A stretch of DNA of 64,000 bases from Mobula hypostoma (lineage: Eukaryota). Position 1 is the stretch's first letter; every line of letters starts with the position of its first letter. Below the pieces are notes generated by a model. The model saw only the letters and a list, made by a program, of their open reading frames with translations. It searched no databases and was not told the origin of the DNA. Made by a program: the position numbers and the translations under genes. Of this stretch, positions 1 to 64,000 are shown piece after piece. The stretch spans positions 34,598,001 to 34,662,000 of the forward strand of contig NC_086097.1 in assembly GCF_963921235.1 (NCBI RefSeq), in the 5' to 3' direction.

Positions 1-388
1 TACAGACAGCCCAGCGCATCTGTAGTTGTGAACTTCCCATGATTCAGGACATTTACAAAGACAGGTGTGTAAAAAGGGCCCGAAGGATCATTGGGTACCC
101 GAATCACCCCAGTCACAATCTATTCCAGCTGCTACCATCCGGGAAATGGTACCGCAGCATAAAAGCCAGGACCAACAGGCTTCGGGACAGCTTCTGCCAC
201 CAGGCCATCAGACTGATTAACTCGCACTGATTTGAGTGTATTTCTATGTTACATTGACTGTTCTATTTATTATAAATTACTATGATTTCACATTGCACAT
301 TTAGATGGAGACATAACATAAAGATTTTTACTCCTTATGTCTGTGAAGGATGCAGGAAATGAAGTCAATTCAATTCAATTCATTCAAT
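1..388 (+). mobile_element. Rex1/Babar-type LINE 3' end
   Basis: C-terminal peptide HPSHNLFQLLPSGKWYRSIKARTNRLRDSF..QAIRLIN followed by a (CAATT)n-like tail at about 366-388. Confidence 0.8.
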
Positions 389-394
389 ATGGCC

Positions 395-900
395 TTTAAA
401 CGTGCTGTCTCCATGTCTATATGAGCTTTCTCCATTTGTGTCTTGCTGCTTCAGCTCTGGCGCGGGCTTTTGCTGCAGCTCTGCTAATTTTGGTTTCATC
501 TGAGGGTCGCAAAGGCATGATCGATGAGCCACATTCTAACCTGACTTCCAGGTCTTGGAGATCAACATTGCTCGGGTCAGAAGCCAGCATTACAGTCTAT
601 GGCATTCAGACGCATCTCCAGTCTGTGTGCGATGCCTTGAGGATGAATCATCTTTACTCTCTACTGTTCGAGTAGTGTGTGGCTACAGAACTATTCAGCG
701 AGTTAAACAACTTTTCAAAGGTCACCTGATATGGAAGCTTTCTTCAGGCTTTTTAAAGAGTTCTCTTACTTAAGAAAAGATATTACTGTTTGAAGGGTAA
801 ATAGAGTACGGAGCTGAATGGGTTTCCATTGTGCACTTCAAAAGGAATCAAAACGAACCCATACAGGAAAAGATATTTAAAAAACAGCTATGTACAGGAA
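395..900 (-). mobile_element. Possible BEL/Pao LTR-retrotransposon gag 5' remnant
   Basis: Minus-strand frame 590-417 reads MLASDPSNVDLQDLEVRLECGSSIMPLRPSDETKISRAAAKARARAEAAR, an Ala/Arg motif I associate with fish BEL/Pao gag N-termini; frameshifted afterwards. Confidence 0.4.
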
Positions 901-1004
901 GTGATGTTCATACAAAATGAACTGCACTTCTTGAGAACAGCACAATCCTGTCTATCCAAATACTTATATATCCGGTCCCTTAGTATACCTTCTAATAACC
1001 TACT

Positions 1005-1590
1005 CACTACTGATGTCAGGCTCACTGGATTATAATTTCATGCCTTATTCTTAGAGCCTTTCTTAAACAATGGAACAACATTAGCTAACCTCCAATTCTC
1101 CGGCATTTCACCCATGGGAAAGGAAGTTTTAAATATCTTTGCTAGGGCCCCTGCACTTTCTGCAGTAGCCTCCCACAGTGTCTGAAGGAACACCTTATTA
1201 GGCCCTGGGGATTTATCCACTCTAATTTGCCTCAAGACAGCAAACACCTCTTCCTCTGTAATCTGTATAGGGTCCATGATCTTGCTGCTGCTTTGCGTCA
1301 CTTCTATAGGCTCTGTGTCTGTCACCTGAGTAAATACAGATGCAAAAAAATCCATTTAAGATCTCCCCCATCTCTTTCAGCTCCATGCATTGATGACCAC
1401 TCTGGCCCTCCAGAGGACCAATTTTGTCTCTTGTTATCCTTTTGCTCTTAATATATCTGTAGAAACCCGTGGGATTTTCCTTCATCTTGACTGCTAGAGC
1501 ATCTGCATGCCTTCTTTTAGCCCTCTTGATTTCCTTCTTGAGTGATCTCTTGAACCTCTTATACTCCTCATGTACCTCATTTTCTTCTTC
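1005..1590 (-). mobile_element. CR1 LINE ORF2 fragment
   Basis: FFASVFT...VDKSPGP...PENWRLANVVPLFKKGSK and KENPTGFYRYIKSKR motifs, frameshifted. Confidence 0.9.
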
Positions 1591-2599
1591 CCGCCGTGCT
1601 CACTCTTCCGCTTCACCATCAAATTTCTGAATGGCCCATGTGACACTACCTCATTATTTGTTTTTCTTTGCACAGTTTATTGATTTTGTGATTTATCGCA
1701 AGTTGTAAGTTTTTGCACTATACTGCTGCCACAAAACAATGTACAGTATTTCATGTCGAATGAATCAGTGATAATAATTCTGATTCTGAAGTCAGAATTG
1801 TGTATGGCTTGGAAGGCAACTTCTAGGGGGTGATGTTCACGTGCTTTTGCTGCCCTCACCTTTCGAGTTACTCAAGTGTTGTGGGTTTGGAAGATTCTGA
1901 CTGAGGAGGCCTGGTGAGTTTGCTGCAGAGCATCTGGGAGATGGCACAAACTACTGATACTGTTTGACAGTGAGGAGAGAGTGAATGTGGATCGGTTGTT
2001 ATGTCCTGTGTGATTCAAGCATCCTAAATATTGTTAAAGCTGCACTCATCCAGGCCAGTGGTGAGTAGTCGTCATGTTTCATGTTCTTAATTTTAGTTCA
2101 GTAAGTAAATAAAAGATAAAATGATAGCTCACTTACTGTTAAACGTTTTACAGACAGTAGACATATCACTATACTCACTTCCTGATTCACAAAAACCTTT
2201 CTACCATTTTCCTGAAGAGAAGAGAGGGTTGTTTAGAAGGGTCCACTTCAACAACACTCAAATCTCCAGCTATCCAGGATTAAATAGCCCCCTGGCTGAC
2301 ATCCCATCCACCGCTCCCATCAATTTGGCACCCCTGTCAGGAGTACATTCCAACTGCAGGATGCACTCCAGCAACTTCCAATGACCAACGACTGCTTGAA
2401 CAGTTCTTTCTAACACAGTGACCTCTGCCACCCAGAAGGACAAAGGAAATGTCATCATCTACAAGTCTCATATACAGAGAAACCATCTTGTGTTGGAAAA
2501 ATATCACATTTTTGTCATCTCAAAATTTAATTCTGAAGTTAAATAACGCTCTAGGAGCTCTATCACTGGACAGGGTGCAGCATTTCAAGAAAATAAAAG

Positions 2600-3530
2600 T
2601 TAATTCCACACTCACCCCATCTTTCTGTTACTGTAATAGAGATAGAGTCCGTCTTGCCCTTACCTACCACCCCATCAGCCTCCACATCTGACATATTCTC
2701 CTCTGCAACTTCCGTCATCTCCAAAGGGACCCTATCACTAAATATACCTGTACCTCCCATCTCCAGGGACATATTCTCCTCTGCAACTTCTGTCATCTCC
2801 AAAGGGACCCTATCACTAAATATACCTGTACCTCCCATCTCCAGGGACTTATCCCTGCAACCTTCCAGGTTTGGCAACACTTCACCTGCAAATCTGCTGG
2901 GGTCCTCTATTGTGTCCAGTGCTCCCAATGCAATGCAGCTCTCTTCCACATTGGTGAGACCCATTGTAAATTGGGGGACAGCTTCGTCAAGCACTTCTGC
3001 GCCATCCGCCACAAGGGAGACTTCCCGTTGGCCAAACATTTTAATTCCCATTTATGTTCCAAAGTGTCGATCCATGGCCTCCTCTTATGCCAGAGTGGAG
3101 GAGCAACACCTTATATTCCATCTAGGTAGCCTCCAACCTGGCAGTCTGAATATCGATTTCTACCCTCGGTGAACAAATGACTTTTCACTTCTTCTCACCT
3201 GCCTATCCCTTCCCATTGGGCCCTCTCCTCCTTCCCTTTCTCTTATTCTCCACTCTCCTCTCCAACCAGATTCTTTCTTCTCCAGCCCTTTACCTTTCCC
3301 ACCCACCTGGCTTCACTTAGCACCTTCCAGTTAGCCTGTTTCCCCCATCCCTCATCTTTTTGTTCAGGCATCTTCCCCCCTCCCCCACCCTTCCTTCTCA
3401 GTCCTGAAGAAGGGTCTCAGCCCGAAATGTTGACTGTATATTCATTTCCATAGATGCCGTCTGACCTGCTGAGTTCCTCTAGCATTTTGTGTGTGTTGCT
3501 TTGGATTTCCAGCATTTGCAGAATTTCTCT
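2600..3530 (+). mobile_element. Decayed Penelope-like element 3' part (GIY-YIG region plus pLTR)
   Basis: DRVRLALTYHP and EEQHLIFHLGSLQP motifs, a polypyrimidine 3' UTR and a hammerhead motif at 3399-3436; homologous to 58594-60060. Confidence 0.88.
2690..2848 (+). repeat. 78-bp tandem duplication within the Penelope copy
   Basis: gacatattctcctctgcaactt...cctcccatctccagg occurs at 2690-2767 and 2768-2845, near identical. Confidence 0.95.
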
Positions 3531-3874
3531 TGAAAATAAATATATTATCAAAGTACATATGTCACTATATATTACCCCGTTACTTATTTTCTTGCAGGCA
3601 TTTACAGAAAAATAAAGAAATACAATTTATTAAAAACTATACATAAAAATGACAAGCAACATGTAAAAGAAGACAAATGTGCTAAATAAATACATAGATA
3701 AATAGATACATAATACTGAGAACTTGAGTTGTAGAGTCCTTGAAAGTGAGTTTGTAGGTTGTGGAAGCAACTCAGAATTGAGGTGAGTGAAGTTAACCAC
3801 ACCAGTTCAGGGGCCTAATAGTTGCTGCCATCTTCTCAAGGATTTTAATGTGGTGTGTAACGCTCTGCTAATTG

Positions 3875-4065
3875 AGACACAAGTGACTCAACAAAGAATC
3901 TCGGTGGGTCAGGCAGCATCTGTAGGGGAAAGAATTTGACATTTCAGGCCAAAACCTGCATCAGGACTGAAAGTCATCCTGAAACATAATCAGGTCCATC
4001 CCCCGCCTCATCCCCCAACACCCTACAGGTGCTGCTCGATCCTCTGATATCCTCCAGCAGATTTT
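3875..4065. mobile_element. Short inverted pair of Penelope pLTR fragments
   Basis: Minus-strand hammerhead remnant (3935-3970) followed by plus-strand ggtgctgctcgatcctctgatatcctccagcag pLTR sequence. Confidence 0.65.
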
Positions 4066-4894
4066 TTTTATTGCTGACCTTTCAGGTGGATTTAAAAATG
4101 TAAAATTTCCAGGTATTCTTTTAGAGTTCATGCAAATTACACCACCGAGTTTTCCATTGCTTTCACAAATGACGACAAAGACTCATTTGCTTTAGTGAAC
4201 ACTCAAACCAAATGAAACTTTGCATATGATTATATGTTTTAAAAAAACCTGATTTTCATGAGCAATGGAAGTTAGCTTTCACAATGTTTTAAGGATTCAG
4301 TTTGGCACGAACACAGAAAATTATACTGAAAAAGCTGAGGTACAATAGACAAGCAAGAAGCTGGCTCTCTCAGAAAATATCAGCAGAAAATTAGGCAGGG
4401 AAATAGAATTCTAGAGCAGAATAAAGTTCATAGTTGTTCTATATAAGAGTTGTTGAAGGTGGAAATTCCTGCTGTGTCTAGTACATTAAATTATCTTGCA
4501 ATAAAAGTGCAAAAATAACTTGCATGATTTTTCAAAGCTAAGTACAGCCTTTCAAAATCTCAATCCACAGTGAGGTGAAATGACTCTATAATTAAATTAA
4601 GTGCAAATTTAATCCATTCCTTTCCACCTTTTGCTTCTGTGTGAATTTAGTAAACACTGATAAATGGTACAGTTTCCACTGTGGTATCAATATTATTTTT
4701 TTCCTGTACTGTCGTTGCTTCTCTGAATATTTAGTGAAGTTTCCTTTACTCTGGCCTAGCGCCATGCTCCATTCTCAAACTGAACGGAACACTTAACGTG
4801 AAATTCTGCATTTCCCTTTAAATTTTATTCACTGAAATGCTGTACACTAAACAGACAATGAACTAGAAAGTAAGTTAGTATTAATTTCAAGAGG

Positions 4895-5507
4895 CCTACA
4901 ATATAACAGCAAGGTTGTAATGTTGACATTTTATATGGCATTGGTGATACCACACTTGGAGTATAATGAGCAATTTTAAACCCCTTATCTGAGGAAAGAT
5001 GTGTTGGCATTGGAGAAGGTCCAGGGGAGGTTCACGAGAATGATCCTAACAATAAAAGGGTTAACATCTGAGGAGCATATGATAGTTCTGTAACTTTCCT
5101 TGCTGTTCTTTGGAAGAATGTGAAGGGGCGGGGGGGGGGGGGTGGTGTGGTGGTGATCTTAGTGAAGCCTATTGAACATTGAAAGACCTAGATAGAGTGG
5201 ACATGGAGAGGATGATTCCTATAGTGGGGGAGTCCTGGAGGAGAGGGCACAGCCATAGAATGGAAGGATGTCCCTTTAGAACAGAGATGAAGAAATTATT
5301 TAGCCAGAGGGTGGTAAATCTGTAGAATTCACCGCCACAGATGGCTGTGGAGGCCAAATCAGAGGCTGATAGGTTTTGATTATTGAAGGTGTCGAAGGTT
5401 ATGGGGATAAGGCAGGAGAGTAGGGTTGAGGGGGACAATCAGCCCTGACTGAATGGCAGAGCAGACTGGATGGGCCAAATGGTGTCATTCTCTTCCTATG
5501 TCTTATG
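4895..5507 (+). mobile_element. CR1 LINE 3' end
   Basis: RT C-terminal remnants and typical 3' UTR ending cctatgtcttatg. Confidence 0.85.
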
Positions 5508-5589
5508 AGAATCAAACATTTCTAGAAGAAGCTATGGAATGTTGAACATGATTGATCGTGTTGTATATACTCGTGCACTACTCACTTTG

Positions 5590-6335
5590 CACTTATGACT
5601 GTGAGGCTAAGCACAACTCCAGTGCCATATTCAAGCTTGTCATAGGCCGAATCAAAAGTGGTGACGAATCAGCATATAGGAGGGAGAATTAAAATCTGGC
5701 TGAATGGCACCATAACATCAAGCTCTTACTCAATGTCAGCAAATCCAAGGAGCTGATTATTGGCTTCCAGAAGAGGAAACCAGAGGTCCATGAGCCTGTC
5801 TTCATCAGCAAATCAGAGGTGGAAAGAATCAGCTACTTTAAATTCCTTGGTGGTGTTATTTCGGAGGATCTGTCCTGGGCCCAGCACATAAGTGCAATTA
5901 CAAAGAAAGCACAACAGTGCCTCTACATCCTTAGGAGTTTGTAGAGATTCAGCATGACACCTAAAACTTTGACAAGCTTCTATAGATGTGCGGTGGAGAG
6001 TATATTGACCAGCTGCATCACAGACTGGTATGGAAACACTAATGCCCTCAAATGGAATATCCTACATTAAGTAGTGGATACAGCCCATTCCATCACAGGT
6101 AAAGCCCTCCCCACCATTGAGCACAACTATACAGAGCATTGTCATAGGAAAGCAGCATCCATCATCGGGGATTCCCACCACCCAGGCCAGGCTCTGTTCT
6201 CACCGCTACCATCAGGAAGAAGGTACAGGAGCCTCAGGACTCACCACCGGGTTCAGGAACAGTAATTACCCCTCAACCACCAGGCTCTTGAACCAAAGGG
6301 GATAACTTCACTCAATTTCACTTGCCCCATCACTT
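5590..6335 (+). mobile_element. Rex1/Babar-type LINE 3' part
   Basis: FKFLG, LYILRSL and HHPGQALFSPLPSGRRYRSLR motifs; the 3' UTR resumes at about 7175 after an insertion. Confidence 0.85.
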
Positions 6336-7175
6336 GACTTCCAGTCAAGATGGCACCAGCAAACACTGATACCTCGAGCAATGTTTTCTAGATAGTTCGC
6401 AAAGCTATTTATTTCACTTCTTGTTTGTCTTCTCTTTACCTTAAATGTGTTTCTGGAACTGTTAAAGCCTGCGATTTACAGTTTGAATTGAATTGAGTGA
6501 CCTGGCGCTCTGCTGTCTTTGAGAACATTCTGGGAGGTGACTGTAAGCCTTGTGGCGAAGCTTAGAGACGGGGTGCAAACCCACAATCAACTCCATTTCG
6601 CCAGTTAAGGTGTCCATTAATCACTGATTAAAGCACAGAGGAAGATTGAAACGGTGAGGCGAAGGCGGAAGGTGAATGAGTGTTCAGCACTGAGTTCCTG
6701 CCTCTCGCTGCTGCCGGATAAGATGTTTGAGTGTGACCACCTATCACTTGTTGCTGCTGACTAAGGTGTCTCCCTCATTGCTCTATCTCTGCGTTCGAGT
6801 GGTCTCCCTCTCCCTTGAAGAGGATGTTACCAAAATTCTGCAATTTATGGATTGGACTGGACTCTTTGCAGTTTTATAACTTTTATATTTGTGCTTTTGT
6901 CCATTTAATTTTAGTGTATTTTGTAAGTTTTTTTGTGTGGTAGGGGTTGGGATTTGTTGTTCATGCAGTTCGCCCACTTCGTTTTTCTGTGCGTGGAGGG
7001 AGTGGTTGGTGCTCTTGTTACCGATTTGTAAGTTTTTTATTGTGCAGTGGTGTGTTTGATGTTCTTCTTTGAGTGATTTCCATAATTTTCTTTGATTTGT
7101 TGCAATCTGGAGAAGATGAATCTCAGAGTTGTATAATACACACATACTTTGTTAATAAATGAACCTTTGAACCTT
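6336..7175 (+). mobile_element. Non-autonomous LINE-tailed element inserted in the Rex1 3' UTR
   Basis: Begins gacttccagtcaagatggc and ends gaatctcagagttgtata...aataaatgaacctttgaacct, a tail shared with 14240-14300 and 40173-40237; no coding capacity. Confidence 0.6.
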
Positions 7176-7209
7176 TGGACTCACTTTCAAGGACTCTCAT
7201 CTCATGTTA

Positions 7210-8850
7210 TAGAGTCATAGAAAAGTACAACACAGAAGCAGGCCCTTGGCCTGTCTAGTCTGTGTTGAACCATTTAAACTGCCTACTCTCATCAACCTGC
7301 ACCGGGACCATAGCACTACGTGCCCCTACTATGTACCTATCCAAACTTTTCTTAAACATTGAAATCGAGCTCACAAGCATCACTTATGCCGGCCGCTCAT
7401 TCCATAGTCTCGCCACCCTTTGAGTGAAAAGAAGTTTCCCGTCATGTTCCCCTTAAACTTCTCACCTTTCACCCTCAACCCATTACCTCTGGTTGTAGTC
7501 CCACCCAACCTCACTGGAAAAAGTCTTCTTGCATTTACCCTATCGAGACCGCTCATAATTTTGTATACGTCTATCAAATCTCCTCTCAATCTTCTACATT
7601 CTAAGAAATAAAGTCCTAAGCTATTCAATATTTCCTTATAACTCATGTCCTCCAGACCCAGCAACATCCATGTAAATTTTCTCTATACTCTTTCAAATCT
7701 TATTTACATCTTTCCTATAGGTAGATGACCTCAACTGCACACAATACTCCAAATTAGTCCTCACCAACATCTTATACAACTTCAACATAACATCCCATCC
7801 CCTGTACTTTTTTCCATTAATGCTGCTTGGCCTGCTGAGTTCCTCCAAAATTTTGTGTGTATTTCCTGTACTCAATACATTGATTTATGAAGGCCACTAT
7901 GCCAAAAGCTTTCTTTACAACCCTTTCTACCTGTGACATCACTTTCAATAAGTTGCCTCTGACATCCCCCTCGTACCTACTTCCAAGCACCTTAAAACTA
8001 TGCCCCCTCGTGTTAGCCATTTCAGCCCTGGGAAAAAGCCTCTGGCTATCCACATGATCAATGCCTCTCATCATCTTATACACCACTATTAGGTCTCCTC
8101 TCATCCTCCGTCACTCAAAGGAGAAAAGGCCAAGTTCACTCAATCTATTCCCATAAGACATGCACTCCAATCCAAGAAACATCCTTGTAAATCACCTCTG
8201 CACTCTCTCTGTAGTATCCATCTTGTTAGGCCCTGGGGAATTATCCATCCTGATTTGCCTCAAGGTAACAAACACCTCCTCCTCTGCAATCTGTACAGGT
8301 TCCAAAAGTTGTTGCTGCTTTGCCTCACTTTGCCTCACTTCTATAGATCCTGTGTCCATCTCCTGAGTAAATGCAGATGCAAAAAAATAATTTTAAGATC
8401 TCTCCCCCATCTGTTTTAGCCCGCACATGGTTTACGATTCTGATCTTCCAGAGGACCAATTTTGTTCCTTGCAATCCTTTTGCTCTTAACGTATCTATGG
8501 AATCTCTTGGTATTCTCCTTGGCCTTGTTTGCTTAAGAAACCTCATGTCTTCTTTTAGCCATCCTGATTGCTTTCTTAATTGTTCTCGTGCATTTCTTAT
8601 ACACTATAAGCACCTAATTTGTTCCTATCTGCCTGTACCTCCTTTTTTCTCTTAACCAGGGATACAATATCTCTTGCAAACCAAGGTTACCCACACATTA
8701 TCTTTAACTTTTATTCTGTCAGGCATTTACAAGCTTTGTGCTCTGAAAACGTCACTTTTGAAGGCCTCCCACTTACCAAGTACACCTTGGCCAGAAAACA
8801 GCCTGTCCCAGTCTACATTTGCCATGTCATTTCTGATACCATCAAAATTG
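7210..8850 (-). mobile_element. Cluster of nested CR1 fragments with a short Penelope pLTR piece at about 7810-7860
   Basis: Several RGDLI.VYK.M.G.DRV segments and ORF2 remnants on the minus strand. Confidence 0.85.
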
Positions 8851-10078
8851 TTCTCGATAATTATACTTAATTATTTAATATTATTATTTACTTACATTTG
8901 CATAGTTTGTTGTCTTTTGCACACCGGTTGAACACCCAAGCTAGCATGGTCTTTCATTGAGTCTATTATGCTTATTATTCTATTATGGGTTTACTGTGAA
9001 TGCCCACATGAATCTCAGGGTTTTAAATAGTGACATATATTCACTTTGAACTTTAATGTTAGTATCGTGGAGATATTCCATTCCAGTACTACATTCTACC
9101 TTGTAGAGTGCAGAAAGGTTTTGGAGACCGAGGAGATGAGTCATTTACTGAAGATACCCAAATTATTGTAAGCATAGTATTTATTTGACTGTTCAGTTAA
9201 GTTTCTGATCAGTAGAGATCATGCAGACCATGCTGTGAGATACAACCATGGTAATGACATTGAACATCGGGGAAATGTGGTTAAACTCTCTTACAACAGG
9301 CAGTTAGTGGATGATGAAAACCACTTCGCACACAGAAAGCCCCAGCTAGATTATTGTTCATATCTTTCTGCAAATTGTTATGGGGGTAAACCATTTCTAT
9401 TGTAGAGCAACAGATTACTTGTTTTTTTTCAGTGATAGAGAATCAGAATTTCACAGACAAAGTGGATGCTTGGGATCTTTAATAGGTGGTACAGATATCA
9501 GAGCTGTCTTCTCAATAAACAGTGCAGTATTTTTTAAAAGCTTGCTTTTAAGGTGGAGGTGGGGTTTAGAGGCAATATGAGGGGCAAGATCTTTACACAG
9601 AGATTAGTAGGTACCTGGAACAGTGGAAGCAGGCATATTGGTGAAGTTTAAGAGGCTTTCAGATAGACACAAAATATGGAGGGAATGAAGTTATATGATA
9701 ATACACAGGAGAAGAAAATTTAGAATAAATCAGCATTAAGATCACACATCATGGGCTTACTACCCTGTCCAGTGTTGTACTGTTTTTGTTCTAAAGTGAT
9801 GTGTAGTGCTTGATCTTTAATTGTGACTTTCTTATGCATATGGCTTTTAATCAAAATATGGACCATCTGGTTGTTACACCAGAAGCTAGTTTAAATTGTT
9901 GCTGATTCGTGGTCTGAGCCAACAGGATACTTCACAACATTCTGTCACAGTTCATGTAAATTATAATGAGCTGTGAATGCTTGGCACAAAGGGAGTTTAT
10001 GTAAAATAGAGCTTAGTGAAAATAATTTGGGATTGGTTAGTTTGAAATAAAAAGAGATTAATGTTGTTTATCCCCCAG

Positions 10079-10217
10079 GTTATTCAATATTTGTAGTAAG
10101 AGGAGACCTACCAGAATGTGAAGCTGATGAATTACTGAAAAGGATGGCAGTGGTACAGCTAGAGAGACCAAAATTAATTGGAGAAGAGGCAAACCAACAA
10201 ACAGAAATTGGGCACAG
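10079..10217 (+). CDS. ATXN3: Ataxin-3 coding exon (human exon 7 equivalent; end of Josephin domain)
   Basis: Acceptor ccccag|GT, donor AG|gtactg. Translates (G)YSIFVVRGDLPECEADELLKRMAVVQLERPKLIGEEANQQTEIGH(R), matching human GYSIFVVKGDLPDCEADQLLQM...RPKLIGEE. Upstream exons were not found in the window. Confidence 0.97.
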
Positions 10218-10629
10218 GTACTGTGGATCTAAAGGCTAAAATTCTATTCCCTTTTGTAAAATAGCCTCAGAGATTATTTACCTGCTCTATGTTGCTTCTG
10301 GTCCTAAGGAAATATGTAATATTTTGGCAGTGATCCTAATTCTATTCGATTAGGAGTATTGGTGGTGATTGATTTAACACTGCTTATTTCCTTCATTTAT
10401 TTCCACAGAGATCAGAAATGTTCAAGATATGTGAATGCCTTTTGTGAAAAATAAACAGTAACCTAATTACTTAAAAAGACTAATTATTGTTGGGAAGGAA
10501 ATATCCTGTATTGTATTTACAGGCATGGAATATCTCTAAAGGAAATAAAGAATCAAACAGTAATGAAGGTTTATCTACATGTATTCACCAATGGCATGAT
10601 CTGACCAATTTTTTTGAAAATTTCTCAAG

Positions 10630-10802
10630 GTTACAGAGCAATGACTGGGAACAAGTGATTGATGTGAACAAATCAATTACAAATGTTTTGGATGATGAAG
10701 ACGATGAAAGTCTGCAGCGAGCATTGTCACTAAGCCGTCAACACATGGAGACGGAAGATGAAGAAGCAGATCTACGAAGAGCAATCCACCTCAGCATGCA
10801 AG
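10630..10802 (+). CDS. ATXN3: Ataxin-3 coding exon (exon 8 equivalent; UIM1 and UIM2)
   Basis: Acceptor tttctcaag|G, donor CAAG|gtaaag; phase-compatible with the previous exon. Encodes LQSNDWEQVIDVNKSITNVLDDEDDESLQRALSLSRQHMETEDEEADLRRAIHLSMQ(G). Confidence 0.97.
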
Positions 10803-11474
10803 GTAAAGGTTGGTGCTTTAATGAGGTACAACCAGAAGTATGACTTGACCAATTTAAAGCTACGTTCGGATCTTCTGTTCAGCTGGACAGTTTTAGTAGT
10901 TTCAGAATGGACTGCCATTGTTGTAACCTTCCCATCGTTGGAAACTTTCTGTCAGTTGTTTATAAATCCACACATAAAAATGTATATTTCTCAGTATTTA
11001 TTGCAAGGGACAAGCACATATAAGTAGTTCATGCTGATGCATTTCTGCAAGTAACCATAAACATACAAAGAGCATTTCTCCTAGAATTTAACGTAAGTGG
11101 TTACACTTTATACATTTCCTTTATCTTTCTTTTTTCCTTAAGCCCATCATCCCCACTGGGGCCTAGGCCGCCAACAGCAGTTCACCTGCGTCCTCTGTCT
11201 TGGACCAGTCTTTCAAGCTGTTCCCACCAAAGATCCTTCCTCTCCTGGGGACGAGGTCTTCGGAGCTCCTGTAGCTCTGGATGGGGTTGCTAGCCCCATG
11301 ACCAATATTTCTCCTTTCACAGCTGGGCTTGGGGCGGTCCATAGCAGAGCTTTCTTTTATCACATAACACCAAACTCTACGATCATATTGCACTGGAAAT
11401 CCGCTGTTTATTACAAAATGCCACTTCTACAGGCATACACGTGTTAGAAAACAGCATGTGGTCAAGAATTAGAC

Positions 11475-13010
11475 ACAGCCACCCCCTTCCCCCTCACCTG
11501 GACTCAGCTATTACCTGCCAGCTTGTTCTCCCCCACCTTCTTATTTTGGCTTCTTCCCCTTTCTTTTCCAGTCCTTAAGAAGAAGCTTAGCCTAAAATGT
11601 CTACTGTGTATATCACCTCCATAGATGCTACCTGAACCTGCTGAGTTCCTCCAGCAATTTCCTCAAAAATTGAAGTGAAAGGGGCTGGATCAGGTACACA
11701 AACATGAGAAATTCTGCAGGTGCTGGAAATCCAAGGCAACACACACAAGATGCTGGAGGAATTCAGCAGGCCAGGCAGCATCTCTGGAAATTAATTTGAC
11801 ATTTTGGAGTGAGACCCTTCTTCAGGACTGGAAAGGAAGGCAACAGAATACAAAGGTGGAGGGGAGGGGAAGGAGGACTAGTTAGAAGGTGAGAAGTGAA
11901 GCCAGGAGGCTAGGAAAGGTAAAGGGCTGGAGAAGAAGGAATCTGATAGGAGAGGAGAGTGGACCACAGGAGAATGGAAATGAGGAGACTGGGAGGAAGT
12001 GATAGGCAGGTGAGAAGAGGTAAGGGGCCAGAGTGGGGAATAGAAGAAGGGAGGGCAAGGGAAAATTTTCTTTACCAGAAAGAGGAATTGATATTCATGC
12101 CATCAGGTTGGAAGCTACCCAGACAGAATATTAGGTGTTGCTCCTTCACCCTCATCATGGAACAAGAGGAGACCATGGACCGACGTGTCGGTACAGGAAA
12201 GGGAATGCGAATTAAAATGTTTGGCGACTGGCAAGGTTCCCTTTGGATTATGGAGTGGAGGTGTTCAACGAAGCAATCCCCCAATTTACAACATGTCTCA
12301 CCAGTGTAGAGGAGGCTGCATCAGAAGCTCAGAACACAATACAGATGGCTGCAGTAGGTTCACAGGGCAAATGTTGCCCCACCTGGAAGGACTGTTTGGG
12401 GCCCCGAATGGAGGAGAGGAAGGAAGTGATTGGGAAGGTGTAGCTGTAGCATTTTTTCTGCTTGCAAGGATAAGTGCTGGGAAGGATGAATGGACAAATG
12501 AACAAGAGGACCTCTGCAGAAAGTGGAGAGAGGAGGGGAGATAAATATATATTTGGTGGTAGGAGCCCTTTGGAGATAGTGGAGTTCTCCAGAGTTGCTG
12601 AGGTCAGTGATGGTGTCAGAGACGGTTTTCGGATGGTCCAGAGTGGGGTCCTCTTCCAGGAGTAAGTCTGTGGAGGTGTCTGAGAGTTGCCACCTGGCCT
12701 AAGTATGGTAGAGGTCAATCCACCAGACGTCTGATGGTAAAGTCAGAATTAGTCTGGAGAGAGTGGAGGGCCGTGCGTTCTAAGGGAATCAGGTTCGAGG
12801 AGGAGAGAGGAGTGCTGAAGTCGAGCCGGTTGATCTCTTGTCAGCAATTTGAGATGAAAAGATCCAGAGCAGACAGTACCAGAGTGGGGTGTCCAAGAAG
12901 AGGAGGAGGGTTGGAGATAGGTGAAGGGGTCACCAGCGCATGGTGCAGAGCCTTTTGCATCAGTTCGGAGTAACTGACTTGCAAACTTAGTACGGACATC
13001 CTAATAGGAG
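11475..13010 (-). mobile_element. Decayed Penelope-like element with an inverted pLTR at its end
   Basis: Minus strand: GPKQSFQV, EQHLIFCLGSFQPDGMNI and RT remnants. Plus-strand pLTR fragment at about 11475-11660. Degenerate hammerheads at about 11569 (+) and 11796-11830 (-). Confidence 0.85.
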
Positions 13011-13649
13011 AATGCACTGGATTATTAAAATTCCAGATATCTTAGAAAAAGTGCAATTATACATCTGTCTGTTCATGGTGATACCTCAGTTACTCTTGCA
13101 CTCCAAACATAAGCCAATCAAGCCTATCAGCCTTGGAAGTGAAAACATTTAATTATTGTTCAATGGCAATACCATGGGAGCCATCTTTTGCAGGAGGACA
13201 TTACAGAATGTTCAGTGGTGGGTGGAGGATCTGGAGATAATGGTTCCTTGTGAAACTCTGCAAAACCTTTTCAAACTTTCATCCCATAAAATAATTCCTC
13301 CACCTTTTTAAGTCTGTCGTCTGAGTCACAATGCAGTGGTTAAAATCCTATTCCAGAGACCTGAACACGTAATCCAGACTGGCATTTTTGTGCTAAGTTG
13401 TATTTGATGCAGTAAGCCGGTTTGGTGCAATAATGAGTGGTTTAAGGTGGCGCTACTGAAGGTGAGTGACAGCTTACTGGTGGTTTTCAAATCAAGGAAT
13501 TCGACCAGATATTCTAATAATAACGGTTTTTATATGGAAAATTGTAGTAAACAATCACTGCAAACAACGAAGAGCCGAGCGAAGGCAAGGCTGATCTGAT
13601 GGTTGAGGCATACGGGTACAAAACGGAATCACAATGAGGTAAAGGCGTG

Positions 13650-14300
13650 TTCGAGAAGAGAAGTGGAGAAGTTGGAACTTCGGAGACAAAGTTGGAGTGA
13701 GCGGAGTAGAGAAAGGTTGAAGCAGAGCTATTGACCGGGAGCAAGGTTTGATCCATCTAAGTGCTGTGCTGATTTGGAAAGGTCATTTACGGGGCAGAGC
13801 ATATCGCTGTGGCGGGGCTCAGGTACAAGTGTGTGGGGGGGGCGGGGCGACCCAGTGCCTGGACAATTTAAATACTGGGCTAGATAGACTGTAAAGGCAG
13901 GGTGTCGAGACCGGACACAAGGGTCGAGTCAGTTCTGCTCAGTGACGTTTTGCTCCACTCTTCTCAGCACTGAGGCTGTGAGACTGCTCTGGCTGCTACG
14001 TGCTTCATGTCTGTGAGCTTCACGGTAATTTGCCCCGCTACGACCGAGGCTATGGACCGACTCCAGCTGTTCTGAGGTCTGGGTCTATGGGTTTATTTTG
14101 GTTCAGAATGCTGTTGCTTGCTTTTATTGTTTGCATGATTTGTGTTTTTTCCCCTCTTTCTCTGTGCTTTGGGTAGTGGCCTTTTTTTTAAATTGGGTTA
14201 TTTTGGGTTTCTTGTTTCGTGGCTGCCTGTAAGCAGATGAATCTCAAGGTTGTATAATTTATACATACTTTGATAATAAATGTACTTTGAATCCTTTGAA
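13650..14300 (+). mobile_element. Non-autonomous LINE-tailed repeat
   Basis: GC-richer body ending gaatctcaaggttgtata...ctttgataataaatgtactttgaa, the same tail as 6336-7175; 5' boundary uncertain. Confidence 0.55.
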
Positions 14301-16414
14301 TAAATAAGCCCAAAATGGCAGCAGTGTTCATTTGGTATTACCATAATTGTTATCTAAAACAGATGATTTTTGCTTGTGAGAGTTGCCATGTGCAAATTTA
14401 CTGTTGCATTTCCTATAATACTGTTGACTATCCTCAAAAGAATTTTTCAAGATTCAAGATTGTTTTTTGTATTCTTCAGTACACGAGTGTAAAGGAGAAC
14501 AAAATTATTGTTACCCGGCATTCAGTGCAGCATCAAAAAAAAACAATAAGCACAAAACACAGTAAATATTAATATAAAAGCAATCCTATAAAATGCAATG
14601 TACAAGTAACTTGCTGAAGGTAGCCATATATACATAAGATCAATTTTTATAAATAGATTATATGTTTATAAAGTGACGCTAAAGTACCTTGGGATAAGCT
14701 GAAATTGAGAAAGATTCAAGAAAAATGCAGTTGTTCGTTTCTTTTACTTCAGATGTATGAAAGGAAAACCATCAACTCCTTTTGCACCATCCATATTTTC
14801 CCATATCACCTCTCTGTTTCAATTGATCCTCGACCTACTCGAGCCTGCAGGTTCTGTTTTTTTTTTGTCTGTGGCATCATGGTTGTACAGGTTTTTGATT
14901 ATTGGTTGTCATTTCTTTGAAAGGAAAGAAAAATATGATGAATCACCATAAGCCCTTTTTTTTCAATTTTTAATGAGAATAAATTTAGATTGCTGATATT
15001 CTACAGTTGATACTTGAATAGGTAGAAAATTAAAATAGCTTTTGTCCTTTGAAACAGAAATGTACAAAAGAAGGTGATAGACTTCACGTCCCTGCGTGGC
15101 TGGAAACAGAGCAAAGCCGTTCTGTATACCGTATGTACATAGAGTCTCAATAGGGAACAGTTTCATTACTGAAGTTCTAGAACTGATTCACAAATAAAAC
15201 ATGACAACCATGTTTTTATGTTTGTAGTTTACAAAAAAAAACTGCATATACTGTTTTAAAAAATGTAGAATAAAGTGTTCACATTGTTGAAAAATTATAT
15301 TTATATAAGCAGATTTTTTTCTGGGTACTCAGTGAAACCAACCCCTTTAAACTAATTGTGCACTTATGAAAATGATTGCCTTAGGAACAAATCTATTCCT
15401 CTGTAATAGAGTTATATATCTAGCTAATTGCTGGTTGGTAACAAAGGAATGAAATTGCTCTTCTGAAATGCTTCTATAATTAACAATCCATATAACAAAA
15501 TTAAATTGTCAAAGGGTGCCAAACCATAGATTGACAATTTGTTGGGATTAGAATTGTAGAAAAATGCACTACAAAAATCCAGCCACTGACCATACTTAGG
15601 ACTCTTGAAAATGTTCACATTTTCCTTATGATTTACAAATATGCAGTTCCCTTTTAAATCCTACTGAGTTGCAGTTATTTAGGGCTTCAGTGAGGACCTA
15701 GAGTATTTCTTACAGCAGGTGCTTCCTATCTAAGGTGAGATATACTGTACCCGTTTACCGGAGTAATTTCTAGAGTGATGAGGAGAGTTTAAGCAGACTG
15801 GGTATATTCTCTCTAGAATTCAGAAGAATGGGAGCTGAATTTGTTGAAATATTCATGATTTGTATAGGAATTGTCTTGATGTAAGAAACCAATATCTACA
15901 TTCCAAAATCCAAAGGTGGCTGGCCTTGATGGCCCTCCCTCGAAGTTCTCTGATTGACTGTAAAGCTGGGCTGGAGGCTCTTCTCAACTGAAAAGTAATA
16001 TTTGGAATTAATTTAAAATATTTAATTTGCTTGTATTCAACTTGTAACTAATTAAAACAAAACGTAATTTTCACTAAAAACACCCCAAAAAAGCAAAAGT
16101 AATTAAAACATAAAAGTAATGCCGTAAAAAGTAATGATTGCAATTTCCCCCTCCAGTTTTTGACCTACTCATCACCTATCTCTTTTGAATCTCTGCCATA
16201 TTGTTGAGCGCCTAGTAAAGTCTCTCGCCCTAACTAAAAGACAATGGCAGCAATTTTTTCATCTATTCCCCAAAGTAAATTACAAAATCATCTTCATTTT
16301 AATTTTTAAGATTTTTGATCCTTAAATTTGACCAGTCTTGTAAGCTGCCTTTTTATAAGAATTAACATTTCAATTGAAAGATGCAACTTATGCAGTTAAA
16401 CACACACTATTGTG

Positions 16415-18500
16415 TCAAGGAGGCAGAGGAGCACTTGAAGGACTGCTTTGAGTTGGTGGATTAGACAATATTCAGGGATTTGTCTTCAGTTCTGAATTAA
16501 TACGCCACAATTGTCACCAATTTCATCAAGACCTGTGTAGATGTGTGTGTGCCTTCGAGAACACACTGGACATTCCCAAACCAAAAGCCGTGGATGAACA
16601 AGGAGATTTGTTGTCTGCTAAGTACATTCAAGACCAATGATCCAGAACCATACAAGAAGGCTAGGTACGACTGACAGAAGGCTATTTTAAAAGTGATAAA
16701 ACAATGCCGAATGAAGTTGGAGACAAAATGGATGCACATCAGCTCTGGCCGGGTTTGCAGGGCGTTACATCGTACAAGGTGAAACCTAACATCATGAATG
16801 GCTGTGATGTTTCACCCCCAGATGAGCTAAATGTCTTTTATGCACGCTTTGAAAGGGAGAATAAAACTACCCCTGTGCAAATCCCTGCAGCATCTGGTGA
16901 AGCTGTAATCTCTGTCACAGAAGCTGATATCAGAGCATCTTTCAAGAGGGTGAACCTTTGTAAGGGCATTAGGCCCTGATGGTCTACCTGGTACGGCTCT
17001 GAAAACCTGTGCCAACCAACTGGCTGGACATCTTCAGTCTCTCACTGCTGCAGTCGGAGGTTCCCACCTGCTTCAAAAGGGCAACAGTCATACCAATACC
17101 CAAGAAGAGCAGGGTGAGCTGCATCAACAACTATCGCCCAGTGGTACTCACATCTACTGTGATGAAGTGCTTTGAGAGGTTAGTCATGGCCAGAATTAAC
17201 TCCTGCCCTAATCAAGGACCTGGACCTGCTGCAAATTGCTTATTGCCACAATAGGTCTACAGCTGACGCAATCTCACTAGCTCTCCATTCAGCCTTGGAT
17301 GAAATGGACAATAGTAATACCTACATCAGGCTGCTGTTTATTGATTACAGTCCATACCATCATACCTTCAGAACTAATTAATGACCTCTAAATCCTGGGC
17401 CTCTATATCGTCCTCTGTAATTGGATCCTTGACTTCCTCACCAGGAGACCACAGTCTCTGCAGATCAGAAATAACATCTACTCTTCACTGACAATCAATA
17501 CAGGTGCACCTCAAGGATGTGTCCTTAGCCCATTGCTCTGCTGTATCTCTACCCATGACTGTATGTGTAGGTACAGCTCAGACAGTGATGAGGCAGGTAC
17601 AGGAGTGAGATAGATCTGCTGGTTGAATGGTGTTGCAACAACGACAAGAGAACAGGACTTTACGCAGCCAGTAGCTCTTGTCAAAGTGATTTCAGATCTG
17701 ACAAGTCTGTTACATGCTTCATAATTGCAGCTGATAGAATGGAAAAGGGGAACTCAGTTTGCTTGTTGTGTTTGACCCCAAGAGCCTCAGTAAGGTGTCG
17801 TACAAGAGATTAGCGAACAAAACGAGAGCATGCATTGAGGGTGACTGGTCAATGAATGAACATGGAGCGGGGAGGGGCATCATGTTCACGTTGGGCCTCG
17901 GTCTCTCTCAACCCACCAGATATATAATTGTAGGCTTCAGGAAAGGGAAGTCAAGGGAATATATAACAGTCTTCATGGAGGGATCAGCATGGTAAGGGTG
18001 AGTAGACTCAAGTTCCTGGGTGTCAACACCAGAGCCCATTGATACAGTTACAATGAAAGCACGACAGTGGCTACATTTCATTGTCAGTTTGGGGAGACTT
18101 GGTATGTCACCAAAGACTCAGAAATTTCTACAGCTGTTGCATCTGTTCTGAAGGGGCCACTGCATAGGATTGGGAAAGGCTGCAGAAAGTTGCAAACTCA
18201 GCAAGTTTCCATCGTGGGCACTAACCTCCCCAGCATTGAGAACATCTTCAGAAGGCAATGTCTCAAAAAGGTGGCATCCATCATTAAGGACCCACATCAC
18301 CCATGACGTGCCCTCTTCTCATTGCTACCATCAGGGAGCCTGGAGACACACACTTAACGCTTTAGAAACAGTTCCTTCCCCTCCGCCATTAGATTTCTGA
18401 ATGGACAATAAACCCACGTACACTATCTCACTATTTTTTGCTCTCTTTTTGCACTAATTTAATTTAATTTTTATATCTACTGTATTTCTTATTGTAATTT
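16415..18500 (+). mobile_element. Decayed Rex1/Babar LINE (RT), interrupted at about 17645-17915
   Basis: [59 protein letters not shown] and ASIIKDPHHP motifs. Confidence 0.9.
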
Positions 18501-18519
18501 GTAGTTTTTCTTTTATTAT

Positions 18520-18845
18520 GTTCGTGGCCTAAGGTGGAAGGAGATGTTATCAACTTCAAACTTCCTGCATTTTCACTCAAAGAGTTGAACTGCACGTGCA
18601 TGTAATGAGAACTGTATTATCTCATCTCCTTCTACCTTAGGCCACAAACTTATCAATCACCCCTGCTGTGGACCACTTCTGGAGGTCCAAGACGCGGACC
18701 TCTACAAAGAAGGGACTCGTATGCTCCACGACCGCTGGACTAAGTGTGTAAATGTAGGAGGGAACTACATTGAAAAATAAATGTGCTAGGTTTTCTAAAA
18801 TTGACTCTTTCTACCTTAGGCCATGAACTTATCAATCACCCCTTA
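18520..18845 (+). mobile_element. Rearranged mariner derivative (fold-back TIR pair, transposase C-terminus, right TIR)
   Basis: 18520-18546 is the inverted copy of 18623-18649. The frame ending at 18780 reads LEVQDADLYKEGTRMLHDRWTKCVNVGGNYIEK*, a mariner-type C-terminus. The TIR ctaccttaggcca.gaacttatcaatcacccct recurs at 18811-18843, followed by TA. Confidence 0.85.
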
Positions 18846-19739
18846 TATTTATCCCAGGTAAATTGCTACTTATTGCATTGCTTGATATGTGAACCATTTA
18901 TTTCTTAATTGCAATTGATTACACCTCAGAACTAAGTCATAAAAATATTTTTGGATGTCCTGAAGTTAGGAGAACCAATATGTAATTACAAGATTTCCTT
19001 GTCCAGCAGGTTTGATAAGATTATTAACAAATTTGTAAGAGCGCATTGAATTAGTGATTAGCGAAAATGAGACAGGGCAGGTGGGAAAGTGTGCCACTCA
19101 TGGAATTGTTCCAGAGCTCCCTATTTTCATCATCATGTTGGTGATTCAGATAAAAGACTGAATAATTATAGGTGTGACTGATTTGGAGGTACATTTTATT
19201 GTGTGGAAAGGAACAGAAAGTTAGTTGAAGTATTATTGAAAGAATCTGGCCCAGTTAAAGAACTGGAAAAAGATAAAGGCAGATAGAGTTAAGTATGGGC
19301 AAGATATGCAGTTACAGTATCCACTTCAACGAAGAATAAAGTACACAGACTTGATTTGTATTTCTTTGAAGTGTAAAAATTGAGTAGAAATCCTATTATG
19401 GTATTTAAAATAATTAATAATTTTGATAGTTACAGAAAACTTTTATTCCTCTTGATGAATAATGCTGAATAGAAAAGATAGAGCTGACATTTTAAACAAG
19501 GAGAGGAATTCTGAATTAACAACAAAAACACCTTCCATTTATTTTGCGTCCCAAGGTGCTTTGCAAGAGCAAGTTTTAAGGAAAAGATGAGGAGAAATTT
19601 TGGGGATGAAATTTTAGAACCAAGGGCTTTGGAACTTTGAGTCCAACAAAAGGTGCAAATGTTTGTCTTAAATATTTTTCTTGTGATCGCAAGACCCTGG
19701 TGGACCTTGGTAATACAAATACCGTAGGTCTGGTTCATT

Positions 19740-20378
19740 GGCGAGAATGGCGGCCAGGGAGCTGTGTAGCCTCAGATGCTGCATGTACCAGGCACTCACG
19801 CCACAGTGTTGCCTGTTATAGCCACCAAGGAGAGGAGTTGTGAGAGCGAACAGAGGCAATGGAATTCATGCCCAAGGACCAGGCCCTCCTCTTGCAGCGT
19901 CACCAGTTACTGTCACCTGCTGGAGTAGACGCTGGTGGCAGTGTAGGAGTGTGCAGAGGCATGACAAGCATTCAGGAATCTTTGCCCGAGGACCAGGACC
20001 TCGTGCCTTGGTGATAACTGTTACAGCTACCCATGGAGAAGGTGCTGGAGGTGTTGTGGAAGTGAATAGAGGTGCATTAGGCATGCTGGAATCCATGCTG
20101 AGTTGTAGGGTCTCTAGTGTTCGCTCCCTGAAAGACAAGCTGGACTGCTCTCAGCTGCAGGAGATGAGGAAATGCTGCATTCTTGTTCTTGCAGGAACAT
20201 AGCTCCAGGGCAATATCCCATGTGCCATCAATTTTCCAGCCATGCCACTCAGGGACTTGTGCTGATATTATTTTGTGACTGTATGTACTGTTTTGCACCT
20301 TGGCCCTGGGGGAACGTTCTTTAATTAGCTGCATGCATGTGTGCTCTTGAATGACAATTAAGTTTGAACTTGACTTGA
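19740..20378 (+). mobile_element. Internally deleted Rex1/Babar derivative
   Basis: APE-endonuclease start (SVRSLKDKLD..QEMRKCCILVLAGT) joined directly to a 3' UTR ending tgaacttgacttga. Confidence 0.6.
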
Positions 20379-21010
20379 TAGTGAATAAATTAAATATGGG
20401 CACAAATAAGAGGTCGGAATGGGAGATGAACAGATATCAAGGAAGATTGGAGGTTAAGTCGATCACAGAGATAGGGAAGAGCAAAACTATGAAAGAATTT
20501 ATAAACAAGGATGAGAATTTTAAAGTCAAAGCATTGCATGACCAATATAGGCCAGCAAATACAGGGATGATGAATGATTGGAATTTGATGGGAGTTAGCA
20601 GAAGTACAAAAGGTTGTGTTTGGGGTGGATCATTGGAAATTATGAAGATTCAGATTGATGAATTCCAGAAATATAGTGATTTGAAGAAATAGAAATCAAA
20701 TTAAATGGATTGGGGGGAGGGGGAAAATATATGTACCTAGGGTTAATTTTTATTTTATAGTTGTCACCTTTAATCTGCAGTCTTCATTTATTACTGAAGT
20801 TTTATCTCATTATGGGGTTAGTGGTAGAAGGGGTGAGCAGCTTCAAGTTCCTGGCTATGAACATGATGATTTACCCTGGACCCAACTTTTGACGCAATCA
20901 CGAAGAAGCACCCCAATGGCTATACTTCATTGGGTATTTGAGGCGATTTGATATGTTACCAAAGTCTCCAGCAAATTTCTACAGATGTACTGTGAAGAGC
21001 CTTCGCACTG

Positions 21011-21833
21011 GTTCAAAACAAAAGAGATGGTTGTTGACTTCAGGAGGGCACGGAACAACCACTCTCCACTGAACATCAACGACTCCTCCGTGGGGATCGT
21101 TAACAGCACCAAATTTCTTGGTGTTCACCTGGCGGAGAGTCTCACCTGGTCCCTCAACACCAGCTCCATAGCAAAGGTGGCCCAGCAGTGTCTCTACTTT
21201 CTGCGAAGGCTGAGAAAAGTCCATCTCCCACCCCCCATCCTCACCACATTCTACAGAGGTTGTATTGAGAGCATCCTGAGCAGCTGCATCACTGCCTGGT
21301 TCGGAAATTGCACCATCTCGGATCGCAAGACCCTGCAGCGGATAGTAAGGTCAGCTGAGAAGATCATCGGGGTCTCCTTTCCCGCCATTACAGACGTTCA
21401 CACCACACGCTGCATCCGTAAAGCAAACAGCATTATGAAGAACCACACTCACCCCTCATACAAACTCTTCTCCCTCCTGCCATCTGGCAAAAGGCACTGA
21501 AGTATTCAGGCTCTCACGACCAGACTATGTAACAGTTTCTTCCCCCAAGTCATCAGACTCCTCAATACCCAGAGCCTGGACTGACACCAACCTACTGCCC
21601 TCTACTGTGCCTATTGTCTTGTTTATTATTTATTGTAATGCCTGCACTGTTTTGTGCACTTTATGCAGTCCTGGGTAGGTCTATAGTCCAGTTTTGTGTT
21701 GTTTTACGTAGTTGATTGTAGTTTTTGTATTATTTCATGTAGCACCATGGTCCTGAAAAACATTGTCTCATTTTTACTGTGTACTGTACCAGCAGTTATG
21801 GTTGAAATGGCAATAAAAAGTGACTTGATTTGA
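21011..21833 (+). mobile_element. Young 5'-truncated Rex1/Babar LINE nested in an older Rex1 copy (about 20820-22170)
   Basis: Open frame KTKEMVVDFRR...KFLGVHL...LYFLRRLRK...FYRGCIESILSSCITAWFG...LFSLLPSGKRH with a (TGACT)n-like tail. The host RT sequence breaks at 21010 and resumes at 21834. Confidence 0.9.
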
Positions 21834-23458
21834 TCATCACCTGGTATAGTGGTCCCAATGCACAGGATCCAAAGAAGCTGCAGGGGGTTGTAGACACAGC
21901 CAGCTCCACCATGGACACAACCCACCTCACCATTGAGAACATCTTCAAAAGTTGGTGCCTCGAGAATGCAGCATCCATTATTAAGGACCCTCTATCCAGG
22001 ACATGCCTTCTCATTAAAACCACCAGGGAGGAGGTGCAAGATTTTGAATGATCCATAAGCACTACCCTCTTATTTCTCTTTTGCACAATTTATTTATGTC
22101 CTGTACTGCTGCCACAAAACAAGAAATTTCATGTCATATGTCAGTGGTAATAAATCAGATTTAGATTTATTCCATTGGAAAGGAAGGAAGGAAGAAAAAG
22201 ACAAGCAGTTGCTGTAGGCGGTGGGGGGGGGGCGGGGGCGCGTTGGGAAGCAAGATACGATGATGTGCTTGTGTTTTTTTTTCTAAGATCAAGTGATAGT
22301 TTGAAGTACAGTGATGGAAGAAGCAAGCAAGAACTGGACCAAGTTACCTGACGTTATTTGATTGGTTGGATATTGAATTGTTTCCTTACAAAAGAAATTG
22401 TGCAGCAGCTGGTAGTATTATTTTTGCAAAATCCTTCCCAATCCCTCTTTTAGGTTGCAAATAAATCCATTTTATAAGTGGAATCCAGGGAATATTGTTA
22501 GTGACATTTCCTGATGAGTTTTTATCAGGTGTCTGGCCCTGTTGTTTGCCTGTTGTTTATCACAGAGAACAGAGGAGTTGCTATACAATTGGTTTATCAT
22601 TGCCTCATGTGCTGAAATACAGTGAAATAATTTGTTTATATGCCAGCCATACCAATATTTTTACTATATACTGTTAGTACATCGAGGTAGTTCAGGGGGA
22701 AAGCAAAAACAGAATGTAACACACTGGAGATGTTTATAAATTCATTAAGTCCGATAGCTAAAGTACAGAGAATGGGATGTGTTGACAGAAACAGACAAGC
22801 TGTTTTCAGACTGAAATGCAAATAAGTGATCGGGTGCTGAAAGGAAGCTCAATTCATATTATGGTTTACTATTACTGAGTATAGGAGATAAAATGTATTG
22901 AATTACGTTTGCGTTTTAAGTTACCAGGTTTAAAAAGGAAATATTGTTCTAGTCCAAGATGAATTACACAGGCATCTCCTTTGTGTGTACATATGGTTTA
23001 AATGAACTACATTTTTAAAGTGTATTTATAATTTTGATTAAAAAATTCATTATTTTTGAACAATTCTGATTTTGGACTACAGTTTTGGTTTGTGAGATGT
23101 TATACGGAGCAGCCTCAATTGGATGATAATTTATTAAAAAGCTTTACTTATAGTCCAATTGCAGCTTAAAATCTGTACTTAAGCTTAAAGCATTATTGTG
23201 CAATAGGTGAGGTTTAAAAATAATGAAAATTAAGATAGTTAAAATAAATTTTCTGTGTTTTGCTAATATTGAAAGGCAAGTCATTAATTTCCCTCACTTG
23301 TTAAGAAAAGTAATAGATTAGTATTGATATGTTCAATAAGATACTGGAATATTTGAAGGTACACTGGTGTAAAAAAGGTGGTTGTCTCCTTATGCATAAT
23401 TACAGCATAAGCAGTAGCACACAGCCAAATGTGCTCCAACAGTTGTGGATTGTAAATA

Positions 23459-24199
23459 CAGTCGGCCCTCCTTATCCGCGAGTTCCGCATGTGCGAATTC
23501 AACCTACCGCAAATTGGGAAAACCCGGAAGTTCTCTCTCCAGCACTCGTTGTTCGAGCATTGTTCGCCTCGCGTCTCGTTCGTTCGCTACTTTGTTCTGT
23601 GAAAACATGGCTCCTAAAAAGCAACTACGTGGTCAAAGCAATTCCTCAAAGGCTAAGAGTAAAGTGCTCTCTCTCGCCGAGAAATTAGAAATATTAGATC
23701 TTTTGAAAAATGGCATGTCGCATTCCGAAGTGAGCCGTAAGGTCGGTAAGAACGAATCGAGCATTCGTACAATAAAACAGAAAGAAGCTGAAACTGGTGG
23801 AAGTGTTAGTGCTAGGGATGGCTGGCTGGCTATGTAAAGCGCTACAGCCTCAAGAACTTAAAGATCACGAGAGAATCGGGATCAGCTGATGTCGAGGCGG
23901 CATCAGCGTCCCCAGAAGAGCTACGATGGTTGCGTCTGTACTGAACATGTACAGACTTTTTTTCTTGTCATTATTCCCTAAACAATACAGTATAACAACT
24001 ATTTATATAGCATTTACCTTGTATTAGGTATTATAAGTCAACAGAACAGAAACACTGAGGGCGGTGGGTCCTGTGCTGCCCTGGATCCTAAAGTCCACCC
24101 GCACTGAGACAGGTTAAATAAGGGATTTGAGCATCCGCATTTTTTGGTATCCGCAGGGGGTCGCGGAACCAATCCCTCGCGGATAAGGAGGGCCAACTG
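23459..24199 (+). mobile_element. Tigger/pogo-family DNA transposon, internally deleted (741 bp)
   Basis: 24-bp TIRs CAGTYGGCCCTCCTTATCCGCGAG (1 mismatch) with TA on both flanks. ATG at 23607 opens MAPKKQLRGQSNSSKAKSKVLSLAEKLEILDLLKNGMSHSEVSRKVGKNESSIRTIKQKEAE, a CENP-B/psq-type HTH. Confidence 0.95.
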
Positions 24200-25167
24200 T
24201 ATGTTTTAATTAAGTGTAAAGGGTACTGTATTTTTTATTGTTTATTGAGATATAAGCAAGAACAGGCCCTTTCATCCCTTTGAGCCACCCGCCCAGCAAC
24301 CCACCTATTTAACCCTAACCTAATCACGGGACTGAAAATTGCAAATCCAGCACTATTGGATTATCAAACAAAAATGTGTACATGTTGAGTACTTTAAGGT
24401 CTTGTTAATAAGTATGTAATTACTTGGCCATTTCATGCTTTGCTATTGAAAAGGAACAGTTTCACAGTGTCACTTTGCTGCAAAGCATTTAACGTTTTGG
24501 CAATAGTTGTGAATGATATTAACATTTTAATCAAACAATAGGAAACAAAAGGAAACCATCAAAGGTAATGATGCAAATCTCCTATAACACTAATCCTCGT
24601 GTTCAGCAAACCCAAAATGTAAGTAACAACTTGATTTACTAATGTTCAAGATAATAAAATTTTATCACAGTGCAATCAACACTAGACTCTTCAGTGACAC
24701 CTACTGACACTACATAACAATGTTTATGGATCATAATCATCTGGATTTTAGAGCACTTTAAATGAAAATTCTACATTTTCAAATATTACGTGATCTCAAT
24801 TCCAAAGAAGTAGATATTCTTGAAGAGAATAAGCAAAAGCTCAGTAACTAGACAAAGGATACTTAAAACAAAAAAATGCCAAAAATATTCCACTTCTGTG
24901 AAAAGGAAAACAGAGTTCATATTTTAGATCAAAGACTCTTCCTCAGAACTAGGAAAGAAAGAAAAAAAGTGTGGTTTTAAATTGGAGAGAGATTACAGAA
25001 GGATGGATACACAAAGGGAATCTCCCTGGTAAATTGAGTAATGGGTGGTACAGATATACAAACTGGGCTGATTAATGGAAAGAAGTCAGAGATTGAATAT
25101 GAAAGCTATGAAAAGAGGGAAGTTTAAAAAGTGAGACCACAAAGTAACAAGAATTGCAAAGTGCTGA

Positions 25168-25608
25168 GCATTGGGGAGCATGCCTTATAGGTAGAGTGAA
25201 CTCGGCCTTTTTTCCTTGGAGCGAATGAGGATGAGAGGTGACCTGATAGAGGTGTACAAGATAATGAGAGGCATTGATCATCTGGATAGTCAGAGGCTTT
25301 TCCCCAGGGCTGAAATGGCTAGCACAAGGGGGCATAGTTTCAAGGTGCTTGGAAGTAGGTACAGAGGAGATGTCGGGGTAAGTTTTTTTACGCAGAGAGT
25401 GGTGAGTGCGTGGAATGGGCTGCTGGCGGCGTTGGTGAAGGCGGAAATGATAGGGTCTTTTAAGAGACTCCTGGATGGCTACATGGAGCTTAGAAAAATA
25501 GAGGGCTGTGGGTAAAGCCCTAGGTAGTTCTAAGGTAGGGACATTTTGGGCACAGCTTTGTGAGCCAAAGGGCCTGTATTGTGCTGTAGGTTTTCCATGT
25601 TTCTATGT
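25168..25608 (+). mobile_element. CR1 LINE 3' end (same subfamily as 29163-32083)
   Basis: RMRGDLIEVYKIMRGID...FFTQRVVSAWNGL and tail ttccatgtttctatgtt. Confidence 0.9.
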
Positions 25609-28600
25609 TAACGTTCTTGGTTGTTCACATTGGGCTAATGGCGAGGAAAACTGAACCAATGTTACAGATGGATTGGTCAGTCTGATCTGAAGGTCTAGAA
25701 TTCAGTACTGAGTCCCAAAGGATGCAATGTGCCCCAGTAGAACATGCTTAAATTGGGTTACAGACAGATAAGTCAAAGTGGGATGGAGAATTACTGTAAG
25801 CAAAAGCTAAAGAATAGAAAATGTATAATAAGAAATATTGGTGCTGAGCATGGTGGACAGTATATTGCTCAGTACACAGAGACAGAAGAAGTGTCTAACT
25901 GACATGGTAAGAAGAACGAGGGCAGTATTTGAATGTGTACTTGATCTGCAGAATGTATCTTAAGTAAAGTTGGTAAAGCCATTTATACAACGATTATGGC
26001 ATTATTTTTAAAGCTGGAGATAAAATACATGGGCACCAAAAATTATGTTGAATTTTCATTATTAAACTGAAGATATGCTAAACTCATTGGGAAAACCAAA
26101 TATATTACCAAGTAGTTGCAATGTAGACTCATAGAGCACTACAGCTCAGAAAAAGGGCCCCTGGCCCATCTAGTCTGTGCTGAACTATTATTCTGTCTAG
26201 TCCCATTGACTTGCACTTGGACCAAAGCCCTCCGTACCCCTCCCGTAGATATGCTTATCCAACAGTCTTGTAAATGTTGAAATCAAACCCACATCTACCA
26301 CTTCCACTGGAAGCTCATTCCACACTCTCGCAACCCTCTGAGTTTCACCACATTAAACACAAAAAGAAGCAGAAAGTTATTTCAAAATGACAGAAACTGA
26401 CATGTTTGTTCCTTTTTCGATGGCATATAATGCCCTTCCCCCACCACCTTAGAAGGAATCAACATTTTTCTAAATGTTGTACAACAAAAAAAGTTCTTCC
26501 TGTATCCTGTAATGAGTGCTCAGAAGCAATTCCTTCACATTTTCTGTTTTACAGTCACATTTTCTGTTTTACAGTGACAGTAATTGATGTCCCTCAAATG
26601 ATGTCTGTTTTGTATTGGTCTGTGTCACCTGGTTTTTTTCACCACAAGTGCCTTCTTTCACTTCCTGACATGAGCAAATTTGATACAAACTCAGGCTCTA
26701 ACTTGATGGATACATTTACTTTTCCACTTGAGGACCTCAGTAATGATAGCCTAAGAAAAACAAATTTACCTCCATTTTTTATTTTCATATATTAAGGCTA
26801 GTTACAATATCCAACAGTGAAAATTGTAATGTACGTCCATAATTTGCATAGTTCATTACCGTCTTTTGTGCCTATGCACAAATGCTAGAACTTCAGATTT
26901 CAATATACTTACTCGAGTTGCAAACCTACAGGAACTACTTTGCTTTCCAATTCATCTTTCGAATGGATTTACCTAACCAATCAAATTATTGTGTCACCTT
27001 AGGCCATTTACTGCAGCAAAGAAAGTCACAAAGGAAAGCTCAGGCTAGAGTAGTGTTCTCCTGTCCATGTGGTATTAATCTTGTAAATTATTTGTTTGCT
27101 CATTACTCAGCTTTGCTGTGATGTGTCAAGCAAGGTCTCTGGCCAAAAGAATGGGCAACAAAGCATTTTATGGGTTTTAAAAAGATGTGGAGCTTCAGTG
27201 CAATTTTTTTTATTCTGGATGAGTTTACGATTTAATTCTACCACCGCTTTCTACATCCCAGAATTAAGATTTTTTTTTAAGCAGAGTTTGCCATTGTGGA
27301 TATGCTGGTTATGAATTTACACTCGGAATTCTGTTTATTATTCGATGAAACTTGACAAGCACAGTACGATTATTCTCGGTAACACACACAAAATACTGGA
27401 GCATCTCAGTAGGCCAGGCAGCATCTATGGAAGAGAGTAAACAGTCGATGTTTCAGGCCGAGACATGATTATTCTCAAACTGTTTTTGTCCTTCAGCGGC
27501 ATCGCCTATTTCAGTTTCTGTAAACAAAAGGTGTAAAGTGTGACTGAGGTTTATAATTCAGGAATAGATTGAATGAACTAATTTTAATTGGACTGATAAG
27601 TAACAGTATTTAATGATCTTGTTTGTGTGACAATGTGAGCAGCAGTCCACAGAGGGAGAGGATAGTGATCCTAGGTTACATTACAAATAGACTACCTGGT
27701 CTTTTTCCACGTTATTGTGGGTATTCAACTACTTTTCAATCTCTGGTTTTAAAAAGGGGATGTATTTGAATCGTCCACAATTTCATCACGCACAATTGTT
27801 TTTCTATAATTACTGGAATACATCAAGATTGTCTGCTCTGTTGTCATGACAAAGTAACTAGCTGCACTACTCGACGAACTCAACAAGTCAAGCAATATCC
27901 TGAATTCACACAGTTTATTTTAATACTCTAGATTTTGTCATATGCAGACTCCTGTGTCTACAAAGTGATAGAATGTCTGCAGAAATATGAAACAAAGTCA
28001 CTTAACCTGTCTTGATGAAGGGTCTCAGCCCTAGCCATCGACTGTATTCCCCTCAATGCTGCCCAACTTGCTGAGTTCCTCCAGTACTTTGTGTGATTTT
28101 GAAAGTACCTGCATTTTTTGGGGGATTAACCCTTCATGGAGATTGTTCAGTATGGATTCTATGGTATTTACTTCACACTTGTAAATTTCAGTAAATTATT
28201 AGAGTATTTTTTGGAATTTCCTGATTGTACTTTGTGCTACTTCACAGACCAAGAAGAATCTAGTTTCAGTTCCTCATTTACTTACCCGTGATCTGAGCTG
28301 GGGCTGATGTTATGGTCCTCCAAATGGGAAAGTGAAAGAGCAGTCAGGTTGCGAACCTGGTCACCCTCTGTAGAAGTTCACATTTTGGATACAGAACTGC
28401 AATTGACAGTGCTGGTTTGATCATGTTTGCCACTTGCTACATGATAATTCAGTTCAGTCAATGTTTTCAGGAAGGAAGAATATGCATTATGACACATGTC
28501 AAGGACAATCTGCAATAAAGTAGCAGTCCCATGCAAGCACTGCAGTACGTGCTGCTCAGCAGGTGCATGAGTATGAGTCATTAGCTGTGGACTGTAATGC

Positions 28601-28894
28601 TAGCAATTTGGATTGCAGCAGCTCTTCAACAAATTTTCCAGCATAGTTTCCCTTGAAGTTTGCCTTCCTTGTTCGATGCAGCGCAAAGCAAGACTGTTTA
28701 GATCTGCTCATCACATCTATCAGCACATATAATCGACACACTCTGCAGGTGGGAATTTTACAAAGGAAGATGAAAACATACAAAATAAAAACAGTAGAAG
28801 GAAATGGGGGGGCGGAATCCACTTTATTGATTGATGAATATAATTGTAAACATGCTGGATATGTTTTAACAATATAATATTAATTTTATTTTAG

Positions 28895-29027
28895 GATTTG
28901 TACGAGGAGCAGAAAACTCAGAAGTGGCCACATCCCAAAATGAAACTACAGATACTTCAAGAACTATTGTAGCTGAAACTCCCACAGTGGAGGAACTCCG
29001 AAGACGGAGACAAGTGTACTTTGAGAG
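28895..29027 (+). CDS. ATXN3: Ataxin-3 coding exon (exon 9 equivalent; VCP-binding motif)
   Basis: Acceptor ttttag|GA, donor AG|gttag; phase 1 to 2. Encodes FVRGAENSEVATSQNETTDTSRTIVAETPTVEELRRRRQVYFE(R), compared with human SEELRKRREAYFEK. Confidence 0.93.
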
Positions 29028-29162
29028 GTTAGCAAACCATAAACTTGTACTGCTGCAGCTTTCAGTATGAGAAAGCAATTCTTAGACACTTCCTCATATT
29101 TACCAATTGAAGAGGACCCCTCTCTGGACCATCGGTCTCCAACTGCCTCCAGCACCATCGCC

Positions 29163-32083
29163 AGCAAGAGACGGAAGAAAGGGCTGTTGGCTCACAAATA
29201 GAGAAAGCTTGGAGACAGTGCAAGAGGGAGGATAGGCAGGTGACAGAGAAGGAACGCACTCAGACTGATGGTTTGAGATGTGTCTATTTTAATGCAAGAA
29301 GCATCATGAACAAACCGGACGAGCTTAGAGCGTGGATCAGTACTTGGAACTATGATGTTGTGGCCATTATAGAGACTTGGATGGCTCAGGGGCAGGAATG
29401 GTTACTCAGAGTGCCAGGCTTTAGATGTTTCAGAAAGGACAGGGAGGAAGGCAAAAGAGGTGGGGGCGTGGCATTGCTGATCAGAGATAGTGTCATGGCT
29501 GCAGAAAAGGAGGAAGTCATGGAGGGATTGTCTACTGCATCTCTGTGGGTGTTTTTAAATAGGCCACCCAATAGTAATAGACATCAAGGAGCAGATAGGG
29601 CGACAGATTCTGGAAAGGTGTAATAACAACAGGGCTGTCGTGGTGGGAGATTTTAATTTCCCAAATATTGATTGGCATCTCCCTAGAGCAAGGGGTTTAG
29701 GTGGGGTAGAGTTTGCTAGGTGTGTTCAGGAAGGTTTCCTGACACAATATGTAGATAAGCCAACAAGAGGAGAAGCTTGGCATTGGGAAATGAACCTGGT
29801 CAGGTGTCAGGTCTCTCAGTGGGAGAGCATTTCGGAGATAGTGATCACAATTCTATCTCCTTTACCATAGCATTGGAGAGGAATAGGAACAGACAAGTCA
29901 GGAAAGTGCTTAATTGCAGTTAGGGGAAATATGAAGCTATCAGGCAGGAACTCAGAAGCATAAATTGGGAGCAGATGTTCTCAGGGAAATGTACAGCAGA
30001 AATGTGGCAAATGATCAGGGGATATTTGCGTGGCGTTCTGCATAGGTACATTCCAATGAGACAGGGAAAGGATGGTAGGGTACAGGAACCGTGGTGTACA
30101 AAGGCTGCTCAAAATCGAGTCAAGAAGAAACAAAAAGTTTATGAAAGGTTCAAAAAACTAGGTAATGACAGAGATCTAGAAGATTCTAAGGCTAGCAGGA
30201 AGGAGCTTAAGAATGAAATTAGGAAAGCCAGAAGGGGCCATGAGAAGGCCTTGGCAAGCAGGATTAAGGAAAGCCCCAAGGCATTCTACAAGTATGTGAA
30301 GAGCAAGAGGATAAGAAATGAGAGAATAGGACCAATCAAGAATGACAGTGGAAAAGTGTGTATGGAACCGGAGGAGTTAGCGGAGATACTTAATGAATAC
30401 TTTGCTTCAGTATTCACTACGGAAAAGAATCTTGGCAGTTGTAGAGATGAATTACAGAAGATTGAAAAGCCTAAGCTTATAGACATAAAGAATAAGGATG
30501 TGGTGGAGCTTTGGAAAGCATCAAGTTGGATAAGTTTTCAGGACCGGATGAAATGTACCCCAGATTACTATGGGAGGCAAGGGAGGATATTGCTGAGCCT
30601 CTGGCAATGATCTTTGCATTATCAATGGGGACGGGAGAGGTTCCAGAGGATTGGAGGGCTGCAGATATTGTTCCCTTATTCAAGAAAGGGAGTAGACATA
30701 GCCCAGGAAATTATAGGCCAATGAGTCTTACTTCAGTGGTTGGTAAGTTGATGGGGAAGATCCTGAGAGGCAGGATTTATGAACATTTGGAGAGGCATAA
30801 TATGATTAGGAATAGTCAGCATGGCTTTGTCAAAGGCAGGTCGTGCCTTATAAGCCTGATTGAGTAATTTTTTGAAGATGTGACTAAACACATTGATGAA
30901 GGAAGAGCAGTATATGTAGTGTATATGGATTTCAGCAAGGCATTTGATAAGGTACCCCATGCAAGGCTTATTGAGAAAGTAAGGAGGCATGGGATCCAAG
31001 GGGACATTGCTTTGTGGATCCAGAACTGGCTTGCCCACAGAAGGCAAAGAGTGGTTGTAGACAGGTCATATTCTGCATGGAGGCCAGTGACCAGTGGTGT
31101 GCCTCAGGGCTGTTCTGGGACCCCTTCTCTACGTGATTTTTATAAATGACCTGGTTGAGGAAGTGGAGGGGTGGTTTGGTAATTTGCTGATTACACAAAA
31201 GTTGGAGGTGTTGTGGATAGTGTGGAGGGCTGTCAGAGGTTACAGCGGGACATTGATAGGATGCAAAACTGGGCTGAGAAGTGGCAGATGGAGTTCAACC
31301 CAGATAAGTGTGAGGTGGTTCATTTTGGTAGGTCAAATATAATGGCAGAATATAGTATTAATGGTAAGACTCTTGGTAGTGTGGAGGATTTGAGGGAACT
31401 TGGGGTCCGAGTCCATAGGACACTCAAAGCTGCTGCGCAGGTTGATTCTGTGGTTGAGAAGGCATATGGTGTATTGGACTTCATCAATCGTGGGAATGCG
31501 TTTAAGAGCCGAGAGGTAATGTTACAACTGTGTAGGACCCTGGTCGGACCCCAGTTGGAGTACTCTGTTCAGTTCTGGTTACCTCACTACAGGAAGGATG
31601 TGGAAACTATAGAAAGAATGCAGAGGAAATTTACAAGGATGTTGCCTGGATTGGGGAGCATGCCTTATGAGAATAGGTTGAGTGAACTTGGCCTTTTCTC
31701 CTTGGAGTGACGGAAGATGAGAGGTGACCTGATAGAGGTGTATAAGATGATGAGAGGCACTGATCATGTGGATAGTCAGAGGCTTTTTCCCAGGGCTGAA
31801 ACGGCTAACACGAGAGGGTAGTTTTAAGGTGCTTGGAAGTAGGTACAGAGGAGATGTCAGGGGTAAAGTTTTTACTCAGAGAGTGGTGAGTGTGTGGAAT
31901 GGGCTGCCGGCAACGGTGGTGGAGGCGGATATGATAGGGTCTTTTAGACTTTTGGATAGGTACATGAAGCTTAGAAAAATAGAGGGCTATGGGTAACTCT
32001 AGTAATTTCTAAGGCAGGAACATGTTCGGCGCAACTTTGTGGGCCAAAGGCCCTGTATAGTGCTGTGGGTTTTCTAAGTTTCT
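29163..32083 (+). mobile_element. CR1 LINE with near-complete but disrupted ORF2 (APE endonuclease + RT), inserted in a Penelope element
   Basis: YFNARSI, VGDFNFPNIDW, YMDFSKAFDKVPH and SGVPQG motifs with frameshifts and stops; ends tttctaagtttct. Confidence 0.95.
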
Positions 32084-34005
32084 TTGACTCTGGAGAACTC
32101 CCATCCACTATCATTAAACTTATAGTTCCCTTACCCCACACTGCTCGCTTCTACTCCTACCCAAGATCAACAAACTGGACTGTTCAGAGAGGCCTCTTGT
32201 CTCTGCCCCACTGAACCCGTGTCTTCATACTTCGACTCCGTTCTATCTTCCTTTGCACCTACATCTGCAACCTCTCATGCCCTCGATCTCCTCAGTAACT
32301 TTCAATTCCCTGGCCCAGACTGCCTTATTTTCAGCATGCATGTTCAGTCCCTGTAGACTTCTGTATCCCATCAAGAAGGCCTCAAAGCTTTCCGCTTCTT
32401 TCTTGACAAAAGAACCAAGCAATTTCCCTCCACCAGCCCCCTCCTTTGCCTTACAGAACTGGTCGTCACCCACAACAATTTTTCCTTCAGCTCCTCCCAC
32501 TTTCTGCAAACTCGAGGAGTAGCCATGGGCACCCGTATGGGCCTCAGTTATGCCTGCCTTTTTGTTGGCTACGTAGTACAGTTCATGTTCAAAGCATGCC
32601 CCGGCAACACTCCCCAATTCTTCCACCACTGCATTGATGACTGAATTGATGCTGCTTCATGCACCCATGCTGAGCTTGTCAATTTCATCAACTTTGTCTC
32701 TAACTTCCACCCTGTCCTTAAATTCACTTGTTGCATCTCTGACACTCCCTTCCCCTTCTTGATCTCTCTATCTCCATATCTGGAGACAAACTGTCTAAGT
32801 CTACTGTTTCCCATGGTTATCTTGACTATACCTCTTCCCACCCTATCTCTTGTAAAAATGCTATTTCCTGTTCTGGTTCCTTGGCCTCCACAACATATGT
32901 TCCCAGAATGAGGCTTTCCTTTCCAGGATATATGAGATGTCCTCCACTTTCAAAGAATGGGGTTTCCCTCCCTCCGCTATTGATGCTGTCCTCACTTTAT
33001 CTACTCCATTTCTCAAACATTCATGCCCACCCCATCTTCCCACCACCTTAACAGTGATAGAGTTCCTCTGGTCCCTACCAACCAACCCATGAGCCTCTGC
33101 AACTTCCTTGATCTTCAAAAGGGGATCCCACCACTAAACATATTTTTATCCACCCCCTGCCTCCACTTTCCACATGGATCGTTCCCTCCACCATTCCCTT
33201 GTCCATTCGTCCCACCCCACTAATCTCCCTCCTGGCACTTATCCCTGGAAGCGGCCCAAATGCTACACTTACCCAAACGCCTCTTCCATTCAGGGCACCA
33301 AACAGTCCTTCCAGGTGAACCAACACTTCACCTGCGAGATGGCTGGGGTTGTCTATTGTGTCCGGTGCTCCCGATGCAGTCTCCACTACATTGGTGAGAC
33401 CCATCAGGAATTGTGGGGACCACTTCGTCGAGCACAACCACTCCATCCAAGTGGAACTTCCTAGTGGCCAGTCATTTAAATTCTGATTCCTGATACAATA
33501 TGTTGGTCTATGGCCTACTCTTGTGCCAAGATGAGGCCACACTAAAGATGCAGTAGCAACACCTTATATTCTGTCTAGGTAGTCTCCAAACTGATGGCAT
33601 GATGATGGATTTTTCCTTTGCGTGAAAGAAACTTCCACCCCTCCCCCCTCTTCACTCCGATCTTTTACCTCTTCTCACCTGCCTATCACTATCCCCTGGA
33701 TCTCTTCCTCCTTCCCCTTCTCCTATGGTCCACTCTCCTCTCCTATCAGATTCCTTCTTCTCCAGCCCCTTACCTTTCCCATCTACCTGGCTTCACCTAT
33801 CACCTCTCACCTAGCCTCCTTCCTCTACCCCCACCTTTTTATTCTGGCATCTTCCCCGTTCCTTTCCAGTCCTGATGAAGGGTCTCGACCTGAAATGTCT
33901 ACTGTTTCTTCATTTCCATGGCTGCTGCCTGATCTGCTGAGTTCCTCCAGCAGTTTGTGTGTTGCTTTGGATTTCCAGCTTCTGCAGCCTTTCTCAAGTT
34001 TCTTA
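32084..34005 (+). mobile_element. Decayed Penelope-like element (RT, GIY-YIG, pLTR); its 5' piece lies at about 29074-29160
   Basis: GVAMGTRMGLSYACLFVGY, HCIDD and VVYCVRCSRCSLHYIGET motifs; hammerhead at 33867-33904. Confidence 0.92.
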
Positions 34006-34445
34006 CATACAGTATGATTTACCATCCGTAATAAAATACACAACTTTTATACTAGCAAGATTGATTTTCAAAAACCACTTCATCTCCTTTATCTCTCTTT
34101 AGGATGAAGAATTACAAAGATTCATAGTCTCTGAATGAATTTGTCTTTTTGTCTTGGTTTCAAGTAGCTAAACCTTTGTTCTGACTTGTCAGAGAGAGTA
34201 ACTTTCTTCTACCCTACCAAATGCTTTATAATCTTAGGTAGTTTGATGAGGTCTTCATTATTCTGAACTGTAGATGTGATGTACCCAGATCTACTGGTTC
34301 TCTTTAAAAAGGATAACCTGTTCATCACTATGTTAGTCTAATAAACCCATCACCCTCTCTCTACATCATCAGGGATGATTTCTTAAAAGTCCAAATAAGT
34401 ACAGTAGAACTTCTTTATTATAAAGTGGCTAGAGTGTGAGAGTAA

Positions 34446-35208
34446 AGGCTGATTTACACTTGTGCGTCAAATGTACGCCGTAGGTACAGCATAGCCATGA
34501 ACCCTACGCTGTTCTCTACGCAAACCCTATGCCGTAGCCTAACACTCACCTCTCCCAATATGTAACTACGCGTTGCGGCAACGCAGACCGAAACAACTGT
34601 GATTGGTCCGCTTGGTAGTATTGCATTTCCTCCTACACTGCAGTAGCTTAACATTGGGTGACTGAAGGGCAGGAAAGGAAATCTGGCTGCAATGCTTTCC
34701 ATAAAGATTTACAGACCTCCGAAATTATGGAGGACACATTTCGCTTTTACGAAAGACCTACATTAGTACCTGTTTTCATTAACCGAAAGAGGATTTTCGC
34801 TTTTACGAAAAAAGACACTCGCTTTAAACTTGTTTACCCCAAGAAAGACTACCATGACCATGAAGCCTTGTGCAGGCAGGTGTGTGCGCATGCATGACGT
34901 GCCAATTTTTTTTCAACAAATCGATTTTGACTCAAAATTCTTGATTCTGTTAAGTGATATTACACTGTACATAACAGAAAATTCACCCTCCTTCAGTTTC
35001 AGTCGCCATTGTTTGAGTTTCTTCATGTTGAGTTTTAACACGAAGAAACTCAACACAGTGGCATAGAAACCCCACCGTCAACTAGCGTTTTGGCGGTGAA
35101 TTGCAGAGCGCCGCAGACACACCAACGCACAATATAAATGCTCACAATGGTGTAGCCTACTTGCGTAGGCTACGGCGTAAGCTAGTACACACAAGTATAA
35201 ATCAGCCT
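34446..35208. mobile_element. PIF/Harbinger-type MITE (763 bp)
   Basis: TIRs AGGCTGATTTAYACTTGTGYGT, TAA duplicated at 34443-34445 and 35209-35211, subterminal inverted tacgccgtag, no ORF. Confidence 0.88.
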
Positions 35209-35669
35209 TAAAGGCAAATGCATCATTTTCCTCTCTAATAGATGGTCGAGCTCTAGTGAGCAATAAATTGTGTGGAAGTATTCTTGGATCCCTTTGAAAA
35301 CCCTTAAAAATTGTACCAAAATGAGTATCATATTTTATCCATGCTTACTCTGCCCTGCTTTTCCCACTCAGTTAACATTTTTATTTCTCTTTTATTCACT
35401 CTTCTTACTGTAATTTTGTATTGACCTTTCTATTGTCATCAAAATCATTTCTTACATCAAAGTTACTTGTATAGGTTGGTGATAACTAAGGCTCCCACTC
35501 TCACTCATCATTGGGAACAACCTGACAGAATCATAGAATGGTTACTGTACAGAAACATTTTAGTAAATCCAAATCACCAGGTGTTTCCATAAAAACTAAC
35601 CCATTACACACTAAAAGCTGTCTGCGAGTTTGTGATTTACCTACAGCTTTCAATGAAGAACATCAATAC

Positions 35670-35985
35670 TTAAGACTGTGTGGCTAAGCACAGCTCCAAT
35701 GCCCTGTTCAAGTTTGCTGTTGACACCACTGTCGTTGGCCGAATCAAACGTGGTGATAAATCAGCATCTAGGAGGGAGATTGAAAACTGTCTGAGTGGAG
35801 TCATAACAACAACCTGTCACTCAATGTCAGCAAGGCCAAAGAACTGATTATAGACTTCTGGAGGGGAAAACCAGAGGTCCATGAGCCAGTCCTCAATGGA
35901 GGATCACAGGTGGAGGGGGTTAGCAACTTTAAATTCCTAGGTGTTACTATTTCAGAGGACCTGTCTTGGGCCCAACGTGTAAGTC
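35670..35985 (+). mobile_element. Rex1/Babar RT fragment
   Basis: FKFAVDTTVVGRI, LSLNVSKAKELIIDF and VSNFKFLGVTISEDLSW motifs. Confidence 0.85.
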
Positions 35986-38900
35986 TGCTCAGCCATTTCA
36001 TCATGGCTGATCCAATTCTCCTCTCAGCCCCAATCTTCTGCCTTCTCCCTGTCTCCCTCTGTATCCCTTCATGCCCTGACCAATCAAGAATACATCAACC
36101 TCTGCCTTAGATGTACATAAAGACTTGGCCTCCACAGCTGCCTGTGGCAAAGAATTCCACAGATTCACTACTCTCTGGGTAAAGAAATTCCTCCTCATCT
36201 CCATTTCAGAAGGATGCCCCTCTATTCTGAGGCTGTGTCCTCTGGTCTTAGACTCCCCACCACAGGAAACATCATCTCCACATTCACTCTATCAGGGCCT
36301 TGCACCAATCATAGGTTTCAATGAGGTCACCGCTCAATCTTCCAAATTCCAGTGAATATAACCCCAGAGCCATTAAATACTCTTCATGACAAGCCATTCA
36401 ATCTTGGAATCATTTTCGTGAAGCTCCTTTGAACCCTCTCCAGTTTCAGCACATTCTTTCCTATGATAAGGTGCCCAAGTGCTCATAATACTCCCGTAAT
36501 ACATCCTTGTTTTTGATATTCTAGCCCTCTTGAAATGAATTCTAACATTGCATTTGCCTTCCTCACCACAACTCAACCTGAAAATTAACCTTTAGGGAAT
36601 CCTGCACAAGGACTCTCAAGTTCCTTTGCACCTCCATTTTTTTGTATTTTCTCTCCATTTAGAAATTGTAAACCCTTCCACTTCTTCTAACAAAGTCCAT
36701 GACCATACACTTCCTGACACTGTATTCTATCTGCCATTTCTTTGCCCATTCTCCAAATCTGTCTAACTCCTTCTGTAGTCTCTCTACTTCCTCAAAACTA
36801 CCTGCCCCTCCACCTATCTTCATAACGTCTGCAACATTTGCAAGAGAACCATCAATTCCATCATCTGAACCATTGATATATAATGTAAAAAGAACTGATC
36901 CCAAAACAGACCACTGTGGAACACCACTAGTCACTGGCAGCCAGCCAGAAAAGGTTTCCCTTATTCCCGCTCTTTGCCACCTGCCAGTCAGCCACTGTTT
37001 TATCCATGCTAGAATCCTTCCTGTAATACCATGGGCTCATAGCTCATGTGTGCAACCTTGTCAAAGCCCTTCTGAAAATACAAGTACACACATCAACCAA
37101 TTGTCTATCCTGCTTGCTATTTCTTCAAAGGATTCCAACAGATTTGTCAGGCAAGATTTTCCCTTGAGGAAACCATGCTGACTACAGTCTATTTTATCAT
37201 GTGCCTCCAAGTACTGTGAGACCACATACTTGATAATCCACTCTAACATCTTCCCAACCACTGAGGTCAGACTAACTGGCCTATAGGTTCCTTTCTTCTG
37301 CATCTCTCCCCTCTTAAAGAGTGGAATGACATTTGCAATTTTCAAGTCTTCTGGAACCATTCCAGAATCTAGTGATTCTTGAAAGATCTAATGCCTCCAC
37401 AATCTCTTCAGCCACCTCTTTCAGAACTTTGGGATGTACACCATCTGGTACAGGTGACTTATCTACCTTCAGACCTTTCAGTTTCCCAAGATCCTGCTCT
37501 CTAATTATGGCATCTTCACACACTTCATGACTCCTGACACCTGGAACTTCCACCATACTGCTAGTGTCTTCCACAGTGAAGACTGATGCAAAATACTTGT
37601 TCAGTTCATCTGCCATTTCCTTGACCCCCTTACTACCTTTCCACCATCATTTTCCAGCGGTCCAATATCCACTCTTGCCTCTCTTTTACAAGTTATACAT
37701 CTAAGGAAACTTCTGGTATCCTCTTTAATATTAAATGCTAGCTTACATTCATATTCCATCTTTATCTTCATAATTACTTTTTTAGTTGCCTTCTGTTGGT
37801 TTTTAAAAGCTTCCCAATCATCTAACTTCCCACTAATTTTTGATCTATTATATGCCCTTTCTTTGACTTTTATGTTGGCTTTGACTTCTCTTGTTAGCCA
37901 TCTTCTCTTGTCATCTTTCCTTTAGGAAACTACTTCTTCTTTGGGATGTATATATCGTGTGCTTTCCAAATTGCTTCCAGAAATTCCAGCCATAGCTGCT
38001 ATGCCATCATCCCTGCCAATGTTCTTTTCCAATCAATTCTAGCCAACTCCTCTCTCAAGCTTCTGCAGTTCCTTTTACTCCACTGTAATAGTGATACAAC
38101 TGACTTTAGCTTCTCCTACTCAAATTTTAGGGGTGAATTTGATCATATGGATCCCCTAAGCTCTCTAATCAATTCCAGTTCATTGCATAAGACTCAATCT
38201 AGAATAGCTGATCCCCTAGTTGGCTCAACCATGAGCTGCTCAAAAAAGCCATCTTGAAGGCATTCAGAAATTCTTGCTCCCGGGATTCAGCTCTAACCTG
38301 ATTTTCCCAGTCTACCTGCGTATTGAAATACCCCATGACCATTGTAACATTGCCCTTTTGGGATGCATTGTCTATCTCCCGTTGTAATTTGTTGGCCACA
38401 TTCTGTCTACTGTTTGAGAGTCTATATACAACTCCCAACAGGGTGTTTCTATCCTTGCAGTTCCTTAGTCCTATCCACAATGGTTCAATACCTTCTGACC
38501 CTGTCACCTCTTTCTGATAATTTGACTTCATTCTTTACCAACAGAGCAACGCTGCCTCCTCTGCCTTCCTGCCTGTCCTTTCGATACAAATATATATCTT
38601 TAGACATTAAGTTCCCTGCTATAATCATCTTTCAGTGATGCCTACAACAACATACCTGCCAATCTGCAACTGTGCTGCAAGTTCATCTACCTTATTCTGT
38701 AAGCTGAAGCATTCAGATATAACACTTTCAGTCCTGTATTCACCCTTTTCAATTTTGTGCACCTTCTACACTGCAAATCATCATTTTTGCCCTGTCAAGC
38801 CTCTCCTCACTACACATTGCCTCCGTTTGCAAACCAGCTACCTTAATCTTCAGCACTATTATCCGCTTTTCCTACGAATACTTCCTGCATTGAAAGATAT

Positions 38901-39320
38901 ACAGCTCAGGACACTAATCGCACCATGCTCAACCTTTTGATTCCTAACTCTGTCTGAGGTCTCACTAACCTCTCCACTAACTGTCCTGGCACTCTGCTTC
39001 CTATCCTTCTAAAACTCTAGTTTAAACCCCACCGTGCAGCATTAACAAACCTTCTCACTAGGAGATTAATCCTCCTTCAGTTCAGGTGCAAACCGTTCCT
39101 TCTGTACACATCCCACCTTCCCTGGAAGGAAGACCAGTGATTCCAAAATCTTCTGCACTCCCTCCTACACCAACTCCGTAGCCAAGTGTTAAACTGTATA
39201 ATCTTCCTAGTTCTGGCCTCACTACCACATTGCATGGGTAGCACCCTGAGACCACAACCCTGGAGGTTCTGCCCTTTAACTTAGCAACTGCCTGAACTCC
39301 TTATGCACAACCTTGGCCAT
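35986..39320 (-). mobile_element. Long decayed CR1 LINE (ORF1 remnant, ORF2, 3' UTR)
   Basis: LGVVYR, ADELNKYFASVFT, SQHGFLKGKSCLTNLL, SGVPQWSVLG and RRNFFTQRVVNLWNSLP on the minus strand. Confidence 0.93.
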
Positions 39321-39403
39321 TGTGACGATGGTCGCTGCGCTTGCCCCTGCCTTCCTTTTACTTACTGTTGCTAACCAATCCCAAACTGCGATTGCTCGCT
39401 GGT

Positions 39404-40128
39404 CAAGATGCTATCAAGATATATATGGCAAGGTAAAAGGCCGAGGGTTCGTCTCAAAACTTTGCAATTAGCATCTTGTTTCATTCATTGAATTGATTTT
39501 GGATAATCTCTATTGGTAGGGTCTGGGCAGTATATTCATTTTAATGGATTCAATCCTTGAACTGAGACTAAGAAAAGGAACTAGATTCCATCTTGTTATA
39601 TCTTCATTAATTTTTTATATATATAGGCTGATAATTGCATTCTGATAATTTTGCCAAATCTTTTGGTATAATGATGCCCAAATATTGGACGGACTCTGTT
39701 TGCCATGCCCAAGGATATCTGCTTTCAATTTCCCTTGGTGGGCTATAGTTATGTGAAAGTAGTTGGGTTTTATCTATGTTGATCTTGAATCCTGATAATT
39801 GGCCATACTGTTCAAAGGATTGCATAATTTAGGTAAAGAGTATGTTGGTTGCCCTAGATAGATCAAAATGTCATCCACGTAACAGGCCAATTTATGCTCT
39901 GTCCCTTTAATAGTAATTCCCCTGATATCTTAATTTTGTCTGATGTATTGAGCTAATGGTTCCAGATATAATGCAAGGAGTATTGGTGGCTATGCACAAC
40001 CCTGTCTCGTGCCCCTTTCCAGGGTAAAACTATTAGATAAATATGGATTGATTTTAATCCTGGCAGTAGGATTGTCGTATAGTGCCTGTATAGTTTTAAT
40101 AATTGTGTCATGTAAACCAAATCTATGT
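39404..40128 (-). mobile_element. L1-clade LINE RT fragment with terminal micro-inversion
   Basis: Minus strand: GTRQGC, HKLACYVDDILIYL, YGQLSGFKINIDKT and YLGI. The continuation MLSRYIWQGKRPRVRLKTLQLA is on the plus strand at 39408-39473. Confidence 0.85.
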
Positions 40129-40587
40129 TATGGTTACTATTCTATAGATTTGTTGAGTTCATCCACGAGAAAATGAATCTCAGGCTTGTAAATGGTGACA
40201 TATATGTACCTTAAAAATAAAATTAACTTTGAACTTTCACTGACTTGGATTGACCACAGGTCTCTTTGCGTAAATTTCAAGTGTGTAAACAGAAAATGAG
40301 AAAGCATTGTTTCCAGCACCCTGATCACATGAAAATTCTCTATCAGGCCATGTTTGTATGACCATAATATAAAAGTTATTATTAAATAAATAAAACCATT
40401 CCCCAAGAATTACAATTCGCATTTTGGAGTTCATTGTTTACACTCATGACTTCATGCACATTAAAATAATAATATTGTTCCCAATAATATATTGCCACAG
40501 AGAAAATTAGTGACATTTAGGCATAGCAAGTAAAATTACAATGCAATTACTGTTGGTTTGATTTTGAATATCTGTTGTTTCTACCAG

Positions 40588-40658
40588 AAAAGAATTACAG
40601 CCGGAAAATTCAGATCATCCAGCAAAACAGAGTTGTGATGCACTAGAAGCAAATTCAG
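40588..40658 (+). CDS. ATXN3: Ataxin-3 coding exon (exon 10 equivalent; no polyQ)
   Basis: Acceptor tgttgtttctaccag|A, donor TCAG|gtccgt; 71 nt, phase 2 to 1, exactly bridging the flanking exons. Encodes KELQPENSDHPAKQSCDALEANS. Similarity to human is weak, so the call rests on phase and splice signals. Confidence 0.75.
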
Positions 40659-41416
40659 GTCCGTTTCCCAGTCTGGTCATGTTAATCTTATTGAATAAAC
40701 AGTACTACGTCTAAAATGTGTATGTTTCCTTATATGCTGCCTAACCATAACTATGTGTTTTGTGTTGATCGTAATCCTTTCTAATAACATCCTGTGCACA
40801 AGCACTAAATCAGCAGAGCTTTAGTTTTATTTCCTGTTCAGGGTGGGATGATTGTTTAAGTGATTCCCATCTCAAAGAATCTTCCATTCTTCATATTGCA
40901 GTGGTAGGTTGTATAAAATCTGATCTAATAGACGGGAAAAAAATTACTTATCTTTTTTTTGTAGAATTCTAATCCAATGTGTGGGTTAAAGGGAATGAAT
41001 TGCATGTGGCCAGATTACTGAGAATACTACTTACTTACTTCTAAAGACATAGAAAGAAGCTATTCAGCCCATTCGGCTAATGCTAGTTCCCGTCAGTTAG
41101 TGCTCCCTCTCCTTATTTTCCTTGCCCCTGCCACAACCTCTCTCCCACATACCCATCAACTGCCCTCTGATTTTATTTTGCTATTTGCCTACACAAAGCA
41201 GTAACTTAACGATAACCAAAGCAAGACACACAAAATGCTGGAGGAACTCAGCAGGCCAGGCAGCATCTATGGAAAAGAGTAAACAGTCGACGTTTCAGGC
41301 CGAGACCCTTCATCAGGGCAAACACGAGGAATTCTGCAGATGCTGGAAATTCAAGCAACACACATCAAAGTTGCTGGTGAATGCAGCAGGCCAGGCAGCA
41401 TCTCTAGGAAGAGGTA

Positions 41417-41454
41417 CAGTCGACGTTTCGGGCCGAAACCCTTCGTCAGGACTA
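41417..41454 (-). ncRNA. Minimal type-I hammerhead ribozyme motif (Penelope pLTR)
   Basis: Reverse complement reads TAGTC-CTGACGA-AGGGTTTCGGCCC-GAAACGTC-GACTG: helix I AGTC/GACT, core CUGANGA and GAAA, helix II GGGT/GCCC, loopless palindromic helix III ACGT, GUC cleavage triplet. Confidence 0.8.
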
Positions 41455-42108
41455 ACTGAAAGAAGAGCTAGTAAGAGATTTGAAAGTGGGAGGGGGAGAT
41501 CCGATATGATAGGAGAAGACAGGAGGGGGAGGGATGGAGCCAAGAACTGGACAGTTGATTGGCAAAAGGGATATGAGAGGATCATGGGACAGGAGGCCTA
41601 GGGAGAAAAAAGAGGGGGGGGGAGCCCAGAGGATGGGTAAGGGGTATAGTGAGAGTGGCCACACATTTTAATTCCACGTCTCATTCCCATTCTGATATGT
41701 CTATCCACGGCCTCCTCTACTGTAAAGATGAAGCCACACTCAGGTTGGAAGAACAACACCTTATATTTCGTCTTGGTAGCCTCCAACCTGATGGCATGAA
41801 CATCGACTTCTCTAACTTCCGCTAATGCCCCACCTCCCCCTCGTACCCCATCTGTTATTTATTTGTATACACACGGTCTTTTTCTCTCTCTGTCCCTCTC
41901 AGAATACCCCTTGCCCATCCCCTGGGTTTTCCCCCCCTCCCCCTTTTCTTTCTCCCTGGGCCTCCTGTCCCATGATCCTCTCATATCCCTTTTGCCAATC
42001 ACCTGTCCAGCTCTTGGCTCCATCCCTTCCCCTCCTGTCTTCTCCTATCATTTTGGATCTCCCCCTCCCCCTCCCACTTTCAAATCTCTTACTAGCTCTT
42101 CTTTCAGT

Positions 42109-42146
42109 TAGTCCTGACGAAGGTTCTCGGCCTGAAACGTCGACTG
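42109..42146 (+). ncRNA. Minimal type-I hammerhead ribozyme motif, sense to ATXN3
   Basis: TAGTC-CTGACGA-AGGTTCTCGGCCT-GAAACGTC-GACTG. Confidence 0.75.
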
Positions 42147-42716
42147 TACCTCTTCCTTGAGATGCTGCCTGGCCTGCTTTGTTCACCAGCAACTTTGATG
42201 TGTGTCCCTTCGTCAGGGACCTGTCTTGGCCCTAAACGTCAACTTTTACTCTGTTCCATAGATGCTGCCTGGCCTGCTGAGTTCCTCCAGCATTTTGTGT
42301 GCATTGTTTTGGATTTCCAGCATCTGCAGATTTTCTCGTATTTGTGACTTACGATTACCAGTTCCCTGCCAGCTCATCACAGGGAGATGCGGGTTGTTAA
42401 AGAGATAGCTTTGGTATTCAATCCAAGGCTATCTAATGGGATGAAAATATTAATACTCTCAATTAAAAGCAGTATCCTCATTAGAAAACCCAGGCAATCT
42501 TGAATAGCTAAGGGTTTATATTATGTTAGCTTTTTTAAGGGAAAGTATACAGAGTTGGTATCAATCAATCATAGTTTTAAGGAGAGGACTGCAAATATTG
42601 CCAATTATTTTAAAAATACAGAACCTGAAAAGAGTATTATTTTCTTGTGGGTATACTTCCTTCAATGAATTAAGACATGTAGAACCAACAAGTTCTTCTA
42701 TCTTTCTTATCTATAG

Positions 42717-42808
42717 CTAACGTGACTGAAGGAGAATTGCCTCAAGCAGATGTGTTGAAACCACTGGAAACTGGTGCCAATAATAATTCAAAAGGGGAAG
42801 GAAGTTAA
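42717..42808 (+). CDS. ATXN3: Ataxin-3 terminal coding exon (exon 11 equivalent; degenerate UIM3) with TAA stop
   Basis: Pyrimidine-rich acceptor ttcttctatctttcttatctatag|CT. Encodes (A)NVTEGELPQADVLKPLETGANNNSKGEGS*, colinear with human DAMSEEDMLQAAVTMSLETVRNDLKTEGKK*. Confidence 0.88.
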
Positions 42809-45590
42809 TTTGAGAATAAATACATTAGTAACAACTGTACTCCCATTTCTGATCTGCGTGAATTGTACTCCTCTTGTACATCAGCCACATAGAAAAATAT
42901 GCAGATGTTTTCAGAGACAGTAAAGATAATGTTCACTTGATGCTAATGCATTTTTTGTGGTTGTTGAATGGGATCATTTGCTGTACAGAACTACACGTTT
43001 TTGGTCTTCGATTGTAGCACCTTATCTGCTGAAAAACCTTCTTTATGCACATCCTAGTTAATTAAATTGCAGGGGAAGTGTGAAAATATTTTGCACCCAT
43101 CGATAAACATTTGTCTTTTGGAGAAAAAGGTAACTGGTCAAGCAGTTCATGGTTCAATTGTGCAACTGGACCTTGGAAGATAGAAAAATTGATAATGTTA
43201 AGTTCTTTGCTTTTTAAAACTATTATACATGTTTTATACCTTTTGCCTGGTACATTTCTGAAAATCATGTTCGTATAATTTTGGAGGTATCAAGAAATAT
43301 GATATGCAGAAAATGCTTGTGGTTTGAGGTTTTATCAATATTGAAAGCTTTTTGGATTGTTTATATTTGGGTATTGATCTTGTGCTGGCATTTAAATGCC
43401 TTTTAATTGCTCTAAAACAAATCACCTTCATGTTTACTGTGTTGTATTGAATTATGCAGGTTCTATTTATATGCTTGAATGTCTGTTTTGTCCATTTAAC
43501 TTTGACGGTCAAGTCTGGGAACAAATGAAGAATGTGGAATTACAGCAAATAAGACAAACTGTTGTGGAATAATTTAATCTGATGCCCATTTGGACTTCTG
43601 TTAAATAGTGCAGCTTCCTATCAGGTTTTAGACTGTTATATCTGAATAGATGTGCCTCTGTGCTTATTTCTGGCATTGCTCTGTTTTCCTATGATTGCAA
43701 AAATATGAACTCAGATTTGTTATCCATTGAAATGTCATGGTACTTATATTACAATATTAACGTACAAGGATCATGTGTTTGTCAACGTGGACCAAGATAA
43801 CATAATATAACTAGTTGCAAATTGATCTTTGCAAATGAGAGCAGTTATTTCTCCATAGTCTGCAAAATGCTGTAGCTTAGTAGTTGATTACTAGGTCCAA
43901 TGATAAGTGAATAAACAATGCTCAAGGAGGTTTTAAAATTGTATTCAATAAAACAGCTAACCAGGAATACTTGATCATGTAAATTCCTGGATTAGCATAA
44001 ATTAATTCATTTATTAATCATAGATTATACCTTCAGCCTGATGTACACTTGACTGCAAACTAAACTACTCTTAAAGCTCGTGGAGCAGCTAAAGTGAGCA
44101 ATGAATATTGCTTAGTTTTGTTGCCTATGTTCTCGGAATAATTCTGGTTAACTTGTAAAATATTTTTTTTGTTGAAAGTAACAACATAACTTTAAAAAGT
44201 GCAAAGTATTTGTTACTTTCCCTCATTGCTCTATCTTAGTCCAAAAATTTGAAGTTGATAGAATAGGGTTTATTAGGTACTGTCAGTCACTCATCACCAT
44301 TGTGTCAGTAACATTCCTCTCTGTTCTGGACTAAAGAGTATTATAAAGTGGTTATTGTGACATAGCAGTGGTTGGTGTCAGGATGGCAGGATGAAAGAGT
44401 AGAATTAACTGACTTTTATTATTTAAGTAGAAAGCACATCTTTTTAAGCAAGAGCATTTGGTAATGGATAAAAAAGGTGATTTTGTTTTAATGTCATCCC
44501 ATTGCCATCCTTCATCATGCATCATAAGGATTTGTTTGTAGGAATCCCATTCTCGCCTTGACTGAGATCAATTTATTCCTTGAAGTCCAGGAATACAGCA
44601 TGAACATTTAATGCCTTTCAGCATATCAAGCCTTGTGCTAAGACATTGATTTCTAAAATGAAAAAAGAATGCCACAGATCTTATTTTTAAAATCCAGCCA
44701 TTGCTCTATAGCTTAATTGAAGAGACTTCCACAGCTCCAGCTCAAATTTTAAGGTTCTCTCTCAACTAATTTATAAAGTCTGTTCATAATCTATTAAATC
44801 TTACTTCAACTATCTTAAACCTGAATGTGAGAAATGCAGAAGGGTCAGTTTCAGTTGTTTGGAAATACTTACTGTACCCCTGTTGGCTGGAGAGTGGTAC
44901 AACATTCGTCCCTCTTTATACTTGTAGTATCCAAATACGCTTTCTACAACTGATTACTGGCTTGACCTTCCGTGCTGTTAATTGGCCTTGATGTAGGAGC
45001 GGCCAGTTGACAACATCTAGGCTCATGTGAAGAGTAGTCTCTTGTGCAATGAAGCAGGATGTTCAGTGTCTGAGAGCGTTATCAGTTATAGTCGGTGTTT
45101 TTGAGAGGGAGGCTTGAATGGGAAGTGAGAAACAGAACTTGCTGGTGTTTTGGTTTCAGTGTGTTTTTAACAGTCTTCTTAGAATTACTAGCATTACCTG
45201 AAACAACTATAATTTCAATATTATTTTCTTTCTACATTTTTTTAAATGGAAATGAGTCATGAAACAGTTGCAGTGCCTCTGTTAGTTATATGTGCTGAAG
45301 TTTGGACTTCAATTTCTCCAAGTTCGCAGAGTTATCTGTAGAATCAAATTTCTATTTCAATGCAGGTTTTTTTTTAAAGATTAAGGCAAAATGGTAAAGA
45401 ATGTTAAATGAAATAATATCTTGCTGCCTTGTTTTATTTTGGCAAGGAGACAGGATGACAAAATATGGTTATCTGTGTTTTGCAAAGCTTTTTTTTTCCA
45501 TGTGCACACTGGAGATGAAGATTTGTTAGTCTCTAAATAGTATTCATATGGCTATGTATCCAATAAAACTACATTCTGGTTTCGGAATTA
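42809..45590 (+). other. ATXN3: Probable ATXN3 3' UTR / 3' flank with candidate poly(A) signals
   Basis: AT-rich and free of recognisable transposons in an otherwise repeat-saturated window. AATAAA at 42815, 43910, 43947 and 45562; the last is followed by GT-rich sequence. The true end is unknown. Confidence 0.55.
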
Positions 45591-46067
45591 CGTGTCTGTC
45601 TTGATATTATGTCGTCAGTTCCTGAATGAGTCATGTTCAGTCAACACAGGGGCCGTGTTTACGTAATGAACTGATAAGCATAATGGGTATACATTCATGT
45701 TTAAAATGATAAAATGTGAAATTCTGTCTTAAAGATAACAGGATGTCTGTACGTCAACTGTCTGGAATTTGATGACAATTTCCAGTACAGCTGTAAACAA
45801 CAGATTTTTCAGAAATATTTTGTCACACCAATGATAGTTTACGTACCATAGTCTGTGTGCAGAATGAAAATACTCCTCTGGTCCTCTCTCAGTCCTTACC
45901 CTACCCTGGGGATAAAGACTTACCACCTATCTGATTTATGCCCTTCATGATTTTACTGTCGACCACCTTTATTGCAGGGAAAATAGTCCCAACCTGTCCA
46001 GTCCTAGCAACGTCCTTATGAATCTTTTCTGTGCCCTCTCTAGCTTAATCACATCTTATAAAAAATA

Positions 46068-46217
46068 GCTCAAACAACAGGAATTCTGTAGATGCTGGAA
46101 ATTCAAGCAACACATTAACTGTCCTGACGAAGGGCCTTGGCCTGAAACGTCAACTGTACCTCTTCCTAGAGATGCTGCCTGGCCTGCTGCGTTCACCAGC
46201 AACTTTGATGTGTGTTG
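46068..46217. mobile_element. Miniature Penelope insertion (inverted tip plus hammerhead pLTR)
   Basis: Flanked by cttataaaaaata at 46055-46067 and 46218-46230; hammerhead at about 46119-46156. Confidence 0.85.
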
Positions 46218-46571
46218 CTTATAAAAAATAACAATAGTTAAATAATACTATATTTACATTTTTTCTGATTCTGAATCCTTATAAAATGTTAGATATCATT
46301 ATCTAACACAAATTCAATACAATTATGTTTCAATTAATTAATATGCTGATGTTGACTCAAAAGATTGCAGATGTTGGAATGTGTGCACTGAGGGAATGGC
46401 ATCTATGGAGGGAATTTTTTTTTGGGGTTCAAGATCGTCGATCTGGGCTGACAGAGGGGAGAGCCAGGTAGAGGGGAGGGGTGGAACAAGAGTTGGCAAG
46501 AGATTAGTGGATGTTATCTGATTACAGATCATTCACAGTCCAAGTGAATAGTCTGTTAGGGCACAGTTAGT

Positions 46572-46950
46572 CAAGCCAAGTCACTTTTTATTGTCATTTC
46601 AACCATAACTGCTGGTACAGAACATAGTAAAAATGAGAAAATGTTTTCCAGGACCATGCTGCTACATGAAAGAATACAAAATCTACACTGAACTACGTAA
46701 GAAAAAATACAAAAACTACACTAGACTACAGACCTATCCAGGACTGCATAAAGTGCACAAAACAGTGCAGGCACTACAATAAATAATACTAAATAATAAA
46801 CAAGACAATAGGCACAGTACAGGATATAGTAGGGTGGTGTCGAGCCAGGCTCTGGGTATTGAAGAGTCTGATGGCTTGGGGGAAGAAACTGTTACATAGT
46901 CTGGTCATGAGAGCCTGAATGCTTTGGTGCCTTTTTCCAGATGGCAGAAA
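46572..46950 (-). mobile_element. Rex1/Babar 3' end (same family as 21011-21833)
   Basis: LPSGKRHQSIQALMTRLCNSFFPQAIRLFN and a matching 3' UTR. Confidence 0.88.
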
Positions 46951-46954
46951 GGAG

Positions 46955-49900
46955 AAGAGTGCAGTGAGAATAGCTCCAGCGCACTGTTTTGTTCTGTGTG
47001 TGAGATGTGGATGTTCTGGGAGACCTCCAGCCTCCTGGATAACTACCAGGTTAATAATGAGGTAACCCTGCATAATAACCAGGTGCACCGAGCTGCAGCT
47101 GCTCAGAGAACTGGAACTGGAGCTGCAGCTTGATGACATTCGGGAGGTAATAGATAGGAACTGCAGGGAGATTGTCACCCTAGGTTGCAGGAGGCCTGTA
47201 AATGGGTGACTGTTAGGAGAAGGAAGGGAAATAGTGGCTGTTCCCCCCAGCAATAAGTATACCACTTTGGATACTATTGAGGGGGATGACCTACCGGGGA
47301 GAGCCACAGTGACTGGGTCTCTGACATTGAGTCTGGCGCTGTGGCTCAGAAGAGAAGAGAGGACTGCAGTACTGATAAGAGATTCATTGTTAGAAGAATA
47401 GAGGTTCTGTGGATGTGATAGAGACACCCAGATGGTATATTACCTCCCAGATCCCAGGGTCAGGGATGCCCCTGATCAGCTGGATTTAGAAAGCTGAGAA
47501 ACAGGAATAGTAATCTCTGGATTGCTGCCTGCGTCACATGCCAGTGAGGGTAAGAATAGGATGATATGGCAGATCACTGTGCGGCTGAGGAACTGGTGCA
47601 GGGGTCAGGGGTTCAGATCTCAGGATCATTGGGATCTCTTCTGGAGAAGATACAACTACAAAAAGAACGGGTTACACATGAACACGAGAGGGCCCAATAT
47701 CCTTGTGGGCAGGTTTACTAGAGCTGTTCAGGGGGGGTTAAACTAATTTGGCAGAGGGGTAGAAACTGGAGTGATAGGACTATAGGGGCAGTTGGTTTAC
47801 AAACAGGCAGTGTGTAGTGAGACTGTTAACAAGGACAGGCTGATAATAGGGCAAAATTGCAGTCAACGGGATGAGTTGCAATGTAAATCAAAAAGGGATG
47901 ATGAATATGAGTTTGAAAGTGTTATATTTGAATGCATGCAGTATATGGAACAAAGTCAATGAACTTGTAGCACTGTTAAAGATTGGCATGAATGATGTTG
48001 TGGGCATCACTGAATCGTGGCTGAAAGGAGATTATAGCTGGAAGCTTAACATTCAAGGATACTCATTGTATCAAAAAGGACAGGCACGTAAACTGAAGGG
48101 ATGTGGTGGCTCTGTTGGTAAAAAATGATATAAAATCATTAGAGGTGACATAGGATCAGAAGGTGTAGAGCTAAGAAAGTGCAAGTGTAAAAAGATCCTG
48201 ATGGGAGATATATACAGGCCTCTGAACAGTAGCCAGAAAGTGCTATCCGAATTACAATGGGTGATAGAAAAAAGGTAATGTCGCAATAGGATTTCCATAT
48301 GTAGGTAGATTGGGAAAATCAGGTGGGTACTGGGTCCCAAGAGAGGAAATTTGTAGACTTTTTAGAGCAGCCTGTGGTTGAGCACACCAGGGGATCAGCA
48401 GTTCTGGATTGGGTTGTGCAATGAATGGAATTGATTAGCGAGCTGAGGTAAAGGAACCTTTAGGGATCAGTGATCATAATATGATAGAATTCATCCTGCA
48501 ATTTGGGAAGAAGCTAAAGTCAGTGGAATAAAGAGGCATGAGAGGGGGCTGGCCAAAATTGATTGGAAGGGAACACTAGCAGGGATGACAGCAGAGCAGC
48601 AATAGCTGGAATTTCTGGGGGCAATTCAGAAGGTGTAGAATAGAGATACATACCAAAAAAGAAGCTTAAAGACAGGATGACACACCGTGGCTGACAAGAA
48701 GTCAAAGCCAATGTAATATATACACACATTGCCAATAAATTTACTTTGAACTTCATGTTGCCTGCCCCTCTTAAATTGTGCCAATAAACTTCCTTCCTAC
48801 TTGGGGTACCACACTTGGAGAGTTGTGAGCAATTTTGGGCTTCTTATCTAAGAAAGTACATACTGACATTGGAGAGGGTCCAGAGGAGGCTCATGAGAAT
48901 GAAAGGGTTAACGTATGAGGGGCCTTTGATAACTCTGGGGCTGTACTCACTGGAGTTGAGAAGAATGTGGAGGGATCTCATTGAAACCTATCCAAGGCCC
49001 AGATAGAGGGGGTGTGGAGAGGATGTTTTCTATAATGGGAAATTCTAGAACTCAGCCTCAGAATAGAGGGATATCCATCTATAGCAGAAATGAGGAGGAA
49101 TTTCTTCGGCCAGAGGGTGCTGAATCTTGGAATTCATTGCAACAGACAGCTATGGAGACCAAATCATTGGGTATATTTAAAGTGGAGGTTGATAGGTTCT
49201 TGATAAGTCAGGCTGTCAAAGGTTATGGGGAGAAGGCAGGAGAAAGGGGTTGAAAGGGATAATAAATCAGCCATGATGGAACTGAGCAAACTCGATGGTG
49301 AAAATGGCCTAATTCTGTTCCTATGATCTTATAAGAGCCAAAGAGAGGACATATAATAGAGCAAAAATTAGTGGGAAGTTAGAGGATTGGGGAAGCTTTT
49401 AAAAACCGACAGAAGACAACTAAAAAAGTCATAAAGAAGGAAAAGATGGAATATGAAAGTAAGCTTGCCAATCATATAAAGGAGGATACCAAAAGTTTCT
49501 TTCGATATATTAAGTTTAATAGAGGTGAGAGTATATAACGGACTGCTAGAAAATAATGCAGGAGAGATAGTGATGGAGGACAAGGAAATGGTAAATGAAC
49601 TGAACAAATAGTTCACATCAGTCTTCACTGTAGAAAACACTAGCAGTATGTTGGAAGTTTGAGAGTGTCGGGGGGCAGAAGTGTGTGAAGTTGCCATTAC
49701 TAGGGAGAAAGTTCTTGGAAAACTGAAAGGTCTGAAGGTAGGTAAGTCTCCCGGACCAGATAAACTACACGCTCGGGTCTGGACAGGGGTGGCTGAAGAG
49801 ATTCTGGAGGCATTAGTGATGATTTCCGGAAGACAGGACAATTACAAATGTCACTCCAAGAAGGGAAAGAGGCAGAGGCAAGGAAATTATAGGTCAGTTA

Positions 49901-51178
49901 GTCTGACCTCAGTGGTTTCAGGGTACTTGGGGGCACTTGATAAAATAGGCCACAGTCAGCATAGTTTCCTTAAGAGAAAATCTTGCCCGACAAATCTGCT
50001 AGAATTCTTAGAAGAAATAACAAGCAGGATTGGCAAAGGACAATCTGTGGATGTTGTGTACTTGGACAAGGCCTTTGACAAGGTGCTGCACATGAGGCTG
50101 CTTAACAAGTTAAGAGCCCATGGTACAGTATTACAGAAAAGGTTCTAACATGAGTAGAGCTTTGGCTGATTGGCAGGAGGCAAAAGATGGGAAGAAAGGG
50201 AGCTTTTTCTGGTTGGCTGCTGGTGACTAGTGGCGTTCCACAGGGACTGCTTCTTCTGACACTATATGTCAATAATTTGGATGATTGAATTGATGGTTTC
50301 AAAGATAGATGGGGGCAGGTAGTGTTGAAGAAGCAAAGAGGCTACAGAAGGACTTGGACAGATTAGGAGAATGGGCAAAGAAGTGGCAGATGGAATGCAA
50401 TGTCAGGAAGTGCATGGTCGTGGACTTTGGTAGCAGAAGCAATAGCATAGACTATTTTCTAAACAGGCAGTATATTCAAAAATCCAATGTGCAAAGGGAC
50501 TTGGGAGTCCTCATGCAGGATTCCCTAAAGGTTAATTTGCAGGGAGTGGGCAGTGAGGAAACCGAAGGCAATGTTAGCATTCATTTCAAGAGGACTAGAA
50601 TATAAAAGCAAGGATGTGATGTTGAGGCTTTATAAGACCCTGGAGAGGTCTCACATGGAGCATTGCTAGCAGTTTTGGTCCCTTTATCTCAGAAAGGCTG
50701 TGCTGACATTGGAGAGAGAGTCAAAGAATGTTCACGAAAATGATCCCAGGATTGAAAGGCTTATGATGTTTGATGGCCCTGGGCCTGTGCTCATTGGAAT
50801 TCAGAAGAATCAGGGGGAATCTCAATGAGACCTATTGAATGATGTGGAGAGGATGTTTCCTATGGTGGGGGAGTCCAAGGCCAGAGGTTGCAGCCTCGGA
50901 ATGGAGTAATGTCCATTTGGAAGAAATGAGGAGGAATTATTTTAGTTAGCGAGTATTGAATCTGTGGAATTCGTTGCCACAGTTGGCTGTGGAGGCCAAA
51001 TCATTGGTGTATTTAAGGCAAAAGTTGACAGTATCTTGATTTCTCAGGACATGAAGGGATCCAGGGAGAAGGCAGGAGATTGGGGCAGAGAGGGAAGTGA
51101 ATCAGCCGCAATGAAATGGCAGAACAGACTCGATGGGGCAAATGGCCTAATTTTGCTCCTGTGTCTTATGATCTCATG
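46955..51178 (+). mobile_element. Near full-length decayed CR1, interrupted by another CR1 3' end at about 48810-49330
   Basis: ORF1 remnants (CSVCEMW; GLLPASHASEGKNR..WCRGQGFR..DHWDLFW), then LKVLYLNACSI, RT motifs and the 3' UTR. Confidence 0.9.
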
Positions 51179-51984
51179 AATAGCAGAATAGGCTTGAGCA
51201 GCTGCACGGTCTATTCCTGTACCTGTCGTCCTGTATCTGTGGTTGTTTTGCTTGGAGTGGAGTAGTGGAAAAGAAAATATGATACAAGTGTCCAAAATTA
51301 TTGAGGATTTTTAAATAGTAGATAAGGAGCAATGATTTACAAAAATTAAACAACTAGTGCAGCAGAGTTAGAGCATTTACCAAAATATGCAGAAACTAAA
51401 TGAGCAGAAAAGAAATGTTGACAGAAATTTGTTATGATCTGCAATGTATGTCTGGTGGGTGCAGATTTTAAAGTAACTTTCAAAACGAAATTGAATAAAT
51501 ACCTAGGAAGGAAATATCCAAAGCTATGAAGAAAAGCAGGGGAGCAGACCCATGTGGAATGAACTTACATGTGTTCAGAAGCCTCCTGTACTCTTTCATT
51601 TTACAATTCTACATGTTGCTCTCCGCAGAACCAAAATGGAGAAAAAAGCTGGCTCTTGTATGCTCTCAAAAGTCCTTGTCATCCATTCCAATGTCTAATG
51701 CACAGACCCGGCCACAAACTCAGACCATTGTTCTTCATGAAGATTTGGGAAGCCAGCAGTTCAGATCAACTTTAACAACAAATTTTCACCATGCTGAAAT
51801 TAAAGTTGGATCAGTTGGGATTTACCCTGTTGAATAACATTCCTATAATTATATGCCACAAGGTTTAGCTTTTCCTGTCAATATTTGGCCTGTTTGTTAA
51901 AAAGCTGCTAACAACTAACTCATTTGAATTTTATCTTTTTGTTTTATGATTGGATCATTGTGGGGATTATCTTCTTTCTGGAAG

Positions 51985-52500
51985 GTTATTCATTCATGGG
52001 TGTCCATTGTAATATCCTGCTGATGCCAGCAATACCAACTCTGATGAACTGATCATGTCTTCTGAATGCCTGACTGAAGTTTCTCCTTTACTCCCAGTTG
52101 AAAGAAGGTCATGTAACCTGGTGGACAAAGGAAACGCTTCAAAGATAACAGTAAAATTGGCCTGAAAAAAATCCAACATTACATCTAAAAAGAGGGAAGG
52201 CATTGCACTCAATAGATGGACCTGGAGGAAATCTGTTGAAGAGGAAGATGTGCTACATGAGAGCGACCTCCGCTGTATCACAGAGAATGAGCAGCAGCTG
52301 CAGAGAGGGTGACTGAACAATCAAAAAACCGAACCACAGCTACCACTTACTCTTGCCCACACCGCACCAGAATACGTGGATCCCGGGTCGACCTCCACAG
52401 TCGCCTGAGGACCCACCAATAGTCAACCCCATAAGAGAACATCGTACTCAATTCGAGTGATCGCACCTCCACTGCTACTAGTACTCTGTCGATGCCAAAG
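51985..52500 (+). mobile_element. RTE-clade LINE 3' remnant
   Basis: GQRKRFKD..., ALNRWTWRKSV and a degenerate terminal zinc finger YSCPHRTRIRGSRVDLHSRLRTHQ*. Confidence 0.65.
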
Positions 52501-52754
52501 ACAACGGTTATGTTGAACTTCACTTTGTTTATGTCAAAGGATATTTTTACTTGCAAAATAGTTAGTATTACATCCAGCCATCCAATAAACAGACCATGTA
52601 ATGTTCAATTCATACAATGTGTAACTCTGAACATCAAGCAATGAATATTAGAGACACCAATAGGACATTGCCAGATATGTACCTCTGCTCAAGATGAACT
52701 CCTATCCCAAAGAGCTTTCATTTTCAGTCCCTAACTAATATAATTAAGTACATG

Positions 52755-53195
52755 TTCAAAGTAAGTTTTATTATCAAAGTACATATATGTCACCATATAC
52801 AACCCTGAGATTCATTTTCCTGTGGGCATACTCAGCAAATCAATAGAATAGTAACTATAACAGGATCAATGAAAGATCAACCAGAGTGCAAGAGACAACA
52901 AAGTGCAAATACATATATAAATAAATAGCAATTAATGTCGAGAACATGTAATAACAAGATAAAGAAAGTGAGATCATTGGTTGTGGGAACATCTCAATGG
53001 TTGGGCAGGTGAATGTAGTTATCCCTTTTGTTCAAGAGCCTGATGGTTGCAGGGTAGCAACTGTTTTTGAACCCAGTGGTGCGAGTCCTGAGGCTCTTGT
53101 ATCTTCTACCTGATGGCAGCAGCAAGAAAAGAGCATGGACTGGGTGGTGTGGATCTCTGATGAAGGATGCTGCTTTCCTACGACAGCATTTCGTA
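52755..53195 (-). mobile_element. Rex1/Babar 3' end
   Basis: CRRKAASFIRDPHHP..LLLPSGRRYKSLRT on the minus strand plus 3' tail. Confidence 0.8.
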
Positions 53196-53196
53196 C

Positions 53197-53540
53197 AGAT
53201 AGAGTGAACGCATGCAGGCTTTTTCCACTGAGGCTAGGGGAGAAAAAAATACCAGAGGACATGGGTTAAGGGTGAAGGGGGAAAAGTTTAAAGGGAACAT
53301 CAAGGGGGCTTCTTCACACAGAGAGTGGTGGGAGTGTGGAGTGAGCTGTCAGATGAAGTGGTAAATACGGGTTCACTTTTAACATTTAAGAAAAACTTGG
53401 ACAGGTACATGGATGAGAGGTGTATAGAAGGATATGGTCCAGGTGCAGGTCAGTGGGACTAGGCAGAAAAATGGTTTGGCACACCCAAGAAGGGCCAAAA
53501 GGCCTGTTTCTGTGCTGTAATGTTCTATGGTTCTATGTAG
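53197..53540 (+). mobile_element. CR1 3' end
   Basis: FFTQRVVGVWSEL and tail gttctatggttctatg. Confidence 0.85.
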
Positions 53541-54115
53541 TATTAATGATAATTCAACTTAGAAAAAGGAAAAGGTTGACACAAAAATATACCAGCCCCC
53601 AACTGTCCTCCATTTTGCTGATTTGGATGAACTACAATATACTTTGAATTTCAATCATAAATGTGACTGCATAGGGGAAAATTGCTTCACTCTGATGCAA
53701 GTAACATTTGCTGTTGCATTTTGGGTTTATTTATGGAATATATCCACAAGGTTTCCAATGTTGAATCTTTAGCTGTACCACTTAAACCTTCTGAAAATCC
53801 TTCCAAGCATGATCGAACTGAATGGATTAGAGGAAGAACTGAAAAGAACTTTGACAAAGGCTTATTGATGGCTTAAATATAATTTAGACATTTATTCTGT
53901 TTGCATGATGAACTTTTCACTGGCGTTTAGTCACACTAATACAGAGTTCCTATAAGGTTATCACATATATTTAATGTGCGTTACGCATAGTATGCAAGCT
54001 CCAAATCCTACAATTTACTTTGCATTTTTTAACATCACACCAAAGGACACAAGTATAAAATATTAAATTACGTAAAGTAGAACAAACCCTGAACAACTAA
54101 TCCGAGCTAACATCA

Positions 54116-54384
54116 CAAACACGAGGAATTCTGCAGATGCTGGAAATTCAAGCAACACACATCAAAGTTGCTGGTGAACGCAGCAGGCCAGGCAGCATCT
54201 CTAGGAAGAGGTACAGTCGACGTTTCAGGCCGAGACCCTTCGTCAGGACTAACTGAAGGAAGAGTGAGTAAGAGATTTGAAAGTGGGAGGGGGAGGGGGA
54301 AATCCAAAATGATAGGAGAAGACAGGAGGGGGAGGGATGGAGCCAAGAGCCGGGCAGGTGATTGGCAAAAGGGATATGAGAAGA
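54116..54384 (-). mobile_element. Solo young Penelope pLTR with hammerhead (54214-54251)
   Basis: Perfect 13-bp flanking duplication cgagctaacatca at 54103-54115 and 54385-54397; near identical to 41319-41580. Confidence 0.93.
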
Positions 54385-57300
54385 CGAGCTAACATCAGAT
54401 TCTTTTATCCAGATTGGTGTTATGTCAAGTTTTTCTTGACTGTGAAGTAGTGGCTGTATGTATTTTACTGATCTGAGCTCTATTTTCCAGTGGTTAATAA
54501 AAGCCCAGTCAAATTTTCCATGTATTAAAATGTATTTATGCTTACATACTGATTTAAAAAATACTGTTCATAAACATAAAACAGAATAGCATGTAGCACT
54601 TTGTTTTTCAAAATGTTCGGAACTTTGTAAAATTTGTTGCTGGTTGGTTGTTTGGGTGTATCTCAAATTTAATTCCAAGTGATACTGTAACAATGGTAGC
54701 CGAGTGATTGTAACGCTCCACCCTGAGATAAAGGGCTCAATTGTCACTTATTAGAATTTCCAAGCTTTTAAACGAAGTTAAATTGATCAGATAAAAGAAG
54801 ACATAATATTATGAATAATTAACTGTGAAAACTGCCACACTTTGATAAAGAGTGAACTGGTTTCCTAATGAGGGAGTTTACTTGTGGCCTGATCAGCACA
54901 TGGTGTCAATTCAGCACACTTAGGAGCTGGATTCAATATTCCCAGGGCAAATAGAATGAGCAATATATTTTGAAGTGTCTTTGTCGCTGGCATTCATGGA
55001 TAAATTTGTATATTGCATTACTTTCAAGGGACTATTGTTTTGTTACAAAGGAAGAAATAATTTGCAGTTTGATGTATTTGATGCATGGCTTTTCTGTTCA
55101 GTTCAGTTTTGTAATTTTGTGTAATTGTAGAAGTTGTATTCTCTACACTATCAAGTTGTTGAAGTGTAACCCTCTCACTGGGCTCATATGCAACTTGGCT
55201 AACAGCCACATGACTCAGCAGTGAGAAGGCCGCCTTTATAACGATATATGTCCAGGGTTGGTACGATTTAAGGTTCAACCAAACAGGAAATTTGGGAAGT
55301 GCCAATTAACAGAATCTTGATTTAAACGAATGCCGTGTAAATACTGCCCATACAGAATTACTGGTTGCCAAGAAATGACGAATCATACACCAGCATTAAA
55401 TTATTTAAAGAAATTATATTTACTAATTTAAGCTTTATCAAACAGTTATTAAGAGAAAGCAAAAAAGAAACAAAAAGGCCCATTACAGTTAAACCAGCCT
55501 AAATGTGCACATGACCGTTGGAGCTAATCTCATGTAAAAGCTGGGTGTAACTGTTACCCATGGCACTGAAATCTCTGGTAGAACCTCCCATCTTGGACTC
55601 CCTTGTCTTGCAAAACACTCCTTGCAATAGCATCTTCCCATCAAATCGAATCCCCGATCCTCTCTTTTCCACATCTCCTGCCAAAAAACCAAGAACCTGA
55701 CCACTGTCCATCACAAATCTCTCTCCACTCAGCTCGCTCTAGGACCTTCTCCCGAACCCCCCATCCTGGTTGACTGACACAGCATTCCTAAATTGAACAA
55801 CATGGCCCCTTATCTTCAGCCGAAACCTAAACATTCTACTAGCAGGACACACTACTTTTACAGAAAATATTAAAATGAAATTCCTCACAGCATAGCAGTA
55901 GAAATCTTAGCCAGGGGATTACAGAAGCATGAAAGTGGTGTTGGGGGGGGTGGGGGGAGCTGGGGGAAGGAGAATGTGGCAGAGCAGTTTCATGGCAAGT
56001 GAACAGTAATTATCTGGATAGAAGAAAGCAAATATTTTAGATTAGGAGGTTTGTAATGTGCACAGCCAGACAATTGTAGCCTGCACTTTGTTGGTATCAT
56101 AGTGGAGCAAAAAAAATCTCAATAAAGGTAGGAAAATCAAAACCTGTGGATCGGTCTACATTTAGTAATAGCTGTAAGAGCATTCATTTTTGTTTTCACC
56201 ACCACCTTATCTACTATCCTCCACCAGGCCTGGGAATGAGGCTAACTGCGGCAGCCTCATCCTCCCCAGACAAAAGGCCAGGAATCAAAAGTGAGAACTT
56301 CCAGATTCGTGGCAACATGTTCTGCATTAAACCACTGACTCATCTGGAAACAATGTACTTTCATGTTAGCAAGAAAGCTAAATCTATCAGAGAAAATTGA
56401 ATACCAACTTAAAAATTGGAATTTGCCATTAAATTCTGCAGAGTGTGTCTATCGCATATTTTGGATCAGGGCAGATCAATAACTTAACTCCACCTGGCCT
56501 TTCAAATTCTACATCATACATAGGAAAAATACATTAATTTCAGTTTTGCAATTTGACCCAAATAGATTCATTGGTAGTAGACATCTGGAACTCATTGTCT
56601 TGTGTAGCGTCATACCTTCTTCATTTGCTGTCTTACATCACCTTCATTCCAAATTTTACTGTTTCCTTTAATTTCTCTCTAGCTACTCAATCAAATTATT
56701 TGATCATAATCAACATTCATAAATATCAGGGGAATCACAGAGATCTGGATTGCAAAAAGTTCCTGATCTCAATTGTAGAATTAGAACTTGTAGAATCCTC
56801 GTGGGTAGAATTAAGAACCTGCAAAGGTAAAAAGACCCTGATGGGAGTTATATACAGACCCCCAAACAGTAGTGAAGATGTGGGCTACAAATTACAATGG
56901 GAGATAGAAAAGGCATGTCTAAAAGGGCAACATTATGATAGTCATGGGGGATTTCATATGCAGGTAGATTGGGAAATTCAGATTGGTGCTGGATCCCAAG
57001 AGAGAGAGAATTTGTAGAATGCTTGCAAGATGGCTTTTTAGAGCAACTTGTAGTTTTACCCAGTAGATCAGCTACTCTGGATCGGGTGTTGTGTAATGAA
57101 GCAGATTTAATTAGAGAGCTTGAGGTAAAGGAACCCTTAAGAGAAAGTGATCATTATATTATAGCATTCATTCTGCCATTTAAGAGGAAGAAGCTAAAGT
57201 CAGATTTATCAGTATTACAGTGGAGTAAAGGGAATTACTGAGGCATGAGAGAAGAGCTGGCCAAAGCCGAGTGGAAGGGGACACTAGCAGTGATGATGGC

Positions 57301-58593
57301 AGAGAAGCAATGGCTGGAGTTTCTGGGAGCAACTCAGAAAGCACAGGCTAAAGACATCCTAAAGAGAAATATTCTAAAGGCAGGCTGACACTACCATGAC
57401 GACAAGGAAAGTCACAGCTAAGATAAAAGCAAAAGAGAAGGCATATAATAGAGCAAAAATTAATAGGAAGTTGGAGAGTTGGAATGCTTTTAAAAACCAA
57501 CAGAAGACAACTAAAAAAAGCCATGGGGGGGGGGAATAGATGAAATATGAAGGAAAGCTAGCCAACAATATCAAAACGGATAGCAAAAGTTTTCAGATAT
57601 ATAAAGAGTAAAAGAGAAGCAAGAATAGATATTGAACCATTGGAAAATAATGCTGGAGAGGTAGTAATGGGGGACAATAAATGGAAGACAAAATGAATAT
57701 GTATTTTGCATCAGTCTTAACTGAGTGCTGGGGGCAGAAGTGAGTGCGGGTTCTATTACTAGGGAGAAGGTGCTTAGGAAATTGAAAGGTCTGAAAGTAG
57801 ATAAGTTGCCTAGACCAGATAACCTACACCCCAGGGTTCTAAAATGGGTTACTGAAGAGATTGTGGAGAGATCTTTCAAGAATCAATAGATTCTGGAATG
57901 GTTCTGGGGGATTGGAAAATTGCAATGTCACGCCACTCTTCAAGAAAGGAGCGAGGCGGGAGAAAGGAAATTATAGGCCAATTAGCTCAATGGTTGGGAA
58001 AATGTTGAAGTAAAGGATGTGGTTTCGGGGTACTTGAAGGCACATGATAAAATAGGCCAAATTCAGCATAGTTTCCTTCAGAGAAAATCTTACCTGACGA
58101 ATCTGTGGAATTCTTTGAGCAGGTTAGACAAATGAGAATCAATGGACGCTGTGTACTTGGATTTTCAGAAGGCCTTTGACAAGTTGCCACACATGAGGCT
58201 GATTAAATGGTAAGGGCCCATGATTCTAGCATAGACAGGGCATTGGTTGATTGGCACGAGGTAAAGAGTAGGAATAAAGGGAGCTTTTTCTGATTGGCTG
58301 CAGGTGACTAGTTTTGTTTCACATTGTAGATCAATGATCTCTATGAATGAACTGGTGGTTTAGTGGCGAAGTTTGCAGACAATACAACGATAGGTGAAGG
58401 GGCAGGTACTGTTGAGGAAGCAGGGAGGCTGCAAAATGATTGGATAGATTGGGAGAATGGGCAAATGAGTAGCAAATAGAATATAGAGTCAGGAAGTGTG
58501 AGGTCATGCACTTTGGTAGAAGGAATAAAAAAACAGACTATTTTCTAAATGGGGAGAAAATACAAAAATCAAAGATGGGAGTCTTTGTGCATA

Positions 58594-60060
58594 CAACATA
58601 CATCAAAGTTGCTGGTGAACGCAGCAGGCCAGGCAGCATCTATGGGAAGAAGCGCAGTCGACGTTTCAGGCCGAGACCCTTCGTCAGGACTAACTGAAGG
58701 AAGAGTGAGTAAGGGATTTGAAAGCTGGAGGGGGAGGGGGAGATGCAAAATGATAGGAGAAGACAGGAGGGGGAGGGATGGAGCCGAGAGCTGGACAGGT
58801 GATAGGCAGAAGGGGATACGAGAGGATCATGGGACAGGAGGTCCGGGAAGAAAGACGGGGGGGGGGGTGACCCAGAGGATGGGCAAGAGGTATATTCAGA
58901 GGGACAGAGGGAGAAAAAGGAGAGTGAGAGAAAGAATGTGTGCATTAAAAAGAGTAACAGATGGGGTACGAGGGGGAGGTGGGGCCTAGCGGAAGTTAGA
59001 GAAGTCAATGTTCATGCCATCAGGTTGGAGGCTACCCATACGGAATATAAGGTGTTGTTCCTCCAACCTGAGTGTGGCTTCATCTTTACAGTAGAGGAGG
59101 CCGTGGATAGACATGTCAGAATGGGAATGGGATGTGGAATTAAAATGTGTGGCCACTGGGAGATCCTGCTTTCTCTGGCGGACAGAGCGTAGATGTTCAG
59201 CAAAGCGGTCTCCCAGTCTGCGTCGGGTCTCACCAATATATAAAAGGCCACATCGGGAGCACCGGATGCAGTATATCACCCCAGTCGACTCACAGGTGAA
59301 GTGATGCCTCACCTGGAAGGACTGTTTGGGGCCCTGAATGGTGGTAAGGGAGGAAGTGTAAGGGCATGTGTAGCACTTGTTCCGCTTACACGGATAAGTG
59401 CCAGGAGGGAGATCAGTGGGGAGGGATGGGGGGGACGAATGGACAAGGGAGTTGTGTAGGGAGCGATCCCTGCGGAATGCAGAGAGAGGGGGGGAGGGAA
59501 AGATATGCTTAGTGGTGGGATCCCGTTGGAGGTGGCGGGAGTTACGGAGAATAATATGTTGGACCCGGAGGCTGGTGGGGTGGTAGGTGAGGACCAGGGG
59601 AACCCTATTCCTAGTGGGGTGGTGGGAGGATGGAGTGAGAGCAGATGTACGTGAAATGGGGGAGATGCGTTTAAGAGCAGAGTTGATAGTGGAGGAAGGG
59701 AAGCCCCTTTCTTTAAAAAATGAAGACATTTCCCTCGTCCTAGAATGAAAAGCCTCATCCTGAGAGCAGATGCGGCGGAGACGGAGGAATTGCGAGAAGG
59801 GGATGGCGTTTTTGCAAGAGACAGGGTGAGAAGAGGAATAGTCCAGATAGTTGTGAGAGTCAGTAGGCTTATAGTAGACATCAGTGGATAAGCTGTCTCC
59901 AGAGACAGAGACAGAAAGATCTAGAAAGGGGAGGGAGGTGTCAGAAATGGACCAGGTAAACTTGAGGGCAGGGTGAAAGTTGGAGGCAAAGTTAATAAAG
60001 TCAACGAGTTCTGCATGCGTGCAGGAAGCAGCGCCAATGCAGTCGTCGATGTAGCGATGT
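58594..60060 (-). mobile_element. Young 5'-truncated Penelope-like element (Neptune-like linker)
   Basis: 14-bp duplication agtctttgtgcata at 58580-58593 and 60061-60074; open RT-GIY-YIG frame; hammerhead at 58655-58692. Confidence 0.96.
58986..60056 (-). CDS. Penelope RT C-terminal half plus GIY-YIG endonuclease (5'-truncated, uninterrupted 356 codons)
   Basis: RYIDDCIG...LPFLDL...VYYKPTDSHNYLDYSSSHP...CKRNKCYTC...VIYCIRCSRCGLLYIGETRRRLGDRFAEH...LQPDGMNIDFSNFR*. Confidence 0.92.
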   Translation of the reverse strand, partial: RYIDDCIGAASCTHAELVDFINFASNFHPALKFTWSISDTSLPFLDLSVSVSGDSLSTDVYYKPTDSHNYLDYSSSHPVSCKNAIPFSQFLRLRRICSQDEAFHSRTREMSSFFKERGFPSSTINSALKRISPISRTSALTPSSHHPTRNRVPLVLTYHPTSLRVQHIILRNSRHLQRDPTTKHIFPSPPLSAFRRDRSLHNSLVHSSPPSLPTDLPPGTYPCKRNKCYTCPYTSSLTTIQGPKQSFQVRHHFTCESTGVIYCIRCSRCGLLYIGETRRRLGDRFAEHLRSVRQRKQDLPVATHFNSTSHSHSDMSIHGLLYCKDEATLRLEEQHLIFRMGSLQPDGMNIDFSNFR

Positions 60061-60429
60061 AGTCTTTGTGCATAATTCCCTAAAGGTTAATTTGTCAGTT
60101 GAGTCTGTGGTGAGGAAGGCAAATGCAATATAAGAAGACGAGAATATAAAAGCGAGGATGAAATGTTGTGACTTTATAAGGCACTGGTGAGGCCCCACTT
60201 GGACTATTATTTGTAGTTTGGGCCCCTTATCTAGAAGAATGAGGGGGGAATCAGAATCTGGTTTAATATGACCAGCATATGTCATGAAATTTGTCTTTGT
60301 GGCAGCAGTACATTGCAATGCATAATAATAAAAACTGAATTACAGTGAGTATGTATGTTCCTGAATCATCGAGTGCGTGCCTTCTGGCTCCTGATGGTAA
60401 CAATGAGAAGAGTGTTTTGGGTGATCCTG

Positions 60430-62198
60430 CAGGGGGATGAGAACTGGGACACTAGTGCTGATGATGGGGTAGTTGGTTTACAAACAAAGGCAATGTGCAG
60501 TGAGACTCCTAGCAAGGAGAGGCTGATGATAGGGCAAAATTGCAATCAACAGGATGAGTTGCAATGTAAAAGATGGCCAAAATCAGAAAAAGTGAATACA
60601 GGACTGAAGGTGTTGTATCTGAATGTGCACAGTATAGGGAATAAAATAGATAAAACTTGTAGCACAGTTACAGGTTGACATGTACAATGTTGTAAGCATC
60701 ACTAAATCATGGCTGAAAGAAGGTAGGTCACCTGGACCAGGTGGTGTACATCTTCCGGTTCTGAAAGAGGTGGCTGAAGAGATTGTGGAGGCATTAGAAA
60801 TGATCCTTCAAGAGTCTCTAAGTTCTGGAATGATTCCAGGGGCTAGAAAATTGCAAATGTCACTCCACTCTTCAAAAAGAGAGGGAGGTAAAAGAAAGGG
60901 AATTTTAGGTCAGTTAGCCTGATTTCAGTGGTAGGGAAGATGTTGGAGCTGATTGTGAAAGATATGGTTTCGGGGTACTTGAAGGCACATGATAAAATAG
61001 GCCAAACTCATCATTGTTTCCTTCAGAGAAAATCTTACCTGACAAATCTGTTGAAATTCTTTGAGGAAATAACAGGCAGAATAGACAAATGAGAATCAAT
61101 AGATGTTGCATACTTGGATTTTCAGAAGGCCTTTGACAAGGTGCCACACACGAGGCTGATTAACATGGTAAGGGCCACTGATTCTAGCATAGACAGATGA
61201 TTGGCACAAGGCAAAGAGTAGGAACAAATGCAGCCTTTTATGATTGGCTGCAGGCGACTAGTGGTGTTCCCCATGTTTGCACGTTGTATGTCAATGATCT
61301 GTATGAATGAATTGGTGGTTTTGTGGCCAAGTTTGCAGACATTACAAATATAGGTGAAAGGGCAGGTACTGTTGAGGAAGCAGAGGGTCTACAGAAGGAC
61401 TTCGACAGAGAATGGACAAAGAAGTGGCAGATAGAATACAGTGTTGGGAAGTTAACCATCATGTGCTTTGGTGGAAGAAATAAAAGCATAGACTATGACA
61501 AAATAAAAAGGGGTGCATGGGACTTGGGAGTCCTCATGCAGTATACCCTAAAGGTTAATTTGCAGGTTGAGTCAGTGGTGAGGAAGGCAAGTGTAATGTT
61601 AGCATTCATTTCAAGAGGATGAAAATATAAAAGCAGGGATGTAATTTTGAGCCTTTATGAAGCTCTAGCAAGGCCTCACTTGGGTTATTGTGAGCAGTTT
61701 TGTGCCCGTTATCTGAGGAAGGATGTGCTGACTCTGGGGAGTGTTCAAAGGAGGGTCACAAAATGATTCTGGGATTGAAAGGCTTATATGAAGATATTAT
61801 TCATTGATATGAAGCACTGGAATTCAGAAGAATGAGGGGTGATTTTATTGAAACCTATTGAATGGTGAAAGGACCTGTGGATGTGGAGAGGATGTTTCCT
61901 ATGGAGGGAGAGACTAGGACCAGAGGACACAGTCTCAGAATAGAGGGGTGACCTTTTAGAACAGAGATGAGGAGGAATTTTTTTTAGCTAGAGAGTGGTG
62001 AAACTGTGAAATTTGTTGTCACTGGCAACTGTGGAGGCCAAGTCTTTATATATACTTCATGCAGAGGTTGATAGATTCTTGAATGGTCAGGGCATGAGGG
62101 ATACAGGGAGAAGACTGAGAGGAAAACAGATCAGTCATGATGGAATGGCAGAGCAGACTCCATAGGCCAAATGGCCTAAATCTGCTCCTATATCTTAT
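60430..62198 (+). mobile_element. Internally deleted CR1 (endonuclease start fused to RT, through the 3' UTR)
   Basis: GLKVLYLNVHSIGNK..ITKSWLKE joins directly to RSPGPGGVHLPVLKEVAEEIV at about 60720. Confidence 0.85.
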
Positions 62199-62204
62199 GC
62201 TCTT

Positions 62205-62800
62205 AAGAAGTCATGTTCTGGGTGATGGGGGTCCTTAATGATGGATGCCACCTTTTTGAGGCACCACTCCTTGAAGACGTCCTGGATGCTATGGAGGCTA
62301 GTGCCCATGATGGAGCTGACTGAGTTCACAGCTTTCTGCAGCTTCTTTCGATCCTGTGCAGTAGACCCCCCTGCCCATACCAGATGGTGATGCGACCTGT
62401 TAGAATGCTCTCCATGGTACATCTGTAGAAATTTGCGAGTGCCTTTAGTGACATTCCTAATCTCCTCAAACTCCTAATTCAATGTAGCCGCCATTGTTTC
62501 TTCTTTGTAACTGCATCAATATGTTGGCCTAGGACAGGTCCTCAGAGATATTGGCACCCAGGAACTTGAAACTGCTCACCCTTTCCACTTCTGATCCCTG
62601 TATGAGGACTGGTGTGTGTTCTCCCAATTAGCCTTTCTGAAGTCCACAATGATGTTGGTCTTAATGATGTTGAGTACGAGGCTGTTGTTGCGACACCACA
62701 CAACTAGTTAGTATAATGTATCCTGCTCCTGAACAGCTTCTTGTCAGCATCTGAAATTCTACCAGTAGTTGTTTCATCGGTGAATTTATACATGGCATCT
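62205..62800 (-). mobile_element. Rex1/Babar RT fragment
   Basis: QDRKKLQKAVNSVSSIMGTSLHSIQDVFKEWCLKKVASIIKDPHHP. Confidence 0.85.
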
Positions 62801-62814
62801 ATGAATTGGCTGAG

Positions 62815-63210
62815 ATGGGAACTCATTGAAACCTATTGAGTGGTGAAAGGCCTGTATAGAGTGGCTGTGGAGAGAATGTTTTCTATTGTGGGTGGGTCTA
62901 GGACCAGAGGACACAGCCTCAGGATAGAGGGGCGTCCTTTTAGAACAGAGATGAGGAGGAATTTCTTTAGCCAGAGTGTGAAGATTCTGTGGAATTCGTT
63001 GCCACAGGCAGCTGTGGAGGCCAGGTCATTGCATGTATTTAAGTTGGGGGTTAATAGGTTCTTGATTAGTCAGGGTGTGAAAGGCTACCAGGTGAAGGCA
63101 GGAGATCAGGATTGAGAGGGAATTGGATCAGCCATGAGGAAATGGTGAAGAAGACTCAATGGGCCGTATGGCCTCATTCTGATTCTATCTATGGTCATTT
63201 GGTCCTATGG
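62815..63210 (+). mobile_element. CR1 3' end
   Basis: TRGHSLRIEGRPFRTEMRRNFFSQ..LWNSLPQ and 3' UTR. Confidence 0.88.
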
Positions 63211-64000
63211 TAATGACCGCTCATAAATTTATTCACATCTAAATACCTGGTGTACCAAGACCAAATGAAGCATGTCACCCTCTGTTGTTTGTTCTCCAGT
63301 CCTCCTTACTCAATGGCCTCTATGGTGGTTAACATAAAGGCACTTGAAATGAAAAGCCTCTTTTTGAACTGATGCCTATTGATCCTTACCACAGTTGTTT
63401 CCTTGTTTTGATGGGCTAAGTGAAGTCTCTGAAACAAAAAGGTAGGCTTGATCTTCTTTTGTAATTTACAGTTATAACTCTGAATGTTGCTTAATTGAAA
63501 CTAATATAAGATCCATTTACTTTCTTCTTTAAGCTATTGTACATCACAATATTTTAAATATGTCCAGAAATGTATGCAGTTGGTTATCTGAAGTTTGGAT
63601 TTTAGCTATTTTGTGCAGAAACAAATATCACAATTTAAATTCAGGCTTTTCCCCCCAAAATTTTAAAAGCAATTTTAGTTGAAATGAGCAGCTCTTGTTA
63701 TCCTGTTACACTTTTCCTCAGAGGTAGATGGCGTAAAGTGTGATTAATCACGTTTTATAAACTTTTTTTGATGTGTGCTTACTGGAGATAAGATGTGTCA
63801 TCCCTAAAATAGAGTTCATAGAGTCATCTCACCATATATCTAACACCACCACATTTTTTGGTATGGGGGAGTGCATCTTACGTTTTAAAAAAAAGTTTTG
63901 CATGCTGAGTTACTGAATGAGTTATTTTCTGTTTAGTCAGGAGGTTGACGTAATGAACTGATAAGCTATTTTTGCAATGCACGTTATTTTCTGGTAAAAT

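Follow-up and report, generated by a model that had tools for sequence, protein, structure and literature searches.

Minimal hammerhead motifs in and around ATXN3 of Mobula hypostoma are very probably those of a recently amplified Penelope-like element

A 38-base hammerhead motif recurs in and around ATXN3 of Mobula hypostoma. We consider it very probable that the motif is the minimal hammerhead ribozyme (min-HHR) of a recently amplified Penelope-like element (PLE) and that the copies inserted in ATXN3 are neutral passengers that are spliced out. A sequence-only reading of the same DNA had recognized the motif as the minimal type-I hammerhead of a PLE pseudo-LTR (pLTR), and this is correct; both the pairing of PLEs with min-HHRs and the model in which these cleave as dimers are already published (Cervera and De la Pena 2014, PMC4209133). 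Nothing that we found points to a regulatory role in ATXN3.

Copies of the motif in the window and their predicted folds

The window (the whole stretch of 64,000 nt that was analysed) carries the motif at all 12 sites that the sequence-only reading had listed, each on the strand claimed. Nine of the 12 coordinates were exact and three were shifted by 1-3 nt (corrected motif 5' ends: 3969 on the - strand, 11830 on the - strand, and 28007 on the + strand). A profile search, with a model built from eight window copies, gave 15 matches in the window and 30 in the surrounding 134 kb, and no matches in five of five shuffles or in the reversed sequence. The window copies beyond the original 12 are at 7802-7848 (tail only), 27397-27464 (- strand), and 42223-42293 (+ strand). 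The copies, with the element fragments around them, are:

2611..3532, + strand: in ATXN3 intron 6, sense; old-subfamily PLE 3' fragment with an ORF-end remnant, 3' UTR, hammerhead (3399-3436), and tail
3399-3436, + strand: hammerhead, core intact, helix III AUGU, triplet GUU
3900..3970, - strand: decayed hammerhead with a changed A9, a gap of 1 nt, and loss of the stem I 3' strand
7802..7863, + strand: tail-only piece of the same PLE; absent from the original list
11485..11660, + strand: old copy in intron 8, sense; both core boxes of its hammerhead (11569-11606) are broken
11697..12932, - strand: old-subfamily 3' fragment; hammerhead 11793-11830 with G12 changed and stem I 3' strand lost
27378..27465, - strand: copy beginning inside helix II, without core box 1; absent from the original list
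28007..28099, + strand: decayed copy in intron 8, sense, with breaks in both core boxes
32088..34001, + strand: old-subfamily 3' fragment, ~70% identity to the young ORF; intron 9, sense
33867-33904, + strand: hammerhead, core intact, helix III AUGU, pair 1.1-2.1 broken
41216..41655, - strand: antisense arm of the intron-10 complex, with two tandem hammerheads
41417-41454, - strand: hammerhead, fully intact, G10.1-C11.1
41284-41321, - strand: hammerhead, stem I 5' strand incomplete
41654..42205, + strand: sense arm, made up of the final 172 nt of the ORF, the 3' UTR, hammerhead 42109-42146, and a short tail
42109-42146, + strand: hammerhead, one helix II mismatch, predicted cut after 42141; arm 87% identical to the youngest copies
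42206..42347, + strand: rearranged older copy, motif 5' half inverted, core broken, long tail
46068..46217, + strand: short recent insertion (inverted tail 46073-46112, hammerhead 46119-46156 with stem I broken, short tail)
54113..54384, - strand: young 5'-truncated copy, perfect hammerhead 54214-54251, long tail; antisense, downstream of ATXN3
58594..60057, - strand: youngest copy, with 99% identity to full-length elements
within 58594..60057, - strand: 3' part of the reverse transcriptase (RT) + GIY-YIG ORF (stop 58986), 3' UTR, perfect hammerhead 58655-58692, short tail

The insertion at 46068..46217 is bounded by 13-bp target-site duplications (46055-46067 and 46218-46230), lies past the main ATXN3 poly(A) signal, and is missing from one contig of run X19. 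The copies do range from intact to decayed, as had been described: both core boxes (CUGANGA and GAAA) are whole in 8 of the 12 listed copies (3399, 33867, 41284, 41417, 42109, 46119, 54214, and 58655) and are broken or changed in the rest. The core, the NUH triplet, both stems (helices I and II), and ACGU-C are all whole in three (41417, 54214, and 58655), every one of which is antisense to ATXN3.

Helix III of the young form is the loopless palindrome ACGU (palindromic 15.2-16.2, no loop 3) and a single copy is unable to form it, as the sequence-only reading pointed out; its placement of the predicted scissile bond after the C at 42141 is also right. That the motif folds as a type-I hammerhead holds for the structure as drawn, but the predicted minimum-energy fold pairs the core with the cleavage triplet. 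For a perfect 38-mer, pairing of G5-G8 with the triplet is predicted at −11.0 kcal/mol, versus −7.0 for an open hammerhead-like fold, and folding z-scores for five isolated motif copies were not significant (−1.44 to +0.45). In all 15 pairs tried, the double-hammerhead fold is predicted to be less stable than the two monomers folded on their own, by 7.9-21.3 kcal/mol (10.5 kcal/mol for two perfect copies; the values for 42109 are overstated, with a single helix II register scored). All of these values come from nearest-neighbour modelling at equilibrium, in which neither tertiary contacts nor proteins are represented. The bulged A (between A9 and 10.1) is unchanged in 30 of 30 alignment rows, and the 10.1-11.1 pair is G-U in 16 of the 30 and G-C in 12, most young copies having the wobble. 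A covariance-model check, which had been suggested, did not recover the motif: an Rfam scan (E ≤ 5) gave seven matches, none to a hammerhead model, presumably because the motif has no helix III.

The host element and its amplification

By its protein motifs, the host is an endonuclease-positive PLE of the Neptune/Nematis type whose pLTR carries the motif, where Neptune/Nematis is a placement set by the linker motif alone and not by a tree against named members. The motif lies ~292 nt downstream of the stop codon of a 1,043-aa RT + GIY-YIG ORF. The protein (P0121) matches RVT_1 (residues 534-696, E = 3.8e-5) and, at its C terminus, GIY-YIG (946-1020, E = 0.001), both under the Pfam cut-off; GIY-YIG passes the cut-off in the window ORF at 58989-60086. 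P0121 also has the motifs DKG and LRYIDD and a CX4CxxC linker (CKRNKCYTC at 910-918), which fits the CX2-5CxxC pattern between RT and endonuclease (EN) that sets Neptune/Nematis apart from Penelope/Poseidon. Its 10 nearest relatives carry no clade names (eight unnamed, one hypothetical, and one uncharacterized stingray protein).

The full unit, pLTR(HHR)-ORF-pLTR(HHR), is ~3.5 kb, and the ORF begins ~55 nt past the motif. Direct pLTR repeats with the motif on both sides, 3,513-3,516 nt apart, were found at 4 of 15 loci, and divergent inverted pairs were found at 6 of 15 and also at 41319-42205 in the window. Among 43 young copies, the 3' end is at +90 to +107 from the motif start in 17 and at +133 to +142 in 21; the two classes agree with the optional 30-40 bp tail of PLEs (10.1101/2021.04.23.441226, PMC11167929). 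A pile-up of 5' boundaries at the motif edge was set aside as partly an artefact, and old copies reach upstream into diverged UTR. We also rejected a non-LTR retrozyme (an ORF-less head-to-tail array) as the source: no such array, and no other hammerhead-bearing tandem array, is among the three TRF rows in the window, and the window copies run on into the PLE ORF.

One exact 34-mer, with core boxes, NUH triplet, and helices I and II complete, occurs 36,060 times in the genome (control, 0). If N7 and 11.1 are left free, 45,476 copies are intact over 34 nt; this adds 9,416 copies (N7 variation is partly CpG decay), versus ~200 for any of four other sites. All 112 scored ORF matches, from 245,111 candidates, are 98-100% identical. 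Among inserted copies, the core changes as often as the non-core: genome-wide single-site variants number 449 in the core (A6 234, U4 215) and 395 outside it (bulged A 175, loop U 220). Decay by position was followed in ~0.3 Mb of loci (partly picked for young ORFs) and in five count-only pattern searches. These counts are silent on whether fresh copies cut. The sequence-only reading had said that a lack of excess conservation and covariation of core and helix positions would count against it; among inserted copies, we found neither conservation above neutral nor covariation beyond that of shuffles, 65 of 500 of which matched the score. Five covariation measures over 30 distinct 38-mers were reached by 33-157 of 500 shuffles, none being clearly above. 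(The set was drawn from 87 hits and consists of 29 copies with 1-12 mismatches and one perfect copy; 34 further perfect copies were excluded, as were 23 hits that are partial or more decayed.)

We propose that a Neptune/Nematis-type PLE underwent a massive and recent amplification in this cartilaginous-fish genome. Every insertion retains what reverse transcription copies first, the 3' end with the hammerhead and a tail of ~60 or ~95 nt; most are truncated at the 5' end, and a second arm in inverted orientation is frequent. The hammerhead is therefore copied more than any other part of the element and recurs every few kb. Going by the literature, two copies in the element's tandem transcript may swap strands, with ACGU/ACGU as helix III, and the RNA would be cut after GUC, probably aided by the element's protein. 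After insertion, our tests suggest neutral decay in which the ACGT palindrome would be destroyed early because CpG decays first, and they suggest that the ATXN3 copies are passengers, spliced out with no meaningful cutting of the pre-mRNA.

Sense copies in ATXN3 and the intron-10 inverted repeat

The gene is ATXN3, as had been stated, and the upstream exons, which the sequence-only reading had left conditional, exist:

10078..10218, + strand: ATXN3 coding exon 7 (exon number from homologue mapping)
10628..10804, + strand: coding exon 8, with two UIM-like motifs
28894..29028, + strand: coding exon 9
40586..40658, + strand: coding exon 10
40659-42716, + strand: intron 10, GT..AG, 2,058 nt
42717..45567, + strand: last coding exon and 3' UTR; stop ends at 42808, AATAAA at 45562-45567

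An isoform (P0007) replaces the main last exon by an alternative at 52097-52162. Four runs were compared as contigs; in two of them, which are guessed to be RNA, contigs join the last exon precisely at its acceptor. Run X1 (RNA status guessed) has a contig depth of 97.8 over the last exon and UTR, versus 3-11 for intron-10 contigs, and 0.5 in the bin containing 52097, although depth is unable to rank exons. The last-exon splice joint is not among the 15 joints listed, beyond which 6,839 more exist.

As claimed, the ATXN3 pre-mRNA includes 3399, 33867, and 42109 in sense orientation (introns 6, 9, and 10), and sense copies with intact core boxes are found in introns 1, 3, 6, 9, and 10. The intron-1 copy (L028:5710-5747) is near-intact. 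The best candidate, which the sequence-only reading overlooked, lies in intron 3 (L031:7687-7724), 12.3 kb upstream of the window; this copy is perfect, in sense orientation, and without an antisense arm within 1.5 kb. The exact 34-mer was seen once in the 93.6-kb ATXN3 transcription unit (0.97 expected), and of 23 matches in the unit, 14 are sense and 9 antisense, which, for a single gene, says nothing on genome-wide bias. At 3399 and 33867, AUGU replaces the ACGU palindrome, and 33867 is also without the pair adjoining the cut. The third copy, 42109, lies in an inverted repeat with arms at 41216-41655 and 41896-42312, which the older copy at 42206..42347 lengthens to ~450 bp. The predicted duplex (−781 kcal/mol) covers 55% of intron 10; the bases of 42109 pair outside the motif (mean probability 0.94, with P(stem I) = 0.00), so that by prediction its antisense arms hold 42109 fast in the duplex. 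None of the contigs listed spans the complex (41216-42347).

The sequence-only reading suggested that these three copies could pair in cis or in trans. We see hardly any chance that sense copies in the pre-mRNA form double hammerheads in either way, cut it, and alter ATXN3 output. The intact-core sense copies in five introns argue for such cutting, as does the possible abundance of trans partners (the 45,476 copies that are whole over 34 nt). In vitro, cleavage of dimeric min-HHR constructs is weak (PMC4209133); of nine retrozyme dimers from Xenopus, one showed strong cleavage, and the Xenopus elements are rarer than expected in introns (10.64898/2026.07.22.740005). However, 3399 and 33867 have no palindrome, 42109 is inside the duplex, and the three are in separate introns with 8-54 kb between copies (32 and 54 kb in the case of intact sense copies), so the proposed pairing and cutting is unsupported. 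The modelled dimer fold is also disfavoured in every pair tried, sense copies are not depleted in the gene (14 of 23), an Anolis PLE hammerhead was uncut without protein, and no Anolis RNA-seq reads ended at the site (PMC11167929). Pre-mRNA cleavage may still occur at the intron-3 copy, because that copy is perfect and unshielded. There is a slim chance that, if the element's protein licenses cleavage, expression of this still-active element would trigger latent host-intron ribozymes in trans. Given the ~45,000 copies that are whole over 34 nt, a sense copy like that of intron 3 must be present in thousands of host introns. Intron 3 of ATXN3 would then be cut co-transcriptionally, and inverted-arm insertions, as around 42109, would be a tolerated, self-silenced class. 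If intron copies were cut on demand by the element's protein, this would be a new transposon route to host pre-mRNA.

The motif might instead be non-catalytic even in the active master and persist as a signal, where pLTR and ORF meet, for protein binding, splicing, or reverse transcription. We find this rather doubtful, even though the main young form has G10.1-U11.1 and not G10.1-C11.1, a C at N7 is predicted to permit core pairing with the cleavage triplet, and HHR mutants inserted unimpaired in vitro (PMC11167929). There is also a putative branch-point-like word with a pyrimidine run and an AG ending at helix I, which resembles a splice acceptor (some PLEs have a spliceosomal intron in the pLTR; we saw no spliced element RNA), and between subfamilies the tail (75-81% identity) is about as conserved as the motif (73-87%), so conservation is not core-specific. 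Against this, the core boxes are unchanged while identity is 71-73% in the ORF end and 62-67% in the upstream UTR, and the subfamilies differ at sites that hammerheads tolerate (2.5 C/U, N7, and 11.1 C/U), N7 and 11.1 accounting for the 9,416 added copies. It is quite improbable that the intron-10 duplex acts without catalysis, through ADAR editing or a shift between the main last exon and 52097-52162. Its predicted stability and the isoform P0007, which skips the main last exon, speak for such an effect, but the X1 depths (97.8 versus 0.5, RNA status guessed) and the commonness of inverted PLE arms across the genome speak against it, and A>G differences are in excess also in X19 and X21, so ADAR editing is undemonstrated. 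The min-HHR of an amplified PLE, with neutral passengers in ATXN3, is the reading that we prefer.

Relation to known PLE hammerheads and intronic ribozymes

Our literature search found no direct description for this lineage. A paper by Lunse, Weinberg and Breaker (RNA Biol) reportedly concerns hammerhead dimer cleavage. Lunse et al./PMC4209133 supplement file 1 may list such genomes; the one supplement file of PMC4209133 that was searched contains no shark or ray terms. The sole literature match for "hammerhead ribozyme", "Penelope", and "shark" uses "shark" for a motif shape.

Min-HHRs are described in the PLTRs of Xena, Poseidon, and Neptune elements from fishes, coelacanth (~4,000), and Xenopus (~9,000) (PMC4209133). 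Our motif shares with them the type-I form, a 5-bp helix I, the unpaired base between A9 and 10.1, the palindromic 15.2-16.2 without loop 3, presence in both flanking repeats with ~3 kb between them, a predominance of single truncated copies, close opposite-strand pairs, and the proposed dimer cleavage. It differs in having a 4-bp helix II (7-8 bp in the Schistosoma families), a majority of G10.1-U11.1, and a higher copy number (36,060 identical 34-mers), and its uniformity resembles the D. virilis case (PMC4209133).

PAc, a Poseidon element from Anolis carolinensis (Frangieh et al. 2024, PMC11167929), likewise has its hammerhead where pLTR and ORF meet. Its 3' ends, too, fall into two classes, which delimit a tail within the beginning of the ORF, and its target is AT-rich (here, the 13-bp duplication 46055/46218). 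In PAc, the ORF starts inside the motif rather than ~55 nt after it, Poseidon elements lack the CX4CxxC linker, and the element protein licenses hammerhead cleavage in vitro (PMC11167929). Neptune/Nematis EN+ PLEs (Craig et al., 10.1101/2021.04.23.441226) share the C-terminal GIY-YIG, the CX2-5CxxC linker, DKG, partial tandems, an inverted 5'-truncated copy, the one-end 30-40 bp tail, and the HHR in the pLTR; both Neptune and Poseidon were found in the vertebrate sample of 10.64898/2026.07.22.740005. Non-LTR retrozymes, reported there from one chondrichthyan genome, have type-I hammerheads related to those of PLE pLTRs, but they are tandem arrays with an HHR per unit, whereas the tandem repeats in the window are without the motif.

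The domesticated intronic hammerheads of amniotes (RECK, CTCL, and DTNB; PMC6155905) and the intronic HDV-like ribozyme of CPEB3 are likewise sense-strand ribozymes of retroelement origin in host introns. Those are single and conserved across species, whereas the copies here are members of a family of 10^4-10^5 copies, are 87-98% identical to active elements or decayed, and have no helix III of their own. Our data add a very large further example of the described PLE-hammerhead pairing. Its value is statistical: because the young copies are identical, have intact ORFs, and number in the tens of thousands, cutting by PLE hammerheads in vivo becomes testable through intron strand bias and RNA-end sequencing.

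The motif and its parent element

All 12 positions at which the sequence-only reading placed a 38-nt minimal hammerhead carry the motif, on the strand stated. A profile built from eight window copies has 15 matches in the window and 30 in 134 kb (the window with 50 kb before and 20 kb after it), and none in five shuffles or in the reversed sequence. An Rfam scan at E <= 5 gave seven matches, none of them to hammerhead models. A perfect copy comprises UAGUC (the 5' strand of helix I), the core CUGACGA, one unpaired A, a helix II of 4 bp with a 4-nt loop, GAAA, C-G-U-C, and GACUG (the 3' strand of helix I). The numbering is the standard one for hammerheads, consistent with PMC4209133. As had been proposed, helix III is limited to the palindrome A15.1-C-G-U16.1. 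Of the 12 copies, 8 retain both core boxes, and three of these (41417, 54214, and 58655), every one on the minus strand, retain the stems and the palindrome as well.

The copy at 58655 lies 293 nt behind a minus-strand ORF (58986-60086) with a GIY-YIG domain above the Pfam cut-off. A genome-wide search with this ORF gave 245,111 candidate matches, of which all 112 that were scored are 98-100% identical. We fetched 15 loci around such matches. The full element in them has a 1,043-aa ORF (RT plus C-terminal GIY-YIG); the motif flanks this ORF on both sides, with a spacing of 3,513-3,516 nt, at four loci, and six loci contain divergent inverted motif pairs. The protein has DKG, LRYIDD, and a CX4CxxC linker, and linkers of this type mark the Neptune and Nematis clades of Penelope-like elements (PLEs) (10.1101/2021.04.23.441226). 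Counting an exact 34-mer of the motif gave 36,060 genomic occurrences (17,985 on one strand and 18,075 on the other; none for the control), or 45,476 with N7 and 11.1 left free. Window copies are young (93-99% identity), intermediate (87%), or old (about 70%, in the ORF). These observations establish the identity of the element, the position of the motif in its pseudo-LTR, the pattern of truncation and inversion, and the copy number.

The window also contains many fragments of another abundant family, LINE-like and with endonuclease- and RT-like frames (1222-1599, 4845-5517, 29111-31936, and 35779-38496; further fragments at 48807-51180, 56538-58573, and 60123-63206), which we assume to be CR1/L2-like. 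A frame at 20952-21500 matches Pfam ALKBH8_N, and the end of another (23418-23837) resembles a Tigger/pogo-type helix-turn-helix.

Folding and decay of the copies

A perfect 38-mer is predicted to form a rod that pairs the core with the cleavage triplet (-11.0 kcal/mol, versus -7.0 for the open form). Its double hammerhead scores -11.5 kcal/mol versus -22.0 for two monomers, and all 15 pairs tried were unfavourable, in models that leave out tertiary contacts and proteins. These predicted energies are in line with published results: low activity in vitro (PMC4209133) and cleavage that depends on protein (PMC11167929). A preprint (10.64898/2026.07.22.740005) describes strong cleavage in one of nine dimers and an under-representation of related retrozymes in Xenopus introns. 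Because the young motif (e.g., 58655-58692) has C at N7, its core is complementary to the cleavage triplet, and the rod, an inactive fold, gains 4 kcal/mol in stability. Older copies have A or U there and are free of this lock.

The excess conservation and covariation of core and helix positions that the sequence-only reading implied did not appear among inserted copies. Genome-wide, the core does not escape change: single-site variants number 234 at A6 and 215 at U4 in the core, against 175 at the bulged A and 220 at a loop U. Of 500 shuffles, 65 matched the covariation score. Among 29 non-identical copies, variation at interior sites is highest at N7, at 11.1, and at the CpG positions, including 15.2 (changed in 8) and 16.2 (changed in 7). 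Inserted copies decay in a neutral-looking way. Between subfamilies, the motif is 73-87% identical versus 62-67% for the preceding UTR, and its frequent differences fall on tolerated positions. This pattern fits a motif under selection in active masters, although the tail is about equally conserved (75-81%).

Copies within ATXN3

By homologue mapping, ATXN3 has 11 plus-strand coding exons, the first of them 48 kb upstream of the window and the last ending in a stop at 42808; five are inside the window. The best protein matches of the exons are from sharks and rays, so the host is a cartilaginous fish. Contigs from two runs that we guess to be RNA enter at the last-exon acceptor (42715) and end at 45497 (X1) or, as two pieces, at 45554 (X5), just before AATAAA at 45562. 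This structure makes 3399, 11569, 28007, 33867, and 42109 intronic sense copies (the sequence-only reading had put 33867, 42109 and, provided that upstream exons exist, 3399 in the pre-mRNA); 46119, 54214, and 58655 lie past the main poly(A) signal. One isoform, P0007, has its last exon at 52097-52162, and 46119 would then fall in an intron. This alternative exon and P0007's unusual low-complexity second exon (43.8-43.5 kb before the window, and absent from the seven other homologues that were mapped) are possibly artefacts of annotation. The mapped exons 28894-29028, 40586-40658, and 42717-42808 lack a polyglutamine run downstream of the UIM region. The sole same-strand perfect pair in the window is 54214-54251 and 58655-58692 (minus, 4.4 kb apart), and a minus-strand transcript spanning it would be dimer-competent in cis.

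Sense copies in or near ATXN3
3399, plus: AUGU instead of ACGU
11569, plus: core broken
28007, plus: core broken
33867, plus: AUGU instead of ACGU, and no pair next to the cut
42109, plus: part of an inverted repeat whose arms are 41216-41655 and 41896-42312 (82% over 452 nt)
46119, plus: helix I broken; 150-nt insertion that, together with its AT-rich 13-bp target-site duplication, occupies 46055-46230
L028:5710-5747, intron 1: near-intact, partly covered by an inverted arm
L031:7687-7724, intron 3, 12.3 kb before the window: perfect, part of an insertion of 1,087 nt that shares 97.8% identity with the young element; no antisense arm lies closer than 1.5 kb

The insertion at 46119 is recent, given its target-site duplication and its absence from an X19 contig (which has the empty site and differs from the window by ~5%). 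When 41200-42360 is folded in silico, the bases of 42109 pair with the antisense arm, the first of the two arms to be transcribed; the mean probability of pairing outside the motif is 0.94, and P(stem I) is 0.00. The region 41216-42347 is a young inverted insertion with pieces of another copy of the element on either side, one with an inverted 5' half, as if an older copy was the insertion target. Within their long context, neither the intron-1 nor the intron-3 copy, which are 32 kb apart, is predicted to adopt the hammerhead fold (P(stem I) 0.00 each).

Proposed cleavage in the host gene or in the element

Cleavage of ATXN3 pre-mRNA by pairs of sense copies, as first proposed, is highly unlikely, and we consider a protein-assisted, genome-wide form of it very unlikely. 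The exact 34-mer occurs once in the 93.6-kb ATXN3 unit (0.97 expected), and the 14 sense and 9 antisense copies there, a small sample, give no sign that sense copies are avoided. The best substrate for testing host cleavage is L031:7687-7724. The literature suggests that a strand-swapped dimer would cleave within tandem element RNA, probably with protein assistance. From our own tests, we infer that the ATXN3 copies are passengers that are spliced out along with their introns.

The observation is real, but the pairing of this motif with PLEs is already known: PMC4209133 describes it together with the palindrome that lacks a loop and the dimer model, and PMC6765202 and PMC6155905 review these points. 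We found no description of this family in sharks or rays in the literature, of which our coverage was incomplete. The 3' ends of 43 young copies form two classes ~38 nt apart (17 short and 21 long); three others run on into the ORF, and two were scored as stopping at the motif due to nearby mismatches. The two classes correspond to the optional tail described for PLEs, which PMC11167929 explains by two internal RT start sites. Several young short copies start 2-5 nt inside helix I (46119 and 41284 in the window; L032:8940 and L022:687 elsewhere), which is upstream of the cut site and not at it; an RT stop, the start of a transcript, or the splice acceptor may explain this. Exactly at helix I lies the end of an acceptor-like signal composed of a branch-point-like word, a pyrimidine run, and AG (L016:6647-6695; window 42064-42112), as described for the Penelope intron of D. 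virilis. Through this signal, sense copies could serve as cryptic splice acceptors within host introns.
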